Origin: Chiloscyllium plagiosum
Lineage: Eukaryota
DNA: 64,000 nt
Reading direction: 5' to 3'
Assembly: GCF_004010195.1 (NCBI RefSeq)
Contig: NC_057749.1
Location: 11,884,839-11,948,838, forward strand
Shown here: positions 1 to 64,000 of the stretch, one piece after another
How the letters are laid out: each line of letters begins with the position of its first letter
Position numbering within the stretch: position 1 is the first letter of the stretch
Translations under genes and position numbers: made by a program
Notes under the pieces: generated by a model
The model's database searches: none
Told to the model about the DNA's origin: nothing
What the model saw: only the letters and a program-made list of their open reading frames with translations

Positions 1-38
1 CCTTGCTTTAAAAGCTGTCAATTTTCTCTGGTTTCCAG

Positions 39-176
39 CTTGCAGAAGTGAAAGGTCCAAGTGACCAACTCTCTCACAAACAGATGGTGTGGCTGGACCA
101 GCTGCAACGACTTGAGGCTGACGTCGAAGTTTGCCATGTCAATGCAGTCGGTGCAAGGAGCCACCAGCTCAGTTAA
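39..176 (+). CDS. FAN1: FAN1 (Fanconi-associated nuclease 1), last coding exon, end of VRR-NUC domain
   Basis: Pyrimidine tract and tttccAG acceptor at 37-38, then [45 protein letters not shown], matching the FAN1 C-terminus (EVKGP..D.LS.KQ.W). Tail-to-tail with MTMR10 as in other vertebrates. Not in the ORF track. Confidence 0.95.
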
Positions 177-3100
177 TGCCAATTGCATAACCCAACTTCT
201 CACTGAAGCTACAGTCCAGGAGGACAACCATGCTACATCACTCCCTGCAGTGATACACCCAGCTGGAAATAGCTATATGGATGTGACACTAGTGAGTGAC
301 TGAAACTAGCTGTCTTCCAATGTTGCTGCTGTCTATGATACTCTAAAATAGCCCAACTCTTCACCGATTTGTACTCCTGTTGCCAAACTGCTCATAGAAA
401 GAACATGCACTTATTAATATTGATATTACAAAGTGAGACAGCAGGAAGTAGACTATTTCCTTCTTTACAGAAGTTTTTTTATTTCTAGTTTCCATCATTT
501 GCACTGTTAGCAAGTTTTAATAATTGTACAAGCAGCTCTGGAAATGTATTTTCAAAATACATTAAATATTTCTTACTGTGCTCTAGTATTGACTAGCTTC
601 TGTGGTACATGGCCTGTGTGTTGACTGAGGAAAGTTTCAGTACTATATAAAGTTTTCATATTGAGTAAACTTAACACTGACAAAAACAGAAAAGGAGCAA
701 CTCTAATTTATTATTTCCAAGTTTGTTAAAGCTACGTTGTAAAGAGCTTACTGCACTAAATCATCCTGAAGCTATGAAGATGGCTAACAGAATATTGCAA
801 GAGGAGTGGAGAGTGAAGTCTTGCTTAATTGTATAAAGCTCAGGTAGATCACAACTAGGAATATAGTTGGCAGTTTGGCAGACTTCTCAGAAAATGTATT
901 ATTACCATAATGATGAGAATACAGACACTGTTTGCCTGAGTTTCAAAGAATGAGGGGCAGTGGAGTGTTTAATCAGCCAAGATCATACTGAATGGTGGAG
1001 CATTTTGTATTCTTCCTTTCAAATGTTCTCTTGTTAAAAGATGCAAATTGGTCTCTATAAAATGACAGACTGTAGCCCAGCAAGTTAAGGAACATTTACA
1101 CCAAAGTATTTATTAGAGGCACACAGGATGAACAAATACAGGTTTGGAAATACATCATAATGCACACAGTGCACAGCAGCTGAAACCCAGCCCTCCCCTT
1201 CCAGCACCTGCTGACAGCAACACCTGCTAAACCTGGAATTAAATTTTAAAAAAACAGGTGCTGAATAAATAGAACACAGAAATAACCAAGCAAAGAAAAG
1301 CAATACATCCCATCAAGAATGGGTTGGAAAATGCAAAAAAGGAAAAACATCCTCTATTGAATACTATTACTAAAAAAGGATTTGAATCAGTCATTCTACT
1401 TCCTAAGGATCTGTGTAGTTTCTGGTTCCATTGTTTTTAGCATTAAGGGTTTGACCTAAAAACAAAGCATTAGTGAATAATTCCCTTGTTTAAAAGGCTC
1501 AGGATCCTGGAGTTTAAAACACTGATTCAAAATAAGAGTTTTGTAAAGAACAAATTAAACTGTTGCAGAAGCTTAACTGTTAACATTCCCTAATTGGAAG
1601 TTTCTGGCCATTTTGCATCACTTGCCTGTGACAGAATGCTCAAACTGGACATGTTATTAACAAAAGACTGTATTGGAAACAAGGATACATATCAACCAGG
1701 AAAAAGACTAACCAGAGAACACAACTCAGCACTAGGTTTAAACAGACTAGAAAGATAAATCATTGTGATTAAAAAATAAAATTATTTTTCTAAAATATGA
1801 AGGCAAACTTAAACAAGCTCAGCCATTCAGGTTTGTCATCAAACCTGCACATCCATTAATGCCCAGCAAGTGCCTTTCTCACTTATCTACTGGATATCAG
1901 GAAAGATGGGGAACATCTTTGTATCTGCCAATTTCTTATAGGTGCTGAAGTTTTCCAGCATTAGGTTCTTTATTTACTTCTGGGAATAAAATTCTTGAGA
2001 AGTCCAAGAACGTGGATGTCACGAGTTACTGAGCCACTGTTGTTAAGAGTTCAGCAATCATAATGAAGAATTACAAGAGCCATCAGACTGTGATAAAATA
2101 TTTTTCCAATAATGCACCTGTTTGCTCAAAAATGTAAAAGCTGGTAGGTGTAAAACAGACTCATCAGTAGAGAAAAAGTGCAAACTGGAAATACATAGCA
2201 AGTCACCAAGCAGATAGACAGTTAATGTGTGGACAGCCCCTTCAGACAAAAGTTGAAACTCATCCAATGCATTAACTTGCACTGAACTTTCATAAAGCGA
2301 CAGACCTGCCAGATAAATCTTACATTTTCATCTCCTTTAACGTTCTCTTAATAATTCTCTTTCTAGATTACAAAACTCAAACAAAGAACTGCTACCTAAG
2401 ATGGCTGGTGCCACCTCCTCCACCTCCAAAAGAACTTGTGCAATTTAAGCTATATGGTTGTCAATGGGAATCTGCAAAATCCAGGGTTCATTCCAAACTG
2501 GAGACATGCAGAAGTGACAGCAAAAAGATGAGCTTTCAGATCCTTCCTCTCAGTCTTATCAGCTCAGATTCTACAGCTTTCCCATTCAGCATTGTGTAGA
2601 TGACACATCTTTATATGAATGATGACAATTGGAAAGTTTCAAGTTAGCTTTACTGAGGGTAACTGCAAATGCAGGTGCCATTAGACTCAAATTTCCTTTT
2701 GCCTTCTGCATAAAAATTGGCCAGCCATCTTGAATCTTCAGTGGAAATTAAAAACAAAACTGAAGTCATTGCAGATCAAACTGTTGGTAGTTCTGCAAAA
2801 ATGTTACAAAGTTATAGTGATCTCACTTTCATAAGCACATGTTTTTAAAAGAACTAGTCACCAACTTCCTGTGAGTACAGAATTTCAGCCTACGCCAAAT
2901 TGATAAATGAACAGTTTGTGTCAGCTATGGCAGTAGGCTTATGTCAGGATCCCCACACACTGGCCCAATATGACATTAGAAAATATAGCTGCTTTATGTG
3001 ATTACAACAAAATTAGATATAAATTAATCACAGTTCAGATTACAACATCCGGGCACTTACAGGAGAGGAATTTTACCGAAAGACTACAGAGTATATTACT

Positions 3101-4334
3101 GACAGGTTACAGTTCCCACCATCAGGCAGTTCTAAGCCCTCAGTTGTATTTTGGTAGGAATTAGTACTTCCTACTGCTCCCATCCAGCAACTGCTTTATA
3201 TGCGTGGCAGCTAACAATTGGAAAATGCTGCCAAAATCGAATTATAAAGAAATGTCTGAAAGAAATGATCTTAGAGCCAAGATCTACTTATGTCCTGCAG
3301 TTTGTTCAGACATGACAGTGAGAATCAGCACCTGCAGGAACTGCATCCCAGCGAGAGACAGCCCCGTCAGAAGCAGAGAATGAAATCCAAGCAAAGGTAG
3401 ATTTCGATGATTCATTTGGCAGAGAATCTGATAGCAGCAGCGTTACAACACTGAACACAAGTCACCAGAATACACAGGATGGCAGGAATTAAAATATGCC
3501 AAATTAACTAGGTTCAATGCTAAATGATCTACATTCCCTGGACTAAGTCTTAGTTATACTAATTTGAAAGGCCTATGTGATGTTTCTTGAAGTAGTAACT
3601 GGGCAGCAGGGAGATGCTCAGTGTCACAGAGCAAATTCAATAATTCTAGTGTAAAGGATCCTCTCCACTGAGCACATCACAGAAAAAAATAAACTTTATA
3701 TTCCTTGGACAAATGGAACTTATTTCTCCATCATATGGTCATGGTCAACCCCAAGATCTCAACAGTCACCATGTTGCCAGCTGGATTCAAAGCTGGTCAG
3801 AAATTATCTATTTTTTAAATGTACAAAAAATAATTTATTCTGGAAAAGCTTTTTAAAAAATTATTGGATTTTTTATAAACTCTTTCGGCACACTTGGCCA
3901 TTAAGGTGAAAGTGCTGAGGAACACTTAAGGCACCCAGTGAGATTACAATTAGTGCAATGTTTCTGCTGTCACATTGTCAATACGTCAGGGTCATACTGC
4001 TGGCAGAATTTCAGCTCATCAGACTGGTCCCAGAGAAAAAACACCAGTGTCTAATCCACTTTGAACACAAAATAGGCAATGAGTGGCAGCTTATGGTTGC
4101 AATTGCTTTGAGAAAACACCAAAGGTTTCTTCAATATAAAGTATGTTTTAAAAAGCCTCTTGGAGCTGTAGTGTGTTTACGTCGAGTGCTTACCCTCTTA
4201 AAAATATCTGTGCAAATTTCTACTATTTTGCATATTCAATACTCAGTGTCAGACAGCAGCGTTCAGTTTGATACGGTTTAGCTTTTAGCCTTTGATGGGA
4301 TGCTGATGCCTCACTGTTCCCAATCCAAGGACCT

Positions 4335-4934
4335 TCACTCATCATTGGCCAGCGTTTCTGTAGAAGGCCAAGTTTTGGCACCAGTGAGTAGGAATTTGCT
4401 TAGGGGAGTTCCCAGAATACTTCGTCGACAGAGGTTCCCAACAGGGGAGAAGGGAAAAGAAGAAGAAAAACAGTCAAGCGTCCCAGGTACTTCACTGAAA
4501 TCTTTGGCCTGGAAATACATTCTATGACTGTAGGAGTCGGAAAAGCTGGTTAGGCAGGGGTCACACCAATACTGGCGAACACGCTGCTGCAGAGTTTCAA
4601 TGTCATCTGCCAATATCGAGATCTTATGAAAGGCAGAGATGAATCCTCCGTTGGTGATCTGTGCCTCAGGGATCCAGCGTAAATAACACTGCTTCCAGAG
4701 CTGGGTATGTGCACTGCTGAGATGCGGCAGAATGATTCCATGCAAGTCCAAGGGCTTTGAGTACCAGTCCCTGAAGTAACGCTCCATATTGCGATCGTGG
4801 CTCTCATTAAGCTGCACTAAATCAGGGCTCGGTCGTTGTAATGAGTTCCGGCGCGGGAAGAAGTCATGCTGGTCACTAAGCTTTCCATTCTTCATCGTGT
4901 ATACTGAATAGATGGAGGAGGAGGAGGAATTCTT
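4335..4934 (-). CDS. MTMR10: MTMR10 exon 16 (last coding exon)
   Basis: Acceptor cttgccAG, phase 0. KNSSSS...PRRNSL...LWKQCYLRWIPEAQ...FPFSPVGNLCRRSILGTPLSKFL...TETLANDE* matches the MTMR10 C-terminus. Confidence 0.95.
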   Translation of the reverse strand, partial: KNSSSSSIYSVYTMKNGKLSDQHDFFPRRNSLQRPSPDLVQLNESHDRNMERYFRDWYSKPLDLHGIILPHLSSAHTQLWKQCYLRWIPEAQITNGGFISAFHKISILADDIETLQQRVRQYWCDPCLTSFSDSYSHRMYFQAKDFSEVPGTLDCFSSSFPFSPVGNLCRRSILGTPLSKFLLTGAKTWPSTETLANDE

Positions 4935-5503
4935 CTGGCAAGAAAGAAGTAATAAAATGAACAAACTGCTTCTGCAGTTTTCATTTTTCACAGCACAGTG
5001 TCGGATAACATGCAAAGTCCTCATAGTGAGCCCCTCTCTAATCTCTTCCCACGTTACAATACTTTCATCTCTCGAGATTCTACTACATAGTTCCTTTCCT
5101 CATAGCCTTAAAATCAAGGCATATTATGGTCTTTTCTTCTTCATACAATTTACAAGCATTAATACCCAAGCAAGGCCCCACTTTGACTGCAACTTGCATG
5201 TATTCCAGCTCTGGCCTTGTCCTACAGTATGGCCTTGTCCTACAGTTTTACTCTTAGCACAGATCACATATAAGCATTACTGAGAAAGGAACTGGAGTTC
5301 TTGGGATTCTCAAGCTAACCTGATAACATTTATACTAATAGCTGGGTTGGACCATCTCATGTTACCAACATTGAAGAGACCATTCCTCCTCTGGTTATCA
5401 GACAGAGGGCAGAACGGAGCTAAGAGCTAATTGTACACGAGTCTCAAGATAACATTTAAAAACAAATAGTCAAGCTACAATAGCTAATCTCAGGGTCACG
5501 TAC

Positions 5504-5683
5504 CTTTGCTCTTTTGAAAGATTTGATTGTCCCATTCTGCACACAGGTCACACTTTTGCCAATGTATAGAGGATTATTGAACAGCGTTAGATCTTTAGCT
5601 GTGAACTGAAGAAACCAGTCCCAGACAGGGGGTAGTTCAACACTTTTCCCTTCACAGTGCAGGTTCCCATTAGTGGCAAAATC
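5504..5683 (-). CDS. MTMR10: MTMR10 exon 15
   Basis: AG/GT flanked, 180 nt: DFATNGNLHCEGKSVELPPVWDWFLQFTAKDLTLFNNPLYIGKSVTCVQNGTIKSFKRAK. Confidence 0.93.
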
Positions 5684-5779
5684 CTGCAGTTAGTCAGAGA
5701 AGGAAATTAAATTAAAATTAAATCACCAGTATAATATTACAGACATGGTCATTTGGTTTATATTGTTTAGAGATTATAT

Positions 5780-6082
5780 AAACTTGAGAAGAGAATTGTT
5801 CCACAACAGTCAGCGATTTGGAAAACAGGGCAAACTGTACTCCATTAATCAGGAACTCAAGGAGAAGAGAACTGTACCTCAACAGTCACCAATTTGATGA
5901 GAAAGCAAACTGTATGCCACCAGTCAGCAGAGGAGAGGGCAAGCTCTATCTCAACAATCAGCAATTTGATAGGGAAACTCTTCCCCAAGTTGAGAAGGCA
6001 AACTTGAGAAGAGCACAAACTGTACTCCAACAGTCAGCATCTTCAGGAGAGAGCAAACAGCTCTCCAAAAGTCAGTAACTTA
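5780..6082. repeat. Degenerate ~35-bp minisatellite (left part)
   Basis: Recurring unit close to AACAGTCAGCAATTTGAGGAGAGGGCAAACTGTACTCC, about 8 copies. Confidence 0.7.
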
Positions 6083-6084
6083 GA

Positions 6085-9000
6085 GTCAGAGTCCTATAGC
6101 ACAGAGACAGGCCCTTTGGCGCAAACTGGTCCATCCTGACCAAAATGTCCATCCATGCTAATCCCATTTCCCTGCACTTGGCCCATATCTCCTGAGTCCT
6201 AGCAACATCCTTACAAATTTCTTCTGCACTCTTTCCAGTTTAATAACATCCTTCCTACAGCAAGGTGACCAAAACTGAACACAATACTCTAAGTGCAGCC
6301 TCACCAACATCCTGTACAACTCTGCAACACAACTTCCCAACTTCTACACTTAATGCCCTAAATGATGAAGGCCAGTGTGCCAAAAGCCTTCTTCACTGCC
6401 CTGTCTACCTGTGACTCCCTTTTCAGACTACCATGCACTTGAACTCCAAGGTCCTTCTGTTAAGACCATAAGACATAGGAGTGGAAGTAAGGTCATTCGG
6501 CCCTTCGAGTCCACTCTTGCCATTCAATCATGGCTGATGAGCATTTCAACGCCACTTATCCGCACTCTCCCTGTATCTCTTAATTCCTTGCAAGATTAAG
6601 AATTTATTAATCTCTATCCTGAAGACATTTAACGTCCCGGCCTCCACTGCGCTCTGTGGTGAATTCCACAGGCCCACCACTTTCTGGCTGAAGAAATGTC
6701 TCCTCACTTCCATTCTAAATTGACCCCCTCTAATTCTAAGGCTGTGCCCACGAGTCCTAGTATCCCTGCCTGACGGAAACAATTTCCCAGCATCCATCTT
6801 TTCTAAGCCTTGTGTTATCTTTTAAGTTTCTATTAGATCTGCTCTCAACCTTCTGAACGCCAATAAATACAATCCCAGGATCCTCAGTCGCTCATCGTAT
6901 GTTAGGCCTACCATTCCAGGGATCATCCGTGTGAATCTCCGCTGGACACACCAGTGCCAGTATGTCCTTCCTGAAGTGTGGGGCCCAAAACTGGACACAG
7001 TATTCTAAAAGTGGCCTAACCAGAGCTTTATAAAGTCATAGTACCACCTCACTGCTTTCACATTCCAACCCTCTTGAAACATTACATTTGCTTTCTTAAC
7101 CATGGACTCAACCTGTAAGTCAACCTTTAGAGAATCCAGTAATAGCACTCCCAGATCCCTTTGTACTTTGGCTTTATGAATTTTCTCAGTTTATAAAATA
7201 GTCTTTGCCTGTGTTCTTTTTTCTGAAGTGCAAGACCTCACATTTGCTCACATTGAATTTCATCAGCCATTTCTTGGACCTTTCTCTTAAATTGTCTAAA
7301 TCTTTCCGCAGGAGAAAGTAAGGACTGCAGATGCTGGGGATCAGAGCTGAAAATGTGTTGCTGGAAAAGCGCAGCAGGTCAGGCAGCATCCAGGGAACAG
7401 GAGAATCGACGTTTCGGGCATAAGCCCTTCTTCTTCCTAAAGAATTTTAGCAACAACCGAGGTTAGGCTAATCGGCTTATAATTTTCCATCATTTGTCTT
7501 GCCCCTTTCTTGAACAAGGGGCTTACAACAGCGATTTTCCAATCATCTGGGACTTTTCCTGACACCAGTGGTTTTTGAAAGATTATAACCAATGCCTTCG
7601 CTATTTCTTCAGCCACCTCCCTTAACTCTAGGATGTAGCCCATCCGGGCCAAGAGATTTATCCGTTTTTAGACCTTTTAGCTTTTCTAGCACTTTCTTTT
7701 GTAATGACCACCATACTCAACTCTGCCCCTTGACTCTCCTTAATTGTTGGGATATTACTCACATCTTCCACTGTGAAGACTGACACCAAGTATTTATTAA
7801 GTTAGAACATAGAACAGTACAGCACAGAACAGGCCCTTCAGCCCACGATGTTGTGCCGACCATTGATCCTGATGTTCTTCAGCTATTTCCTTATCTCCCA
7901 TCACTAGCCTTCCTGCATCAATTTGGAGCGGCCCAATCTCTACTTTTGCCTCTCGTTTGTTTTTTATAAATTGAAAGAAACTTTTACTATCATACTGGCT
8001 AGCTTACCTTCATAATAAATCCTCTCCTTCCTTAGTTCTCTCTTTGTTATCCTCTGTTCGTTTTTGGAGTCTTCCCAATCTTCTGAGTTCCCGGTGCTCT
8101 TGGCCACTTTATAGGCTGTCTCTTTTCCTGGGATACATTTCCTGAGTTCCTTCGTCAGCCATGGTTGTCTAAACACACCACCCCCCACCCTCCTCCAAAC
8201 CCCAGGTGATCTTTCTTTTCTTTAGGATGTACCTCTGTACTGTGCCTTCAATTACACCCAGAAACTCCTGCCATTGTTGCTCTACTGCCTTCCCCACTAG
8301 GCTCTGCTTCCAGTCAGTTTTCGTCAGTTCCTCTCTCATGCCCCTCTCTCATTACCTTTATTTAACTGTAACACCATTAAACCCAATTTTGCCTTCTCTC
8401 TTTCGAACTGCAGACTGAACTCTACCATATTATGATCGCTGCCTCCTAAGTGTCCCCTGACTTTAAGATCTTTTATAAAGTATGGCTCCAGAATAGCCTG
8501 CTCCCTTGTGGGCTCCATCATAAGCTGTTCCAAAAAGTCATCCTGTAAGCATTCCATGAATTCCCTTTCTTGGATCCACCGGCAAAATTATTCACCCAGT
8601 CCATTTGCATATTGAAGTGCCCCATGATCACCGTGACCTGATCTTTCTGACATGCCCTATCTATTTTCTGGTACATCTTGCACCCCTGGCCCTGACCACT
8701 GGTTAGGAGGTCTGTACATAACCCCCATTATGGTTTTTTGCCTTTGTGGTTCCTCAACTCCACCCACACAGACTCCACATCATCTGACCCTATATCATTT
8801 AATGCCAAAGATTTAATTTCATTCTTAACTAACAGAGCAACCCCACCCCCTTTGTCCACCTCCTTGTCTTTTCGATAAGTTGCAAATCCTTGGATGTTTA
8901 ACTGCCAGTCCTGAACCCCCTGCAACCACATCTCTGTGATACCTACCACATCATAATCATTTATGATGATTTGTGCTGTTAATTCATCTGCTTTATTTCG

Positions 9001-9940
9001 AATGCTTCGAGCATTTACCTTAATGCTAGTTTGCTTATCCTCATGATTTCCATCACCTCTACCTAAGTTATCCTTCCTTTTTGCTTCATTCCTAGTCTGT
9101 CTTAAATCCTGCACACATGCTAACCTGCTGCTTAACTTTCTACTTGACTCCATACTCCCTGTTGCTTTCCTGTTTTACTTCTTACACCTACTATTCACCA
9201 CGAAACTCCTGCCTTTGACTTTTCAAAATGCAAGACCTCACCCTTACCTATATTAAAGTCCATTTGCCATTTCTCGACCCATTTCCCCAGCTGATTAAGG
9301 CCCTGCTGCAATTTCTGATAACCTTCCTCACTGCCCATGATACCTCCTATATTACTGTCATCTGCAAACTTACTATTCATGCCTTACACATTTTCATCCA
9401 AATCATAGATATAAATAATGAACAGCAATGGGCCCAGCACCGACCCGAGGCAGTTCACCAGTCACAGGCCTCCAGTCCAAAAGGATTCTTCCACTATTAC
9501 CCTTTGCTTCCTACCATCAAGCCAATTTGCCAGCTCCCCCTGGATTCCATGCGTTCTAACCTTCCAGAGCAGCCTACCATGTGGAATCATATCAAAGGCC
9601 TTACTGAAATCCACATAGACTAGGTCTACTGCCCTGCCCTCATCAACCTTCCTGGTTACTTCAAAAAATTCTTAAATTTGTGAGGCATGATCCCACTCAC
9701 AAAGCCATGATGACTACTCCTAATCAAACCTGTCTTTCCAAACGTGTATATATATCTTCAAATCTTTTCAAGTAACTAACCTACCACAGATGTTAGGCTA
9801 CTGGTCTATAGTTCCCACATTTTCCTTTGCAGCCTTTCTTGAATAAGAGCACAACACTCACTACCCTCCAGTTTTCCAGGACTAATGGCTAATGATGCAA
9901 AAATATCAGCCAGGGCCCTGACAATGTCTTCTCTAACCTT
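6085..9940 (-). mobile_element. Nested CR1 LINE fragments
   Basis: Translations include [10 protein letters not shown]...LERVQ, TRGHSLRIRG, VPDDWKIAVVSPLFKKG, endonuclease YDVVGITEMWL...GGGVALLVK and SKFADD; many stops and frameshifts. Confidence 0.9.
7310..7435 (-). mobile_element. Short hammerhead-bearing element (family A), single arm, inside CR1
   Basis: Minus strand GAAGA-AGGGC-TTAT-GCCC-GAAACGTC with the core truncated at its 5' side; body homologous to 42817-43034. Confidence 0.75.
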
Positions 9941-10086
9941 TTGAGGAGAAAACTGCAACCCAATAATCAGCAACTTGAGAAGGAACTGCCCTCCAACAGC
10001 CAGCAATTTGAGTAGAGGTCAATCTGTACCCTAACAGTCAGAAATTTGAGGAGAGGAAAAACTATAGCTAAACAGTTAGCAACTTG
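9940..10086. repeat. Degenerate ~35-bp minisatellite (right part)
   Basis: Same unit (AACAGTCAG[C/A]AA[T/C]TTGAG...AACTG), about 4 copies, ending just short of the exon 14 donor. Confidence 0.65.
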
Positions 10087-10095
10087 TGCACCCAC

Positions 10096-10266
10096 CTGAC
10101 TTTGTTGCATCTGCTGATATGGGCTGTTGAAAAGGAACGTGCCAAACAAGGGAATCCGCAAGCTATCATATAAGACAGTCAGATAGGTTTCAGTGAATTC
10201 AAATGCAGCTGGAAATTGTTGCAGTAGCTGCCAAACACAGTCCAGGAACAGCAGGAACAGGGGAGA
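10096..10266 (-). CDS. MTMR10: MTMR10 exon 14
   Basis: 171 nt, SPLFLLFLDCVWQLLQQFPAAFEFTETYL...FGTFLFNSPYQQMQQSQ (myotubularin SID region); AG/GT. Confidence 0.95.
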
Positions 10267-10667
10267 CTGGAGTACATAGTAAAACAGTCTTAGCTTGAAT
10301 ACATCCATATCTAAATTAAGACATCACAGCAAACGGTCTCACTCCCAATATTCAAATGGTACAGGCATGTTTCTTTACAGCAACAATAATCTCAAGAGCA
10401 ACCAAAAGAATCAGCAGAATTTCTAAACAGTATCAGCAAAATGTTAAGGCAGCTAGAGAGTTTCCCATATGAAGCCACATTAAAATTCAACCCACGACTT
10501 AAAATGTAATTATTGACAATAGCAGAAGATTAAAGCCGCTGAAACTACAAAGTGGTTGATTAGTTCGCAAGCTGACCAACTCCCAGCACAGCTTTACTGC
10601 ACTATGCCATATCATTAACTGAAAGTTCTAATTTTAAAGTAACAAGTGAGTGCAAGGTAATCCTCAC

Positions 10668-10840
10668 CTCATGTTTCTCAGACTCTCCAAGATGGTTACA
10701 ACGATCCAAAAAGCGGTAACCAGCCACAACCCATTCCTTCTGGATTAGGCTTTGAAATCCCAGTATGGTGCGAAAATGAGGATCCAACATCACCTGCATT
10801 ATTGAGGCTATCACACAGTTCAGATCTCTTCCTTCCTCCT
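10668..10840 (-). CDS. MTMR10: MTMR10 exon 13 (degenerate catalytic loop)
   Basis: 173 nt, (E)EEGRDLNCVIASIMQVMLDPHFRTILGFQSLIQKEWVVAGYRFLDRCNHLGESEKHE; AG/GT. Confidence 0.93.
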
Positions 10841-11457
10841 CTGATGAAGAAACACACAGTCAACATCCATTGAAATGCAGCTGTGAATTCAGAGCAGCTA
10901 AGAGAGAACATGCAGCTTCTTTCACAGGATTCAAATACTTAGAGGTGGAAATTGGATCTAGCAGCAAAAAGGATTAACTAAGACAAGTGTTAGGAAGAGT
11001 GGATCATTCAGCTCCTCCAACCTGCTCTGACATTCAATATGATCACGGCTGATGTGGCTGTGGCCTCAACTCCACTTTCCCGATTATACCAATAACCACA
11101 GATCTCTTGTTGACCTAAAATCTCTCTAACTTGGCCTTGAATATATTCATTGATCCTGCTCCCACTTCTCTCTGGAGAAGGAAATTCCACAGACCAATGA
11201 CCGTCAATAAGAATCTCAGCCTTAATTCCTTAACTTTTAAACTTTACCCCAGATTTTAGATTGACCAGTTACTTAAGCAACCAAGTTGCAGTTACCCAAT
11301 GGCAGGCTACACCGGAGAGTTAAGTTGCTTCCTCCTTTACTACAAAATATGGAATACCAGAATCTGCAGAAACTGAACACTGCATTGCATTCAGGATAAG
11401 GCTTGCACTAGCACAGCAAACATTTATCATTAATAGCTTGAAAAAGTTAATACTCAC

Positions 11458-11528
11458 CATGAATGATGACAGAAATATTCTCACTATACATCCACTGTGC
11501 AAGTTCTGCAGAGTGTTTTAAGAACAGT
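11458..11528 (-). CDS. MTMR10: MTMR10 exon 12
   Basis: 71 nt, (R)LFLKHSAELAQWMYSENISVIIH; AG and GTGAGT; phases fit both neighbours. Confidence 0.9.
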
Positions 11529-11669
11529 CTATGAAGAGAGAAAGAAAACATTAAGTGAGCACTCAAAACAAGTATTTCCATTTATTCCTTCTCTCCTTCC
11601 ATTCCTGACAATATTTAACTACAATTAATATGATTCTATGGGTTCCTGTCTGTGCTGTGGCACAACTTC

Positions 11670-13240
11670 CATGGGCACAATAAGATTCTTAAAGGACTTC
11701 ACAGGGTAAATGCTGAAAGGATGTTTCTCCTCATAGGAGAGTTTAGGACCAGAGAGTATAGTCACAGAATAAACGGCAGCAATTTAAAGTTGAGACAAGA
11801 AATTTGTTCTCTCAGAAGGTTAGGAGTCTTTGGAATTCCTCACCACTGAGAGCTGTGGGGGCAGAGTTCTATTGTACATTTAAGGTTAAAATAGATATTA
11901 ATCAGTAGGGGAATTGATAGTTATGGAGAAAGGTCAGGAAAATGGACATGAGGAATGTCAATCAGCCATCCTTGGAATTCAACGGAGACATTATAAGCAA
12001 GGTGGACAATGGGGACCCAGTTGATGTGGTGTTCCTAGATTTCCAAAAGGCCTTCGACAAGGTGCCGCACAAGAGGCAGCTGCATAGGGATGCATGGCTT
12101 TAGGGGATTGGTTGACTAACAGGAAACAAAGAGTAGGGATAAATTAGTGCTATTCTGGTTGGCAGTGACTCGTGGTGTGACTCAGGGATCGGTGTTGGGA
12201 CCGCCATTATTTACAATTTATGTAGATGATTCGGAGTGAGGGACCATGTGTAGTGTGTCAAAATTTGCAGATGATACTAAGATGAGTGGCAAAGTGTGCA
12301 GAGGACTTTGAAACTTTGCAGAGGAATATAGATACATTGAGTGAGTGGGCAAAGGTCTGGCAGATGGAATACAATGTTAATAAATGTGAAGTCATCAATT
12401 TTGGTAGGATTAATAGTAAAAAGGGCTACTACTTGAATGGTAAACAGTTGTAGAATGCTACGATGAGGGGGGCCTGGGTGTCCTTGTGCATGAATCTCAG
12501 GTTGGTCTGCAGGTACAACAGGTAATTAGGAAGGCAAATAGAATTTTGTTCTTCATTGTGAAAGGGATTGAGTTTAAAAGCAGGGAGGTTATGTTGCAGC
12601 TGTAACAGGGTGCTAGTGAGGCCATACCTGAAGTACTGCATGCAGTTTTGGCTCCCTTACTTGAGAAAGGATTACTGGCACTAGAGGGGGTTCACTAAAT
12701 TGATTCGAGAATGGAGGGGGTTGGCTTATGAGAAACTGAGTAGACTGGGATTACATTCACTGGAATTCAGAAGATTGGGGGGGGGGGGGGAATCTTATAG
12801 AAACATATAAAATTATGTAGGGAGTAGGTAAGATAAAAGTAGAGAGGATGTTTCCACTGGCAGGTGAAGTTCGGACAAGATGGTATAGCCTCAAGTTTAG
12901 AGGGAGCAGATTTCGGACTGAATTTAGAAGGAACTTCTTCACCCAGAAGGTTGCTCATCTAGGGAATTCCCTGCCCAGTGAAGCAGTTGATGCTACTTCA
13001 GTAAACGTTTTTAAAAGGTAAGGTAGATATTTTTTGAACAATAAAGGAATTAAGGGACATGGTGAGAGCTCTGGTAAGTGGATCTGAGTCCACGAAAAGA
13101 TCAGCCATGATCTTACTGAATGGCAGAGCAGGCTCGAAGGGCCAGACAGCCTACTCCTGCTCCTCGCTCTTATGTTCTTATCCAATTGAATTACAGAGCA
13201 CACCTTACAGCCAAACAGCCTACTCCTGTTCCTATTTCTT
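11670..13240 (+). mobile_element. CR1 LINE RT and 3' fragments
   Basis: Matches to DVVFLDFQKAFDKVPH, QGSVLGP, KFADDTK, WQMEYNV.KCEV and a CR1-type 3' tail. Confidence 0.88.
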
Positions 13241-13611
13241 AGTTTTATTAGCAAAGGTTCCATTAGACACCTACCCCTCACCAGGGTCCAGTCGCTGAGG
13301 ACACTGACTCGTGATGGGGTACAGGTTCTGCATGCATAAACCTGAGCAATGCTTAGGAGTACTGCGGATGCTGACTTGTGCTAGAATCTGAATGCCATAT
13401 GCAGGGATGTAGAGCTAAGATAGAGTTCAGCCATGATCTAACTACAAAGCTAAATGGCCTTACGTGCAGAATGCTTCAAGATGTGCAAAACCTGGAGCAG
13501 TAAAAGAAAAATCTCAGGTGTTCAAAACTGAACTGCAGCCCTTCACTAACATGACTAGAGAAACTGGAAATATCCTCGTGTAGGGTTTCTCTTCTTGCAG
13601 CACGTTCCTAC

Positions 13612-13681
13612 CTGATATACTCCAGCCACCGGGTGTTTTCCAATAAGGACAGCCACTTCTCATCTGTTTCTTCAAATAAAT
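13612..13681 (-). CDS. MTMR10: MTMR10 exon 11
   Basis: 70 nt, (D)LFEETDEKWLSLLENTRWLEYI(R); AG/GT. Confidence 0.92.
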
Positions 13682-14168
13682 CTACAGTGAGGCAGATTAC
13701 ATTCACGTGATTATTTGCTACTTAATTCAAAAGGTTGATGACTCTTGCAAATGTTTGGAAGTAAGGTGTTTTCTGGTAAATGAAATTGCTAATATCTAAC
13801 TCAGTTCTACAATGAAGCTCAACATGCAGTCACTGCATCAAATAATCAGCTCACTTTTAATGTCAATAAAATCGTTGTCCTTTTACAAGATCAGGAGTGG
13901 CAGGAGGGGAACGGAGTTAAGAGATAGGTAGAAGAAATAAAGTAAGACTACACAGCCATAGTGAGAGGACTAGATAAGTTGATCAAAGGGTTGGTCACAA
14001 TAATCAGGTTTTGTTGAAGTCTTTTAAAGATGGGAAAGTTTTTTGGGTGAGGGGGAGCAAAGAGTTCAGAGAGAATGAGAAAAAGTTTAAGGAGGGTAGA
14101 GTTTGGGGAGAAAAAAAATAGAAAAACACAGGGTCAGCCTAAACTGGAACTGGTCAGAGACACATGGA

Positions 14169-14262
14169 GGGGGGGGGGGGGGGGGGGGGGAAGAGAGGAG
14201 AGAGAGAAAGTGAGAGCGAGACAGACAGACAGAAAGAGCAAGACAGAGAGAGAGCAAGAGAG
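14169..14262. repeat. Poly-G run followed by (GA)n/(GACA)n low-complexity tract
   Basis: About 22 G, then GAGA/GACA repeats. Confidence 0.85.
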
Positions 14263-14499
14263 AAAAATGCATCTGCCTACACCAGTTCAGGGATCAACAG
14301 AAATATTCATGTTATTGCCTAACTTCCCTAAACCAGTCAGTCAGTGAAGCAGTGCCACACCAATACGGAAACTAAGGGAAATGCAAACAAATTCCCTGCT
14401 CCAACACAATCACACAAAAATATAAAGTCTTACCAAACTTGGTCAGTAAAGCACACACAAGTAATAAACAATATTGGAAAGTCCTGAATCGCACCTCAC

Positions 14500-14630
14500 C
14501 ATTAATGCACAGTTGCTTGAGTCTCATCAATGCTGCCTGCACCTCTGATATATTTGGCAAGCTCTTATCCAAATCAGATTTAAATACTTCACTCTTGTCT
14601 GGATGACTCTGTGCTATTGCCTTGAGGATC
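14500..14630 (-). CDS. MTMR10: MTMR10 exon 10
   Basis: 131 nt, ILKAIAQSHPDKSEVFKSDLDKSLPNISEVQAALMRLKQLCIN; AG and GTGAG. Confidence 0.92.
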
Positions 14631-14873
14631 CTATTTAAAGGGAAAATAGTTAAGCAGGTAGCACTCTGCTCAAGACAGACAAAATGCATTTATTTTCCAA
14701 GCAGTAGACATTTCTGCTACATTCCAACAATAATGTTGCCGACTTTGCTAACACATAAGCAGCAAAAATACTGCCATCCCAGTGAGAACCAGCACCCATA
14801 GGAATGATGCCCCAGTGACAGCCAGCACCTGTTGGGAAAGGCAATGGCCTAGCGGTATTATCATTAGAATTTT

Positions 14874-15188
14874 GGGGCCGCACGGTGGCTCAGTGGTTAG
14901 CACTGCTACCTCACAGCACCAGGATCCCAGGTTCAATTCCAGCCTCGGGTGACTATATGTGAAGTATGCACATTCTCCCTGTATCTGCCTGGGTTTCCTC
15001 CGGGTGCTCCGGTTTCCTCCCACACTCTAAAGATGCAGTTCAGGTGAACTGGCCATGCTAAGTTGCCCATAGTGTTAGGTGCATTAGTTAGAGGGGAAAT
15101 GGGTCTGGGTGGGTTACTCTTCGGAGGGTCAGAATGGATTGGTTGGGCTGAAGTGCCTGTTTCCGCACTGCAGGGAATCTATTCTAAA
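14874..15188 (+). mobile_element. tRNA-derived V-SINE (HE1-like)
   Basis: A box TGGCTCAGTGG, B box GGTTCAATTCC, V-domain GCACATTCTCCC...GGGTTTCCTCCGGGTGCTCCGGTTTCCTCCCAC, AATCT-type tail. Confidence 0.88.
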
Positions 15189-15477
15189 CTGTGTCCCACT
15201 GAGAGTCAGTGTCGGCTATATGTACATTGACTTAACTATGTATATAACAAAAAAAAAATTGCAAAAGCATACTAAAACCTGAAATCTATGAAACTTTGAC
15301 TCAGTTCTAAGGAACAGTGTTTGAAACTGAAGCAAATGAGCGTGCATAAGTTCAGGAAAACCCAATGAAGAAATGGACGTTGTGGTTATTGTTGACTTAT
15401 TTGAAATAATTGGATCATGTTGAAAATTAATCATCTGTGCTGTTCTGCGGGTATAGAGAGAGTTATTGTCTTCTTAC

Positions 15478-15566
15478 CTTGTGTTGTGTTTTCTCAGCTT
15501 TGGCCCGGGTTTAATGTTGGCCATTCTCACCAGGGAACTGCCAGTCCAGTGATGCCAGCACCACAT
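15478..15566 (-). CDS. MTMR10: MTMR10 exon 9
   Basis: 89 nt, MWCWHHWTGSSLVRMANIKPGPKLRKHNT(R); AG and GTAAG. Confidence 0.92.
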
Positions 15567-15821
15567 CTGCAAATAATTAGACAAAACCAAACTTTTCAAG
15601 TCAATCACAATTCCTTCAAACATGCAGCACTCTCAAACTGCAATCATTTCACAAACAGTAAACTGTGCTCATCGTCATATGCAAAGTTCTCCTGCTTTAA
15701 TAAAAGGTTTGACAATTCAGTTACTTTACAAACTGAAGGAGGAGCTATTTATTTGGATTTGAATTACAGGCCTCACACATGCAGAGTCACTGAGAGAAAA
15801 ACATTTTCAATTGAGGATAAT

Positions 15822-15925
15822 AAAACAAAGATGAAGAAGGGTCGCCAGACTCGAAACGTTAACTTTGTTTTCTTCCCAAAGATGATGCCAGATCTGCTAG
15901 CAATTTCTGTTTTTGTTTCAGATCT
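15822..15925 (+). mobile_element. Older hammerhead-like element remnant (family C)
   Basis: ATGAAGA-AGGGTC-GCCA-GACTC-GAAACGTT at 15831-15860, flanked by complementary AAAACAAAG and CTTTGTTTT. Confidence 0.55.
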
Positions 15926-16222
15926 TCATTCCAGATCTTCCCTCCACCTCTCCCTAGACACTTCCCATGGACCAAGTGCCTGCATCAAAGTACATTTTGT
16001 CAGAACAATCGCCATATTTCAGATCAGAATTTTCTGACTGAATTTCCAAATCTTACTAACCTCTCAGACTGATCAGTACACATTAACCTGCAGTATAAAT
16101 ACTGTTTGAAGGAGCTCACTCCTTGATATGTTGTACTGTGCTCCATACTCTCCTTCAAACTGGAGATCTGGATGCTACTGTAAAACAAAGGCTTGTGAAC
16201 TAAAAATGCAGCAAGCACCCAC

Positions 16223-16310
16223 CGGGATTCGGTCACCGTTGAAAGAAGGAACCAACTGTTTCAAGTCTTCATCCGCCAGAGAAGAGGGTACAACAAAGTA
16301 CTCTGGAAGG
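16223..16310 (-). CDS. MTMR10: MTMR10 exon 8
   Basis: 88 nt, LPEYFVVPSSLADEDLKQLVPSFNGDRIP; AG/GT. Confidence 0.92.
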
Positions 16311-16533
16311 CTATAAACACAACTGGATTAACATAATAGCATGGTTCGCAAAGCATATGCTTCTTTCAACTCTACAATGAGAACAATAAAGGAAATAACC
16401 CGGATTATCACCCATTCTCCCTGATGCCCAGCTTCTTATTAAATCATGCTCTTTAAATCACACTGAAATACAATCACATTTCACATTGACACACTTCTCC
16501 ATGCCACAGTCCATGTTTTTTAAGTTTGCCTAC

Positions 16534-16684
16534 CTTGTGGAAGTGGCATAGTGCTCATTGACAGAACAAACTCTCCACTCCGATGCCCCTGTCCGCTTTA
16601 TCTCCCTATCCCAGTCAGAGTAGGTTTCAAACAGTGAGGTCTGCAATCCATCCAATTCCAAGTCTGTTCCATTGACCTTGTTAA
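16534..16684 (-). CDS. MTMR10: MTMR10 exon 7
   Basis: 151 nt, NKVNGTDLELDGLQTSLFETYSDWDREIKRTGASEWRVCSVNEHYATST; AG/GT. Confidence 0.92.
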
Positions 16685-16889
16685 CTAAGAGAAGATGATC
16701 ATGGCTTAGAGACTTTTACATCAGAGACGGGAATCTGTAACTGTAATCAAGCATTGATACCAGATCAAGCTATTCCCCAACCACACATAGCAGCTTTACA
16801 AAAAAAATTCTTCTCATGATAAGAGAGAGTTGCTCTTTTGTTCCAGTTCCTACGCTGACCACATTTTGAAGTGTAAGGCACAAATTTAG

Positions 16890-18740
16890 CATCAGTGCTG
16901 GGAAACCATTGGAAAACATTCTGAGGGACAGAAATTTTAATCTCAATTTAGAGGAGAAAGTGAGGGCTGCAGATGCTGGAGATCAGAGCTGAAAATGTGT
17001 TGCTGGAAAAGAAGAATTAATCAAGGAGAAACAGCATTGCTTTGAGAGGGGGCGATCATGCCTGACAGGTTTGGTTGAGTTTATTGAAGTAACTGGGTGT
17101 GTGAATGATAGTATTGCAGTGGATATCATCTATATAGACTATGGCAGACCATAGATGTAGATAGCTTCCCAGTGGAGATCATGAAGAGCACGAGATTTCT
17201 TGGTGTACACCTGGTGCAGAATCTCACCTGGACCCTCAACACCAGCTCCATAGACAAGAAAGCAATGAGCATCTCTGCTTTTGATGCAAGTTGAGGAAAG
17301 CCCACCTCCCACCCCCAATCCTCACCACATTCTACAATGGGTTCATTGATAGTACCCTCAGCTGCTGCATCACTGCCTGGTTCGGGAACTGCACCATCTT
17401 GGATTGTAAGACCCTGCAACGGAGTGTGAGATGATCATCGGGGTCTCTCTTTCCCCCCCCCTACATTCGGACCACACGCTGAATCTGAAAGGCTAAGAGC
17501 ATTGTGGAAGACCCCACATAACCCTCACTCAAACTCTTTTCCCTCCTGCCATCTGGCAGAAGATACCAGAGCATTCAGTCTCTCACGGCCAGACTGCGCA
17601 ATAGTTTCTTCCTGCAAACCATCAGGCTCCTTAACACAGTATTAATCGGACTCTTTCCCATCTGAAATTCAATGCATGACTTCGAAATGCTGCTGGAAAA
17701 GTGTTTATTATTTATCATACTTCTATTACAGTGTAACTTGTGTGTTTTGCACTTCTTATGCACTTTATGTCATGTATGCGTGTGTAGTTTGTGCTGTCCA
17801 TGTAACAGCTATGGTCTTGAAAGAACGCTGTCGCATTTTTACTGTATCAGTTGTATATGACAAATAAAAAGCTACTCTACTCTAATGTTTTTGACAAGGT
17901 TCTACATAACAGACTAGTCAAGAAGGCAAAAGCCCATAGAATTTAACGAAATTTGCAAATTGGATCAAAATTGGTTTACTGAGTGTAGGCCAAAGGGTGT
18001 TTTTGTGACTGGTAGCCTGAGTCCAGAGTTGTGGACCAGTGCCAGGGATTTGGTGCCAAGTCCTTTGCTGTCTTGTAGTGTACACGAATGATCTGGTCAG
18101 GAATGTGAGGGGTTTGATCAGTAAGTTTGCAATGCCACAAAAAATTAGTAATGTGGTAAACAGCAAACTGGAAAGCCTTGAAGTAAAGGATGTTATAGAC
18201 TGGCTGGTCAGATGGACTGAAGAGTCAAATGGAATTTAATCACAATAAGTGTGAAGTGGTGTATTTTGGAGAACTAACAGAGAAACATATGTTGAATGGT
18301 AGGATCACAGGAAAGGATCAGAAGGACATTAGTGTGCATGCCCATTGATTCTTGAAAGTGGCAGGACAAGTGGATAAGATGGTTAAGGAGGCATATAGTA
18401 AACTTGCCTTTGTCAGACAAGGCACTGAGCAGGTAAGTAATGAAGAAACTGTATGCAATGTGTGGCATTGTCATCCATTTTGAGGTGTACAAAACAATGA
18501 GGCTCATAAATAGGGAAAAGATTTTCCCCTCAGTAAAGGGTCAATTACCTAGAAGGCATGGGTTGAACATTATGGCCTAGAGGTCTAGAGAGGATTTAAA
18601 GGAAAAATGTATCAAGGCAGAAACATAAAAATTTTTACATGATTGCTTGATATACCATAACATAAAAGGCGATGGTATAGGGAACCAGGACTAGAGGGGA
18701 TAGGGGTTTGTTGACCATCACAGACATTCTGCCAAAAGGC
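16890..18740 (+). mobile_element. Decayed CR1 fragment, interrupted by a family A stub (16951-17010) and a Rex/Babar element
   Basis: QHCF..GRSCLT, GLISKFA and KCEVVYFG motifs in broken frames. Confidence 0.7.
17130..17884 (+). mobile_element. Rex1/Babar-type LINE 3' fragment
   Basis: RFLGVHLVQNLTWTLNTSSI.KKA, SCCITAWFGNC, LFSLLPSGRRY; AATAAA plus (CTACT)n tail. Confidence 0.75.
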
Positions 18741-18989
18741 GTTTTTCAATGGTCTAAGACTAAGACTCATTACAGCGCCTGACCTGCACAGCTCAGTTGC
18801 TCACTGCACTTCCCATAACAGGCTGGGAAAGGGGTTTTGGGAAACCTGCTTACTCAGCAAATGGAATTGTTGTCAAATACAATCTACTTGATAGAAGATG
18901 AGATTCACTGAAGTAGTTAGACTGACTGAGGGCAAACTACATCAAAACAGTACAATGTCTGCAATGCACTGGCATTCTCACTGCCTTAC

Positions 18990-19080
18990 CTGAATTCTGG
19001 CATTTTTCCCTGGCATATGCAAACCCAAACAGCAGCTGGAGATCTTTCGGCTGAGAGTAATGTGCAATCACAAGACAGAT
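18990..19080 (-). CDS. MTMR10: MTMR10 exon 6
   Basis: 91 nt, ICLVIAHYSQPKDLQLLFGFAYAREKCQNS; AG and GTAAG. Confidence 0.92.
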
Positions 19081-19199
19081 CTGGAACAAAAGAGGAATCC
19101 AAAGTTAAGTCCGCAGAAACTGAACCTCTTTCTCACCAACAGCACAGCTGTAAGGAAAGAGCTTCACAATTTGGCCTAAACTCTCTCCAACCATCACAA

Positions 19200-19790
19200 T
19201 TATAACTCCAACATCATCATTCAAAGGAGCTTAGATGTTAGAGAAAACAATAAGCTGCAAAAAGCGTGTCCTCTAGGTTTCATCAGGATCTAGCTTGATT
19301 CTTCTCCTGGTCCAATAGCATTTCTAACTCACAATAAGTTCTATCCATCAATCACACCTCTGCTTGCCCTACCTAATATCCTTATCCCATCCAGCAGCAA
19401 ATTAAATTCAAAATTCTCATCCTTTGCTTCAAAACCCTCCATAGCATCAACCCTTCCTATCTTAGCAGTTCCCTCCAGCCCCAAGCCTCCGAGATCTTTG
19501 TGCTCATCAACTTTAGACTTTGAACATTCCTAATTTAAACTGTGCCATGACTGATGCTTTGCATGCAGCTGCCCAAATCCTAAGCTCTGGAATTCCCTCC
19601 ATAAAACTCATCACTTCTCTCCCTATCTTTAAGACGTTTCTTTTAAAACTTACTATTTTTAAACAAACTTTTTGTCACCTGCCCTCCTACTTCCTTGTGG
19701 TTCAAAGATAAGCTCTTTCAGATAATCCAGTAAAATACTTTATGATATCTAACCACATTAAAAGGTGCTCTAGAAGTAAATTGTTGCAGA
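19200..19790 (+). mobile_element. L2 LINE 3' remnant
   Basis: ITP.L...P..Q.I.FKILIL.FK.LH...P.YL motif and LWNSLP, typical of the L2 ORF2 end. Confidence 0.6.
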
Positions 19791-20974
19791 TGTCAGAACA
19801 CCCAGCATCCAAGATAGATGGCACCTTACCACTATTTCTGTTCTGTATCAGTCTACTAGACTCTCAATGTCAAGTTTACATCCCATTCTTTTGCAGTTAA
19901 CCCTCAAAACTTGGTATTTAATATCAGTGCAATCCCTCCTCCTTCAAAATATGCAGACAAAATCATACAGCTTCAGTTCATCATAGCGATAGTGGCTCTA
20001 CGGTAAAGTTAGTTCTCAGTCCATAATCACATGGCAATCCAGTTTGGTAATTTTATGGAATACAAGGCATTTTAAGTAGAATAGTGTTGAGAAAAATAAA
20101 CAGTAGAGGCAGTGCTCCCATTTAGAGGAGTGCACTCAACATTCCCACTGGCCATGGGCAGGATTTCAGTTTTGAATTATATATTCCAACACACCGACCG
20201 AAAATAACTGAGCTGCAAAAAAATGACTCATGCTTAGCGGTAACCAATCAGCTGCCCTTCACCATCCAATGATGCTACCTCTTGCAGGGAGTCTCAGGTA
20301 CCTCATTCCAGTAGCCACTGGACAGTTCGCAACAATATGACATTCACTCGGGGACAGAGAGGCCTAATCCTACCATAATCTAATGTACAATTTTCAGCAG
20401 GGATCACAGAACAGTAATGACAATCCTAACTAATTCTACTTTCTTCCCCTCTCACCCATACTTTGAAAACTAAGGAAGCCCCTGCTTCGTGGTTCTGCAG
20501 GTTTTTGAAAGTTACGTTTCCATAATCATCCAGCAAATGCCTTGCTTAGGAATGTTCAGCAAACACTAAAGAAAAGCTAATATTTCAGTATGTGTTTTCA
20601 TCCACTTTGACCACCTTCTCCACAAATGCAGTCACGATGAAGAAAGGTCAATTAGTCACAGCCTGCAAGTAAACAGTTAAAAGTGAACACTAGAATGGAG
20701 GCCTCCTGTCACAGTAGCAATTCCTGACATGCACAAAGAGCTTTTTATGTATAGCACATGATCACTCCTCCACTACTCCAGGCTCTTTCAGTTTTATTAT
20801 ACATACAATACAATCACTGCCATTCATCAAGAGAACAGCTACACATCAAGACAGGAGAGCCCTGTTTTGACTGCCAGGTCTCCATTTTCATTCTTGTCAA
20901 TTACTTCATCTACTTGGTTTGTACAATCACTATCCAAGGCCACACAGTGCCCATCACACCCAGGTACTATTCAC

Positions 20975-21117
20975 CTTTCTGGCTGATTCTGGAACAGACT
21001 CATCAAAACGGAAGCGAATGATACGGAAATCCTTGCAGTAGATGATCAGCTCAGTAGGTTTAAACTTCAGGCGCTGATTAGGCCCCAAAACCTTCCTCTT
21101 CTTCCTCTCATCATTCA
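20975..21117 (-). CDS. MTMR10: MTMR10 exon 5 (PH-GRAM domain)
   Basis: 143 nt, (V)NDERKKRKVLGPNQRLKFKPTELIIYCKDFRIIRFRFDESVPESARK; AG/GT. Confidence 0.93.
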
Positions 21118-21961
21118 CTGGATGAAGAAAAGGTGGGATGTTAAACGCACAGGTGGTTAGAGCCAACTCCACTGAACCCCTCTTTCAAAGACAGACAGGT
21201 CAAGTGAAAAATACATGACACATACCTGCAATTTTATATGGCCTACTTTTTTGAATAAAAGCAACAAGCAGCAGCTCCTCTGAGAATGTACAGACTTCAT
21301 TCAATGTCTGCAGTTGTCTTTTCCATTTAAGAGAAGCAAGTTTCCAAAAGCATATGAATTGCCAAACAGAAAGTACATTTTCTTGTACTTTAATTTAGTC
21401 GAAAACCTACATTTATTTCATACTTCACAATTCTTAACCTGATTCTATTTAGTACCAACACATTCTGTATACAACAGCACAAAGGGTGAAAGATCATGAC
21501 TTACAATACCGGCTAACATCAAGGACCAAAGCAGCCTTGGAGAAGAGGGAAATCTGGAGCAACAGTCTTGGTAAGACCATGCTTGGGCTTTCAAAGGCTG
21601 TGGATTTTGAGCGAAAAGGAGACTGGGGAAGATGAGACACGAGAAGTGAGTGCGATGTTAAAAAGCTGCACAATGAAGACTTCTTTTAACGTAGAAAGGA
21701 AGGTGAGGAACAGTATATGGAAAACAGCTGTTTAAGAGGCTGAAAAGGGTATGCAAATGCAGATGGAGCAATGTAATTGTGAGGAAAAAAACCTGGAAGC
21801 ATGATAGAATTCTAAAAGTGACACCAAGTATAAGGATGAGATTAAAAGGACCTGCATTCCCTCCACAGCTGATAGCAATCCACTGGCCTGCAGGGCACTG
21901 AGCCCCAGATCCTAACATTCCAAGACCCCATTCCTCCTGGGCAAACCTGCATTTGAAGGAT

Positions 21962-23670
21962 TTTAGTTTATTCGTTCAAGAGAAAAGAGTATTCTGCTTT
22001 GGCTAACATTTATTGCTAATCCCTAACTGCCCTGAAAAGTTGGTGATTTGCTGCCTCTTGAACCACTGCAGTGTTTGGCACTTAGGGACCCCAGGGTGTT
22101 TTAAAGGAGGGAGTTTTGGGGCTTGGACCCAGTGTCACTTAAGAACAACGATATATTTCCAAATCAGGATTGCTGTGAGACTTTAAAGGGGAATTTGCAG
22201 GTGCTGGAGTTCCCATGGATCTGCTGCTCTCGTCTGTTTAGGTGGCAGATTTGGAAGGAGCCTGAGTAGGTTACTGCATTATATCTTCAAGGTGCTACAC
22301 ACTGCTGCTGTTTTGTAGGGATCCTTGATACCACACTCAGGCAAACGTTGTGCGCTGTCAGCCTCAGCAGCCAAGTGATTCGGGTGGAGCCGGGGAGAGG
22401 GGAAGATGCAGTGAGAGAGAGAGAGCGCGAGCGAGAGCGAGAGCGAGAAAGAAAATAAAAGAGAGAAATAGTGGTGGTTGCACCCGAGAGTCACCATGCC
22501 TCAGGTGAGAGGAGAGGTTGAGATGGACAGTCCTTCATGACTTACCTGAGCAGAATGTGTGACAACATCTTGCATTGGTTTACTGATGATCGAGAGTGGA
22601 CTGAGGGTTGGAGGGAGTCTAATTGAATGGGTTGGATTTGTCCTGCTTTGTATGGACAGGACATACCTAGTAAATCTTCCACATTGTTAGGTAGGTAACA
22701 TATTGCAGTTGTACTGGAACAGCTTAGCTAGGGGCAAGGCTTGTTCTAGAGCACAGGTTTTCAGTACAATTCTGGGATGTCATATGGGCCCAGAGCACCC
22801 AATGTTTTCAGCCATTTCTTGATATTTGTGGAGTGAATCAAGTTGGTTAAAGACTGTTTTGTGATGTTGGGAACCTCTGGAGGAGGCCAGGATGCATCGT
22901 TCATTTGACACTTCTGGCTGAAGATGGATGCAAATGGGTTAGCCTGATCTTTAGTGTTCATGTGCTGGGCTTCCCCACTGTTGAGGATGGGGATATTTGT
23001 GAAGCTCCACCTCTTGTTGGCTATTTAATTGCTCACCACCATCACAACTAGATGTAGCAGGACTGAGGGTATGGATCTGGTCAACTGGTTGTGATATTGC
23101 TTAGCTGCATCTATTGCATACTATTTATGTGGTTTAGAATGGAGGTAGTCCCATTTGGTAGCTTCACCAGATTAACACATTTTTATGTATGCCTGATGCT
23201 GCTGCTGGCCTACCTTCCTTCACTCTTCATTGATTCAACTCAATGATAATAATAGAGCAGGGGATGCCAAGTCATGGCAATAAATATAACTGCTGATGAT
23301 GAGTGCCTGGTATTGAGTCGCTGGATCAGTTTGAAATCTATCCCATTAGCAAAGTGATAGGACAACATTATATATCATCCTTGATATGAAAGTGGAACTG
23401 TGATTCCACAATGACTGTGTAATGGTCATGTCTGCTAACACCATTGTGGACAGATGTACCTACAGATTGGTCAGGATGAGGTCAAGTGTATTTTTCCCTG
23501 TGTTGCTTCCCTCACCACCTGCCACAGACCCAGTCTGGCAGTTATGCACTATAGGATTGAATCAACTCAGTCAGCAGTGACATTATTGAGCCACTCTCTA
23601 CGTTGGACAATCAAGTCCCCTGCCCAAAGAACATTCTGTGTCTGTGTCACACGTAGTGCTTTCGCCATGA
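21962..23670 (-). mobile_element. Decayed CR1/L2-group LINE whose 3' tail is shared with SINE family 2
   Basis: Broken ORF2 pieces (KANPFASIFSQKC...GPYDIP); tail CATTTATTGCTAATCCCTAACTGCCC; internal (GAGAGC)n tract at 22412-22450. Confidence 0.6.
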
Positions 23671-23877
23671 TTTAATCTTCTGATGACTATTAGTTGTTTC
23701 TGAATCCAGGTCAAAAACAGAACTTCCTGTGATAACCCAAAAATCAGAGTCTTTAACAATTAATGTGGCCAATAAACACAAGTTTGAGATGACTTGTGAC
23801 CTAACCTCCTTTATTTATACCCTACAAAAGTTAAATCAGGAGGAACAAAATCAGAAAGCAACTGTAACTCAGTCACA

Positions 23878-24158
23878 GCCTTGGGCGACTGTGTGGAGTT
23901 TGCACATTCTCCCCATGTCTTCATGGGTTTCCTCCGGGTGCTCCAGTTTCCTCCCATAATCCAAAGATGTGCAGGTTAAGTGAATTGACCATTCTAAATT
24001 GCCCATAGTATTCAAGGATATGTAAATTAGGTGCATTAGTCAGAGGTAAATGTAGATTAATAGGGTAGGGGAATGGGTTTGGATGAGATAGTCTTCACAG
24101 AGTCGTGTGTGGACTTGTTGAGCCTGAAGCACCCATTTCCACACCGCAGAGATTCTAT
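23878..24158 (+). mobile_element. 5'-truncated V-SINE (HE1-like)
   Basis: GTGTGGAGTTTGCACATTCTCCCC...TCCAAAGATGTGCAGGTT core. Confidence 0.85.
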
Positions 24159-24159
24159 G

Positions 24160-24252
24160 ATTCCTGAAGAGTTACACTCGAAACATTGAGTTCTGTACCT
24201 CCTGATACTACCTGGCTTGCTATGTTCTTCCAGCCTCCTGCTTGTCTACTTA
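24160..24252 (+). mobile_element. Degenerate hammerhead-like element remnant
   Basis: TTC-CTGAAGA-GTTACACTC-GAAACATT followed by a family A-like body (CTACCTGGCTTGCT...TTCCAGC). Confidence 0.5.
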
Positions 24253-24288
24253 GCGAATAACAGAACAGACAAGTGAAGAGAACCAGAC

Positions 24289-24361
24289 CTGCTACAACCT
24301 GTTCCACACAGGTGAGAGAGATGTCATGTTCCTCCAACAGCAGGTTTCTGTACTGAAATTT
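24289..24361 (-). CDS. MTMR10: MTMR10 exon 4
   Basis: 73 nt, KFQYRNLLLEEHDISLTCVEQVVA; acceptor tttcAG, weak donor GTCTGG; phases fit. Confidence 0.9.
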
Positions 24362-24595
24362 CTGAAATTGAAACAAAGTTAGAATTAATTTCTGCCTCCC
24401 TCATAGAACAGTAAGAATGAGTAGCTTTACTCCTTAACAGTTGCAGATATCTAAATCTCAAGACAATTGAGTTGCAGCTTTACAATTTACAGCTACCTGT
24501 ACTCCCAAGCAGTGTGGCAATAAATCATCAATTGGTACAATATGAACACAATTTATAACTGTAGCGGGAGGAAATCATGTTACATTATCATGTTA

Positions 24596-25032
24596 CACTA
24601 CCAGGATGGTGCCTGGACTGGAGGGCTTATTTTATGAAGAGAGGTCGACTGAGGTCGGGCTTTTTTCATTGGAGAAAAGGAGGAGGAGGAGAGGGAACCT
24701 AATTGAGGTATACAAGATAATGAGAGGCATAGATAGAGTCGATAGCCAGAGACTATTTCCCAGGGCAGAAATGGCTAACACGAGGGGTCATAGTTTTAAG
24801 CTGGTTGAAGGAAAGTATAGGATGTCAGAGGCCGGTTCTTTACACAATTTTGAGAGAGCATGGAATGCTTTGCCAGCAGCAGTTGTGGAAGCAAGGTCAT
24901 TGGGGACATTTAAGAGACTGCTGGACATGCATATGGTCACAGAAATTTGAGGGTGCATATATGAGGATCAATGGTCAGCACAACATCATGGGCTGAAGGG
25001 CCTGTTCTGTGCTGTACTCTTCTATGTTCTAA
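24596..25032 (+). mobile_element. CR1 LINE 3' end
   Basis: MVPGLEGL.YEER..LFSLEKRR.RG.LIEVYKIM...TRGHSFKL and TTCTATGTTCTA tail. Confidence 0.9.
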
Positions 25033-25506
25033 GTATGCGATTCAAAACGCAGAAATCCCTTTTCACTCTCCTCCCTCTCGGCCTTGGACACATGGCCCCA
25101 ACCTCCGAAACGGCATTGGTGGAGACCAATCTGTAGGTACATCTGTCCACAATGGTGTTGACAGATGTGACCATTACACAGTCATTGTGGAATCACAGTG
25201 GCCCGAAACAGGCCTCCAGTGGCTCACTGCAGAGCATGGCGGCAGCTCGTGGTCAGACCATATGGAGGCCCCTACACTAGTCTGCTGCAGAAAACCTTTG
25301 GAGAGAGACTGCGATGTTTGTCTTTTTAATTCTGTTTCTTGTTTTTCTGACCTTTGGTTATACTCTGTATAGATGTAAAGTAACGTTTTTCCTTCATTTC
25401 TCTATTCTGTAACTCAGGATCGTGCCTAGGTACCTCTGTACCATGGTGGCGCTGTAAGTGACGACTTTAAAACTTTTCACTGTATTCATTTGAGTACATG
25501 ACAATA

Positions 25507-26199
25507 AAGTTTTTGTTGCAAACGTTTCGTTCCCTGGCTAGGCGACATCATCAGTGCTTGGGAGCCTCCTGCGAAGCGCTTCTTTGATGTTTCCTCCGGT
25601 GTTTATAGTGGTCTGTCCCTGCCGCTTCCGGTTGTCAGTTTCAGCTGTCCGCTGTAGTGGTTGGTATATTGGGTCCAGGTCGATGTGTTTGTTGATGGAG
25701 TTTGTGGATGAATGCCATGCCTCTAGGAATTCCCTGGCTGTTCTCTGTCTGGCTTGCCCTATGATAGTAGTGTTGTCCCAGTCGAATTCATGCTGCTTGT
25801 TGTCTGCGTGTGGCTATCCTTAGTAGCCACACACGCAGACAACAAGCAACATGAATTCGACTGGGACAACACTACTATCATAGGGCAAGCCAGACAGAGA
25901 ACAGCCAGGGAATTCCTAGAGGCATGGCATTCATCCACAAACTCCATCAACAAACACATCGACCTGGACCCAATATACCAACCACTACAGCGGACAGCTG
26001 AAACTGACAACCGGAAGCGGCAGGGACAGACCACTATAAACACCGGAGGAAACATCAAAGAAGCGCTTCGCAGGAGGCTCCCAAGCACTGATGATGTCGC
26101 CTAGCCAGGGGACGAAACATTTGCAACAAAAACTTCCAGCTCGGCGAACAGAACCACAACAACGAGCACCCGAGCTACAAATCTTCGCACAAACTTTGA
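25507..26199 (+). mobile_element. Penelope-like element 3' fragment with ~310-bp inverted duplication, hammerhead motif and 14-bp TSD
   Basis: Right arm encodes a GIY-YIG C-terminal-like peptide SLVATHADNKQHEFDWDNTTIIGQARQRTAREFLEAWHSSTNSINKHIDL. Arms are 25507-25816 and 25824-26135. TSD ACATGACAATAAAG at 25496-25509 and 26200-26213. Confidence 0.85.
26085..26124 (+). ncRNA. Minimal type I hammerhead ribozyme motif in Penelope pLTR (mirror copy on - at 25518-25557)
   Basis: GCA-CTGATGA-T-GTC.CCT-AGCC-AGG.GAC-GAAAC[A/G]TT-TGC: conserved core, stem II, short stem I (GCA/TGC). Confidence 0.75.
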
Positions 26200-28030
26200 A
26201 CATGACAATAAAGCTAATTCAACTCAATTTAAAGTGACCCTGTAATTCTGACCTACCAACTTACCTACACCTGCCACAGAGGACAACCTTTAAGGGACTA
26301 TAAAGAACATAACAATGAGTCCAAGTATCTTTAGTATTCTATTCTATCACACTGGCTGATAGCGAACTCTTAAAATGCATTTGTTTGAAGCATATTTTGG
26401 TCATAATTAATGTAGAAGAAACTTTCCAATGTTATTATTTGGAATTTTCCAAAAAATTCTGTCACGTCAACTGCCTTTAGGTTGTTCACAGTAATGAACT
26501 GAGAGGTGATAGACACAGTTTTTCTGCTCCTGTTAAAGAGCTGAGTCTTTTTTCGTTTTCTGAACCTGTCTGGGCATGTGCTTCACCTCAGATAATTGCA
26601 CCATTTTTAATTTTCCTAAACAGTCCAGATGAATGGAACAATGATTCAAGACAAACCACAAGTAGAAAGCTTTCCTCAGATTGTCCATAAAATATAATCT
26701 TCTGTAAACTGTGGGCACCCGGTATAATAATCTCATTGCCATAAATCACGCTGTGCACTACCCAGTATAACACCAACGTTGCTACAGAATACCTGTTACA
26801 GCAGTCTCCTTATTAACCTATAACACATCATACAGAATAACACAACATTCTGCTCATTATTATAATTACACACAAAACATTTCTTGTGGCTTGACTGCTT
26901 GAGAGAACATGCTGTGCTGTACCCAGATTATGTCATAATGCAAGGTCTGTTATTCTATACTACCTCCCTCCCTCTCCCCATCCCCAATAAGTTAGTTATT
27001 CTGCATAAAATCTCATGTTATATAACACACAGTCTGTTACTCTGTATAAAACATTTCTCGTTGGCAGAGATCAGAATGTGAACTAGTCAATAAGCAGCCC
27101 CTCATTAATACACACTTAGCTTTATTTTTTACAATACTCTCATGAGGGGAAATTTGGCTATTCACTTATTCCTCCTCCTACCCCAACATATACAATCAGC
27201 TATCGATCACAGCACGAAACTCTATATCCTCCTTATACGCTTTCCTCCCAGCACACCTTCAACAGTCTCCCCATTTCAATCTCTGCTCTTGGCTCCCTTA
27301 GCCTTGTCTCAAAAGTATCAACTTCTCCCCATTTCAGAACACCAGTTATCAACCCTCTTCTGAAACTACAACAAACTCCAAGATCTCTGAACATCAATCT
27401 TTGAAAGAACAATCCAACTAATTCCCTGCCCCAAAAAAATCAAATCACTGCAGATGCTGGAAATCTGAAACAAGCACAGGGTACTGGATAAACTCAGGTT
27501 TGTCAACATCTGTGAAATGAGGAAGTTGTGCTTCCTCATAACAGACTTGAAACAGTACTTCTCTCTCCTTAGATGCTGCAAGACCAGTTGAATTCCTCCC
27601 AAATTCTGTGTTCATTTGTAGTTTCCTGCCCAGTTCCTTCCCTATAGGATGATATTGTTTTCTTTTTCAATTGTACACCGAAATTTCCTTTTGTAATTAA
27701 CAGTGAATTTGTTTTCACCATCCTTTCAGGCTGTGCATCATGACTCAATGCAAAACAAAAAGTCTCTTCATCACACCCTCTGGCTCTTTTACCAATTATC
27801 TTGCTCGTTACTGGCCCTCTTGTCAGTGGAAATAATTTCTTGTTATTTACTCTATCAATTTTTTTTTACTCTGAAGGCTTATTTAATATCTACATAATCT
27901 TTATTGCTTTAAGTATAATAACTCAATTTTCTCCAGTCTAGAATTACATGAAATTGATTTGTCAATTTATTTATGCTTATTAGGAGACAGATATCACTCA
28001 AGTCTTGAATATTTACAAGAATGCACAAAC

Positions 28031-28167
28031 CCGAAAAGGTGTCACATCCTTTGTAATGAAGGAGATCTTGAAGTTGGTGCATAGCAATGTCCCAGAGAGA
28101 TCATGAGCACTTGTGTCCGTAGCAATACATTTTCGGACATTGCTCGTCTCACTCACCACAAGTTCCC
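28031..28167 (-). CDS. MTMR10: MTMR10 exon 3
   Basis: 137 nt, (G)ELVVSETSNVRKCIATDTSAHDLSGTLLCTNFKISFITKDVTPFR; AG/GT. Confidence 0.92.
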
Positions 28168-29930
28168 CTGAAATAAAACAACTGGAGATTAGAAATACCT
28201 CAGTGTCCCACCACATTGGTGATTATGGTTTATATCCCCAGAAATAAAAAGTTATGGTGTCCAGCCCAATATTTCATAACCAACTAATTCCAAACAGGAT
28301 CCAAATCAAGTCAGAAAAGCTTTGGGGAAAGAATGGGGTCAAGTAAACTTGGGATAACTTGAGATCTGCTATTTTCAATTCTGGTGTTATGTATAGACAA
28401 TCATGAAAAGAATCAAATACTGGCTTTCAAAAGTCTTTCAAATTCCATTCATCCACCATCTGCATTGGGAACAGTGATAGAGGAGATCATCCAGCCTCTT
28501 GAGCCTGATCCAGCTTTCAATAAGATCATGGCTGAACTTCCACATAAATTAATTTGGCAATTTTCCTTTTGTACCTCTAATTTACAAAAAATATCACATT
28601 TAATTTTAATTAACAGCATATAGAAAAGTTCCAAATTCCCAGCACCTTGTGTTTCCTAGTTTCACTCCTAAAAGGTCTGATTCTAATTTTGAGACTACCC
28701 TCTCGTCAACTCGCTACCAAACCAGCAGAAAGTTTCTCTCCAGCTACAAAATCTGTTCCTCTCAATAGTTTGAAATTTTTGACCAAATCACACCACCTCC
28801 ACCCCGCTTAACCTTCTAAATTCCAGGGTCACATGCCCAGTTGTGTAATCTTTCTTCCCAATCTAAGCATTGGAATCCAAGTATTATTCCAATAAATCTA
28901 TACTGCATTCCCTCCAAAGTCAATATATCTTTCTCAAGGTGTTGCGATCACATTGGTTAAAGTAACTCCAGACAGGGTCCACACTTGGCTTTGTAAAGCT
29001 GAAATATAACTTCTATTCCATGTGTTTTAGTCATTTGGATATAAAGGTCAGCATTCCATTCACTTTTGATTTTTAATGTTTTATGCCCTGGATCCCCACT
29101 GTTGCCAGCTTTTCAGCCTTTAGAAAACAGTTGCTTTATCCTGTTTAAAACCAAAGAAGTGAAGGTTACAAGCTGGTTCTACTGTAACACACCTGGTCAA
29201 GAGCTAAAATGCTAACCAAGATGCATTAAATTATCAAAAATAGCTTCAGTCTGCAACTTGACCAGTTTTTTTCAAAAAGTGATGTTGAATGATTAAAAAC
29301 ACTCCAACAAGCAGAGTGAAAATGGTTTAGTTTAAGAACACACACACGAGACATCGACAGAAAATGTCTGATTTAATAAAGAAAAACCATCACTGTACAG
29401 TCTGATTGCTCAGAGATTCAATTAACATGTCACTCCATGCTGTGGCTTATAACAGGGCTACAAATGTTCCTACTCAACATGTTTCAGATGGTTATAAGTC
29501 AGTTTAAAAAAAAGCGTTTGTGCAGCCATAATCACATCTGCTGCTTCATATCAAAAAATGCAGCCTGGCCAGCAGCTTCAGGTTGTGAAACTGCCTCATT
29601 AGTGGTTGCTGGCCCTGTGTTCGAGAATATCAGCCAGTTGTACAGTCAGTTGAAAAGCATAGCCATTAATTTTACACCTAACACCTTCATATGGTGAGGC
29701 AGAGACTGCATAGAAATTCCAGTCCATTGATATGGCACTACCTGCCTTGATTAATCCACAGACTAAGCTAAATCCACACTTTGTGCCATTCTAACATCAG
29801 TCTGTTTCAGAATTGTTCTTAAATGTCACACAACAAATCAGCATTTTTAAAATCCAATTCAAATATTGACTCTTGCAGCAATTTGATTTTTTCTTGAAAA
29901 ATCATTTTCACGAAGATTGCATTCTAAAAT

Positions 29931-30252
29931 GGGGGCAGCATGGTGGCTCAGTGGTTAGCACTGCTGCCTCACAGCACCAGGGTCCCAGGTTCGATTCCAG
30001 CCTCAGGCAACTGCCTGTGTGGAGTTTGCACATTCTCCCCATGTCTGCATGGCTTTCCTCCGAGTGCTCTGGTTTCCTCCCACAGTCCAAAGATGTGTAA
30101 GTCAGGTGAATTGGCCATGCTAAATTGCCCATAGTGTTAGATACATTAGGGTGTCAGAGGGAAATGGGTCTGGGTGGGTTGCTCTTCAGAGGGTCGGTGT
30201 AGACTTGTTGGGCCGAAGGGCCTTTTTCCACACTGTAGGAAATCTAAATCTA
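29931..30252 (+). mobile_element. V-SINE (HE1-like), full length
   Basis: A and B boxes, V-domain, AATCTA tail. Confidence 0.9.
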
Positions 30253-30652
30253 AAGTTATTCCTAACCAATCTTGTTTACTGAGCCCTGAATCTCCACTGC
30301 TTTGGGGAGTTTAATAAGACTCAGTGTGCCTGAAAGATTTCTCTCTTGTATAACAAAAAAAACTCTTCATGAAATTAATGTTTATTGCCAACACACTAGG
30401 ACAGGCTTGGACTTGTTTCTGATACTGAGCAGCTAAACCACCTGAAATGTTCCAGCAGATCTCTCTCACCAGAACAGTAGGTGGAAATCTGAACATATGT
30501 CCCCAATAACAGCTGATTGAAAATCACAAAAACTGAGACTGTAAACATTTTCTGTAGGTTTAAGGGGTAGAAACCAAGGCAGGTAGTTGAAGTTAAGATA
30601 CAAGTCAACCATGATCTTATTAAATGATACAACAGGTCCAAGGAACTGAATA

Positions 30653-30777
30653 TTCCTGAAGGAGGGCTCCGGCCCAAAACGGCTGTTTTTCTGCTCCTTG
30701 GATGCTGCCTAACCTGCTGTGCTTTTCCAGCAACACACTCTCAACTCTGATCTCCAGTGTCTGCAGACCTCACTGTC
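30653..30777 (+). mobile_element. Family A hammerhead element, single arm, mutated core
   Basis: TTC-CTGAAGG-AGGGC-TCCG-GCCC-AAAAC; TSD TCCAAGG[A/G]ACTGAATA at 30637-30652 and 30778-30793. Confidence 0.7.
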
Positions 30778-32928
30778 TCCAAGGGACTGAATAGCCTCCT
30801 CATTTTTGCTATCACTGAAAACTATAAAATGGGCACAGTGATGGAAACACCCATCAAAGTTCATCAGACAGACACAAGACGTTGCCAACAGTGCATACAC
30901 GTGTAAGTAGTTGAGACAGGGTCACAAGACAATTCAATTACGTGGAAAACGTCAGACATTGTACCCAGTCCATCAAAAGCAAAACAAATCAGACATTCAA
31001 TCACTGCACCAACAGTCAGCAAAAGGCCTAAGCCCTCTTACAGTGTGCAGGAAATATTCATTCTGCCATTTCTTCAACTGTTCATACAACACAAAATACT
31101 TGCTTTGTGGTGGGTTAAACAATAAGTTTTGTGTTGAATTATTAAAGCTCATTGCCATGTGAGTCATAGAATCATTACTGTTATCACGAGTGTACCACTG
31201 CCTGAAAGTGCTCAGTGTAACTCAGTGGAACACCCGGACATTACCACAGCAATAATGCTGTCAATATATTTTTACTCACCAATGGGATGCAGGTTGGGCC
31301 AGCATTAATTGCCCATCCCTACCTGCCCTCAAGAAGGTGCACGTGAGCTACTACTCACTTGTGACTAAATATCTTCATCCATTCAAAATCCAGTTCAGCA
31401 CAGTTAGCATGGACAGAGCGATTCCACAGTTCATTTTATACCATTGCTGAGTTTTATGGCACAAAAAAACTCCGGTAGAAGCAAATACATTTATGACATG
31501 GAAGGAAAGGATTCAATCCATTAGGCCCAAGTCAGCCAACAAGCAACCAGCCAGTTTAGTCCCACATTGAAATACTTCAACCCATAGCCTTGTGGGTTAC
31601 ATCAGAACAACTGCATACCCAGTACCTTTTAAAAAATGAGGTTTTCTGACTCAAACACCCTTTCACCCTGTAAAATCCAGATCATCTCAATTCTTTGAAT
31701 GAGAACATTGCCCATCACCAGTGCAGCTCTTCAGTAATGACCCGCTGACAATTCCCAAACAGATCTCCCTCCCCCAAGCACTGACCCTCCAACAGCGCAG
31801 TGTTCCCTCAGTGATGTCCTTTTAAAATAGAAAAATTGTGTGTATCTTGTTTAATTTGATGATTAGGTTACAGCATTAATGATGATGATTTCCACTGGTG
31901 AGACACCGACATGCCCAATCATACTACAGCTGGGTTCCAATGTGACAGCCTTCCAAATTATTGTCCCATCAATAATGACATCTGCTCCCAAAAGAGGAAA
32001 TTTACACAGCTGTGACAGAATGAGACAACACTTTCTAAAATTATTTAGAAATAAGCTATTTTGTCAAAACTTGCACCCCTACCCATACCAAGGAGTACTC
32101 TCTCTCTCTCTTATCCTGTACTATCCTGTGCTCCAGTCTCTCAGACTCAGACCAAAGTAACTGAGACACCTGACAGATTGGTGTGACACTGCTGCTGGAA
32201 ATAACAGTATGTCCTAATTAGTCACTACAAGATACACAGCATCAATCAAATCTACCTTTAGTCAGATCTGAGACACTGCAGGGAAGTGAAATTCACCCTC
32301 CAACTGTGATCAACTGTGACATCGCTGCAAAACTGGAACTTAACGATTGTACAAAAACTGACCCACTGCTGTATCCCAAATGTACATTGGTTCCAAATCA
32401 ATCTGAGCAACATATACTGGGTCCTAGGGCAATCAGGATCTACTTGAACAGTAAAAGCAACACCTCAATTTTGAAGCTCACTCCCTTGTTTTAATATGCT
32501 TCCATCGTTCCTCTCTTTTGCCAAACCATTTTAATGTCGCCTGGTGTTGCTCAATATGAAAGGTTATTCGGCCCATCAAGCTGTTACTGATCCCAGTAAC
32601 CTCTGATCAAGAACATGGTTCTCCCCAGACTCTGGTCAATAAACTGCCTGACCAGATTCTCACTCAGAAAACATCAAACCCTGGGCACAATCTGCAGCCC
32701 AGCCTCAGACAGTAGACCCTCTCTTACCAAGGTGCACACCCACAAGGGAACCTTCGGTCCCTCGCCCCCATAACAGCCCACGTTGAGCTCCCACTTCAGG
32801 GGGCCTTTCTCTGGAACTTTTCTCTCCGTTTTCCTTCAAAGTTTCTACCCCGGGCTCAGACTCCTAGCTCTCAGTGCGGCCCTCCCCACTCACCGCCTCC
32901 GCGGCCCCGGCTTCGAGTAAAGACTCAC

Positions 32929-32986
32929 CCGGCAACAGCGCGGCCTCACACACCCGGTTCACTTCGGCCCGGCTCGGGAAGGAGCT
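32929..32986 (-). CDS. MTMR10: MTMR10 exon 2
   Basis: 58 nt, SSFPSRAEVNRVCEAALLP(G), joining exon 3 to give the conserved LLPGE motif; acceptor ttccgtAG, donor GTGAGT. Confidence 0.85.
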
Positions 32987-33066
32987 CTACGGAAAGAAAC
33001 AGCCGTTACAGCAGACACCGAGAGAGCGACAGAGACCGCGGCCTGACACATCGCACTCAGCCTCAC

Positions 33067-33132
33067 CTCCGCCGGCGGCAGGTAACTCCTGAAACTCGGC
33101 CTCGAGCTCTTCATCCCCGAGCCGCGGAACAT
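33067..33132 (-). CDS. MTMR10: MTMR10 exon 1, coding part
   Basis: MFRGSGMKSSRPSFRSYLPPAE then GTGAG donor; the P.FRSYL motif is typical of the MTMR10 N-terminus; 80-nt first intron. Confidence 0.85.
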
Positions 33133-33299
33133 CCCGAGGGACGGGTGGGAGGGGCGGGGCCTGGTCTGATGGGGGCGGGGCCTGCTGGTGGGGGCGGGGC
33201 TTTGGCGGGTGGGCTCTGACGGGGGTGGGACCTGTTGGGGGGGCGGGGGGGTTTATGGGGGTGGGCCAGTGGGGAACTTGGTTCGTGAGAGATGGCAGC

Positions 33300-33864
33300 A
33301 ATGATGTGGAGGAGCCAGTGTTGGACTGGGGTGGACAAGTTAAAAATCACCCAACACCAAGGTCTGGGCCAACAGGTTTATTTGGAAGCTGTAGCTTTCA
33401 GAGCGCTGCTCCTTCATCAGGTGGGTGTGGAGCGTAAAATCACAAGACACGGAATTTATAGTGAAAGATTACAGTGTCTTGTAACTGAGATTATATATTG
33501 AACAAAAGCTAGTGCTTCCAAATAAACCTGTTGGACCATAAATGGGCAGCACGGTGGCACAGTGGTTAGCACTGCTGCCTCACAGCGCCAGAGACCCGGG
33601 TTCAATTCCCGACTCAGGCGACTGACTGTGTGGAGTTTGCACATTCTCCCCGTGTCTGCGTGGGTTTCCTCCCACAGTCCAAAGATGTGCAGGTTAGGTG
33701 AATTGGCCATGCTAAATTGTCCGTAGTGTTAGGTAAGGGGTAAATGTAGGGGTATGGGTAGTTTGCGCTTCGGCAGGTCGGTGTGGACTTGTTGGGCCGA
33801 AGGGCCTATTTCCACACTGTAAAATAATCTAATCTAATAACCTGGTGTTGTGTGATTTTTAACT
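33300..33864. mobile_element. Family B palindromic hammerhead element, split by a V-SINE
   Basis: Homologous to 48051-48265. Minus-strand CCAC-CTGATGA-AGGAGC-AGC-GCTCT-GAAAGCTA at 33392-33424; right arm at 33503-33541 resumes at 33838-33864. Confidence 0.75.
33544..33836 (+). mobile_element. V-SINE (HE1-like), full length
   Basis: GGGCAGCACGGTGGCACAGTGGTTAGC...GGTTCAATTCC, V-domain, (AATCT)n tail. Confidence 0.9.
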
Positions 33865-34009
33865 CAGAAAAGCGGGTCAGTGGTGCAGAGGGGAGGAAAG
33901 GCCCAGAGGCAAAGCAGTGTTGTCAAAAGTAGAGTGGGTGGGGCCAGGAAGAGGACAGTGTCAGGGTGGTGGGAGCAGGGCCACTAAGGTTGACCTTTCG
34001 GCAAAATGG

Positions 34010-34171
34010 CTACTGCAGATGCTAGAGATTAGAGTCAAGATTAGAGTGGTGCTGGAAAAGCCCAGCAGGTCAGGATTTCTGAGGAAGAGCCTTTGCCTGA
34101 AATGTTTATTTTTCTACTCCTCAGATGCTGCCTGACCTGCTGTGCTTTCCAGCACCACTCTAATCTTGACT
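34010..34171. mobile_element. Family A palindromic element, degenerate hammerhead core
   Basis: Inverted arms 34033-34074 and 34131-34171; CTGAGGA-AGAGC-CTTT-GCCT-GAAAT between them. Confidence 0.7.
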
Positions 34172-34329
34172 TGGCCCTACGAGGGGCTTCCATGAAACCA
34201 ATGTGGGTACGAACACGGGCAAGGAGCCTTGGGGTTGTGGGAGCATTAACAACATGAACAAGGGAAGGATGTCCTTAGGGCAGAGTCATTGCTGGGACCA
34301 TGAGGACAACAGGCTGGAAGTACTGCATG

Positions 34330-34453
34330 GTAAAAACAATGACTGCAGATGCTGGAAACCAGATTCTGGATCAGTGGTGCTGGAAGAGCACAGCAATTCT
34401 CGAATGCTGCCTGAATTGCTGTGCTCTTCCAGCACAACTGATCCAGAATCTGG
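34330..34453. mobile_element. Family A-related hairpin element, ribozyme part deleted, 16-bp TSD
   Basis: CCAGATTCTGGATCAGTGGTGCTGGAAGAGCACAGCAATTC and its near-perfect inverse; TSD CTGGAAGTACTGCATG at 34314-34329 and 34450-34465. Confidence 0.75.
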
Positions 34454-35060
34454 AAGTACTGCATGTCTAGGATAAGATCAGGGAAGGAGTGGATCTAGAG
34501 ACTAATGAATGGGCTGTGGGTCTAGATCAAGCCCTGGGAAACATCACCCCTCTGATGGTGTGGGATCAACAGGTGAATGGGATTCAGGGCAGACAAAGGA
34601 GTTTTTGATGATCTCAAGTGTGTGGTGTGGGTAACCAGCTAAGAGTACATTGGAATAATCACATCTGGACATAACAAAGGAATGAACACAATGTTCTGTA
34701 ACAGAATAACTCAGATGATGCAAAGTTGGATTCTGTTCCAGAGGTAGAAATAGGTAGGCTTAATGATCACTCAATTGTGTGTTCCAAAGCTCCTCTTGAT
34801 GTCAAATGTAACACGCAAACTTAGTATGTTGCCAGGGGGAGGGCTGGATTTGATAGCTATTCAACAGTAGATTGGAAGTAATTTCTCTTATCTGGTACTT
34901 GATGTTGATGTGCTGTCTTATATTGTTACAAAAGAAGAGATATCCAGAGTGGTGACTGTGACCAAAGGGCAACATGTAGGTGACAAATAGGAAGACAACA
35001 AAGAGATTTCTTTGAATATGGTGATAACAATGGAGCAAGAAGAAAAGTCCTTGCATGTGA

Positions 35061-35401
35061 TACAGTAGGATCCCTACAGTGGAGAAGCAGGCCATTCAAT
35101 CCATTGAGTCCACAGTGACTATCTGAAGAGCATCCCACCCAGACCAATTCCCCTATTCTCTAACCCTGAATTTCCCCTGGGCAATCCACCTAGCCTGCAC
35201 ATCCCTGGACACTATGGGCAATTTACTATGGCCAATCCACCTAACCTGCATGCATATCTTTGGACTGTGGGAGGAAAGTGGAGCACGCTGAGGACACGGG
35301 GAGAACATGCAAACTCCTCACGGACAGATGTCCGAGTGTGGAATCAAACCCGGGTCCCTGGAGCTGTAGGGCAGCAGTACTAACCACTGAGCTACCATGC
35401 C
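35061..35401 (-). mobile_element. V-SINE (HE1-like)
   Basis: Reverse-complement A and B boxes and V-domain. Confidence 0.8.
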
Positions 35402-36863
35402 AAACCAATAGTGGATGACAAGTAGATAAATAAAAATGGAACCAGAACAGAGTAATCACAGCCAGTCAACCAATGGTGGAGAGACATTAGAGATGGATGG
35501 TAGAGTCATTAGGTTATAGATTGCAGACTGGTTGAGAAGGTTGACGAAGGGTCACAGTCACATGCAATGTCATTTGACAAGAGCTATCTCTGTACAACAG
35601 ATGGCAGAGATAAAACCCTGGTTGAAGAATTCAAACCTGGAGTTCTGGGTAAGATGACAACAAATTTAAGTGACAGAAACGCATTCAAAATCTTTGGTGA
35701 CAAAAGGGACGTTGAAGATGGCACAGCAGTTTGCTAAAATGTTAAGCCAAGCATTACGCTTTGAGGGAGGGATGAGGAATAATAGGTTTCAAGAAGCAAG
35801 GGGGAATTGATGAGAATAATGGCTTTAAGGAGAACTGATGTATCAAAGTTGGAGGTGAGCACATAGTTGAGCAAATCAGTAGCTGCAGAAATGTTGTAGT
35901 AAATGTTTGGAACTTTGAAAGTGCAGTTTTGAGTTAATTATGGATTGTATCTCCCAGGAGTGGACACAAGAAGAGGTTGAATTGTGGCATAAAAAGGAAA
36001 TGTAATGGTGAGTGATACAAGGAAGTGATCAGAAATGAGCTGATCTGGGATTAATATGATTGCAGTAGTAAGACTTCAGGAGATGGCAGGGTCAAGGAGT
36101 GTCACCATGACTAAGGGTTTACACAATTGAAGAGATTTAACAAGGAAATAAAGACTGTGAATTCAAAGGAGAGAGATAAGGGTTGAAATCTCCAAGAATG
36201 AGAAATTGCTCAGTGCAGAGGGAGGCAAACAGGGAAAATATCTCAATTAGAGGATTTTTTAAATGGGGTGTAGAAAGTGAAGATTTTAAACGAGGGCTGA
36301 GACGGTGGAACAAGCTGAGATGCTTATAGAAGAAGGCAGTAAGGAGTCAGGCCAGAACAGCAACACTGCCATCACAACAGTATATTGAGATTAGAAATGT
36401 AAGGCATAGTCAGGTGAGAGGATTTCACCTTGGTGAGTGTTATCACTTTTCAGACAAGTTTCCATGAAGGCCATGATGTTAATACAAACATCCACAATAA
36501 ACTAGTGAATGGCAAGAAACTTCTTGACTAGTGATGAGGCATTCTAGGGGAAGATCCGCAGAGAAAGACCAGAAGAGTTCATAGACTTGGCAGTGGGACA
36601 TGTGAGTAAGAGGGGGAAGAGTTGGCAAGGTCAGTCCCCAGTGGATGGAGGATCAGCAAGTAGAGTATGGAGGATGCTAAGGAGGCACAAAGAAGTGCGG
36701 ACTTACCAAAAGAGAGTTAAATCTTGAACAGCAGCAAGAGAATCTGGAAGGTCAAAGAGTTTTGAAGAGTTTTGGCCAAATTTTCATTCTTGAGGCATTC
36801 AGTGGAAGTTAGGTCTGCCTCAGGTGAAACTTTTCTGTATGACAGGAACATCACTATAGAGGG

Positions 36864-37053
36864 TCTAGATCAGAGTGGTGCTGGAAAAGCCCAGCAGGTC
36901 AGGCAGCATCCGAGGAGCAGGAAAATCAACGTTTCGGGCAAAAGCCTTTCATTTTCCTGCTCCTCGGTTGCTGCCTGACCTGCTGTGGTTTTCCAGCACC
37001 ACTCTAATCTAGACTCTTGTTTCCAGCATCTGCAGTCCTTATTTTTACCTCAA
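36864..37053. mobile_element. Family A palindromic hammerhead element, 12-bp TSD
   Basis: Inverted arms around ~36926-36952. Minus ATGA-AAGGC-TTTT-GCCC-GAAACGTT, with the core cut by the junction. TSD CACTATAGAGGG at 36852-36863 and 37054-37065. Confidence 0.78.
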
Positions 37054-38809
37054 CACTATAGAGGGGGCAAGTGCAGGATGGTGTCAAACTGTTCACCTGG
37101 AGATAGATTGGGAGGGCAAGTACCAAGCTGGGCTGCTTAAAAGGCCCATCTCATTCCTCTGGGACACTGCCAGTTTCCTTTAAAGTTAGGCCTTCAAGCC
37201 CTCATCCTTCATTCTCACTCCCGCTCCCCCAATACCCCTTCCATGCCTCTCATGCTAATTGATGCTACCATCACTCATGCCCAAAGGCCCTCATAGCCTC
37301 CATGACAACTACACCAACCTCACAGTACTTTTAGAAACCATAATCCATGCCAACCAACCTATCACTCTTTATGCTTACAACATTCATGCCAATTCTTCCA
37401 GTATCCACCATGGGCAAACATCAAGAGGCATTTTAGGTGAAATAAAGTAAGTTTCTTAATGTATGAATAATGCCCTTCCCCTACCAGCAAAAATTGATCA
37501 GAAAGAGGGGCGGGATATCCAAATCAAGTCTTGCCTGCTATTTTTAAAAGGTCTGTGGAATATCAGAGACTCCATGAACATCAAAGCCAAAAGGATATCG
37601 GGAAGGCTGCGTGTCCAAAAAGATGAAATTAAAGGAGACCTGAAGACAGGTGACAAAGGGTTAGGTGAGGTGAAGAAAAAAGAAATAAAGAAAAATATGT
37701 GGGAACAGAAGAGTTGGAATCATTTCTGGGACAACAGCCAAAATTCATATTTGAGAGGTCACAGGGAAATTTCAAGTTACATAGGACTGGTAGTATAGCA
37801 ATTTAGGATATACAAACAAGTGACAATAAACAGGGAATGGATAGTAGACAACAGGACAAAGTCCAGAGCTAAGTCAGATGGCACAGATCTCATCGGAAAC
37901 TTTTCAGAGGGTTTATTTATTGGACCAAGGTTCACAACAGCCTGGTTAAATGTCAGAGATTTTACAGGAATAGTAATGGAAGCAATAGCTAGGGAGCAGC
38001 TCACCATGAACACTGTATGCCCATAACACAAAACTGAATTAGAATCAATCACAGTTTAATTAAACATTGTTCACATACAGGAGAGAGGTGGCTTAAAAAT
38101 GTTAAAGAATTCAGTCATAATAAATCCAACATTTTTATTCTAGTTTTTAAGTTACTGACTAAAACCATGGAAAACAGTGTAGTTTTAAGTGACAATAAGA
38201 GTTAAAATATGAAAATGATAAGTACTTTGAGTCACTCTGCACATTGCAGCAAATTACCCACAAATTTGACAACAATAAATTCACTGTATAAACAGAAACA
38301 AACTCAGCATGTCTACTACCAGACAGCAAGATCCAGTAGCTGAAGTAGCTGAAACTGACAAAAGTTACTATTGAGTCTAAACAGTTACAGCACATTGTTA
38401 GTTCACTCTCAGCGCCTGCAGCACTGGAATTAAGATTTCTGAAAGTATTTTTGAAATAAATCGAGATAAAAGGAAACAAAATTAAAAACAGCTTTAGTAG
38501 TTTAACTTACATCCTGAAATAAGGAATCAATAGGAAAAGTAATTCAACATTTTTCTTTATTCTTTCATTGGATGTGGGTGTCACTGGCAAGGCCAACATG
38601 TGTTGTCCATTTCTAACTGCCCTTGAATAACCATTTCAAAGGGCATTGAAGAGTCAATCCCTGTTTGCAAGAAAAAAATTTTTTTCTGAATTTCCTTCAT
38701 TCAAATCCTGTTCATCATCAAATCACACATTGATCAGATTGTTTAGTAATTCTGTTTTAATTAATTGAAGTTGAATTCATTCAAGATCAGATGTTTCCCA
38801 GATCTTTGT

Positions 38810-41800
38810 GGGAGTCTAGGAGCCAGGAACCCCTGGCTGAAATATTTGCATCATCAGTAGCCATGGGTGAGGTGCCGGAAGAGTGCCATTGGCTAATGTA
38901 GTGCCATTTTTTTTGAGAAAAGCTGGAAGGAAGAAACAGAGAATACAGACCAGTGAGCCTTACATCAGTGGTGGGTAAGTTGTTGGAAGGGATGCATTTG
39001 GAAAGGCAAGGACTGATTAGAGCTAGTTAGCATACCTTTTTGTGTGGGAAAAATTGTGTCTCACTGACTTGATTTGGTTTTTTGAAGACGTGACAAAGAA
39101 GATATCAAAATGACAGGCAGGTGGGCAGAGGAGGTGGGGTTGCCTTGTTAGTAAAAACTGAAATTAAACCAATAACAATAAATTAATAGGGTCAGATGAT
39201 GTAGAATCTGTGTGCGGAGAGTTGAGGAACCGCAAAGGAAAAACAAAGGGGAAATCTACAGGCTTCTAAACAATATTCAAGATTTGGGGCATTAGATACA
39301 TCAGGAAATAAGAAAGGCAAAGTTACAGTGATCATGGGGGATTTCAATATGTAGGTGGACTGGGAAAATTAGTTTGGTAGTGGATCGCAAGAAATGGAAT
39401 TTGTGGAATGTCGGAGATGGCTTTTTGGAGCAGCTTGTGGTGGAGCCCACTACGGAAGGCAATACTGGAATTAGTGTTGAGCAATGAGGCAGATTTGATA
39501 AGGAAGCTTAAGATGAAGGAACTCTTAGGAGGCAGTGACCATAATTTGATAGAATTTACTCTGCAATTTGAGAGGGAGAAGATGGAATCAGACGCAATGG
39601 TATTACAGCTGAATAAAGGCAACTACAGAGGCATGAGGGAGAAGCTGGGTAGAATTGACTGAAAGAGGACCTCAGCAGGAAAGACAGTGGAACAGCAATG
39701 GCAGGAGTTTCTGAGAGTAATTCAGGAGACACAGCAGAGATTCATCCCAAGGGAAAAGAAGCATGGTACATGGCTGACTAGGGAAGTCAGGAATAGCATA
39801 AAAGCAAAAGAGAAAGCATATAATGTGGCAAAGGGCAGTTGGTAACCAAAAATTGAGAAGGGCTTTAGAGGGTTACAAGGTAGCCAGGGAGGAACTGGAG
39901 AATACACTTAGGAGAGCTAGAAGGAGGCATGAAAAAGCATGCGTGAAGAACAAGAGAATGGCAGGAGGGAGGGTAGGGCTGATCAGGGATAGTGGAGGGA
40001 ACTTGTGTCTGGAGTCGGAGGAGGTAGGGCAGGTCCTTAACGAGTACTTTGTTTCAGTATTCACTATTGAGAGGGACCTTGAAGTTTGTGAGGACAGCAT
40101 GAAACAGGCTGATAAGCTAGAACTGGATGATGTTAAGATGGAACATGTGCTGAAAATTTTGAAAAACATAAGGATACATTGCTCCCCTTGATCTGACAGG
40201 ATACACCCAAAGTTACTACAGGAAGTGAGGGAAGAGATTGCTGCACCTTTGGCAATGATCTTTGCATCCTCACTGTCCATCAGTGAAGTGCCAGATGATT
40301 GGATGGTGGCAAATGTTATTCCTTTGTTCAAGAAAGAGAACAGGGATAATCCTGGGAATTACAAACTAGTCAGTCTTATGTCTGTGGTGGGCAAATTATT
40401 GGAGAAGATTCTGAGAGACATAATTTATGATTAGTTGGAAAACCATAATTTGATTAAAAATAGTCAGCGTGGCTTTGAGAGGGGCAAGTCATGTCTCACA
40501 AGCCTTATTGAATTCTTTGAGGAGATGACAAAACATATTGATGAAGGCCGAGCAGTGGATATGTTGTACATGGATTTTAGCGAGGCATTTGATAAGGTTC
40601 ACCATGGTAGGCTCATTCAGAAAGTAAGGAACATGGGATACAGAGAAATTTGTTATCTGGGTACAGAATTGGCTGACCCATATAAGACAGAGGATGGTAG
40701 TAGATGGAGAGTATTCAGCCTGGAGCTCAGTGACCAGTGGTGTTCTGCAGGGATCTGTTCTGGGACCTCTGCTCTTTGTAATTTTTACAAATGTCTTGGA
40801 TGAGGAAGTGGAAGGTGGGTTAGTAATTTTGCCGATGACATGAAGGTTGGAGGAATGGTAGATAGTGTGGAGGGCTGTTGTAAGTTGCAACAGCATATTG
40901 ACAGGATGCAGACTGGGCTGATAAGTGGCAGATGGTGATCAACCTGGAAAAGTGTGAAGTGATTCATTTTGAAAGGTCGAATTTGAATACTGAATGCAGG
41001 GTTAAAGGCATGTGGAGGAACAGAGGGATCTTGGAGTCCAGATCCATAGACCCATCATAAGTTGCCACCAAGTAGATAAGGTTGTTAAGAAGATGTATGG
41101 TGCTTTGGCTTTCAGTAGCAGGGGGATTGAGTTGAAGAGCGGCGAGGTTATACTGCAGCTCTATAGACCCCTGGTTAAACCACACTTGGAATATTGTGTT
41201 CAGTTCTGGTTGCGTCAGGATATGGAAGCTTTAGAGAGGGTGCAGAGGAAATTTACCAGAATGCTGCCTGGACTGGAGCGCATGTCTTATGGAGAAAGGT
41301 TGAGGGAGCTAGGGCTTTTTTCAGTGGAACGAAGAAGGATTAGAGATGTACAAGATGATGAGAGGCATAGATGGAGTGAACAGTGAGAGACTTTTTTCCA
41401 AGGCAGAAATGGCAATCACAAGGGGCATAATTTTAAGGTGATTGGAGGAAGGTTTAGAGGAGATGCAGAGGTAGGTTCTTTGCACAGAGAGTGGTGGGTG
41501 CATGGAATGCACTGCCAGTGGTGGCAGTACAGTCAGATACTTTGGGGACATTTAAGCGACTCTCAGATAGCCACATGAATAATAGTAAATTGAAGGGTAT
41601 GTAGGTTGGTTTGATCTTGGAGTAGGATAAAAGGTCAGCACAACATTGAGGGCTGAAAGGCCTGTACTGTGCTGTACTGTTCTATGTTCTGTGAATGTTG
41701 CCAAAGAGACCTAGGGGTGCAGGTGCAGAGTTCGTTGAAGGTGGAGTCGCAGGTACACAGAGTGATAAAGAAAGCGATTCGTATGCTTGCCTTCATTGGT

Positions 41801-42365
41801 CATAACATTGAGTATAGAAGTTGGGATGTCATGCTGCAAATATACAGGACATTAGGATAGCCACTTTTGGAATACTGTGTACAATTCCAGTCGCTCTTCT
41901 ATATGAAGGGCGTTGTTAAACTTCAGAGATACAGAAAAGATTTGCAAGGAGAGTTTGAGCAATAGGGAGATGCTAAATATGCTGGGGTTTTTTTCCGTGG
42001 AGCTTCAGAGACTGAAGGATGACCTTATAGAGGTTTATAAAATCATGAGGGACAAGGATAGGGTAAATAGCCAAGGTTTTTTTCTAGGGTGGAGGAGTCC
42101 AAAACTAGAGGACTTAGGTTAAAGATGAGAGGGAAAGATTATAAAAGGACCTGAGGGGACCTTTCAAGGAGAGGGTGGTGCGTGCATGGAATGAGTTGGC
42201 AAAGGAAGTGGTAGAGGCTGGTACAATTACAACATTTAAAAGGCATCTAGATGGGAATAAAAATAGGAAGGATTGAGAGGAAAATGGGCCAAATGCTAGC
42301 AAATGGGACTAGGCCAGACTGGGATGTCTGATTGTGCAGAAGGGTCTGTTCCTGAGCGACATGAC
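38810..42365 (+). mobile_element. Mosaic of CR1 LINE fragments (endonuclease to 3' tail)
   Basis: [70 protein letters not shown] tail; frameshifted. Confidence 0.9.
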
Positions 42366-42816
42366 TTTATAATTCTTGTGAGTTTAAAGACAGTTTTCGT
42401 TAGTAGAAAAGATCTTATGTAATTTCTCACATCAAATAGACAACACATACTCATCACCTTGGATGAATTTACAGTGTGACTGAGCTGGAGAATGCAGGAA
42501 CATTTCTGGCACTTCCACAATTTAGTGCTGTTTATATTAAGGCATTCTGCTTGATTGGCACCCCATCCACCAGGTCAAACATACACTCCCTCCACCACCA
42601 GTGCATCGGAGAAACAGTGTGTACATCTCCAAGATGCAAAGCAGCAACTTGCCAAGGTTCATCTTCCAGCACAGAATCTCAACCACTGAGAAAGACAAAG
42701 GCAACAGAAGCATGGGACACCACCACCTGCAATTTCAGCTTCAAGTCACCTTTCACTCTAACCTGGGAAATATTACCATTCCTTCAACCTTGACCATTGC
42801 TTGACCAACACTCAGG

Positions 42817-43034
42817 AACTTTATTGCTGGAACAGCACAGCAGGTCAGGCAGCATCCAGGGAACAGGAGATTCGACGTTTCGGGCACAGGCCCTCCTTCC
42901 TGAAGAAGGGCCTGTGCCCGAAACGTCGAATCTTCTGTTCCCTGGATGCTGCCTGACCTGCTGTGCTGTTCCAGCAATAAAGTTTCAACTTTGATCTCCA
43001 GCATCTGCAGACCTCACTTTCTCCTCGAAGATTT
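42817..43034 (+). mobile_element. Family A palindromic hammerhead element, best-preserved copy, 15-bp TSD
   Basis: Arms 42817-42894 and 42907-42984, nearly perfect. TSD CAACACTCAGGAACT at 42806-42820 and 43035-43049. Confidence 0.85.
42897..42930 (+). ncRNA. Minimal type I hammerhead ribozyme motif, intact core
   Basis: TTC-CTGAAGA-A-GGGC-CTGT-GCCC-GAA-ACGT-C/GAA: CUGANGA core, 4-bp stem II, palindromic ACGU stem III, GUC cleavage triplet, stem I TTC/GAA. Confidence 0.8.
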
Positions 43035-43070
43035 CAACACTCAGGAACTCCTTCCCTAAGAGCACATGAA

Positions 43071-46000
43071 TTAGACAATAGACAATAGGTGCAGGAGTAA
43101 GCCATTCTGCCCTTCGAGCCTGCACCACCGTTCCATATGATCATGGCTGATCATCCTTAATCAGTATCCTGTTCCTGCCTTATCTCCATAACCCTTGATT
43201 CCCCACTATCCTTGACAGCTCTATCCAACTCTTTCTTAAATGAATCCAGAGACTGGACCTCCACTGCCCTCTGGGGCAGAGCATTCCACACAGTCACCAC
43301 TCTCTGGGTGAAGAGGTTTCTCCTCATCTCTGTCCTAAATGGTCTACCCTGTATTTTTAAGCTGTGTCCTCTGGTTCGGCACTCACCCATCAGCAGAAAC
43401 ATGTTTCCTGCCTCCACAGTGTCGAATCCTTTAATAATCTTATATGTCTCAAACAGATCCCCTCTCAGTCTTCTAAACTCAAGGGTATACAAGCCCAATC
43501 GCTCCAGTCTTTCAATGTAAGGTAATCCCCCCATCCCAGGAATTGACCTCGTGAACCTACGCTGCACTCCCTCAATAGCCAGAATGTCTTTCCTCAAATT
43601 TGGAGTTCAGAACTGCACACAGTACTCCAGGTGTGGTCTCAGCAGGGCCCTGTACAGCTGCAGAAGAATTTGCTTCTATACTCAATCCGTCTTGTTATGA
43701 AGGCCAGCATACTATTAGCCTTCTTCATTACCTGCTGTACCTGCATGCTTACCTTCATTGACTGGTGTACAAGAACACCCAGATCTCTCTGTACTGCCCC
43801 TTTACCTAAATTGATTCCATTTAGGTAGTAATCTGCCTTCCTGTTCTTGTCACCAAAGTGAATAACCATACATTTATCCACATTAAACTGCATCTGCCAT
43901 GCATCTGACCACTCACCTAACTTGTCCAGGTCACCCTGTAATCTCCTAACATCCTCATCACATTTCACCCACCTTTGTATCATCAGCAAATTTGCTAATG
44001 TTATTACTAATACCACCTTCAATATCATTAACATATATTGTAAAAAGCAGCGGTCCCAGCACGGATCCCTGCGGTACCCCACTGGTCACTGCCTGCCATT
44101 CCGAAATGGAGCCGTTTATCACTACCCTTTGTTTCCTATCAGCCAACCAATTTTCAATCCAATCCAGTACTTTGCCCCCAATACCATGCNNNNNNNNNNN
44201 NNNNNNNNNNNNNNNNNNNNNNNNNNNNNNNNNNNNNNNNNNNNNNNNNNNNNNNNNNNNNNNNNNNNNNNNNNNNNNNNNNNNNNNNNNNNNNNNNNNN
44301 NNNNNNNNNNNNNNNNNNNNNNNNNNNNNNNNNNNNNNNNNNNNNNNNNNNNNNNNNNNNNNNNNNNNNNNNNNNNNNNNNNNNNNNNNNNNNNNNNNNN
44401 NNNNNNNNNNNNNNNNNNNNNNNNNNNNNNNNNNNNNNNNNNNNNNNNNNNNNNNNNNNNNNNNNNNNNNNNNNNNNNNNNNNNNNNNNNNNNNNNNNNN
44501 NNNNNNNNNNNNNNNNNNNNNNNNNNNNNNNNNNNNNNNNNNNNNNNNNNNNNNNNNNNNNNNNNNNNNNNNNNNNNNNNNNNNNNNNNNNNNNNNNNNN
44601 NNNNNNNNNNNNNNNNNNNNNNNNNNNNNNNNNNNNNNNNNNNNNNNNNNNNNNNNNNNNNNNNNNNNNNNNNNNNNNNNNNNNNNNNNNNNNNNNNNNN
44701 NNNNNNNNNNNNNNNNNNNNNNNNNNNNNNNNNNNNNNNNNNNNNNNNNNNNNNNNNNNNNNNNNNNNNNNNNNNNNNNNNNNNNNNNNNNNNNNNNNNN
44801 NNNNNNNNNNNNNNNNNNNNNNNNNNNNNNNNNNNNNNNNNNNNNNNNNNNNNNNNNNNNNNNNNNNNNNNNNNNNNNNNNNNNNNNNNNNNNNNNNNNN
44901 NNNNNNNNNNNNNNNNNNNNNNNNNNNNNNNNNNNNNNNNNNNNNNNNNNNNNNNNNNNNNNNNNNNNNNNNNNNNNNNNNNNNNNNNNNNNNNNNNNNN
45001 NNNNNNNNNNNNNNNNNNNNNNNNNNNNNNNNNNNNNNNNNNNNNNNNNNNNNNNNNNNNNNNNNNNNNNNNNNNNNNNNNNNNNNNNNNNNNNNNNNNN
45101 NNNNNNNNNNNNNNNNNNNNTACACAGAAATATCTGTCATTGTTCCTCCACTGTCATCCCTGCTAAGGTATTGCACCATTGAACTTTGGCCAGCTCCTCC
45201 CTCATAGCTCTATAGTTCCCTTTATTCAACAGAAATATTGTCACTTCTGATTGTACCCTCTCCCTCTCAAATTGCAGATAGAAGCTTATTGTATTATGGT
45301 CACTACTTCCCAATGGCTCCTTCACTTCAAGGTCCCTGACCAATTCTGGTTCGTTGCACAATACCAGATCCAGAATTGCCTTCTCCCTGGTCGGCTCCAG
45401 CACCAGCTGTTGTAAGAATCCATCTCTGAGGCACTCCACAAAGTTTCTTTCTTGAGGTCGAATACCATCCTGATTCTCCCAGTCTACCTGCATGTTGAAA
45501 TCCCCCATAACAACTGTTGTAACATCTTTGCGACAGGCCAATTTCAGCTCCTGATTTAACTTACATCCGACATCCAGACTACTGTTTGGGGGCCTGTAGA
45601 TAACTCCCAAGAGGGTCTTTTTACCCTTCTTATTTCTCAGCTCTATCCACACTGACTCTACATCCCTTGATTCTCGGTCCCCCCGCGCAAGGGACTGAAT
45701 ATCATCCTTTACCAACATGGCCACCCCACCTCCTCTGCCCGTCAGTCTGTCCTTACGATAGCACGTGTAGCCTTGAATATTTATTTCCCAGGCCCTGTCC
45801 ACTTGAAGCCACGTCTCAGTTATCCCCACAATATCGTATCTGCCAATTTCCAAAAGAGCTCATCCATCTTATTCCAAATGCTTCGTGCATTCATGTATAG
45901 TATTTTTAATTTGTTACTGCCCTCACCCTTCCCATCAACTCCTATTTCACTCAACCTTACAGCATGATCCCTTTCTGAGTTTTCTGCCTCATTGATTCAG

Positions 46001-46078
46001 TTGTCTTTCTTGACTTCCCTTGTTCTAACTTTCTCTCCAATTTCCTTCTTAAACATCCAGTTTGTCCCCTCCCCCCAA
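43071..46078 (-). mobile_element. Relatively young CR1 LINE (most of ORF2), spanning an assembly gap
   Basis: Endonuclease ORF 45137-45853 (YDIVGITETWL, VIYRPP, MGDFN, SDHN); [14 protein letters not shown]...KFADD; C-terminal ORF 43157-43597; stop and frameshifts present. Confidence 0.93.
44190..45120. other. Assembly gap (931 N)
   Basis: Run of n characters. Confidence 0.99.
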
Positions 46079-46461
46079 TTTGATAGAATGGTTCAATTTT
46101 CTTAAGGGAAATGAGGAATGGGCAATAAATGATGGTCTTGCAGCTTTATCCAACTCCTGTGACTTTTTCTTAATTCATTGAATGGGCTCACAGAACAATG
46201 GTCACTTAAGAAACACAGGTAATAGGAGCAAGAATGGGTCTCCTGGCTCCTTAAGCCAGCTCTACTAGGGCAGAACTATCAGAAAATTTCTGGTGGCCCT
46301 GTATCTTTCCCAGACTGAGGTTAAGATCTTTAGGGAAGAAAGAAGAGAAATCTGTGGAAAAAAGAAATTAAAGATGCCTCAAATATGTGATGAAGATGGC
46401 GGATTAAAATTCATCTGATAACAACCAGGATTTTGGGTAAAGGGAGGCTGTGGGAGATCCT

Positions 46462-47785
46462 TTAGCAAAAGGTCTCGGTGGATTTTTTCTTTGGTCCTGG
46501 TGCTCGGCTGCTGCCTGTTCGCCGGGGCTCTCTGTACACCTGGCGGGGCTCACCATATGCCTGGCGCAAATCTTTTGTGCTGAATGCTTGTTTTGGTTTG
46601 TTGAAGCTTTCTCCCATCATGGGCACTGTTTTCCTGCAATGTCCATGAAGACTCTTTGACCTCGAGGTGGTGAATCTATCTGGTGTGACTGTTAGAAAGT
46701 TCTTAGACTTTGAAACTGTCCTTAGTAGCTCTCCTCTAGAGATACAGGGATCCAAGACATAGCTGGAAGTGTCAGTGTCCTCCTCTGTATCTGTCAGCTC
46801 TTGTTTTTGTTCTGCCAGTGTCTCAGGAGAGGATGGTAATGTTTGGGGAGTGGCTTCTTCGACCATTACTTGTTCTTCAGGCAGATTTTTATAAAACTTA
46901 TGGTCACACTGAGTGACCCATTCTGAAGTCTTTGTAGAAGAGGGTTTGACAGTACGTACATGATCTATAATATAGTCATTGTCTGAACTCTGGATTTCTT
47001 CTTGACCAGATACCCTACCTTCTAACCCAATGACAACGCTTCGAGACTTTACCACTGTGGTCTGGCATGCACTATAAGTCTGTGAAGAAAAATAATTAGC
47101 TGTTTTGGCCTTCTCCAAGGGAAACGAGAAACGAGTTTCCAATTTTGTTCGTCCTACTGATCCAGCTTTTGTTACTAATTTTCCATTAAGCCCAGCTTCT
47201 GCTGTATGCAGGAACTTTTGGTAATTAGCTTCCTCTTTTGTGTTCAGTGGGTTCAGACAATCATCAGATGAGGAAACAAAGATATCGACACATGAGTTGA
47301 AATTCCTGGGGTCCTGTGTAATTCCCAGCCTCAGGCTTTTCTCCCTCATTTTACGGGAGCTGGAGGATTGGTGGAACCCAAACCGGTGTTTTGGTGTCAT
47401 GCTCACTTTCTGTTCTACAAGTTCTTTTTCATCTCTCGGAGTAATAGCAGAATAACTCTTCCTGTGAGATCCCATTGAAGGAGACATTAGACCCATGCTG
47501 TCTTCAAAGTTAGTGTCATCTCCATCCATATTGAAACGATACATGCTGGTTGCCTCGGTACTGTTTTGTCTGATTAGGTAGGAGGCATCACATTCTGAAG
47601 GACACCTTGAACGAGTGTGAGTTAGCTCAGCCTTATCAATACCAGCCAGAACTTCCATTGCATTGACCATGCGGCCAGAGAATTCCTCCAATTGGGCCAA
47701 TCGAATGTCAACAGTTTGGAGTGACGCTTTCATGAAATGTTCTCTTTCATTCACCTCCTCCAAGCGCATTGCCATATTCTCCACT
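46462..47785 (-). CDS. TRPM1: TRPM1 last coding exon (coiled coil and long C-terminal tail)
   Basis: Acceptor tttcAG; (R)VENMAMRLEEVNEREHFMKASLQTVDIRLAQLEE...RSKSLHGH...STETFC*; 1324 nt open. Confidence 0.93.
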
Positions 47786-48050
47786 CTGAAACAGAAAAAT
47801 AATTATCACATCAATGAGATCCAGTTTCTGAATGAAGTGCATAACTGCAATTTTACTCTAGCAAGATTACTTTAGATTCTAGAAATCTGAAATTAAAACA
47901 GAAAATGCTCTAAATTCTGAGCAGTTCAGGCAACATCTGCAGAGAGAAACTCAAATTTAATTAACTTGAATTTTAAATCAGGGTCAGGAAGCTGGTGCCT
48001 GAATTATCTCTAACTCTCAATTTAGTGCTACATCTGAACACTCTTCTAAC

Positions 48051-48265
48051 ATGATTTGGAGATGCCGGTGTTGGACTGGGGTATACAAAGTTAAAAATCA
48101 CACAACACCAGGTTATAGTCCAACAGGTTTAATTGGAAGCACACTAGCTTTCGGAGCGTCGCTCCTTCATCCACTACCACTTGATGAAGGAGCGTCGCTC
48201 CGAAAGCTAGTGTGCTTCCAATTAAACCTGTTGGACTATAACCTGGTGTTGCGTGATTTTTAACT
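48051..48265. mobile_element. Family B palindromic hammerhead element in last TRPM1 intron
   Basis: Arms 48089-48171 and 48183-48265. CAC-TTGATGA-A-GGAGC-GTC-GCTCC-GAA-AGCT-A/GTG. TSD ACTCTTCTAAC at 48040-48050 and 48263-48273. Confidence 0.82.
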
Positions 48266-48489
48266 CTTCTAACTTGATTTCGAAATTCAAATATCCTAAT
48301 TGTCTGGTGCTCAGCACCCAAACACTGAGTGTATTTAAGAGGGAAGAAGTGTCTGCAGAACACAAACAGCAAAGGCAGATGGGAACCCTGATGGAGCCTG
48401 CCGATGCATTGCGAAAGAACTCAGGAGAGGTTTTTAAAATCTCCAGCACAGGCACAAACAGGACACAGTGTATAAGATATAATCGAGGT

Positions 48490-48760
48490 AACAATAAAGG
48501 CAACTACAGAAGCATGAGGGAGGGACTGGGTAGAATTGTCTGGAAGAGGAGCCTAGCAGGAAAGACAGTGGAACAGCAATGGCAGGAGTTTCTGGGAGTA
48601 ATTCAGGAGACACAGCAGAGATTCATCCAGAGGAAATAGAAGCATGGTACAGGGAGGATGGCTGACTAGGGAAGTCAGGGATAGCATAAAAGCAAAAGAG
48701 AAAGCATATAATGTGGCGAAGGGCAGTGGGAAACCAGAGGATAGGGAAGCTTATAAAGAT
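48490..48760 (+). mobile_element. CR1 internal fragment, near copy of 39612-39850
   Basis: NKGNYRSMREGLGRIVWKRSLAGKTVEQQWQEFL. Confidence 0.8.
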
Positions 48761-49230
48761 ATTTGCAAGTTTGGTGCAAGTGTATTCACTTTCCTCTAAG
48801 TCATTAATATATCAGGAAACTTTAGTTGCATGTAACAAGTATGAGACAATAATCCTGGATAAATCTAGGTAACATGAACGTTATAGAGGACAAATTCCTG
48901 AAATGTGATGGTTTTCTAGAACAGTATGTTGAGGAACTAATGAGAGAATGGTCTATTATAGGTCAGTTTTATATCATTAGAAAGGGCTAATTATTAACCT
49001 TATTGTATATTTTCTTTACAGTACCTGCAGATTAGAAGACAGAAAATATAGCCCTACTATTTTCAAAAATAAGATTAGAGAAAATTATTGGACTGAAGTC
49101 AGTAGGGAAAATGTTAGAATCTATGATAGATGACACAATAAGTGGATATTTAGAAAATAATGATAGAACTGCACAAAGTCAACATGGATTTATGAAAGGG
49201 AAATCACATTTGATAAATCTATCAGAATTT

Positions 49231-49558
49231 GGGCGGCACGGTGGCACAATGGTTAGCACTGCTACCTCACAGCGCCAGAGACCTGGATTCAAATCCCACC
49301 TTAGGCAACTCTCTGTGTGGAGTTTGCACATTCTCCCCATGTCTGTGTGGGTTTCCTCTGGGTGCTCCGGTTTTCTCCCACAGTCTAAAGATGTGCAGGT
49401 CAGGTGAATTGGCCATGCTAAATTGCCCGTAGTGTTAGGTGAAGGGGTAAATGTAGGGGAATGGGTCTGGGTGGGTTGCTCTTCGGAGGGTCGGTGTGGG
49501 CTTGTTCGGCCGAAGGGCCTGTTTCCACACTGTAAGTAATCTATTCTAATCTAATCTA
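49231..49558 (+). mobile_element. V-SINE (HE1-like), full length, inside old CR1
   Basis: GGGCGGCACGGTGGC head, V-domain, (AATCT)n tail. Confidence 0.9.
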
Positions 49559-50329
49559 AACTCATATGGCTGAAAAGGAAACACAGTTTGTTTTTATTTT
49601 GTATTAACCAGGACGTTACCAAGAACATCAATTTAAGTGAAAACCAAAATTTATGTGCGAGGGGAGAATGTTGATTGGTGAACAAGCAGATTCTGATTGT
49701 CTATGACAACATTTCCACCAATGTATCAGTTATTGGTGATTGACAGTTACTTGCCAAGCTTTACTGACATGTTTGGTTTAAAATTTAAACAAAGCTTTAC
49801 TGTTAACTGTCAATCATCAGCAAAAGTCAATTTCTATACTACCAAATAATTATTGTAAACTTGTTAGAGTATTTTTGAGAATTCAACTAGCAGATTAGAT
49901 GGGTGAGAACTAGTGGATCTGGTGTATTTCAATTTTCAGAAATCTTTTGATAAGGTCCTACACACAAGGTTAGATTGAGTACTAAATTGGCCTGGATTGA
50001 GAATTACCTAACAGGAGGAAGAGAGAGAGTGGGAATAAATGGGCTAATTTCATATTGCCAGGTTGTGACTATGGGAACCAAATGTAATATTTTCATAGAA
50101 TCCCTACAATGCCGTAAGAAGCCATTTGCCTCATTGATTCTGCACAGACCCTCCAACGAGCATCCCGCCCTGCTGATCACACAGACCTAAGTGGGGATGC
50201 GAGGAGGGTGTAAAGAGGCTTCAAGAAGATTTAGAGCTGGTGAAGTCAGTCAGCAGGCATGTGGCAGATGGAATATAATGTGGAAGCATGTGAAGTTATC
50301 GCCCAGTGGTTCTGACATGCATTATTATG

Positions 50330-50950
50330 AGATGCTTTGAGAGATTAGTAATTGCATGCATCAACTCCAGCTTCCCAGATTGCCTTGGTCCACTGCAATT
50401 CACCCACTGTCACAAATAGTCCATGGTCGATACCATTTCCCTGGCCCTATACTCATCCCTGGAACATCTGTGAACATCTGGATAACAAGAATACCTAAGT
50501 CAGACTCCTATTTATTGACTTCAGCTCCACTTTCAACACCAAAATTCCAATAAAACTCATCTCCAAAATCCAAGGCCTAAGATTCTATTCTCACCTCTGC
50601 AACTGGATCCTCGACTTCCTGACCCACAGACTGCAATCAGTGTGGATAGATGGCAACACCTCCTCCACATTATCCTCAACACTGACACCCTGCAAGGCTG
50701 ACTACTCAACCCCTTACTATACTCCTTATTCACTCATGACTACGTGACCAAATTCAGCTGTAACTCCATTTACAAATTTGCTGATGACACTACTGTAGTG
50801 GTTCAGATCTCAAACAACAACAAGATGGCATACAGGAAAGAGATAGACAGTTTAATGGCATGGTGTAAAGACAACAATCTCTCTCTGATTGTCAGCAAAA
50901 CAAAGGAGCTGGTTATCGATTAAGGAAGTGGAGTGGAGGACATACCACTT
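50330..50950 (+). mobile_element. Rex1/Babar-type RT fragment
   Basis: [45 protein letters not shown]. Confidence 0.75.
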
Positions 50951-51592
50951 TGGTTTTCTCCAAAGCTGAATATTTCCAACATTTTGTTTTTGTTTGAAAT
51001 TAAGTTTAATTGAAGTGATTAAGTCAATGGAAGGATTTGGTAAGGAGAGAGAAACTATTTCCTCAGGTGGGGGTGGTAGAGAACAAAAAGGTGCAACCTT
51101 AAAATTAGAGCCAAGAGACTCAGGGTGATGTCAATAAATATTTAAATTACACAAAGGTTTGTTCAAAGCTGGAATTCTTTATTGTCAAAAGCTGTTGGAG
51201 AGTTGGTAGCAAACTGAACATTTTCAAACTGAGATTAATAGATAGGAAGAGTCAAACCAGACTCTGTTTCTCTCTCCACAGGCTCCGCCAGACCTGCTGA
51301 ACTTAATGTGCAATTTCTGTATTTCAGATTTCCAGTATCTGCAGCATTTTGCTTTTATTAATAGGGTTTTTTTGGGATAGTTACTGAGGTTTAAAAAAAA
51401 GTGTGCAGATGAAGTTTAAATATGGATCAGCCTAGAGTTAACAAAATGGTAAAACAAGCTTAACAACTGAATTAAGTCCAATTGTTCCCACCTTCTATTC
51501 ATGAAAGAATCATCAGCAGAAACAAGAAATTTTGCACAACACATGAGAAGTTACATGATGAGATTTATTCTAGAAACAAAATGAACAACCAC

Positions 51593-51725
51593 CTTTCAGC
51601 AGTGATCCGAATCCGCTCATCATTTGATGATTGTTCTTGATCTTCTTTCTGTGTGAAGTACTGTTCCACACACTGCTCCTCAAACTCCTGCAGCTTCTTC
51701 AGTTCTTCCTCACTTAGGATTAGTT
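51593..51725 (-). CDS. TRPM1: TRPM1 exon (post-TRP helices)
   Basis: 133 nt, (K)[43 protein letters not shown](R); AG/GT. Confidence 0.93.
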
Positions 51726-51894
51726 CTGTCACAAGGAAGGGGACACAAAGAAGATTATTCCTACATCCATGGTAAGAACATGGAAGTAAAAGGTGTTTAA
51801 AAGTCAATATTAATTGTCTGAATAAGCAAAGATGCAAGCACAGCAAAATTCTCTTTGAGGTGGAAATGGAAAGTGAAGAGGATTTTAAAAATTC

Positions 51895-52204
51895 ATTCAT
51901 GGGATGAAATCATCACTGACTGATCAGCACTTATTTCCCATGGGGGCAGTTAAGAGTCAACCACATTTCTATGAGAATGGAGTAACGTGGGCTACACCAA
52001 GTAAGGATGGCAGATTTTCTTCCCTAAAGAGAACTGATGAACCAGATGGGTTTTTATAACAATTGTTAGCTAACTTTTAAATGCCAAATTTTTATTGAAT
52101 TCAGGTTTCACTCCCTGCAATGGTCAGATTTGAACCTATGTCCCCAGAACATTAACCTAGGGTTCTGGATTACTAATACATTACCACTACCCCACCATAT
52201 CCCA
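51895..52204 (-). mobile_element. tRNA-derived SINE family 2
   Basis: Homologous to 56622-56956 and 61032-61345. Confidence 0.65.
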
Positions 52205-52961
52205 CTCGATGACAGGGAACAAGATAATAGTTATAGATGAGCAACCTTGCGTCTGTTCTAACATTCCAGGAGATCACAGTTGATCCACTGCATAACTCCA
52301 TAGACCCACCTTTCCCCCATATCCCTTTTAATTTTTAGACTACAATTGATCAAGAATCAATTGCCATTTGCAGGGCAGTGTTCCAAATGTGTGCTGCCCT
52401 TTGCATGTAGATTTCCCCAATCTGATTCCCAAAACTTCTGATCCAAATTTTGGATAATGTCTCCATGTAGACTCGACCATTAGCAGAAATATCTGTTCCT
52501 GAAGTATCTTTAAAAGTTTTATTAAATTAGCTCCTAAACTTTAAATTTCCAGGGAATACGATGATTGTTGCTGTAATCTTTCTTCATAATTTAGTTCTTA
52601 GACTGGTAAATCTATCCTGAACTCACTTCATTGTCAAAATAGTTTTCCAAAGATCTTGCTACCTAGTAGTGCTCAATGTTTCAAGTATAGTCCAGCCAGG
52701 GCTTTGTATACATCTAGCATGGCTTTAACTCGGAAGGTTAGAATTGTATCCCCCTTTTTGATTATTTTTGTACATATTCAGGACATTTTAATAATGCATG
52801 TACATGAATTCCAAAGTCTCTTTGGACCTTGAAAGTTACTACCTTTGCACCATTTAGAAATTAGTCTGTTCTATCACATTTACCTACGTTGAAAACCATT
52901 TCAAAATCATTTTGTCGGTTTTCTCTATTAAATTTATTTTTCAATATCTCTATGTAATTTT

Positions 52962-55900
52962 ATAGAATTAGGCCATTTAGCCCATCAAGTCTGCTCCGCC
53001 ATTCGATCATAGCTGATATATTTCACAAGTCCATTCTCTGCCTTCTCCTTATAACCCTTCATCTCCTTACTATCAAGAACCTACCTATCTCTGTCTTCAA
53101 TACAGTCAAAGGTTTGGCCCTCCAAGCCCTTGCAGAAATTAGTTCCATGGATTCACCATCCTCTGGCTGAAGAAATTCCTCCTCATTTCAGTTCTAAAGG
53201 GTCATCCCTTCACTCTGAGGTTGTGTCCGCAGGTTATAGTCTCTCCTACTAGTGAAAACATCTTCTGCATGTTCACTCTTTCTAGGCCTTTCAGTATTGT
53301 GTAGGTTTCAATTAGATCATTCCTCATCCTTCTAAACTCCATCGAGGAGACACCCAGAGTCCTCAACCGCTCCTCATATGACAAGCCCTTCATTCCCAGA
53401 ATCATAGAACATAGAACATTACAAATCAGTACAGGCCCTTCAGCCTTCGATGTTGTGCTGCCTGGTGAAACCAATCTGAAGCCCATCTAACCTACACTAT
53501 TCCATTATCATCCATATGTTTATCCAATCACCATTTCAATGCCCTTAAAGTTGGCAAGTCTATACTGTTGCAGGCAGGACATTCCACATCCTTACTACTC
53601 TGAGTAAAAAACCTACCTCTGCCATCTGTCCTATATCTATCATCCCTCAGTTTAAAGTTATATCCCCTTGTGTTAGCCATCACCATCCAAGAAAAAGGCT
53701 CTCACAGCCCACCCTATCTAATCGTCTGATCATCTTATATGCCTCTATTAAGTCACCTCTTAATCTTCTTCTCGTTAATGAAAACAGCCTCAAGTCTCAC
53801 AGTCTTTCCTCATAAGACCTTCTCTCCATACCAGCCAACATTCTGGTAAATCTCCTCTGAACCCTTTCCAGTGCTTCCACATCCTTCCTGCAATGCGGCG
53901 ACCAGAATTATATGCAATACTCCAATTGCGGCCACATCAGAGTTTTGTACAGCTGCAAAATGGCCTCATGGCTTCGAAACTCAATCCCCCCAATATAAGC
54001 TAACACACCGTATGCCTTCTTAACAACCCTATTAACCTGGGTGTCAACTTTCAGGGATCTATGTACATGGACACAGATCTCTCTGCTCATCCACACTACC
54101 AAGAATCTTACCATTAGCCTAGTACTCTGTATTCCTGTTGCTCCTTCCAAAGTGAATCACCTCACACTTTTCTGCATTAAACTCCATTTGCCACCTCTCA
54201 GCCCAGCTCTAACTTATCTATGCTCCTCTGTAACCTGCAACATCCTTTAGCACCATCCACAACTCCACCGACCTTTGTGTCATCCACAAATTTACTAACC
54301 CATCCTTCTATGCCTTCATCCAGGTCACTTATAAAAATGACAAACAGCAGTGGCCCCAAAACACATCCTTGAGGTACAGCACTAGTAACTGAACTCCAGG
54401 ATGAACATTTCCCATCAACCACCACCCTCTGACTTCTTACAGCTGGCCAATTTCTTATCCAAACCACTAAATCATCATCAATCCCATGCCTCCGTATTTT
54501 CTGCAATAGCCTACTGTGGGGAACCTGATCAAATGCCTTACTGAAATCCATATACACCACATCAACTGCTTTACCCTCATCCACTTGTTTGGTCACCTTC
54601 TCAAAGAACTCAATAAGGTTTGTGAGGCATGACCTATCCTTCACAAAACTCTGTTGACTATGCCTAATCAAGTTATTCCTTTCTAGATGATTATAAATCC
54701 TATCTCTTATAATCCTTTCCAAAACTTTGCCCGTAATAGAAGTAAGTCTCACTGGTCTATAATTAACAGGGTTGTCTCTACACCCTTCTTGAACAAGGGA
54801 ACAGCATTTGCTATCCTCCAGTCTTCTGGCACTATTCCTGTACACAACGATGACATAAAGATCAAAGCCAAAGTTTCTGCAATCTCTTCCCTAGCTTCCC
54901 AGAGAATCGTATGATAAATCCCATCCAGCCAAGGGGACTTACCTATTTTCACACTTTCCAGAATTGCTAACACCTCCTCCTTATGAATTCAATCCCATGT
55001 AGTCTAGTAGCCTGTATTTCAGTATTCTTGTCAACAATATTGTCTTTTTCCTTTGTGAATACTGATGAAAGATATTCATTTAGCACCTCTCTTATCTCTT
55101 TGGACTCCACGCACAACTTCTTGCAAACATCCTCTAGATTTCCTCGAACACCAGCACATCCTTCCTTAGATATGGGTCCAAAATTCCTCAATATTCCAAA
55201 CACAGTCTGACCAGAGGCTTATACAACCCCAGCAGTACATCCCTGCTTTAGTATTCTAGTTCTTTCAAACTGAATACTAACATTGCATTTGCCTTTCTAA
55301 CTGCCAACTGAACCGGCATGTTAACCTTAAGTGAATCCTAAACCAGAACTCTTAAGTCTCTTTGTGCTTCAGATTTCCGATGCTTTTCGCAGTTTAGAAA
55401 ATAATCTTCTCTATTCTTCCTACCAAAGCGCATAACCTCACACTTTCCAAAATGTATTCCATCTGCCACTTCTTTGCCCACTTTCATAGCCTGTCCAAGT
55501 GCTTCTGCAGCCTCACTGCTTCCTCAACCTTATCTGTCCCTTCACCTATCTTTGTGTCATCTGCAAACTTAACAACAATGCTCTCAGTTTCTTCAGCCAG
55601 ATCACTAATGTCATCAGGTTTTGCATCATAATCAAATTTGGATCAGTGGATTTCTAACCCATCATCTAAGTCATTAAGAAATACAGTGAATAGTTGAGGC
55701 TCCAACAGATATCCTTACAGAACATCAATAGTCACATCCTGTCCATTATCCTTGATCAATCTTTTGTTGTTCAACCAATTTATTGATGAGGTCAATAATT
55801 TGCCTCTAATTCTATGAACCTCAACTAAGTAGTCTCCTGAGAGGGACCTTATCAAATTTCTTCTGAAAGTCTGTATGAATAGCATTTTAAAACCTAATTA

Positions 55901-57900
55901 AAATATTATCAGGCTTTCGCTTTAGTCCTTTATCACAATGTTTTCAAGCCATTCAGTCACCCCATCCTTAATTATAGATTCTAGTAATTTCTCTACAATA
56001 GATGTTTGGCTAACTGATCTCTAATTCCCTAGTTCTACTCTCTCATATTTCTTAAATAGCAGAATAGCATGTATAATTCAATCTAAAGCATGATTCCAAA
56101 TCAAGAGAACTTTAGAAGATTATTGTTAAGGCATCAACAATATTCTCACTAATTTATTTTTAAAATGAGAGATATGAGCCATCTGTTCATTGGCACCATT
56201 ATTTTCTTTATTACAGTTATTATACTTACAGTAATTTGGGTGGACCTGTTCCAAATATTAGTTTTTCTGGGGTATCTGGCCATAGCAGTCTCTGACTCAA
56301 ATGTAAATAATTACCAGACCGATTCAAACTAATTATTCAGTATGTCCATCAGTTCCTTGTTTTTGTGGACAGTACCTTCATTATCAGTTTAAGATCCTAC
56401 ATTGCTCCTGACCAACGTTTTTTTCCTAATATAGTTATAATGACATTTTTTTGTTTTGAATTTGATATCCCTTACAAATTCCCTTTTATTTCATATTTTT
56501 ATAGTTTTTAGACTTTTTATTTATCTCTGACATTTTTTGTATATTTCCTACTTACCAGGAACTGCTACAGGCCTTCTGCCATGTTCTCCATTCAAAGATT
56601 TACCCTTTTTTTGTTTACTTTTGGGATGTGGGTGTCTTTGGCCAGGCCAGCATTTATTGACCATCCTTAATTGCCAGTTAAAAGTCAACCACATTGCCTA
56701 GAGTCTGGAGTCACATGCAGGCCAGATCAGGTAAAGATGGCAGATTTCCTTTCCTAAAGGACTTTGGTGAGCCAGATGGGTTTTTCCAACAATTGACAAT
56801 GGATTTATGGTCACCATTAGACTGTTAATTCCAGATTTTTATTGAATTCAAATTCCACCATCTGCTGTGGTGGTATTTGAACACAAGTCCCCAGAACATT
56901 AGCCAAGTATCTAGATTAATAGTCTAGCGATAATATCACTAGACCATTGCCTCCCCTTTCCTGTTTACTGTCCCATCTCATTGAAAACAGCCCAATCTAA
57001 ATCTAGGATTCAAGTTGTTATTTACTCCACCCTTTCAAATAATTGAACTCAATCGTATTCAGATTACTGTTAGATAAATATTTGTGCACTGTCAAGTCAT
57101 GAAGTAAACTTGGCTCATCACTAAATATTAAATGGATTGCCCTCTTTATCAGTTTGTGAATATATATTGTTGCAGAAAACTACCTCAGACACATTCAGAA
57201 AACTGACTCTCTTTGACATGATTTAGTCTGTTTATCCAAATCTATGTGAAAGTTAACATTGTGTCTGAAGATCACTGCCTTTTCTGTGTGCTTGTTTCAT
57301 GTCTGTATTTATGCAATCTACCATTTCACAGCTGCTACTTTGTAGGTTTGGTTAGGGGCACTATGTAAAACTCACATCATAGTGTTATACTTTCTATTTT
57401 TTAACTCTGCCCATGATTCATCACTGCTAGCTTATCCCTTGCCCCTCATCATCAAACTGATTTCATACTTAATCACAAAGGCTATTTCTCTCCATTTAGC
57501 ATCTTCCGAAACATGCCTGTAGACTTCATAACCTGATATATTTATTTGATATATTTCTATTAACCTGGATTAATTTAGTTCCCAATCCTGACCATCTTAT
57601 AGCCATGTTTTGGAAATAGTTACCATTTCATAGACTCCAGTTGAATTTACCCTTGCAGTTCATTCAATTTGTTTATTTGGCCACATACCCTAACCTGTCC
57701 TGCTTATATGTTCTTTAAGCATTTCTTATTTATCTCTGCTGTTTAAATTAATTTACATCTTTTAGTTTCCTCTTTTCCAGAGTGATAAAAGCACAATTTT
57801 GAACTATTACTCTACTTTCTATCCTTTCTTTGAGCTATTATCTAAATGATCTTTTCCACCATAGCCCTACTCCATTTACAAGTTGTGACCATCCACTTCA
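52962..57900 (-). mobile_element. Nested CR1 fragments (inner element 53400-55135 inside another CR1; older CR1 beyond 55620)
   Basis: RT ORF 54198-54845 (NYRPV.LTS, YMDFSKAFD, VPQGCVLGPLLF, SKFVDDTK); CATAGAACATAGAA tail at ~53403. Confidence 0.85.
56622..56956 (-). mobile_element. tRNA-derived SINE family 2
   Basis: Head GGGGAGGCAATGGTCTAGTG...GTTTCAAATACC; tail AATAAATGCTGGCC...CACATCCC. Confidence 0.7.
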
Positions 57901-58217
57901 TCCTTTGTACTCAGATTCTGGTTCGATTCCAGTTCAGGTGGAATCCATCCCAATTTCCTTTCAGTAGTAGTACTGCTATCCCTCTTTCCCACACGGTTCT
58001 TCAGTTTCCCTTATCTATTTATTCCTTCACTGATTTGCTTGTAACTCAGGTAATGATACAGACTTTGTAACTGTTGAGATCTCAGAGAGGGGAGGGATAG
58101 AAGGTGTTTACAGTAACTGCTGGTTAGGAGACAGTAGTTGGTTGAAGATCCAAATGATGGGGTTGGAAACAGGCAGGGCTTAAGGCCCAGTTATTATTAG
58201 GAGGAAAGTGTACACAC

Positions 58218-58408
58218 TCAGTCCCCGATCGCGTTCTTCCATCTCCTTGTTCTTCCTGCGACAGCACTGCTGCACAATCATGGACAAATAACTGAAGACG
58301 ATCAGTGGTGGTGGGAAAACAGGCCTTTCGTGAAATGTCAAGATTAGCTGATAACGCTGGAACTTCCAGACCTGGTTGGAAATGGAAATCACCTCCAAGA
58401 AGGTGTTG
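58218..58408 (-). CDS. TRPM1: TRPM1 exon with TRP box
   Basis: 191 nt, [35 protein letters not shown]...ERDRGL; TRP box VWKFQR. Confidence 0.95.
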
Positions 58409-58863
58409 CTGCAGAACAGAACACAAATCCCAATCAACAAACAGACCACAAGAGGAGCAGGTTCTATAGTCCAAGGGAGAGGGAAGAGGGAAGGAAGAGA
58501 TTGAAGGAGAGAGAGGAGGGGAGGAGGTTACTTGCAGTCCAGTGCAGGGAAGCAGACAGGGAGCAAGAGGGAGGGTAGTGCTTGGGGGAGGGAATAACAG
58601 AGTTTTATAACTCAGGATAAGAAAGAAATTAAACAGGGAATCCTTATATCAATCCAGAGAAAATGAAGAACAGTTTGAGCAAGGTGACTGGAGCTTTAAA
58701 GGAATAATAAAGGAATGTTCACAGCAGTATGATTCATAAACATTGAAGACAGCAGGAAGGACATTGTCAGCTGCTACATGGCTGATTATAATTTGCAGTT
58801 TCTTTAAACCATCAGTTACTACATGGTTGCAAAGTTGAACATGTTAACTGTTCCGATTCTTAC

Positions 58864-59008
58864 TTGAAGACAGCAATCAGCAGATTTACGAGCAGGACAT
58901 TAGCGACAAGAAGGTAACATGCCATGATAGCAGGAATAATCCAGGCCCCAGGGATACAGGGAGGGAGCCGCTTCCCATCATCATCAAACAGGTTCTCTCC
59001 ACAAGGAG
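58864..59008 (-). CDS. TRPM1: TRPM1 exon (outer pore loop and S6)
   Basis: 145 nt, [47 protein letters not shown](N); AG and GTAAG. Confidence 0.95.
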
Positions 59009-59900
59009 CTACAGGGGAAGAAATTCCTCACAGTTTAACACAGAAAACACAAGGTGCACCAACACAAGCTCAATGCCCTATCTCACTGAATGGATTCATT
59101 TTATTTCAGGGACATGACCCCACTCCAATTGTTGTTTGTCCCTTATCACTTGAGAAACTGCAGAGATCCCATTCGCATTGTCACGGAGGATTGAGGCACA
59201 GAATGACCAGAACAAAGGGGTCACAACTTTCCAAACTGCAGGAAGTCACAGTTTTCCAAACTGGGAGTGAGGTTACACCTTCCCAAACCACAGGGGATTA
59301 GGGTAATACCTGCCAAAGCAGAGGGGTCAGGCCTATGTGGGCAGATTTGTGGTAGATATTTGGAGGGGGTTGATAAGTGCAGTTGTGAGCAGACACAGAT
59401 GTTGACACAAATCCACACCCACTCTGGATGGCTACCTGCAACCCTATATGTGGAATGTGTGAACATGGGCTAAGTTGCCCACACTAGACAGTAGCTTGAA
59501 GTGAGTCACAACTTATGAGCAACTCACACAACATTGCTGAATTTTACAGAAAACTGGAAATGTTTAACCTATGAGGCTACTGAATCATGTATGTTGTTGC
59601 GTTTGATAGAACAAATGCATAAACTACAAAATCTTCACAGCCAGACTGCCCTCGCCAACTTGGAACAACTTTAATCAATCTGGCTAGCCCCTGTAACTGC
59701 TGAATTCCAGCCTTTTAAAGATCAAAATAACTTTAATAATGAACAAAAAAGGCTCAGTCAAATCTGGTCGGTTTATGGCCAAGCCTTTGTAACAAGCAAA
59801 CATAAAATCACAAACACAGAAACTAGACATCGTCACATCATACCCATAATACACACAGACTACTTCTGTCATTTAACAGCATCTACAGTCACACACTTAC

Positions 59901-59921
59901 GATTAATTTCCATGGCGTATA
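59901..59921 (-). CDS. TRPM1: TRPM1 21-nt pore-loop microexon (L/I)YAMEIN(P)
   Basis: Minus strand ttgaaccAG|TA TAC GCC ATG GAA ATT AAT C|GTAAGT; phase 1-1. LYAMEIN distinguishes TRPM1 from TRPM3. Confidence 0.92.
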
Positions 59922-60286
59922 CTGGTTCAAGATTTCATCACAGCAGGAGCAAAAATTAAGAAAGTAAAGGAAGACAGTGAGAGCAAATCTCCACAATGTC
60001 ACAAGCAAGAATTCCTGCCATACATATTCATAACAAAACCTTGCAGTCCCAGGGAATGAAATAAAGAGAGTACAGGCCAAGAGACTGTAATCAGCAAATA
60101 CTAAATGAGATGGACACTCTCAAATTCTGACTTTTCATATTACATATTGACAACCCAGTTTTACTGTCCATGAATGCAAAGATTAGATGTGACAGACAAC
60201 ATTTTGCAGTTAATTTTAAAGCTGCCATAGATTTTCAGAAGGAGCTCAAATATCTGAAGTATTTTCCTCTTTGATATTGAGAGATT

Positions 60287-60545
60287 GGGCTAAAGGTGGC
60301 TCAGTGGTTAGCACTGCTATCTCACAGCGCCAGAGACCCAGATTGGATCCCACCTTGGGCACTATCTGTGAGGAGTTTACACATTCTCCATGTGTCTGCA
60401 TGGGTTTCCTCCAGGTGCTCTGGTTTCTTCCCACAGTCCAAAGACATGCAGGATAGGTGGATCAGCCATGCTAAATTGCTTATAGTATCCAGGGAAATGC
60501 ACGGTGACAGGGATTGGATAAAGGGGTGGCTCTGGGTGGAACAGC
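60287..60545 (+). mobile_element. V-SINE (HE1-like), diverged
   Basis: GGTGGCTCAGTGGTTAGCACTGCT head and V-domain. Confidence 0.8.
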
Positions 60546-60680
60546 CCACAATATGTCAGGATGTTACTGCTTCAGACATGAACAATGGCAGTAACCCATG
60601 ACATCAGCTTGGCTGCTTTCATATTTATTATTTGCCCAAGGAAACAGGAAACGGAGTCTTACTATAAATTCTAGTCTTAC

Positions 60681-60855
60681 GGTCTATCTGATCCGCAAAC
60701 ACCTCTCCATAGATCATCCAGTAGGGCATGTAGAAAATGTTCCGGGCTAATCTCCAGGAAGGCTCCTCATCTGGATGTAGAATGGCCTGTCTTGACACCC
60801 CAAAACTCATCAGGACCACTAGCATAATGACCACAAAGTACAGCATGTCGACCAT
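60681..60855 (-). CDS. TRPM1: TRPM1 exon (S5, pore helix, selectivity filter); an alternative donor extends it to 60663
   Basis: 175 nt, [58 protein letters not shown]; two GTAAGAC donors 18 nt apart. Confidence 0.95.
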
Positions 60856-61031
60856 CTGGAAAACAACACTGAAAGTCATTCCATCACAAAGATGCATTAT
60901 ATCACAGAGCAACCATCACCATAAAGATGTCAGACAGGAAACCTGAAGTCTTCATAAAACTTCTAATCGAATGTATCAATTTTTCTTACACTGACCAGAC
61001 CCCACTCCTAAACTTTGCCAGTATGTTTGTA

Positions 61032-61345
61032 GGGGAGGTAATGGTCCAGTGGTGTTATTGCTGACTCTTAACCTAGAAACCCAAGTAAAGTTCTGGGGAC
61101 CTAAGTTCAAATCCTGCCACAGCAGAAGATGGAATTTGAATTCAATAAAAATCTGGTATCATGAGCCTGTGATCGTCGGGAATCCATTGTTGATTATGAT
61201 TAAAAACCCATCTGGTTCATTAATGTCCTTTAGGGAAGGAGACTGCTGTCCTTACCTGGTCTGGCCTATATGTGACTCTTAGCTGCCTGCTGGGATGGGC
61301 AATAAATGCTGGTTATCAAGCAATGCCATCATCCGTAAATGAGTT
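61032..61345 (+). mobile_element. tRNA-derived SINE family 2
   Basis: GGGGAGGTAATGGTCCAGTGG (A box), AGTTCAAATCC (B box), tail GGGCAATAAATGCTGG. Confidence 0.7.
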
Positions 61346-63170
61346 TTAAAAAAGTGTAATGTTTGTACTATTACATTGTACATGGATTGATGGAATAAAT
61401 GTAAGTTAATGACTTGATTTTTGCATTTAAAGGGATCAATTTTTCTTTCCATGATGGCTGTCTACTATATACAGCAGGAGCTACAACATAAAACTGACCA
61501 GATGCACACACGGTTCAACATGCGTTAGCAGATTTTGTTATTGATGCCAAACCCTCTTTTCAGTACCTATTATTTCACCCATGGCAATCTTTATAGTCAG
61601 TGTTGTACAGCATATTTGAAGCATTCACATATGTTGATTTTCTGCCTGAGTAAAACAATTAATTCTTCATTTCTGTTATTCAAATTAAAATCAGCAAATG
61701 AAACAATGGCAGTAAATGTGCAGATTTCAATTCTTCAGTAACTTCAGTTCACTTCTGTAAATTTAAATTGTTGAACACCATTGCAATGTTAAAAGAAATG
61801 CTAACATAAATGCAACAGTTGTTAGAAATCTGAATATATGAAAAAGAAAGCAAATGATAGACTCTGAAGAATCATAGAGGTCTACAGCACAGAAAGTGGG
61901 ACCAGATGGAACAGCTATTCCCTTTGAAATCATGGAATTAAAATCATATTCCATAAAATTTCTTCAGGAAATGTTTGAATCTGAAGCAGAGAATTTCCTC
62001 GTCTACCCTGATTTAACAGTTTCAGTAGCTGGCCATTTAATTTCAGAAACAGCTACAGTACTTTCTGTATTTTGTTTGTATTTACCATGTTCCTTGTCTA
62101 CTTCACCCAGAGAATATTAGACTGTTGGAAACTGGAGCCAAAAGAGGGACCAGAGACCAAGACAGGGAATAGGAGCCTGAGATGACTGCTCTCATTGCAA
62201 ACAGCAAGATGGATGCTGCATATTTCCAACGTTTGCTTTTTGCACTTTATTCCTTTCACAGGTCACTCAATCCTCGAGAGTATTTGCAGTATTTTCTGTT
62301 TTCCAAACCATCTTCAACTCAACCTCCACACATCCCGACCCTGGGAAAGTTACTGAGACATTCCCTCCCCTCTGCTGATCACAACTCGATTAGAGGTTAC
62401 TGATGACTTCAGGTCATCATTTGCCCAAGTACAGGGAGATGTACAACCTTGGGAATAAGGTTCTACAAATCCTGCAACAGAAGTTTTAACCTCCTCCACA
62501 ATCTGCTTTGATAAGGTACTTCTCCTACAGAGAAACACCCCAAGAAAACTGAGGGCGGAGCGGGGGGGGGGGTAACAGTGAATAGCAGACAGTAAGTAGT
62601 AAGGGGTAGATACCAAAGAACACAGAGACTTGATGGATTTGTTGAAGTTGGGAAATTGTGTGGTCTATAGAAACTCCAGAGATAGAGGCAAAGAGATTAA
62701 AAAAACAGAAGCTGATGGTAGAAGACAGGGAAGTAGAAGTACATGTATTCTGGAGCAACTGTGTGGGACTAAAGCGGGGAGTACAGCAGATTAGCATGAA
62801 GACTAGGCATAGTAAAACCATAACAGGATCAAGAAAGGAGGATGTGGAACTTGATTTAAAGAACTAGCAGCAGATGGTGGCTTCACTAAAGTGCGTGGAG
62901 GGAACCCAATCACAACACTTTGTCAGTTTGCATTTGAGTACAATATCCAAGTCTTTCTGCAAAGAAATGAGAATGATCTAAAAAGAGTCTGATCCAGGTT
63001 TAAAGGGGAATTCTCTGCCCCATTCTTCATGTTTCCATATTAAAGTTCAATTATCTTCTTTCTGACTGTACTAAAAGGAATTAGAATGTACGGCCACTGA
63101 AGTGGAAACTAGCTCCAGATTTAAGTACAGATTCTCAGGGTTTGAGAGTCAGATGTGAGGGCTCACTCAC

Positions 63171-63422
63171 CATTTTCCCAATCATCATCACATAGGGTCC
63201 CAGGTACTTGTTGACACCAAAGATGTCAAGGACACGGATATACCAGATGATAATATCCACACAGTAGATGACACGACCATAGCTCATATAGGGTTGACTC
63301 TGGAGCCGCAGTAACACACCACAGCTGAAGATAGCAATTGCCACCATGTCAGTGACATTCCAGTATTCCTGCATCCACACTTTCACCTTCTGCCTCAGTT
63401 TACTTGGCTCTGACATCAGAAT
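63171..63422 (-). CDS. TRPM1: TRPM1 exon (S2-S3 linker, S3, S4, S4-S5 linker); gene continues beyond the window
   Basis: 252 nt, [25 protein letters not shown]...[26 protein letters not shown] and GTGAGT. Confidence 0.95.
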
Positions 63423-64000
63423 CTAAATTTAAAAATAAATTAACAAGAATGGAATTTGTTATTACCCAATAGGCATAAACATGTCATCTCCAATTTCTGT
63501 GGTGTGTTTGATGTAGTACATATGAGCATACAAATTAGATGCAACAGTAGATCATTTGGTCCCTCAAGCCTTCTCTGTCATTCAATAGGATCACGGCTGA
63601 TCGATTATTCCAGATTCCCACCTCATCCTAAATAACCACAAACCTGCTTTCTCTGCCTTAAAAACATTCAAATATCTTGCTTCCTCCACCTTTTGAAGAA
63701 GGGAGTCTGAAAGTGTCATGACACTGAGGAAAGTTTTTGCCTCATCTCTGTCTTGAATGGATGACCCCTTAATTTAAACAGTGTCCTTACATCTAAATGC
63801 TCTTATAAGAAGAAACATCCTTGACACGTCATTCTTGTCAAGTTCCCTCAGGATCTTATACATTTGAATCAAATTGCCTCTTACTCTTCGAAACTCTGGC
63901 GCACAAGGGCTGGTCTGTCCAAACTTTCTTTATAAGATAATCCATTCATAGCTATCAGTTCAAATATTAGTCTGATAAACATTCTCAGAACTGCTTCTAA

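What the first reader, a model, noticed from the sequence alone, without database searches (positions are those of the whole stretch)
7310..48273. At least four distinct hammerhead-element families, about ten copies in ~41 kb, with covarying stems
Seen: family A at 7310, 16951 (stub), 30653, 34010, 34330, 36864 and 42817 has stem II GGGC/GCCC with variable loops (TTAT, CTGT, TCCG, TTTT) and stem III ACGT. Family B at 33300 and 48051 has GGAGC/GCTCC and AGCT. Family C at 15831 has GGGTC/GACTC. The Penelope copy at 26088 has GTC.CCT/AGG.GAC. Different stems around a shared core, with stem III staying palindromic (ACGT or AGCT), is the covariation expected of a functional RNA. TSDs are 11-16 bp where visible. 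Inference: this genome has been heavily colonised by short ribozyme-containing retroelements, a class distinct from its tRNA SINEs.
Basis: partly seen in the sequence, partly recalled or inferred. Interest (0 to 1): 0.78.

Follow-up and report, generated by a model that had tools for sequence, protein, structure and literature searches.

The report
Penelope retroelement hammerhead relics, shark-type genome
These are mostly worn-out tail-end copies of Penelope-like jumping genes, each built around the small hammerhead self-cutting RNA motif already known from such elements, so the catch is real but of a known kind.

Summary
The motifs exist and are not chance. A minimal-hammerhead descriptor finds 1 strict hit in the window (42900-42927, +) and 2 with one core mismatch allowed, against 0 in 300 dinucleotide shuffles. 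Only one arm is fully intact. Two A loci (16951, 34330) hold no hammerhead.

The elements are 3'-terminal pieces of Penelope-like elements (PLEs). In other genome copies the same units follow RT/GIY-YIG reading frames. Insertions have 11-16 bp target duplications, an adjacent inverted 5'-truncated arm and a one-sided tail of about 36 nt, the published PLE signature.

The motif matches the published PLE min-HHR feature by feature. Helices differ compensatorily between families, but independent events are few.

RNA reads cross the predicted cut site without a pile-up of ends. Cleavage is untested.

Other windows of this genome gave the same result earlier in this scan. Verdict: new member of a known kind, low interest.

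The parts
7310..7436 (-). Family A solo unit. The hammerhead relic at 7402-7436 keeps GGGC-TTAT-GCCC, GAAA and CG-TC. The CUGANGA box reads AAGAAGA (two core changes).
   Evidence: (R1 28.7 bits, E 1.8e-05)
15828..15960 (+). Family C unit. The relic at 15828-15866 has GGGTC-GCCA-GACTC, GAAA and CG-TT. C3 is lost (ATGAAGA) and helix I is not paired. It belongs to an old family (74-88% identity to other copies).
   Evidence: (34.6 bits)
16951..17011 (-). Family A 3' stub covering unit positions about 70-130. It holds no hammerhead.
24159..24240 (+). CTGAAGA and GAAA are present, but helix II is broken by a deletion.
   Evidence: (19 bits, E 0.01)
25510..26199 (.). Family P fold-back insertion: a 5'-truncated PLE with its centre near 25820, inside the tail of the reading frame. 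Motif copies lie at 25515-25559 (-) and 26083-26127 (+). The flanking 14-bp duplication is ACATGACAATAAAG (25496-25509 and 26200-26213).
   Evidence: (42.1 and 38.3 bits)
30647..30795 (+). Family A solo unit. The relic at 30651-30689 has GGGC-TCCG-GCCC but carries A9>G, G12>A and U16.1>G.
   Evidence: (14 bits, E 0.28)
33307..33865 (.). Family B fold-back. The (-) arm has both core boxes intact at 33386-33425, with a G-U closing pair and an unpaired helix I. The (+) arm is split by a tRNA-like SINE at about 33545-33830.
34012..34171 (.). Family A fold-back. The relic at 34074-34112 (+) has both boxes present, but helix II (GAGC/GCCT), positions 15.2-16.2 (TG) and helix I are degraded.
   Evidence: (30.3 bits)
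34330..34449 (.). Family A fold-back truncated at about unit position 50, so it holds no hammerhead. The 16-bp duplication is CTGGAAGTACTGCATG (34314-34329 and 34450-34465).
36864..37053 (.). Family A fold-back whose centre lies inside the motif. The relic at 36922-36960 (-) has a deletion in the CUGANGA box and G10.1>A. The 12-bp duplication is CACTATAGAGGG (36852-36863 and 37054-37065).
   Evidence: (18.2 bits)
42821..43034 (.). Young family A fold-back. The sense arm carries the only fully intact min-HHR in the window (42897-42930: TTC, CTGAAGA, A, GGGC-CTGT-GCCC, GAAA, CG, TC, GAA). The predicted cut lies between 42927 and 42928. In the inverted arm (42868-42906, -) the junction overwrites the CUGANGA box. 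The 15-bp duplication is CAACACTCAGGAACT (42806-42820 and 43035-43049). One contig of a run labelled as another organism (run X2, organism B) shows the empty site.
   Evidence: (43 bits)
48051..48267 (.). Family B fold-back. The long arm, with its tail, spans 48051-48171. The short arm spans 48178-48267. The motif at 48181-48209 (+) is complete except C3>T. In the other arm the junction alters the box. The flanking 11-bp exact repeat is ACTCTTCTAAC (48040-48050 and 48263-48273).

Best explanation
The window holds 12 insertions of the terminal unit of Penelope-like retroelements (PLEs). They belong to four sequence families; A and C are related to each other.

Each unit is about 95-130 nt. It begins with a minimal type-I hammerhead (min-HHR) laid out as follows:
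- a helix I of 3-4 bp
- CUGANGA
- one unpaired base
- a helix II closed by G10.1-C11.1
- GAAA
- a self-complementary 15.2-16.2 dinucleotide
- U-H

Shown:
- The motif and its layout.
- The link to RT/GIY-YIG reading frames.
- The target duplications, the fold-back architecture and the one-sided tail.
- Recent activity of some subfamilies.

Inferred:
- Copies arise by target-primed reverse transcription that starts at one of two internal sites about 36 nt apart. These sites would be the two unit ends, and the stretch between them the 'tail'.
- Synthesis runs to the 5' end of the template, which for many copies lies right at helix I.
- It often turns back on the new cDNA, giving an inverted arm.

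Every copy that still carries the motif came from an RNA that was not cut there.

In source elements the hammerhead probably acts, if at all, as a weak dimer-dependent self-cleaving motif on multimeric or read-through PLE transcripts. In this window all but one copy are inert relics. In fold-back copies the motif is locked inside a long hairpin.
For: Motif:
- The descriptor gives 1 strict and 2 near-strict hits against 0 in 300 shuffles.
- A covariance model built from A, C and P copies finds 9 window sites at E <= 0.02.

PLE link:
- Of 29 loci of the young A subfamily, 9 continue upstream into a shared sequence.
- In L006 that upstream sequence holds a frame with GIY-YIG (PF01541, 23.0 bits against a cutoff of 22.6).
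- That frame has 20 longer relatives. All 20 carry PF26215, 9 carry RVT_1 and 7 carry GIY-YIG.
- Frames upstream of B units match residues 545-777 and 791-900 of a 902-aa RVT_1+GIY-YIG protein (E 5e-26 and 7e-18).
- The frame that ends in P's motif is 86% identical to the C-terminus of an RVT_1-bearing protein.

Architecture:
- 10 of those 29 A loci have an adjacent inverted arm of about 83-95 nt (122 nt in one locus, L027) beside a 125-134-nt sense arm.
- Duplications measure 11-16 bp.
- One contig shows an empty site that skips 229 nt, with 14 letters shared by both sides.
- These features match the published PLE descriptions: an inverted 5'-truncated copy and a 30-40-bp tail at one end (PMC8557442, passages), and two internal RT start sites that bracket the tail (PMC11167929, passages).

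Motif features match PMC4209133.

Structure:
- In 83 distinct copies not filtered for structure, 82.3% of cells pair, against 17-42% when the partners are slid. Helix II pairs in 93.6% of cells.

Activity:
- Copies are 96-100% identical for A, 94-98% for B and 98-100% for P.
- Exact intact motifs number 3,883 for B, 3,549 for P and 37 for young A.
Against: - Rfam reports no hammerhead family, even at E <= 10 on a 261-nt stretch holding the intact copy.
- Pfam finds nothing in the decayed frames upstream of B and P units. P's frame tail shows no similarity to the A-type PLE protein.
- Helix I is only 3-4 bp and pairs in 66.3% of cells.
- In sampled copies or arms the fully intact share is 29 of 74 (A), 30 of 56 (B), 4 of 24 (C) and 1 of 6 (P).
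- The window has 1 intact arm.
- RNA reads of run X19 (714 laid) cover 42916-42939 at even depth. No place stands out where molecules begin or end.
- In the fold-back RNA the hammerhead fold costs 46 kcal/mol more than the hairpin.
- The number of pairs with a double change (7) does not exceed shuffles.
- Self-cleavage was not tested.
- The unit's 5' end, a few bases before the box, is not the end that cleavage would give.
Confidence: 0.9

Rival explanations
1. The short units are non-LTR retrozymes. These are non-autonomous PLE derivatives that live as head-to-tail tandem repeats. They are transcribed, cut at two hammerheads, circularised and copied back from the RNA circles.
For: - They have a type-I hammerhead and are related to PLEs.
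- Such elements are reported in 20 of 31 sampled vertebrate genomes, including the one Chondrichthyes species sampled (bioRxiv 10.64898/2026.07.22.740005, Results read).
- Of 29 young-A loci, 20 start within a few bases of the motif, so the short unit is a discrete entity.
- One contig each in runs X1 and X2 joins a unit's end (43025) back to a unit's start (42897), with 12 or 32 letters between (table 5c).
Against: - The window has no tandem array of units. Tandem Repeats Finder gives 1 unrelated row.
- The copies are solo or inverted pairs, not direct repeats.
- An inverted pair puts only one sense motif in a transcript.
- No go-back joint appears in the raw RNA reads of X19.
- Unit ends do not coincide with the predicted cut site.
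Confidence: 0.06
2. The fold-back elements are MITE-like DNA transposons or generic palindromes. The hammerhead-like core would then be a by-product of their sequence.
For: - The elements form long, near-perfect hairpins. Rfam gives sub-threshold hits to hairpin miRNA families at 25745-25897, 48129-48225 and 36886-36992.
- MFE of the 229-nt stretch 42806-43034 (the 214-nt element plus its left target duplication) is -177.9 kcal/mol.
Against: - Duplications vary from 11 to 16 bp.
- The arms are unequal and the palindrome centre moves: unit start, about unit position 50, inside the motif, or inside a reading frame.
- Solo units without any inverted arm are common (9 of 29).
- The same units continue upstream into RT/GIY-YIG frames.
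- Four families unrelated in flanking sequence share the same core and layout.
Confidence: 0.02
3. The motif is kept in PLEs for a role other than cleavage. It could be a structural mark at the 5' edge of the template that the PLE protein or the transcription machinery recognises. The short units would then be their own transcription units.
For: - Every motif-bearing copy derives from an uncut RNA. This follows from the layout: the cut would separate the core from the rest of the unit.
- In 20 of 29 young-A loci the insertion starts within a few bases of helix I. Many B and C copies do the same.
- For an anole PLE, hammerhead mutants did not affect insertion in vitro, and no reads began or ended at the cut site (PMC11167929, passage).
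- Min-HHRs cut poorly in vitro (PMC4209133).
- No pile-up of read ends appears at the site here.
Against: - The catalytic boxes, G10.1-C11.1 and the self-complementary 15.2-16.2 pair are exactly what catalysis as a dimer needs. They are kept in families with unrelated flanks.
- The library laid is a poly(A) single-cell one, which cannot show 5'-OH fragments or starts well.
- No start site was mapped.
Confidence: 0.2

Closest known systems
Minimal hammerheads (min-HHR) in the pseudo-LTRs of metazoan Penelope-like elements (Cervera and De la Pena 2014, PMC4209133; text read)
   Same: - Type-I layout without a closed helix III.
- CUGANGA and GAAA boxes.
- An unpaired base between positions 9 and 10.1.
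- The G10.1-C11.1 pair.
- Self-complementary 15.2-16.2 (CG in A, C and P; GC in B).
- A short helix I.
- Several consensus families per genome with compensatory differences.
- Most motifs are dispersed as single copies or as close pairs on opposite strands.
- Association with PLE reading frames.
   Different: - Helix II is 4-5 bp in families A, B and C. The paper describes 7-8 bp for its trematode families; P has 7.
- The host is a shark-type genome, which is not among the species named in the parts I read.
- Cleavage was not tested here.
Canonical PLE insertion architecture and internal initiation (Craig et al. 2021, PMC8557442, passages; PAc study 2024, PMC11167929, passages)
   Same: - Heavy 5' truncation.
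- An inverted 5'-truncated copy directly adjacent.
- A 30-40-bp tail at one end only; here the two arm ends lie about 36 nt apart.
- In P the start codon sits in the hammerhead region and opens a frame, as in the anole element.
- RNA reads run across the cut site.
   Different: - Here most copies are extreme truncations that keep only the 95-130-nt terminal unit.
- Their 5' ends cluster at helix I, a point not addressed in the passages I read.
Non-LTR retrozymes of animals (Cervera and De la Pena 2020, PMC7229834, search listing only; Li et al. 2026 preprint, Results read)
   Same: Short non-autonomous PLE-related sequences with type-I hammerheads. Monomers are dispersed through genomes.
   Different: - Retrozymes are defined by head-to-tail tandem units and circular RNAs.
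- The window has no tandem units.
- The laid reads show no circle joints.
Rfam hammerhead families (canonical type I, II and III models; names recalled)
   Same: They share the same catalytic core boxes.
   Different: No hit appears at gathering score or at E <= 10. This is as expected for a motif without helix III and with a 3-4-bp helix I.

Membership tests
PLE min-HHR (Cervera and De la Pena 2014) | Conserved boxes CUGANGA and GAAA, followed by U16.1 and H17 | tested here: met
   In the window all are present at 42900-42927, 26088-26124, 25515-25559 (-), 33386-33425 (-) and 34079-34106. In sampled genome copies, box 1 is intact in 55 of 74 (A), 43 of 56 (B), 13 of 24 (C) and 4 of 6 (P).
PLE min-HHR (Cervera and De la Pena 2014) | One unpaired nucleotide between A9 and G10.1, and a G10.1-C11.1 closing pair | tested here: met
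   The unpaired base is A in families A, B and C, and U in P. G-C closes helix II in 64 of 83 distinct A, C and P copies, and G-U in 14.
PLE min-HHR (Cervera and De la Pena 2014) | Self-complementary 15.2-16.2 in place of a closed helix III (dimer model) | tested here: met
   CG or another standard pair is present in 66 of 83 distinct A, C and P copies, and in 54 of 56 B copies or arms. P's exact motif with ACGT occurs 3,549 times, against 192 for the window's ACAT form.
PLE min-HHR (Cervera and De la Pena 2014) | Short helix I flanking the core, supported by compensatory change | tested here: inconclusive
   Majority forms have 3-4 bp: AUUC/GAAU, CAC/GUG, GUU/AAC and GCA/UGC. Only 66.3% of cells pair, and older A copies have 2 bp.
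PLE min-HHR (Cervera and De la Pena 2014) | Location in the terminal repeat of an element encoding RT plus GIY-YIG endonuclease | tested here: met
   A. B. P: one search shows RVT_1 in relatives; GIY-YIG was not shown by Pfam for P.
PLE min-HHR (Cervera and De la Pena 2014) | Self-cleavage at H17, as a dimer | not testable with these tools
   Reads of one poly(A) single-cell RNA run cross the site with no pile-up of ends. This library type cannot settle the question.
Non-LTR retrozyme | Head-to-tail tandem repeats of the hammerhead unit | tested here: not met
   Tandem Repeats Finder gives 1 row in the window, unrelated. The copies are solo or inverted.
Non-LTR retrozyme | Unit-length circular RNA joined at the cut site | tested here: inconclusive
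   No such joint appears in the 714 raw reads laid from X19. The library is poly(A)-selected.
Rfam hammerhead models | Score at or above the family's gathering threshold | tested here: not met
   There are 0 hammerhead matches at gathering score, at E <= 10 on the whole window and at E <= 10 on 42780-43040.
MITE / DNA transposon | Fixed-length target duplication and symmetric terminal inverted repeats | tested here: not met
   Duplications measure 11, 12, 14, 15 and 16 bp. The arms are unequal and the centres shift.

The most novel reading that the evidence does not exclude
The 95-130-nt hammerhead-fronted units may be a discrete class of template, not random truncations. Their RNA 5' end would be set exactly at helix I, by a start site in the terminal repeat. 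They would then behave as a SINE-like parasite of the PLE machinery. The uncut hammerhead would serve as a structural mark for the reverse transcriptase or for 5'-end definition, rather than as a nuclease.
Probability: 0.2. Interest if true: 0.45.

Novelty: new member of a known kind. Interest (0 to 1): 0.2.

Why it matters
It matters little for ribozyme biology. Minimal hammerheads in Penelope-like elements, their family-wise compensatory changes and the fold-back, tailed insertion structure are all in print.

For annotating this genome it is useful:
- Thousands of identical intact motifs show recent PLE activity (3,883 for B and 3,549 for P). A likely lineage-specific or polymorphic insertion points the same way.
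- The fold-backs explain spurious microRNA-like hairpin hits.
- The density in this window is simply the genome's background.

The clustering of 5' ends at helix I is the one point that could teach something about how PLE templates are made.

Tried and rejected
- **Rfam.** Searches at gathering score and at E <= 10 gave no hammerhead.
- **Bare box.** Counting CTGANGA alone is uninformative: 62 found against 48.5 expected.
- **Model R1.** It was built without family B and does not find the B copies. It is therefore not a general min-HHR detector.
- **Seed alignment A1.** I picked its rows by eye, so its 87.6% pairing is biased. One search repeats the count on 83 copies not filtered for structure.
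- **Pfam.** It found nothing in the post-RT frame of L006, P's frame tail, B's upstream frames or the decayed P-type frames. BLASTP of P's tail against the A-type PLE protein found nothing. The protein atlas gave only a lead (PF26215, score 0.91, 151 shared features).
- **A wrong idea, dropped.** I first thought the young P family had lost the self-complementary 15.2-16.2 pair. Exact counts show otherwise: 192 for the ACAT form against 3,549 for ACGT.
- **Sequencing runs.** No RNA holder is listed in the index. Run X20 laid 0 reads, so it is no test.
- **Two-sided target priming.** I considered it as the source of the inverted arms. Symmetric centres at internal positions (25820, about unit position 50, inside the motif) fit a turn-back on one cDNA better. 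This is inference only.
- **Supplements.** I did not read the supplementary figures of PMC4209133, which hold the descriptor and the vertebrate families. They may list further fish families.

Full report
**Observation**

I read every listed place and mapped the families by BLAST of one unit of each family against the window.

Family A has seven loci:
- 7310-7433 (-)
- 16951-17011 (-), a stub
- 30647-30795 (+)
- 34012-34171, fold-back
- 34330-34439, fold-back
- 36860-37051, fold-back
- 42817-43026, fold-back

Family B has two loci: 33338-33865, split by a SINE, and 48089-48272. Family C has one (15820-15960). The "Penelope" family, here P, has one fold-back with two motif copies (25507-26215). 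A covariance model built later found one more decayed A/C-type copy at 24159. That makes 12 loci.

**Chance**

The bare CTGANGA box is barely enriched: 62 found against 48.5 expected, and 3 of 100 shuffles reach 62. I wrote a descriptor for the full minimal hammerhead. It requires:
- a helix I of 3 bp or more
- CUGANGA
- 0-1 unpaired base
- a helix II of 4-8 bp closed by G-C
- a loop of 3-8 nt
- GAAA
- self-complementary 15.2-16.2
- U, then H

It finds 1 strict hit (42900-42927, +). Allowing one core mismatch adds 48181. In 300 dinucleotide-preserving shuffles there were 0 strict hits, 0 hits with one mismatch, and a mean of 0.01 with two. The motif is real. But only one arm in the window is fully intact.

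The rows and searches show what is broken elsewhere:
- 7402-7436: the box reads AAGAAGA.
- 30651-30689: three core changes.
- 36922-36960: a deletion in the box.
- 34074-34112: degraded helices.
- 15828-15866: C3 is lost.
- 48181: C3>T.
- P's right arm: ACAT where its left arm has ACGT.
- 34330 is truncated at about unit position 50 and has no hammerhead.

Rfam reports no hammerhead family at gathering score, at E <= 10 on the window, or at E <= 10 on a 261-nt stretch with the intact copy. Its best sub-threshold hits are hairpin microRNA families lying on the fold-backs.

**What the elements are**

The window lies in a 3.56-Gb assembly.

| Family | Identity of other copies to the window unit | Candidates of the first look (40 scored each; lower bounds, not copy numbers) |
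|---|---|---|
| Young A | 96-100% | 453 |
| B | 94-98% | 289 |
| C | 74-88% | 1,157 |
| P | 98-100% | 1,233 |

Exact-string counts over the whole assembly (reversed-pattern controls all 0):

| Motif | Exact copies |
|---|---|
| B 40-mer, intact | 3,883 |
| P 40-mer with ACGT | 3,549 |
| P 40-mer, the window's ACAT form | 192 |
| Young A 41-mer | 37 |

I looked at 29 loci of the young A subfamily, one of them the window's own copy:
- 9 continue upstream into a shared sequence.
- 10 have an adjacent inverted arm, and 1 more has a very short one.
- 9 are solo units with unrelated upstream DNA.

In L006 the shared upstream sequence holds a frame with a GIY-YIG domain (PF01541, 23.0 bits, cutoff 22.6). 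That frame has 20 longer relatives. All 20 carry PF26215, 9 carry RVT_1 and 7 carry GIY-YIG. One 902-aa protein carries all of them. The three closest are named by their sources as uncharacterised proteins of three shark species.

Frames upstream of B units match residues 545-777 and 791-900 of that 902-aa protein (E 5e-26 and 7e-18). The frame that ends inside P's motif is 86% identical to the C-terminus of an RVT_1-bearing protein.

An RT followed by a C-terminal GIY-YIG nuclease is the defining make-up of endonuclease-positive Penelope-like elements (PMC8557442 abstract).

Results against this reading:
- Pfam found nothing in the decayed B- and P-type frames.
- P's tail does not resemble the A-type protein.

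**Architecture**

Target duplications:

| Element | Length |
|---|---|
| 48051 | 11 bp |
| 36864 | 12 bp |
| P | 14 bp |
| 42821 | 15 bp |
| 34330 | 16 bp |

In fold-backs the two arms are unequal. For young A the inverted arm is about 83-95 nt in nine of the ten loci (122 nt in L027) and the sense arm 125-134 nt, a one-sided extension of about 36 nt. In B one arm likewise carries about 33 extra bases.

The palindrome centre moves between copies:
- the unit start (42817)
- about unit position 50 (34330)
- inside the motif (36864)
- inside the reading frame (25820)

One contig of run X2, labelled as another organism, joins 42805 to 43035. It skips 229 nt, and 14 letters fit either side. This is an empty site for the 42821-43034 insertion.

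These features are in print for PLEs:
- heavy 5' truncation, an inverted 5'-truncated copy directly adjacent, and a 30-40-bp tail at one end (PMC8557442, passages)
- reverse transcription starting at two internal sites that bracket the tail (PMC11167929, passages)

In P the AUG inside CUGAUGA opens 42 codons without a stop. This resembles the anole element, whose frame starts at stem II.

**The motif against the published min-HHR**

[quoted passage not shown] They note that most copies occur singly or as close pairs on opposite strands.

The majority forms here are:

| Family | Helix I 5' | Box | Unpaired base | Helix II (loop in the middle) | Box | 15.2-16.2 | U-H | Helix I 3' |
|---|---|---|---|---|---|---|---|---|
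| A | AUUC | CUGAAGA | A | GGGC-CUGU-GCCC | GAAA | CG | UC | GAAU |
| B | CAC | CUGAUGA | A | GGAGC-GUC-GCUCC | GAAA | GC | UA | GUG |
| C | GUU | CUGAUGA | A | GRGUC-ACCA-GACUC | GAAA | CG | UU | AAC |
| P | GCA | CUGAUGA | U | GUCGCCU-AGCC-AGGGGAC | GAAA | CG | UU | UGC |

The loop in family A varies. A and C share downstream blocks, so they are related. B and P are unrelated to them outside the core.

**Covariation**

On 16 copies that I picked by eye, 87.6% of cells pair. That set is biased.

On all 83 distinct A, C and P copies retrieved by homology alone:
- 82.3% of cells pair, against 17-42% when the partners are slid by 1-3 columns.
- Helix II pairs in 93.6% of cells and helix I in 66.3%.
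- Cells with a change on both sides number 103, against 44.5 in shuffles (0 of 500 shuffles reach it).
- The number of pairs with such a change is 7, against 7.2 in shuffles (382 of 500 reach it).

The compensatory signal is therefore real, but it lies between three or four lineages. It is not many independent events.

Fully intact copies or arms in the sampled sets: 29 of 74 (A), 30 of 56 (B), 4 of 24 (C), 1 of 6 (P). Four loci that overlap the window or each other were dropped before this count.

**Density**

Model R1 finds A/C/P-type relics at 12 places (14 hits) in the 29 loci that were fetched for family B, about 88 kb in all. That is about one per 7 kb. The window's load is the genome's background.

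**How it works**

Shown:
- the layout of the motif
- its link to PLE frames
- the retro-insertion marks
- recent activity

Inferred:
- Target-primed reverse transcription starts at one of two internal sites and runs to the template's 5' end.
- It often turns back on the new cDNA. Symmetric centres at internal positions favour this over independent priming from both DNA ends.

Every motif-bearing copy came from an RNA that was not cut there, because the cut would part the core from the rest of the unit.

In the fold-back RNA the hammerhead fold costs 46 kcal/mol more than the hairpin. In the sense arm alone it costs 3.8.

Raw reads of one poly(A) single-cell RNA run (714 laid from about 2% of the run) show the following:
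- Depth is even across 42916-42939, and no place stands out where molecules begin or end.
- 54 reads continue upstream into the PLE's shared sequence.
- 280 reads run on into diverse flanks, so most are parts of longer transcripts.

This library cannot show 5'-OH fragments, so cleavage remains open. The anole study also saw no reads at the cut site and found cleavage unnecessary for insertion in vitro.

**An open point**

In 20 of 29 young-A loci the insertion starts within a few bases of helix I. Many B and C copies do the same. This is not the end that cleavage would give. A start site in the terminal repeat, or a stall of the enzyme there, would explain it. Neither was tested.

**Novelty**

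I searched the paper library for hammerhead ribozyme with Penelope-like and dimer, with pLTR and inverted, and for Penelope with shark and hammerhead ribozyme. I also searched for Penelope-like with elasmobranch and retrotransposon.
- The only paper holding Penelope, shark and hammerhead ribozyme together uses "shark" for the shape of the fold.
- A 2026 preprint reports retrozymes and PLEs in one Chondrichthyes species.

The kind is known. These shark-type families are new members at most. Earlier follow-ups of this scan reached the same verdict on other windows of this genome.

Noticed in passing
window 42805-43035: One contig of run X2 (labelled as another organism; depth 14.6) joins the two flanks and skips 229 nt, with 14 letters shared by both sides. 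This is an empty site for the young family A insertion, so that insertion is lineage-specific or polymorphic.
   Followed up: partly
window 26091-26216 (+): The AUG inside P's CUGAUGA box opens 42 codons without a stop, running on past the element's 3' end (26199) into the flanking target duplication. In a published anole PLE the reading frame likewise starts at stem II of the hammerhead.
   Followed up: partly
window 4335-5099 (-) and 46462-47802 (-): These are host-gene exons. One open frame carries a myotubularin-associated 3-PAP domain (E 2.4e-41). Another carries a TRPM tetramerisation domain (E 9.8e-20).
   Followed up: no
window 45137-45859 (-) and 54198-54890 (-): These look like LINE-type fragments. 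One frame carries an AP-type endonuclease domain (E 5.3e-13) and another carries RVT_1 (E 2.6e-26). They are unrelated to the PLE units.
   Followed up: no
window 44190-45120: A run of 931 N lies here. Several long 'open frames' listed across it are artefacts of the Ns.
   Followed up: no
window about 33545-33830: A tRNA-like SINE, recognised by eye, is inserted into one arm of the family B fold-back. Rfam called no tRNA at gathering score.
   Followed up: no
window 25745-25897, 48129-48225, 36886-36992, 34358-34454: Sub-threshold Rfam hits to microRNA precursor families fall here (for example MIR9672, 63.7 bits against a threshold of 74). They are the perfect hairpins of the PLE fold-backs, not microRNA genes.
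   Followed up: yes
proteins P0024, P0027, P0030: Some predicted host proteins in public shark and fish annotations end in the PLE frame tail: isoforms of a 5'-nucleotidase-domain protein and of MAP3K7. This suggests exonised or mis-annotated PLE fragments.
   Followed up: no
loci L009/L010 (one contig): Two identical family A fold-backs lie 567 bp apart in the same orientation. An insertion appears to have been copied along with a larger tandem repeat.
   Followed up: no
window 9995-10076: A 38-nt tandem repeat with 2.2 copies. It is unrelated to the finding.
   Followed up: no

What the first reader, a model, noticed from the sequence alone, without database searches (positions are those of the whole stretch)
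42806..43049. Non-coding palindromic mobile element built around an intact minimal hammerhead ribozyme
Seen: a ~220-bp insertion with a 15-bp TSD and two ~78-bp inverted arms. At the hairpin apex is TTC-CUGAAGA-A-GGGC(CUGU)GCCC-GAA-ACGU-C/GAA, a full hammerhead core with a GUC triplet, 3-bp stem I and a loopless palindromic stem III. Established: Penelope-like elements and retrozymes carry minimal type I hammerheads whose palindromic stem III suits dimeric folding, and PLE insertions often have inverted pLTR duplications. Inference: this is a non-autonomous, ribozyme-bearing element mobilised by a Penelope RT/GIY-YIG enzyme. I cannot tell whether this shark family is already described.
Basis: partly seen in the sequence, partly recalled or inferred. 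Interest (0 to 1): 0.8.

Follow-up and report, generated by a model that had tools for sequence, protein, structure and literature searches.

The report
Inverted pair of Penelope retroelement ends
This 214-base hairpin-shaped insertion is two head-to-head copies of the short terminal repeat of a Penelope-like jumping gene that is very abundant in this genome, each carrying that family's usual minimal hammerhead ribozyme motif, so it is real but of a kind already described.

Summary
There is a 214-bp insertion (42821-43034) between exact 15-bp target duplications, with 83-nt inverted arms. A complete minimal hammerhead motif sits at 42897-42930 (+).

The Penelope reading is largely right. The right arm is 98-100% identical to the 3' end of longer copies in this genome that carry Penelope-type GIY-YIG endonuclease coding sequence. 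TSDs are 10-17 bp in 30 of 30 copies. The right arm has the optional 35-nt Penelope "tail". The left arm stops exactly at the tail-less reverse-transcription start.

The motif shows every published feature of Penelope minimal hammerheads. It is kept in 21 of 38 older arms chosen without reference to it. No Rfam hammerhead model matches it.

It is probably not a separate non-autonomous family built around the ribozyme. The same young lineage also gives long copies and single arms. Arm 5' ends cluster 0-6 nt before the motif. The palindrome centre differs between copies (19 forms in 30). As one RNA the element folds into a perfect hairpin that buries the ribozyme.

Cleavage is untested, and the RNA reads laid showed no ends there.

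Verdict: new member of a known kind, modest interest.

The parts
42806..42820 (.). Left copy of the 15-bp target site duplication
   Evidence: Exact repeat of 43035-43049 (D3). Paralogues of the host repeat hold one homologue only.
42821..42896 (-). Left arm: an inverted, tail-less pseudo-LTR copy. Its outer end is the reverse complement of the internal site that ends at 42989.
   Evidence: I1. In 29 of 30 young copies the left end lies at this same site. Tail-less endonuclease-linked copies end at the same place, arm-query positions 89-94.
42894..42907 (.). Junction (apex) between the two arms. It is hypervariable between copies.
   Evidence: 19 different strings in 30 copies whose arms differ by only 0-1 nt in 60.
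42897..42930 (+). Minimal type I hammerhead motif: helix I 42897-99 with 42928-30; core 42900-06; extra A 42907; helix II 42908-11 with 42916-19; GAA 42920-22; palindromic ACGT 42923-26; C17 at 42927, with the predicted cut after it.
   Evidence: Features match PMC4209133. Family variation of 5% or more inside the motif occurs only at N7 (42904) and loop II (42912, 42914).
42900..42989 (+). Right arm: pseudo-LTR body running from the hammerhead to the first (tail-less) reverse-transcription start site
   Evidence: 98-100% identical to arms joined to the PLE 3' UTR and endonuclease coding sequence.
42990..43034 (+). PLE 'tail'. The usual 35-37 nt run to about 43024-43026. This copy runs 9-11 nt further, as do L002 and L085.
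   Evidence: Arm hits end at query positions 89-94 or 127-130. 3' ends are listed. Loose ends pile up at 43023-43025 (table 7). The 30-40 bp tail is described in PMC8557442 and PMC11167929.
43035..43049 (.). Right copy of the 15-bp target site duplication
   Evidence: D3.

Best explanation
The element is a minimal insertion of a Neptune-type, endonuclease-bearing Penelope-like element (PLE). It consists of two head-to-head copies of the PLE's short pseudo-LTR with nothing between them.

Each arm runs from a few bases before the hammerhead to a defined reverse-transcription start. The right arm started at the distal site and so carries the 35-nt 'tail'. The inverted left arm started at the proximal site.

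Shown here:
- sequence identity of the arm with the 3' end of PLE copies
- variable TSDs
- two precise 3' ends
- a hot spot of 5' ends just before the motif
- many different junctions between arms

Inferred:
- The template is a short RNA that begins about 4 nt before hammerhead position C3, at an initiator-like TCATTC that lies about 30 nt after a TATA-like TTTTAT. Such an RNA would be read out of the 3' end of any PLE copy.
- The PLE enzyme nicks both target strands about 14 bp apart and primes a cDNA on each, as shown in vitro for the anole PLE.
- The two cDNAs are then joined head to head.

The hammerhead is the PLE's own minimal, dimer-type or protein-assisted ribozyme, carried along as part of the pseudo-LTR. 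In the palindromic copy it is a passenger that cannot fold.
For: Structure:
- 15-bp TSD and 83-nt arms. Insertion confirmed by paralogues of the host repeat.
- TSDs of 10-17 bp, median 14, in 30 of 30 copies, with no poly(A).

PLE link:
- A 67-aa endonuclease piece has 48,663 first-look candidates in the genome; 150 were scored, all matching.
- Arm homologues lie downstream of it on the same strand in L032-L046. In L034 the open frame with CX4CX2C and GIY..CxxC..YIGET runs into the motif.
- 57 homologues carry RVT_1 and related domains. P0015 has RVT_1 at 291-479 and GIY-YIG at 708-751.
- With the right arm plus tail as query, 39 of 40 places were classified: 11 long copies with native PLE 3' UTR, 10 single arms ending 0-5 nt before C3, 3 cut inside the motif, and 15 palindromes. 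L055 joins the young arm directly to endonuclease C-terminal coding sequence.
- In 14 of 14 palindromic loci the longer arm ends 1-6 nt before C3.
- The 3' ends are bimodal, at query 89-94 or 127-130. The tail-less end is precise in 9 of 9 arms of the second sample.

Motif:
- All four emergent features of PLE minimal hammerheads are met.
- Of 38 distinct older arms picked by a downstream anchor, 21 keep 11 of 11 core letters, 6 keep 10, and 2 keep 9.
- Among the 29 arms with at least 9 core letters: extra A in 29 of 29; N7 is A 15, U 13, G 1.
- Helix II is 98.3% paired, with two pairs changed on both sides.
- A second, unrelated-sequence hammerhead family shows the same head-to-head form.

Folding: the first 40 nt from position -4 fold as helix I plus helix II, and the whole element gives a -165.7 kcal/mol hairpin.

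Literature:
- Inverted 5'-truncated copy and tail at one end (PMC8557442).
- Inverted pseudo-LTR, 31-bp tail, Inr-like motif and solo pseudo-LTRs (PMC3846280).
- Both strands cut and extended, and two RT start sites (PMC11167929).
Against: - No Rfam hammerhead model matches.
- The reverse-transcriptase parts of the PLE loci read N (withheld). The RT is therefore known only from homologues elsewhere, and no full-length young copy was seen end to end.
- Pfam GIY-YIG scores on this genome's own frames are just under the cut-off: 21.9 and 22.1 against 22.6.
- Covariation within this lineage is thin: two pairs and four cells. Related sequences can beat the shuffles without any structure. Helix I is only 61% paired in older arms.
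- 10 of 30 palindromes share one asymmetric centre with no obvious microhomology. That fits re-copying of a palindromic source better than independent joining.
- 8 mixed copies all have the C variant on the left and the T variant on the right, although both searches were biased towards that combination.
- RNA reads show no pile-up of ends at 42927/42928 (table 6), though this library type is poorly suited to show one.
- The transcription start is inferred from DNA ends only.
Confidence: 0.82

Rival explanations
1. A true non-autonomous family. A palindromic master copy is transcribed, and the PLE enzyme copies the whole hairpin RNA, so the palindrome itself is the replicating unit.
For: 10 of 30 copies at different loci, each with its own TSD, share the identical asymmetric centre. 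More than 1,200 first-look candidates match the whole palindrome. Four copies of the first sample share the same left/right arm mismatch.
Against: There are 19 centre forms in 30 copies, and all palindromes of the second sample differ, although their arms are nearly identical. Centres hold varying lengths of native sequence from before the motif. The left end always falls at an RT start site rather than at a transcript start with transduced flank. Single arms and long copies of the same 98-100% lineage coexist.
Confidence: 0.25
2. A DNA-transposon MITE with terminal inverted repeats, in which the hammerhead-like letters are incidental.
For: Long inverted arms and flanking direct repeats.
Against: TSD length varies from 10 to 17 bp. 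The element is asymmetric, with a 35-45 nt tail on one side only. Single-arm copies have their own TSDs. The arm equals the 3' end of a retroelement.
Confidence: 0.01
3. A non-LTR retrozyme: tandem head-to-tail hammerhead repeats that spread through circular RNA.
For: The hammerhead is type I with a weak palindromic helix III. A 2026 preprint ties animal retrozymes to PLE pseudo-LTRs (abstract).
Against: The two arms are inverted, not tandem, so the two motifs lie on opposite strands and cannot excise a unit. No head-to-tail array was seen. The only tandem, L084 with two copies 567 bp apart, repeats the flanks as well.
Confidence: 0.03
4. A hairpin RNA gene (microRNA or siRNA precursor) rather than a ribozyme-bearing element.
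For: Perfect 83-bp hairpin at -165.7 kcal/mol. Rfam's best rows are microRNA precursor families. Reads occur in both directions.
Against: Those rows score 37-44 bits against gathering scores of 85-92, so they reflect hairpin likeness only. 98% of the laid RNA reads run on into unlike sequence, so they come from many host transcripts. The hairpin is explained by the mode of insertion.
Confidence: 0.05

Closest known systems
Minimal hammerheads (min-HHR) in the pseudo-LTRs of metazoan Penelope-like elements (Cervera and De la Pena 2014, PMC4209133; parts 1 and 2 of the text read)
   Same: CUGANGA, GAAA and UH boxes. No loop 3. Palindromic 15.2-16.2. One unpaired base between A9 and 10.1. G10.1-C11.1. 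Short helix I. Located in the pseudo-LTR. Thousands of dispersed single motifs, with some pairs on opposite strands 100-700 bp apart.
   Different: Helix II here is only 4 bp, against the 6-8 bp described for several families. The two motifs are closer together than any described in that paper, with the arms touching. This host lineage is not listed in the parts I read.
Inverted pseudo-LTR plus 'tail' insertion structure of endonuclease-bearing PLEs (Arkhipova et al. 2013, PMC3846280; Craig et al. 2021, PMC8557442; passages read)
   Same: An inverted 5'-truncated copy abuts the direct copy. A 30-40 bp tail sits at one end only. Short variable TSDs. Palindromes at the inverted junction. An Inr-like motif and solo pseudo-LTRs.
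   Different: There is no ORF or other body between the two pseudo-LTRs. TSDs are longer (10-17 bp, against the 8-10 bp cited for rotifers). Copy number is very high.
Poseidon element of the green anole, PAc (Frangieh et al. 2024, PMC11167929; main text read)
   Same: Internal initiation of reverse transcription at two nearby sites whose spacing equals the tail. Both target strands are cut and extended. The hammerhead lies about 90 nt upstream of the RT start (here 62 and about 97 nt). Uncleaved RNA serves as template. No reads were found at the cut site.
   Different: PAc belongs to the Penelope/Poseidon clade, which lacks the CX2-5CxxC linker. The element here has that linker (Neptune or Nematis type). 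In PAc the ORF begins inside the hammerhead; here that was not supported.

Membership tests
PLE minimal hammerhead (min-HHR) | Conserved boxes CUGANGA, GAAA and U16.1-H17 in type I order | tested here: met
   Window 42900-42906, 42920-42923 and 42926-42927. 21 of 38 anchor-selected older arms keep 11 of 11 core letters.
PLE minimal hammerhead (min-HHR) | One unpaired nucleotide between A9 and 10.1 | tested here: met
   A at 42907. A in 29 of 29 arms with at least 9 of 11 core letters. Feature as listed in PMC4209133.
PLE minimal hammerhead (min-HHR) | G10.1-C11.1 closing pair and a paired helix II, with compensatory changes between families | tested here: met
   Closing pair is GC 21, GU 6, AU 2 of 29. 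Helix II is 98.3% paired, with 2 of 4 pairs changed on both sides; covariation score 0.107 against 0.084 +/- 0.009 in shuffles, reached by 4 of 500. This is thin evidence because the sequences are close relatives.
PLE minimal hammerhead (min-HHR) | No helix III loop, and palindromic 15.2-16.2, allowing a dimeric helix III | tested here: met
   ACGT at 42923-42926. CG in 20 of 29 arms; the other 9 are TG 7, CA 1 and TA 1, which fit CpG decay.
PLE minimal hammerhead (min-HHR) | Self-cleavage after H17 | not testable with these tools
   Reads show no pile-up of ends (table 6), and the library type is unsuitable for the question.
Rfam hammerhead families (Hammerhead_1 and the others in Rfam 15) | Covariance-model score at or above the gathering score | tested here: not met
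   No hammerhead row even at E<=10 on 2 kb or on 61 nt. I take this as expected for a motif without helix III (my inference).
Endonuclease-bearing Penelope-like element (Neptune/Nematis type) | C-terminal GIY-YIG endonuclease with two cysteines between GIY and YIG, and a CX2-5CxxC motif upstream | tested here: met
   Both are seen in the L034 frame. Pfam GIY-YIG scores 21.9-22.1 bits, just under the 22.6 cut-off. Criteria taken from PMC8557442.
Endonuclease-bearing Penelope-like element (Neptune/Nematis type) | PLE-type reverse transcriptase upstream of the endonuclease in one ORF | tested here: inconclusive
   RT stretches of this genome's loci read N. Homologues at 45-72% identity carry RVT_1.
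Endonuclease-bearing Penelope-like element (Neptune/Nematis type) | Pseudo-LTRs, an adjacent inverted 5'-truncated copy, and a 30-40 bp tail at one end | tested here: met
   compared with PMC8557442 and PMC3846280.
Non-LTR retrozyme | Head-to-tail tandem units, each with a hammerhead, giving circular RNA | tested here: not met
   The arms are inverted, and no head-to-tail array of the arm occurs in the loci examined.
MITE (DNA transposon derivative) | Fixed-length TSD and terminal inverted repeats reaching both ends | tested here: not met
   TSDs are 10-17 bp, and there is a one-sided 35-45 nt tail.

The most novel reading that the evidence does not exclude
The mini-palindromes are not a family. 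They are thousands of independent end-products of symmetric, two-strand target-primed reverse transcription on a short pseudo-LTR RNA whose first four bases are helix I of the hammerhead, so that the transcription start and the ribozyme boundary coincide. If so, their variable centres are a natural record of how PLEs join two same-sense cDNAs. That record includes flipped central dinucleotides, 9-12 nt snap-back stubs (L056, L073) and an inverted copy of target flank (L057). The genome would then be seeded with perfect-hairpin dsRNA sources that could feed back on the element.
Probability: 0.3. Interest if true: 0.5.

Novelty: new member of a known kind. Interest (0 to 1): 0.3.

Why it matters
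The finding confirms that first-pass reading can spot Penelope-type minimal hammerheads that Rfam models miss. It also shows that this cartilaginous-fish-like genome holds a very large and recently active PLE population.

The useful increment is mechanistic. Many near-identical copies show two exact reverse-transcription start sites. They show a sharp 5'-end hot spot at the ribozyme's border. They also show many different head-to-head junctions. That is the kind of in vivo data that the only in vitro PLE system (PMC11167929) lacks.

It does not change what is known about hammerheads or PLEs as classes.

Tried and rejected
- Rfam scans gave only sub-threshold microRNA-hairpin rows and no hammerhead.
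- A Pfam GIY-YIG scan of the whole genome scored 150 of 14,403 candidates and gave one weak hit. It was useful only as a seed.
- The look-up of sequencing runs: no RNA holder was listed. The two raw single-cell poly(A) RNA runs were laid. X22 gave 0 reads. X21 gave 1,415 reads, 98% of which run on into unlike sequence, with no begin/end pile-ups. This is no test of cleavage or of autonomous expression.
- The idea that ATG 42946 opens the PLE ORF, as in the anole element: the frame is open through the tail, but the N-termini of four homologues do not resemble it. Dropped.
- A heteroduplex 'flip/flop' model for the centre explains L002 and L011 but not most centres. Kept only as part of the novel case.
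- Loci for could not be cut. Short stretches were fetched instead. One of the 40 places (L060) did not match my probe and is unclassified.
- The left/right C/T arm asymmetry could not be interpreted, because both searches favoured the query's own combination.
- Papers: searches found no description of this family or of PLE hammerheads in sharks. Repbase and Dfam could not be consulted, and supplements were not opened, so it may already be catalogued there.

Full report
**Observation**

- An exact 15-nt direct repeat lies at 42806-42820 and 43035-43049 (D3).
- Two inverted arms lie at 42817-42899 and 42902-42984. They are 83 nt long and 98% complementary (I1).
- On the + strand there is a full hammerhead core: helix I strand 42897-42899; CTGAAGA 42900-42906; one extra A 42907; a 4-bp helix II (42908-42911 with 42916-42919) closed by a 4-nt loop; GAA 42920-42922; the self-complementary ACGT 42923-42926; C17 at 42927; and the other helix I strand 42928-42930.

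A simple descriptor for such motifs gave 35 rows in 156,840 nt of window plus fetched loci, against 0-1 in each of 20 shuffles.

The flank belongs to an old dispersed repeat (287 first-look candidates, 75-81% identity). In 3 of 5 paralogues a single homologue of the 15-mer aligns from its first base and is followed directly by the homologue of the right flank. A fourth aligns only from window 43045 on, and the fifth does not show it. So the 214 bp at 42821-43034 are an insertion with a 15-bp target duplication.

No hammerhead family appears at E<=10 on 2 kb or on 61 nt. The only rows are microRNA-precursor families, at 37-44 bits on the 2-kb scan against gathering scores of 85-92 and at 9-18 bits on the 61-nt scan.

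**Family and mode of insertion**

The genome (3.56 Gb) gave 1,206 first-look candidates for the whole element. The 40 that were scored are 87-100% identical.

In 30 copies, the window included:
- Direct repeats of 10-17 bp (median 14) flank the element in 30 of 30.
- There is no poly(A).
- The 3' end varies by a few bases around one site.
- The 5' end is, in 29 of 30, the reverse complement of an internal site of the right arm, the site that ends at window 42989.

The element is therefore asymmetric: left arm, right arm, then a 35-37 nt extension. The window copy, L002 and L085 run 9-11 nt further. Variable TSDs, asymmetry and single-arm relatives rule out a DNA-transposon MITE.

**Link to a Penelope-like element**

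- A weak GIY-YIG hit gave a 67-aa seed with 48,663 first-look candidates in this genome. 150 were scored and all matched at E<=3.4e-27.
- In loci around those matches, a homologue of the arm (82-94% identity) lies 245-520 nt downstream on the same strand.
- In L034 an open frame with a CX4CX2C motif, then GIY, two cysteines and YIGET, runs on into the hammerhead letters. Pfam GIY-YIG scores 21.9 bits against a cut-off of 22.6.
- These are the marks of PLE endonucleases of the Neptune/Nematis type, according to passages of PMC8557442.
- The 57 longer homologues found carry RVT_1, PF28514, PF26215 and, in some, GIY-YIG. P0015 has RVT_1 at 291-479 (29.4 bits, cut-off 29.6) and GIY-YIG at 708-751 (25.0 bits, cut-off 22.6). 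The closest named ones are uncharacterised proteins of a bamboo shark.
- The reverse-transcriptase stretches of this genome's own loci read N (withheld), so I did not see the RT here.

**The young lineage**

To remove the bias of querying with a palindrome, I searched with the right arm downstream of helix II plus the tail. There were 451 candidates, and 40 places were scored at 98-100% identity. I fetched short stretches around them.

Of the 40 places, 39 could be classed. L060 did not match my probe.
- 11 are long copies with the native PLE 3' UTR upstream. One of them, L055, is joined by an internal deletion straight to endonuclease C-terminal coding sequence.
- 10 are single arms, several with a clear TSD visible in the printed flanks, that end 0-5 nt before C3.
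- 3 are cut inside the motif.
- 15 are palindromes, at 14 loci.

In 14 of 14 palindromic loci the longer arm also ends 1-6 nt before C3. So the arm is a unit with a defined 5' end, which makes it the pseudo-LTR.

The native sequence just upstream reads TCATTC, with the preferred ends at its A or the following Ts. A TTTTAT lies about 30 nt before it (print). That looks like an initiator with a TATA-like box, as Arkhipova et al. noted for rotifer pseudo-LTRs (PMC3846280 passages). This transcription start is my inference and was not measured.

**Two reverse-transcription starts**

Arm homologues beside endonuclease sequence end either at query position 89-94 or at 127-130. The first class ends at the base that mirrors the left boundary of the palindromes. 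The tail-less outer ends in the second sample are precise in 9 of 9. The 35-nt difference matches two published descriptions:
- the two adjacent RT start sites of the anole element (PMC11167929 main text).

That paper also shows that the enzyme cuts and extends both target strands. That is the simplest route to a head-to-head pair whose outer ends are both RT start sites.

**The centre of the palindrome**

Among 30 copies there are 19 different centre strings, while the arms differ by 0-1 nt in 60. All palindromes of the second sample differ as well.
- Some centres hold a few native bases from before the motif on one or both sides.
- Some have the central dinucleotide flipped, which puts the CUGA box on the other strand.
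- L056 and L073 have only 9-12 nt inverted stubs.
- L057 has an inverted copy of target flank.

This argues for many independent joining events.

Against that, 10 of 30 share one asymmetric centre at loci with different TSDs. Eight mixed copies all carry the C variant on the left and the T variant on the right, although both searches favoured that combination. A replicating palindromic source for part of the copies cannot be excluded.

**The hammerhead**

Cervera and De la Pena (PMC4209133, parts 1-2 read) list four features that were not part of their search descriptor:
- families with compensatory changes;
- a base between positions 9 and 10.1;
- G10.1-C11.1;
- palindromic 15.2-16.2.

The window motif has the last three.

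To test conservation without selecting on the motif, I picked arms by a 54-nt anchor downstream of it (113 hits). I set aside 61 arms of the young family, 11 weak hits and 2 with N. That left 38 distinct older arms.
- 21 keep 11 of 11 core letters, and 20 of these have 4 of 4 helix II pairs.
- 6 keep 10 of 11 and 2 keep 9 of 11.
- The other 9 are mostly truncated arms or arms of the flipped side.

In the 29 arms with at least 9 core letters:
- The extra base is A in 29 of 29.
- N7 is A 15, U 13, G 1.
- Loop II has 7 forms.
- The first helix II pair is GC 21, GU 6, AU 2.
- The second helix II pair is GC 25, AU 2, GU 1, AC 1.

The formal count on 30 rows (A1) gives:
- helix II 98.3% paired;
- 2 of 4 pairs changed on both sides;
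- covariation 0.107 against 0.084 +/- 0.009 in shuffles, reached by 4 of 500;
- helix I only 61% paired.

This support is real but thin, since the rows are close relatives.

Most broken cores are changes at the three CpGs of the motif, as expected for dead copies.

Reads and contigs of the whole superfamily laid on the window show differences of 5% or more inside 42900-42927 only at 42904 (N7), 42912 and 42914 (loop II). Fifteen sites vary over 42897-42989 as a whole. The caveat is that only records at least 90% alike were laid.

A second family has an unrelated helix II (5 bp), helix III GC and the same extra A. It occurs at window 33392-33420 (-) and, again as a head-to-head palindrome, in L007.

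**Can it work here?**

Folded as one RNA, the 206-nt element is a perfect hairpin of -165.7 kcal/mol with the core fully paired. A single arm starting 4 nt before C3 is different. Its first 40 nt have the hammerhead secondary structure as minimum-energy fold: helix I of 4 bp, helix II, and an open core. In the 131-nt arm that fold is only 0.7 kcal/mol above the minimum. In the window copy helix I is 3 bp, because the fourth base was lost at the junction.

Published minimal hammerheads cut poorly and only as dimers (PMC4209133). The anole one cuts only with its protein and is not needed for insertion in vitro (PMC11167929).

All copies here contain the whole motif, so uncleaved RNA was the template.

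The one usable raw RNA run gave 1,415 reads. 98% of them run on into unlike sequence, and there are no begin/end pile-ups. That is no test of cleavage.

**Comparison and verdict**

Every structural feature found here is described for PLEs:
- minimal hammerhead in the pseudo-LTR;
- inverted adjacent truncated copy;
- one-sided tail;
- Inr-like motif;
- solo pseudo-LTRs;
- palindromes at the inverted junction.

What is specific here is the reduction to two bare pseudo-LTRs, the very high copy number, the sharpness of the three end points and the host lineage.

My searches found no paper on this. Repbase and Dfam could not be checked.

I class it as a new member of a known kind.

Noticed in passing
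window 33392-33420 (-); L007 about 440-560: A second minimal-hammerhead family with an unrelated 5-bp helix II, helix III GC and the same extra A after A9. It is a single arm in the window and a head-to-head palindrome in L007. Its downstream part is another very common repeat of this genome.
   Followed up: partly
window 7298-7433 (-): An older single arm plus tail, cut just inside the CUGA box. By eye the flanks on both sides look like LINE-type reverse-transcriptase coding sequence (not tested).
   Followed up: no
window 42845, 42878, 42879: In the raw RNA run, T>C differences occur in one read direction only: 14 of 100, 15 of 52 and 12 of 49, against 2, 0 and 0 in the other direction. They are almost absent from DNA contigs (0.03-0.2% of depth). 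This could be A-to-I editing of antisense hairpin RNA, or a single expressed variant copy.
   Followed up: no
L084 (G000:C99154:1500-2450): Two identical palindromic copies 567 bp apart with identical flanks. This is a tandem duplication or satellite-like repeat that carries the element along.
   Followed up: no
L057, L056, L073: Unusual 5' junctions of single arms: a 16-nt inverted copy of the upstream target flank (L057), and 9-12 nt inverted stubs of the arm itself (L056, L073). These look like snap-back or template-switch scars.
   Followed up: partly
window 34343-34434, 34013-34171 and 36857-37051: Further decayed palindromic relatives, including a short one without any hammerhead part and one whose right-arm motif is deleted. 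The 64-kb window holds at least six copies of the superfamily.
   Followed up: partly
window 42946-43034: An ATG at 42946 opens a frame that stays open through the tail, and one relative has an in-frame 3-nt indel. N-termini of four homologous PLE proteins do not resemble it, so it is probably not the ORF start.
   Followed up: partly
rows X15-X20: Runs labelled with two other organisms (B, C) hold 41-44% of the sampled words of this stretch, so close relatives of the element occur in other species.
   Followed up: no
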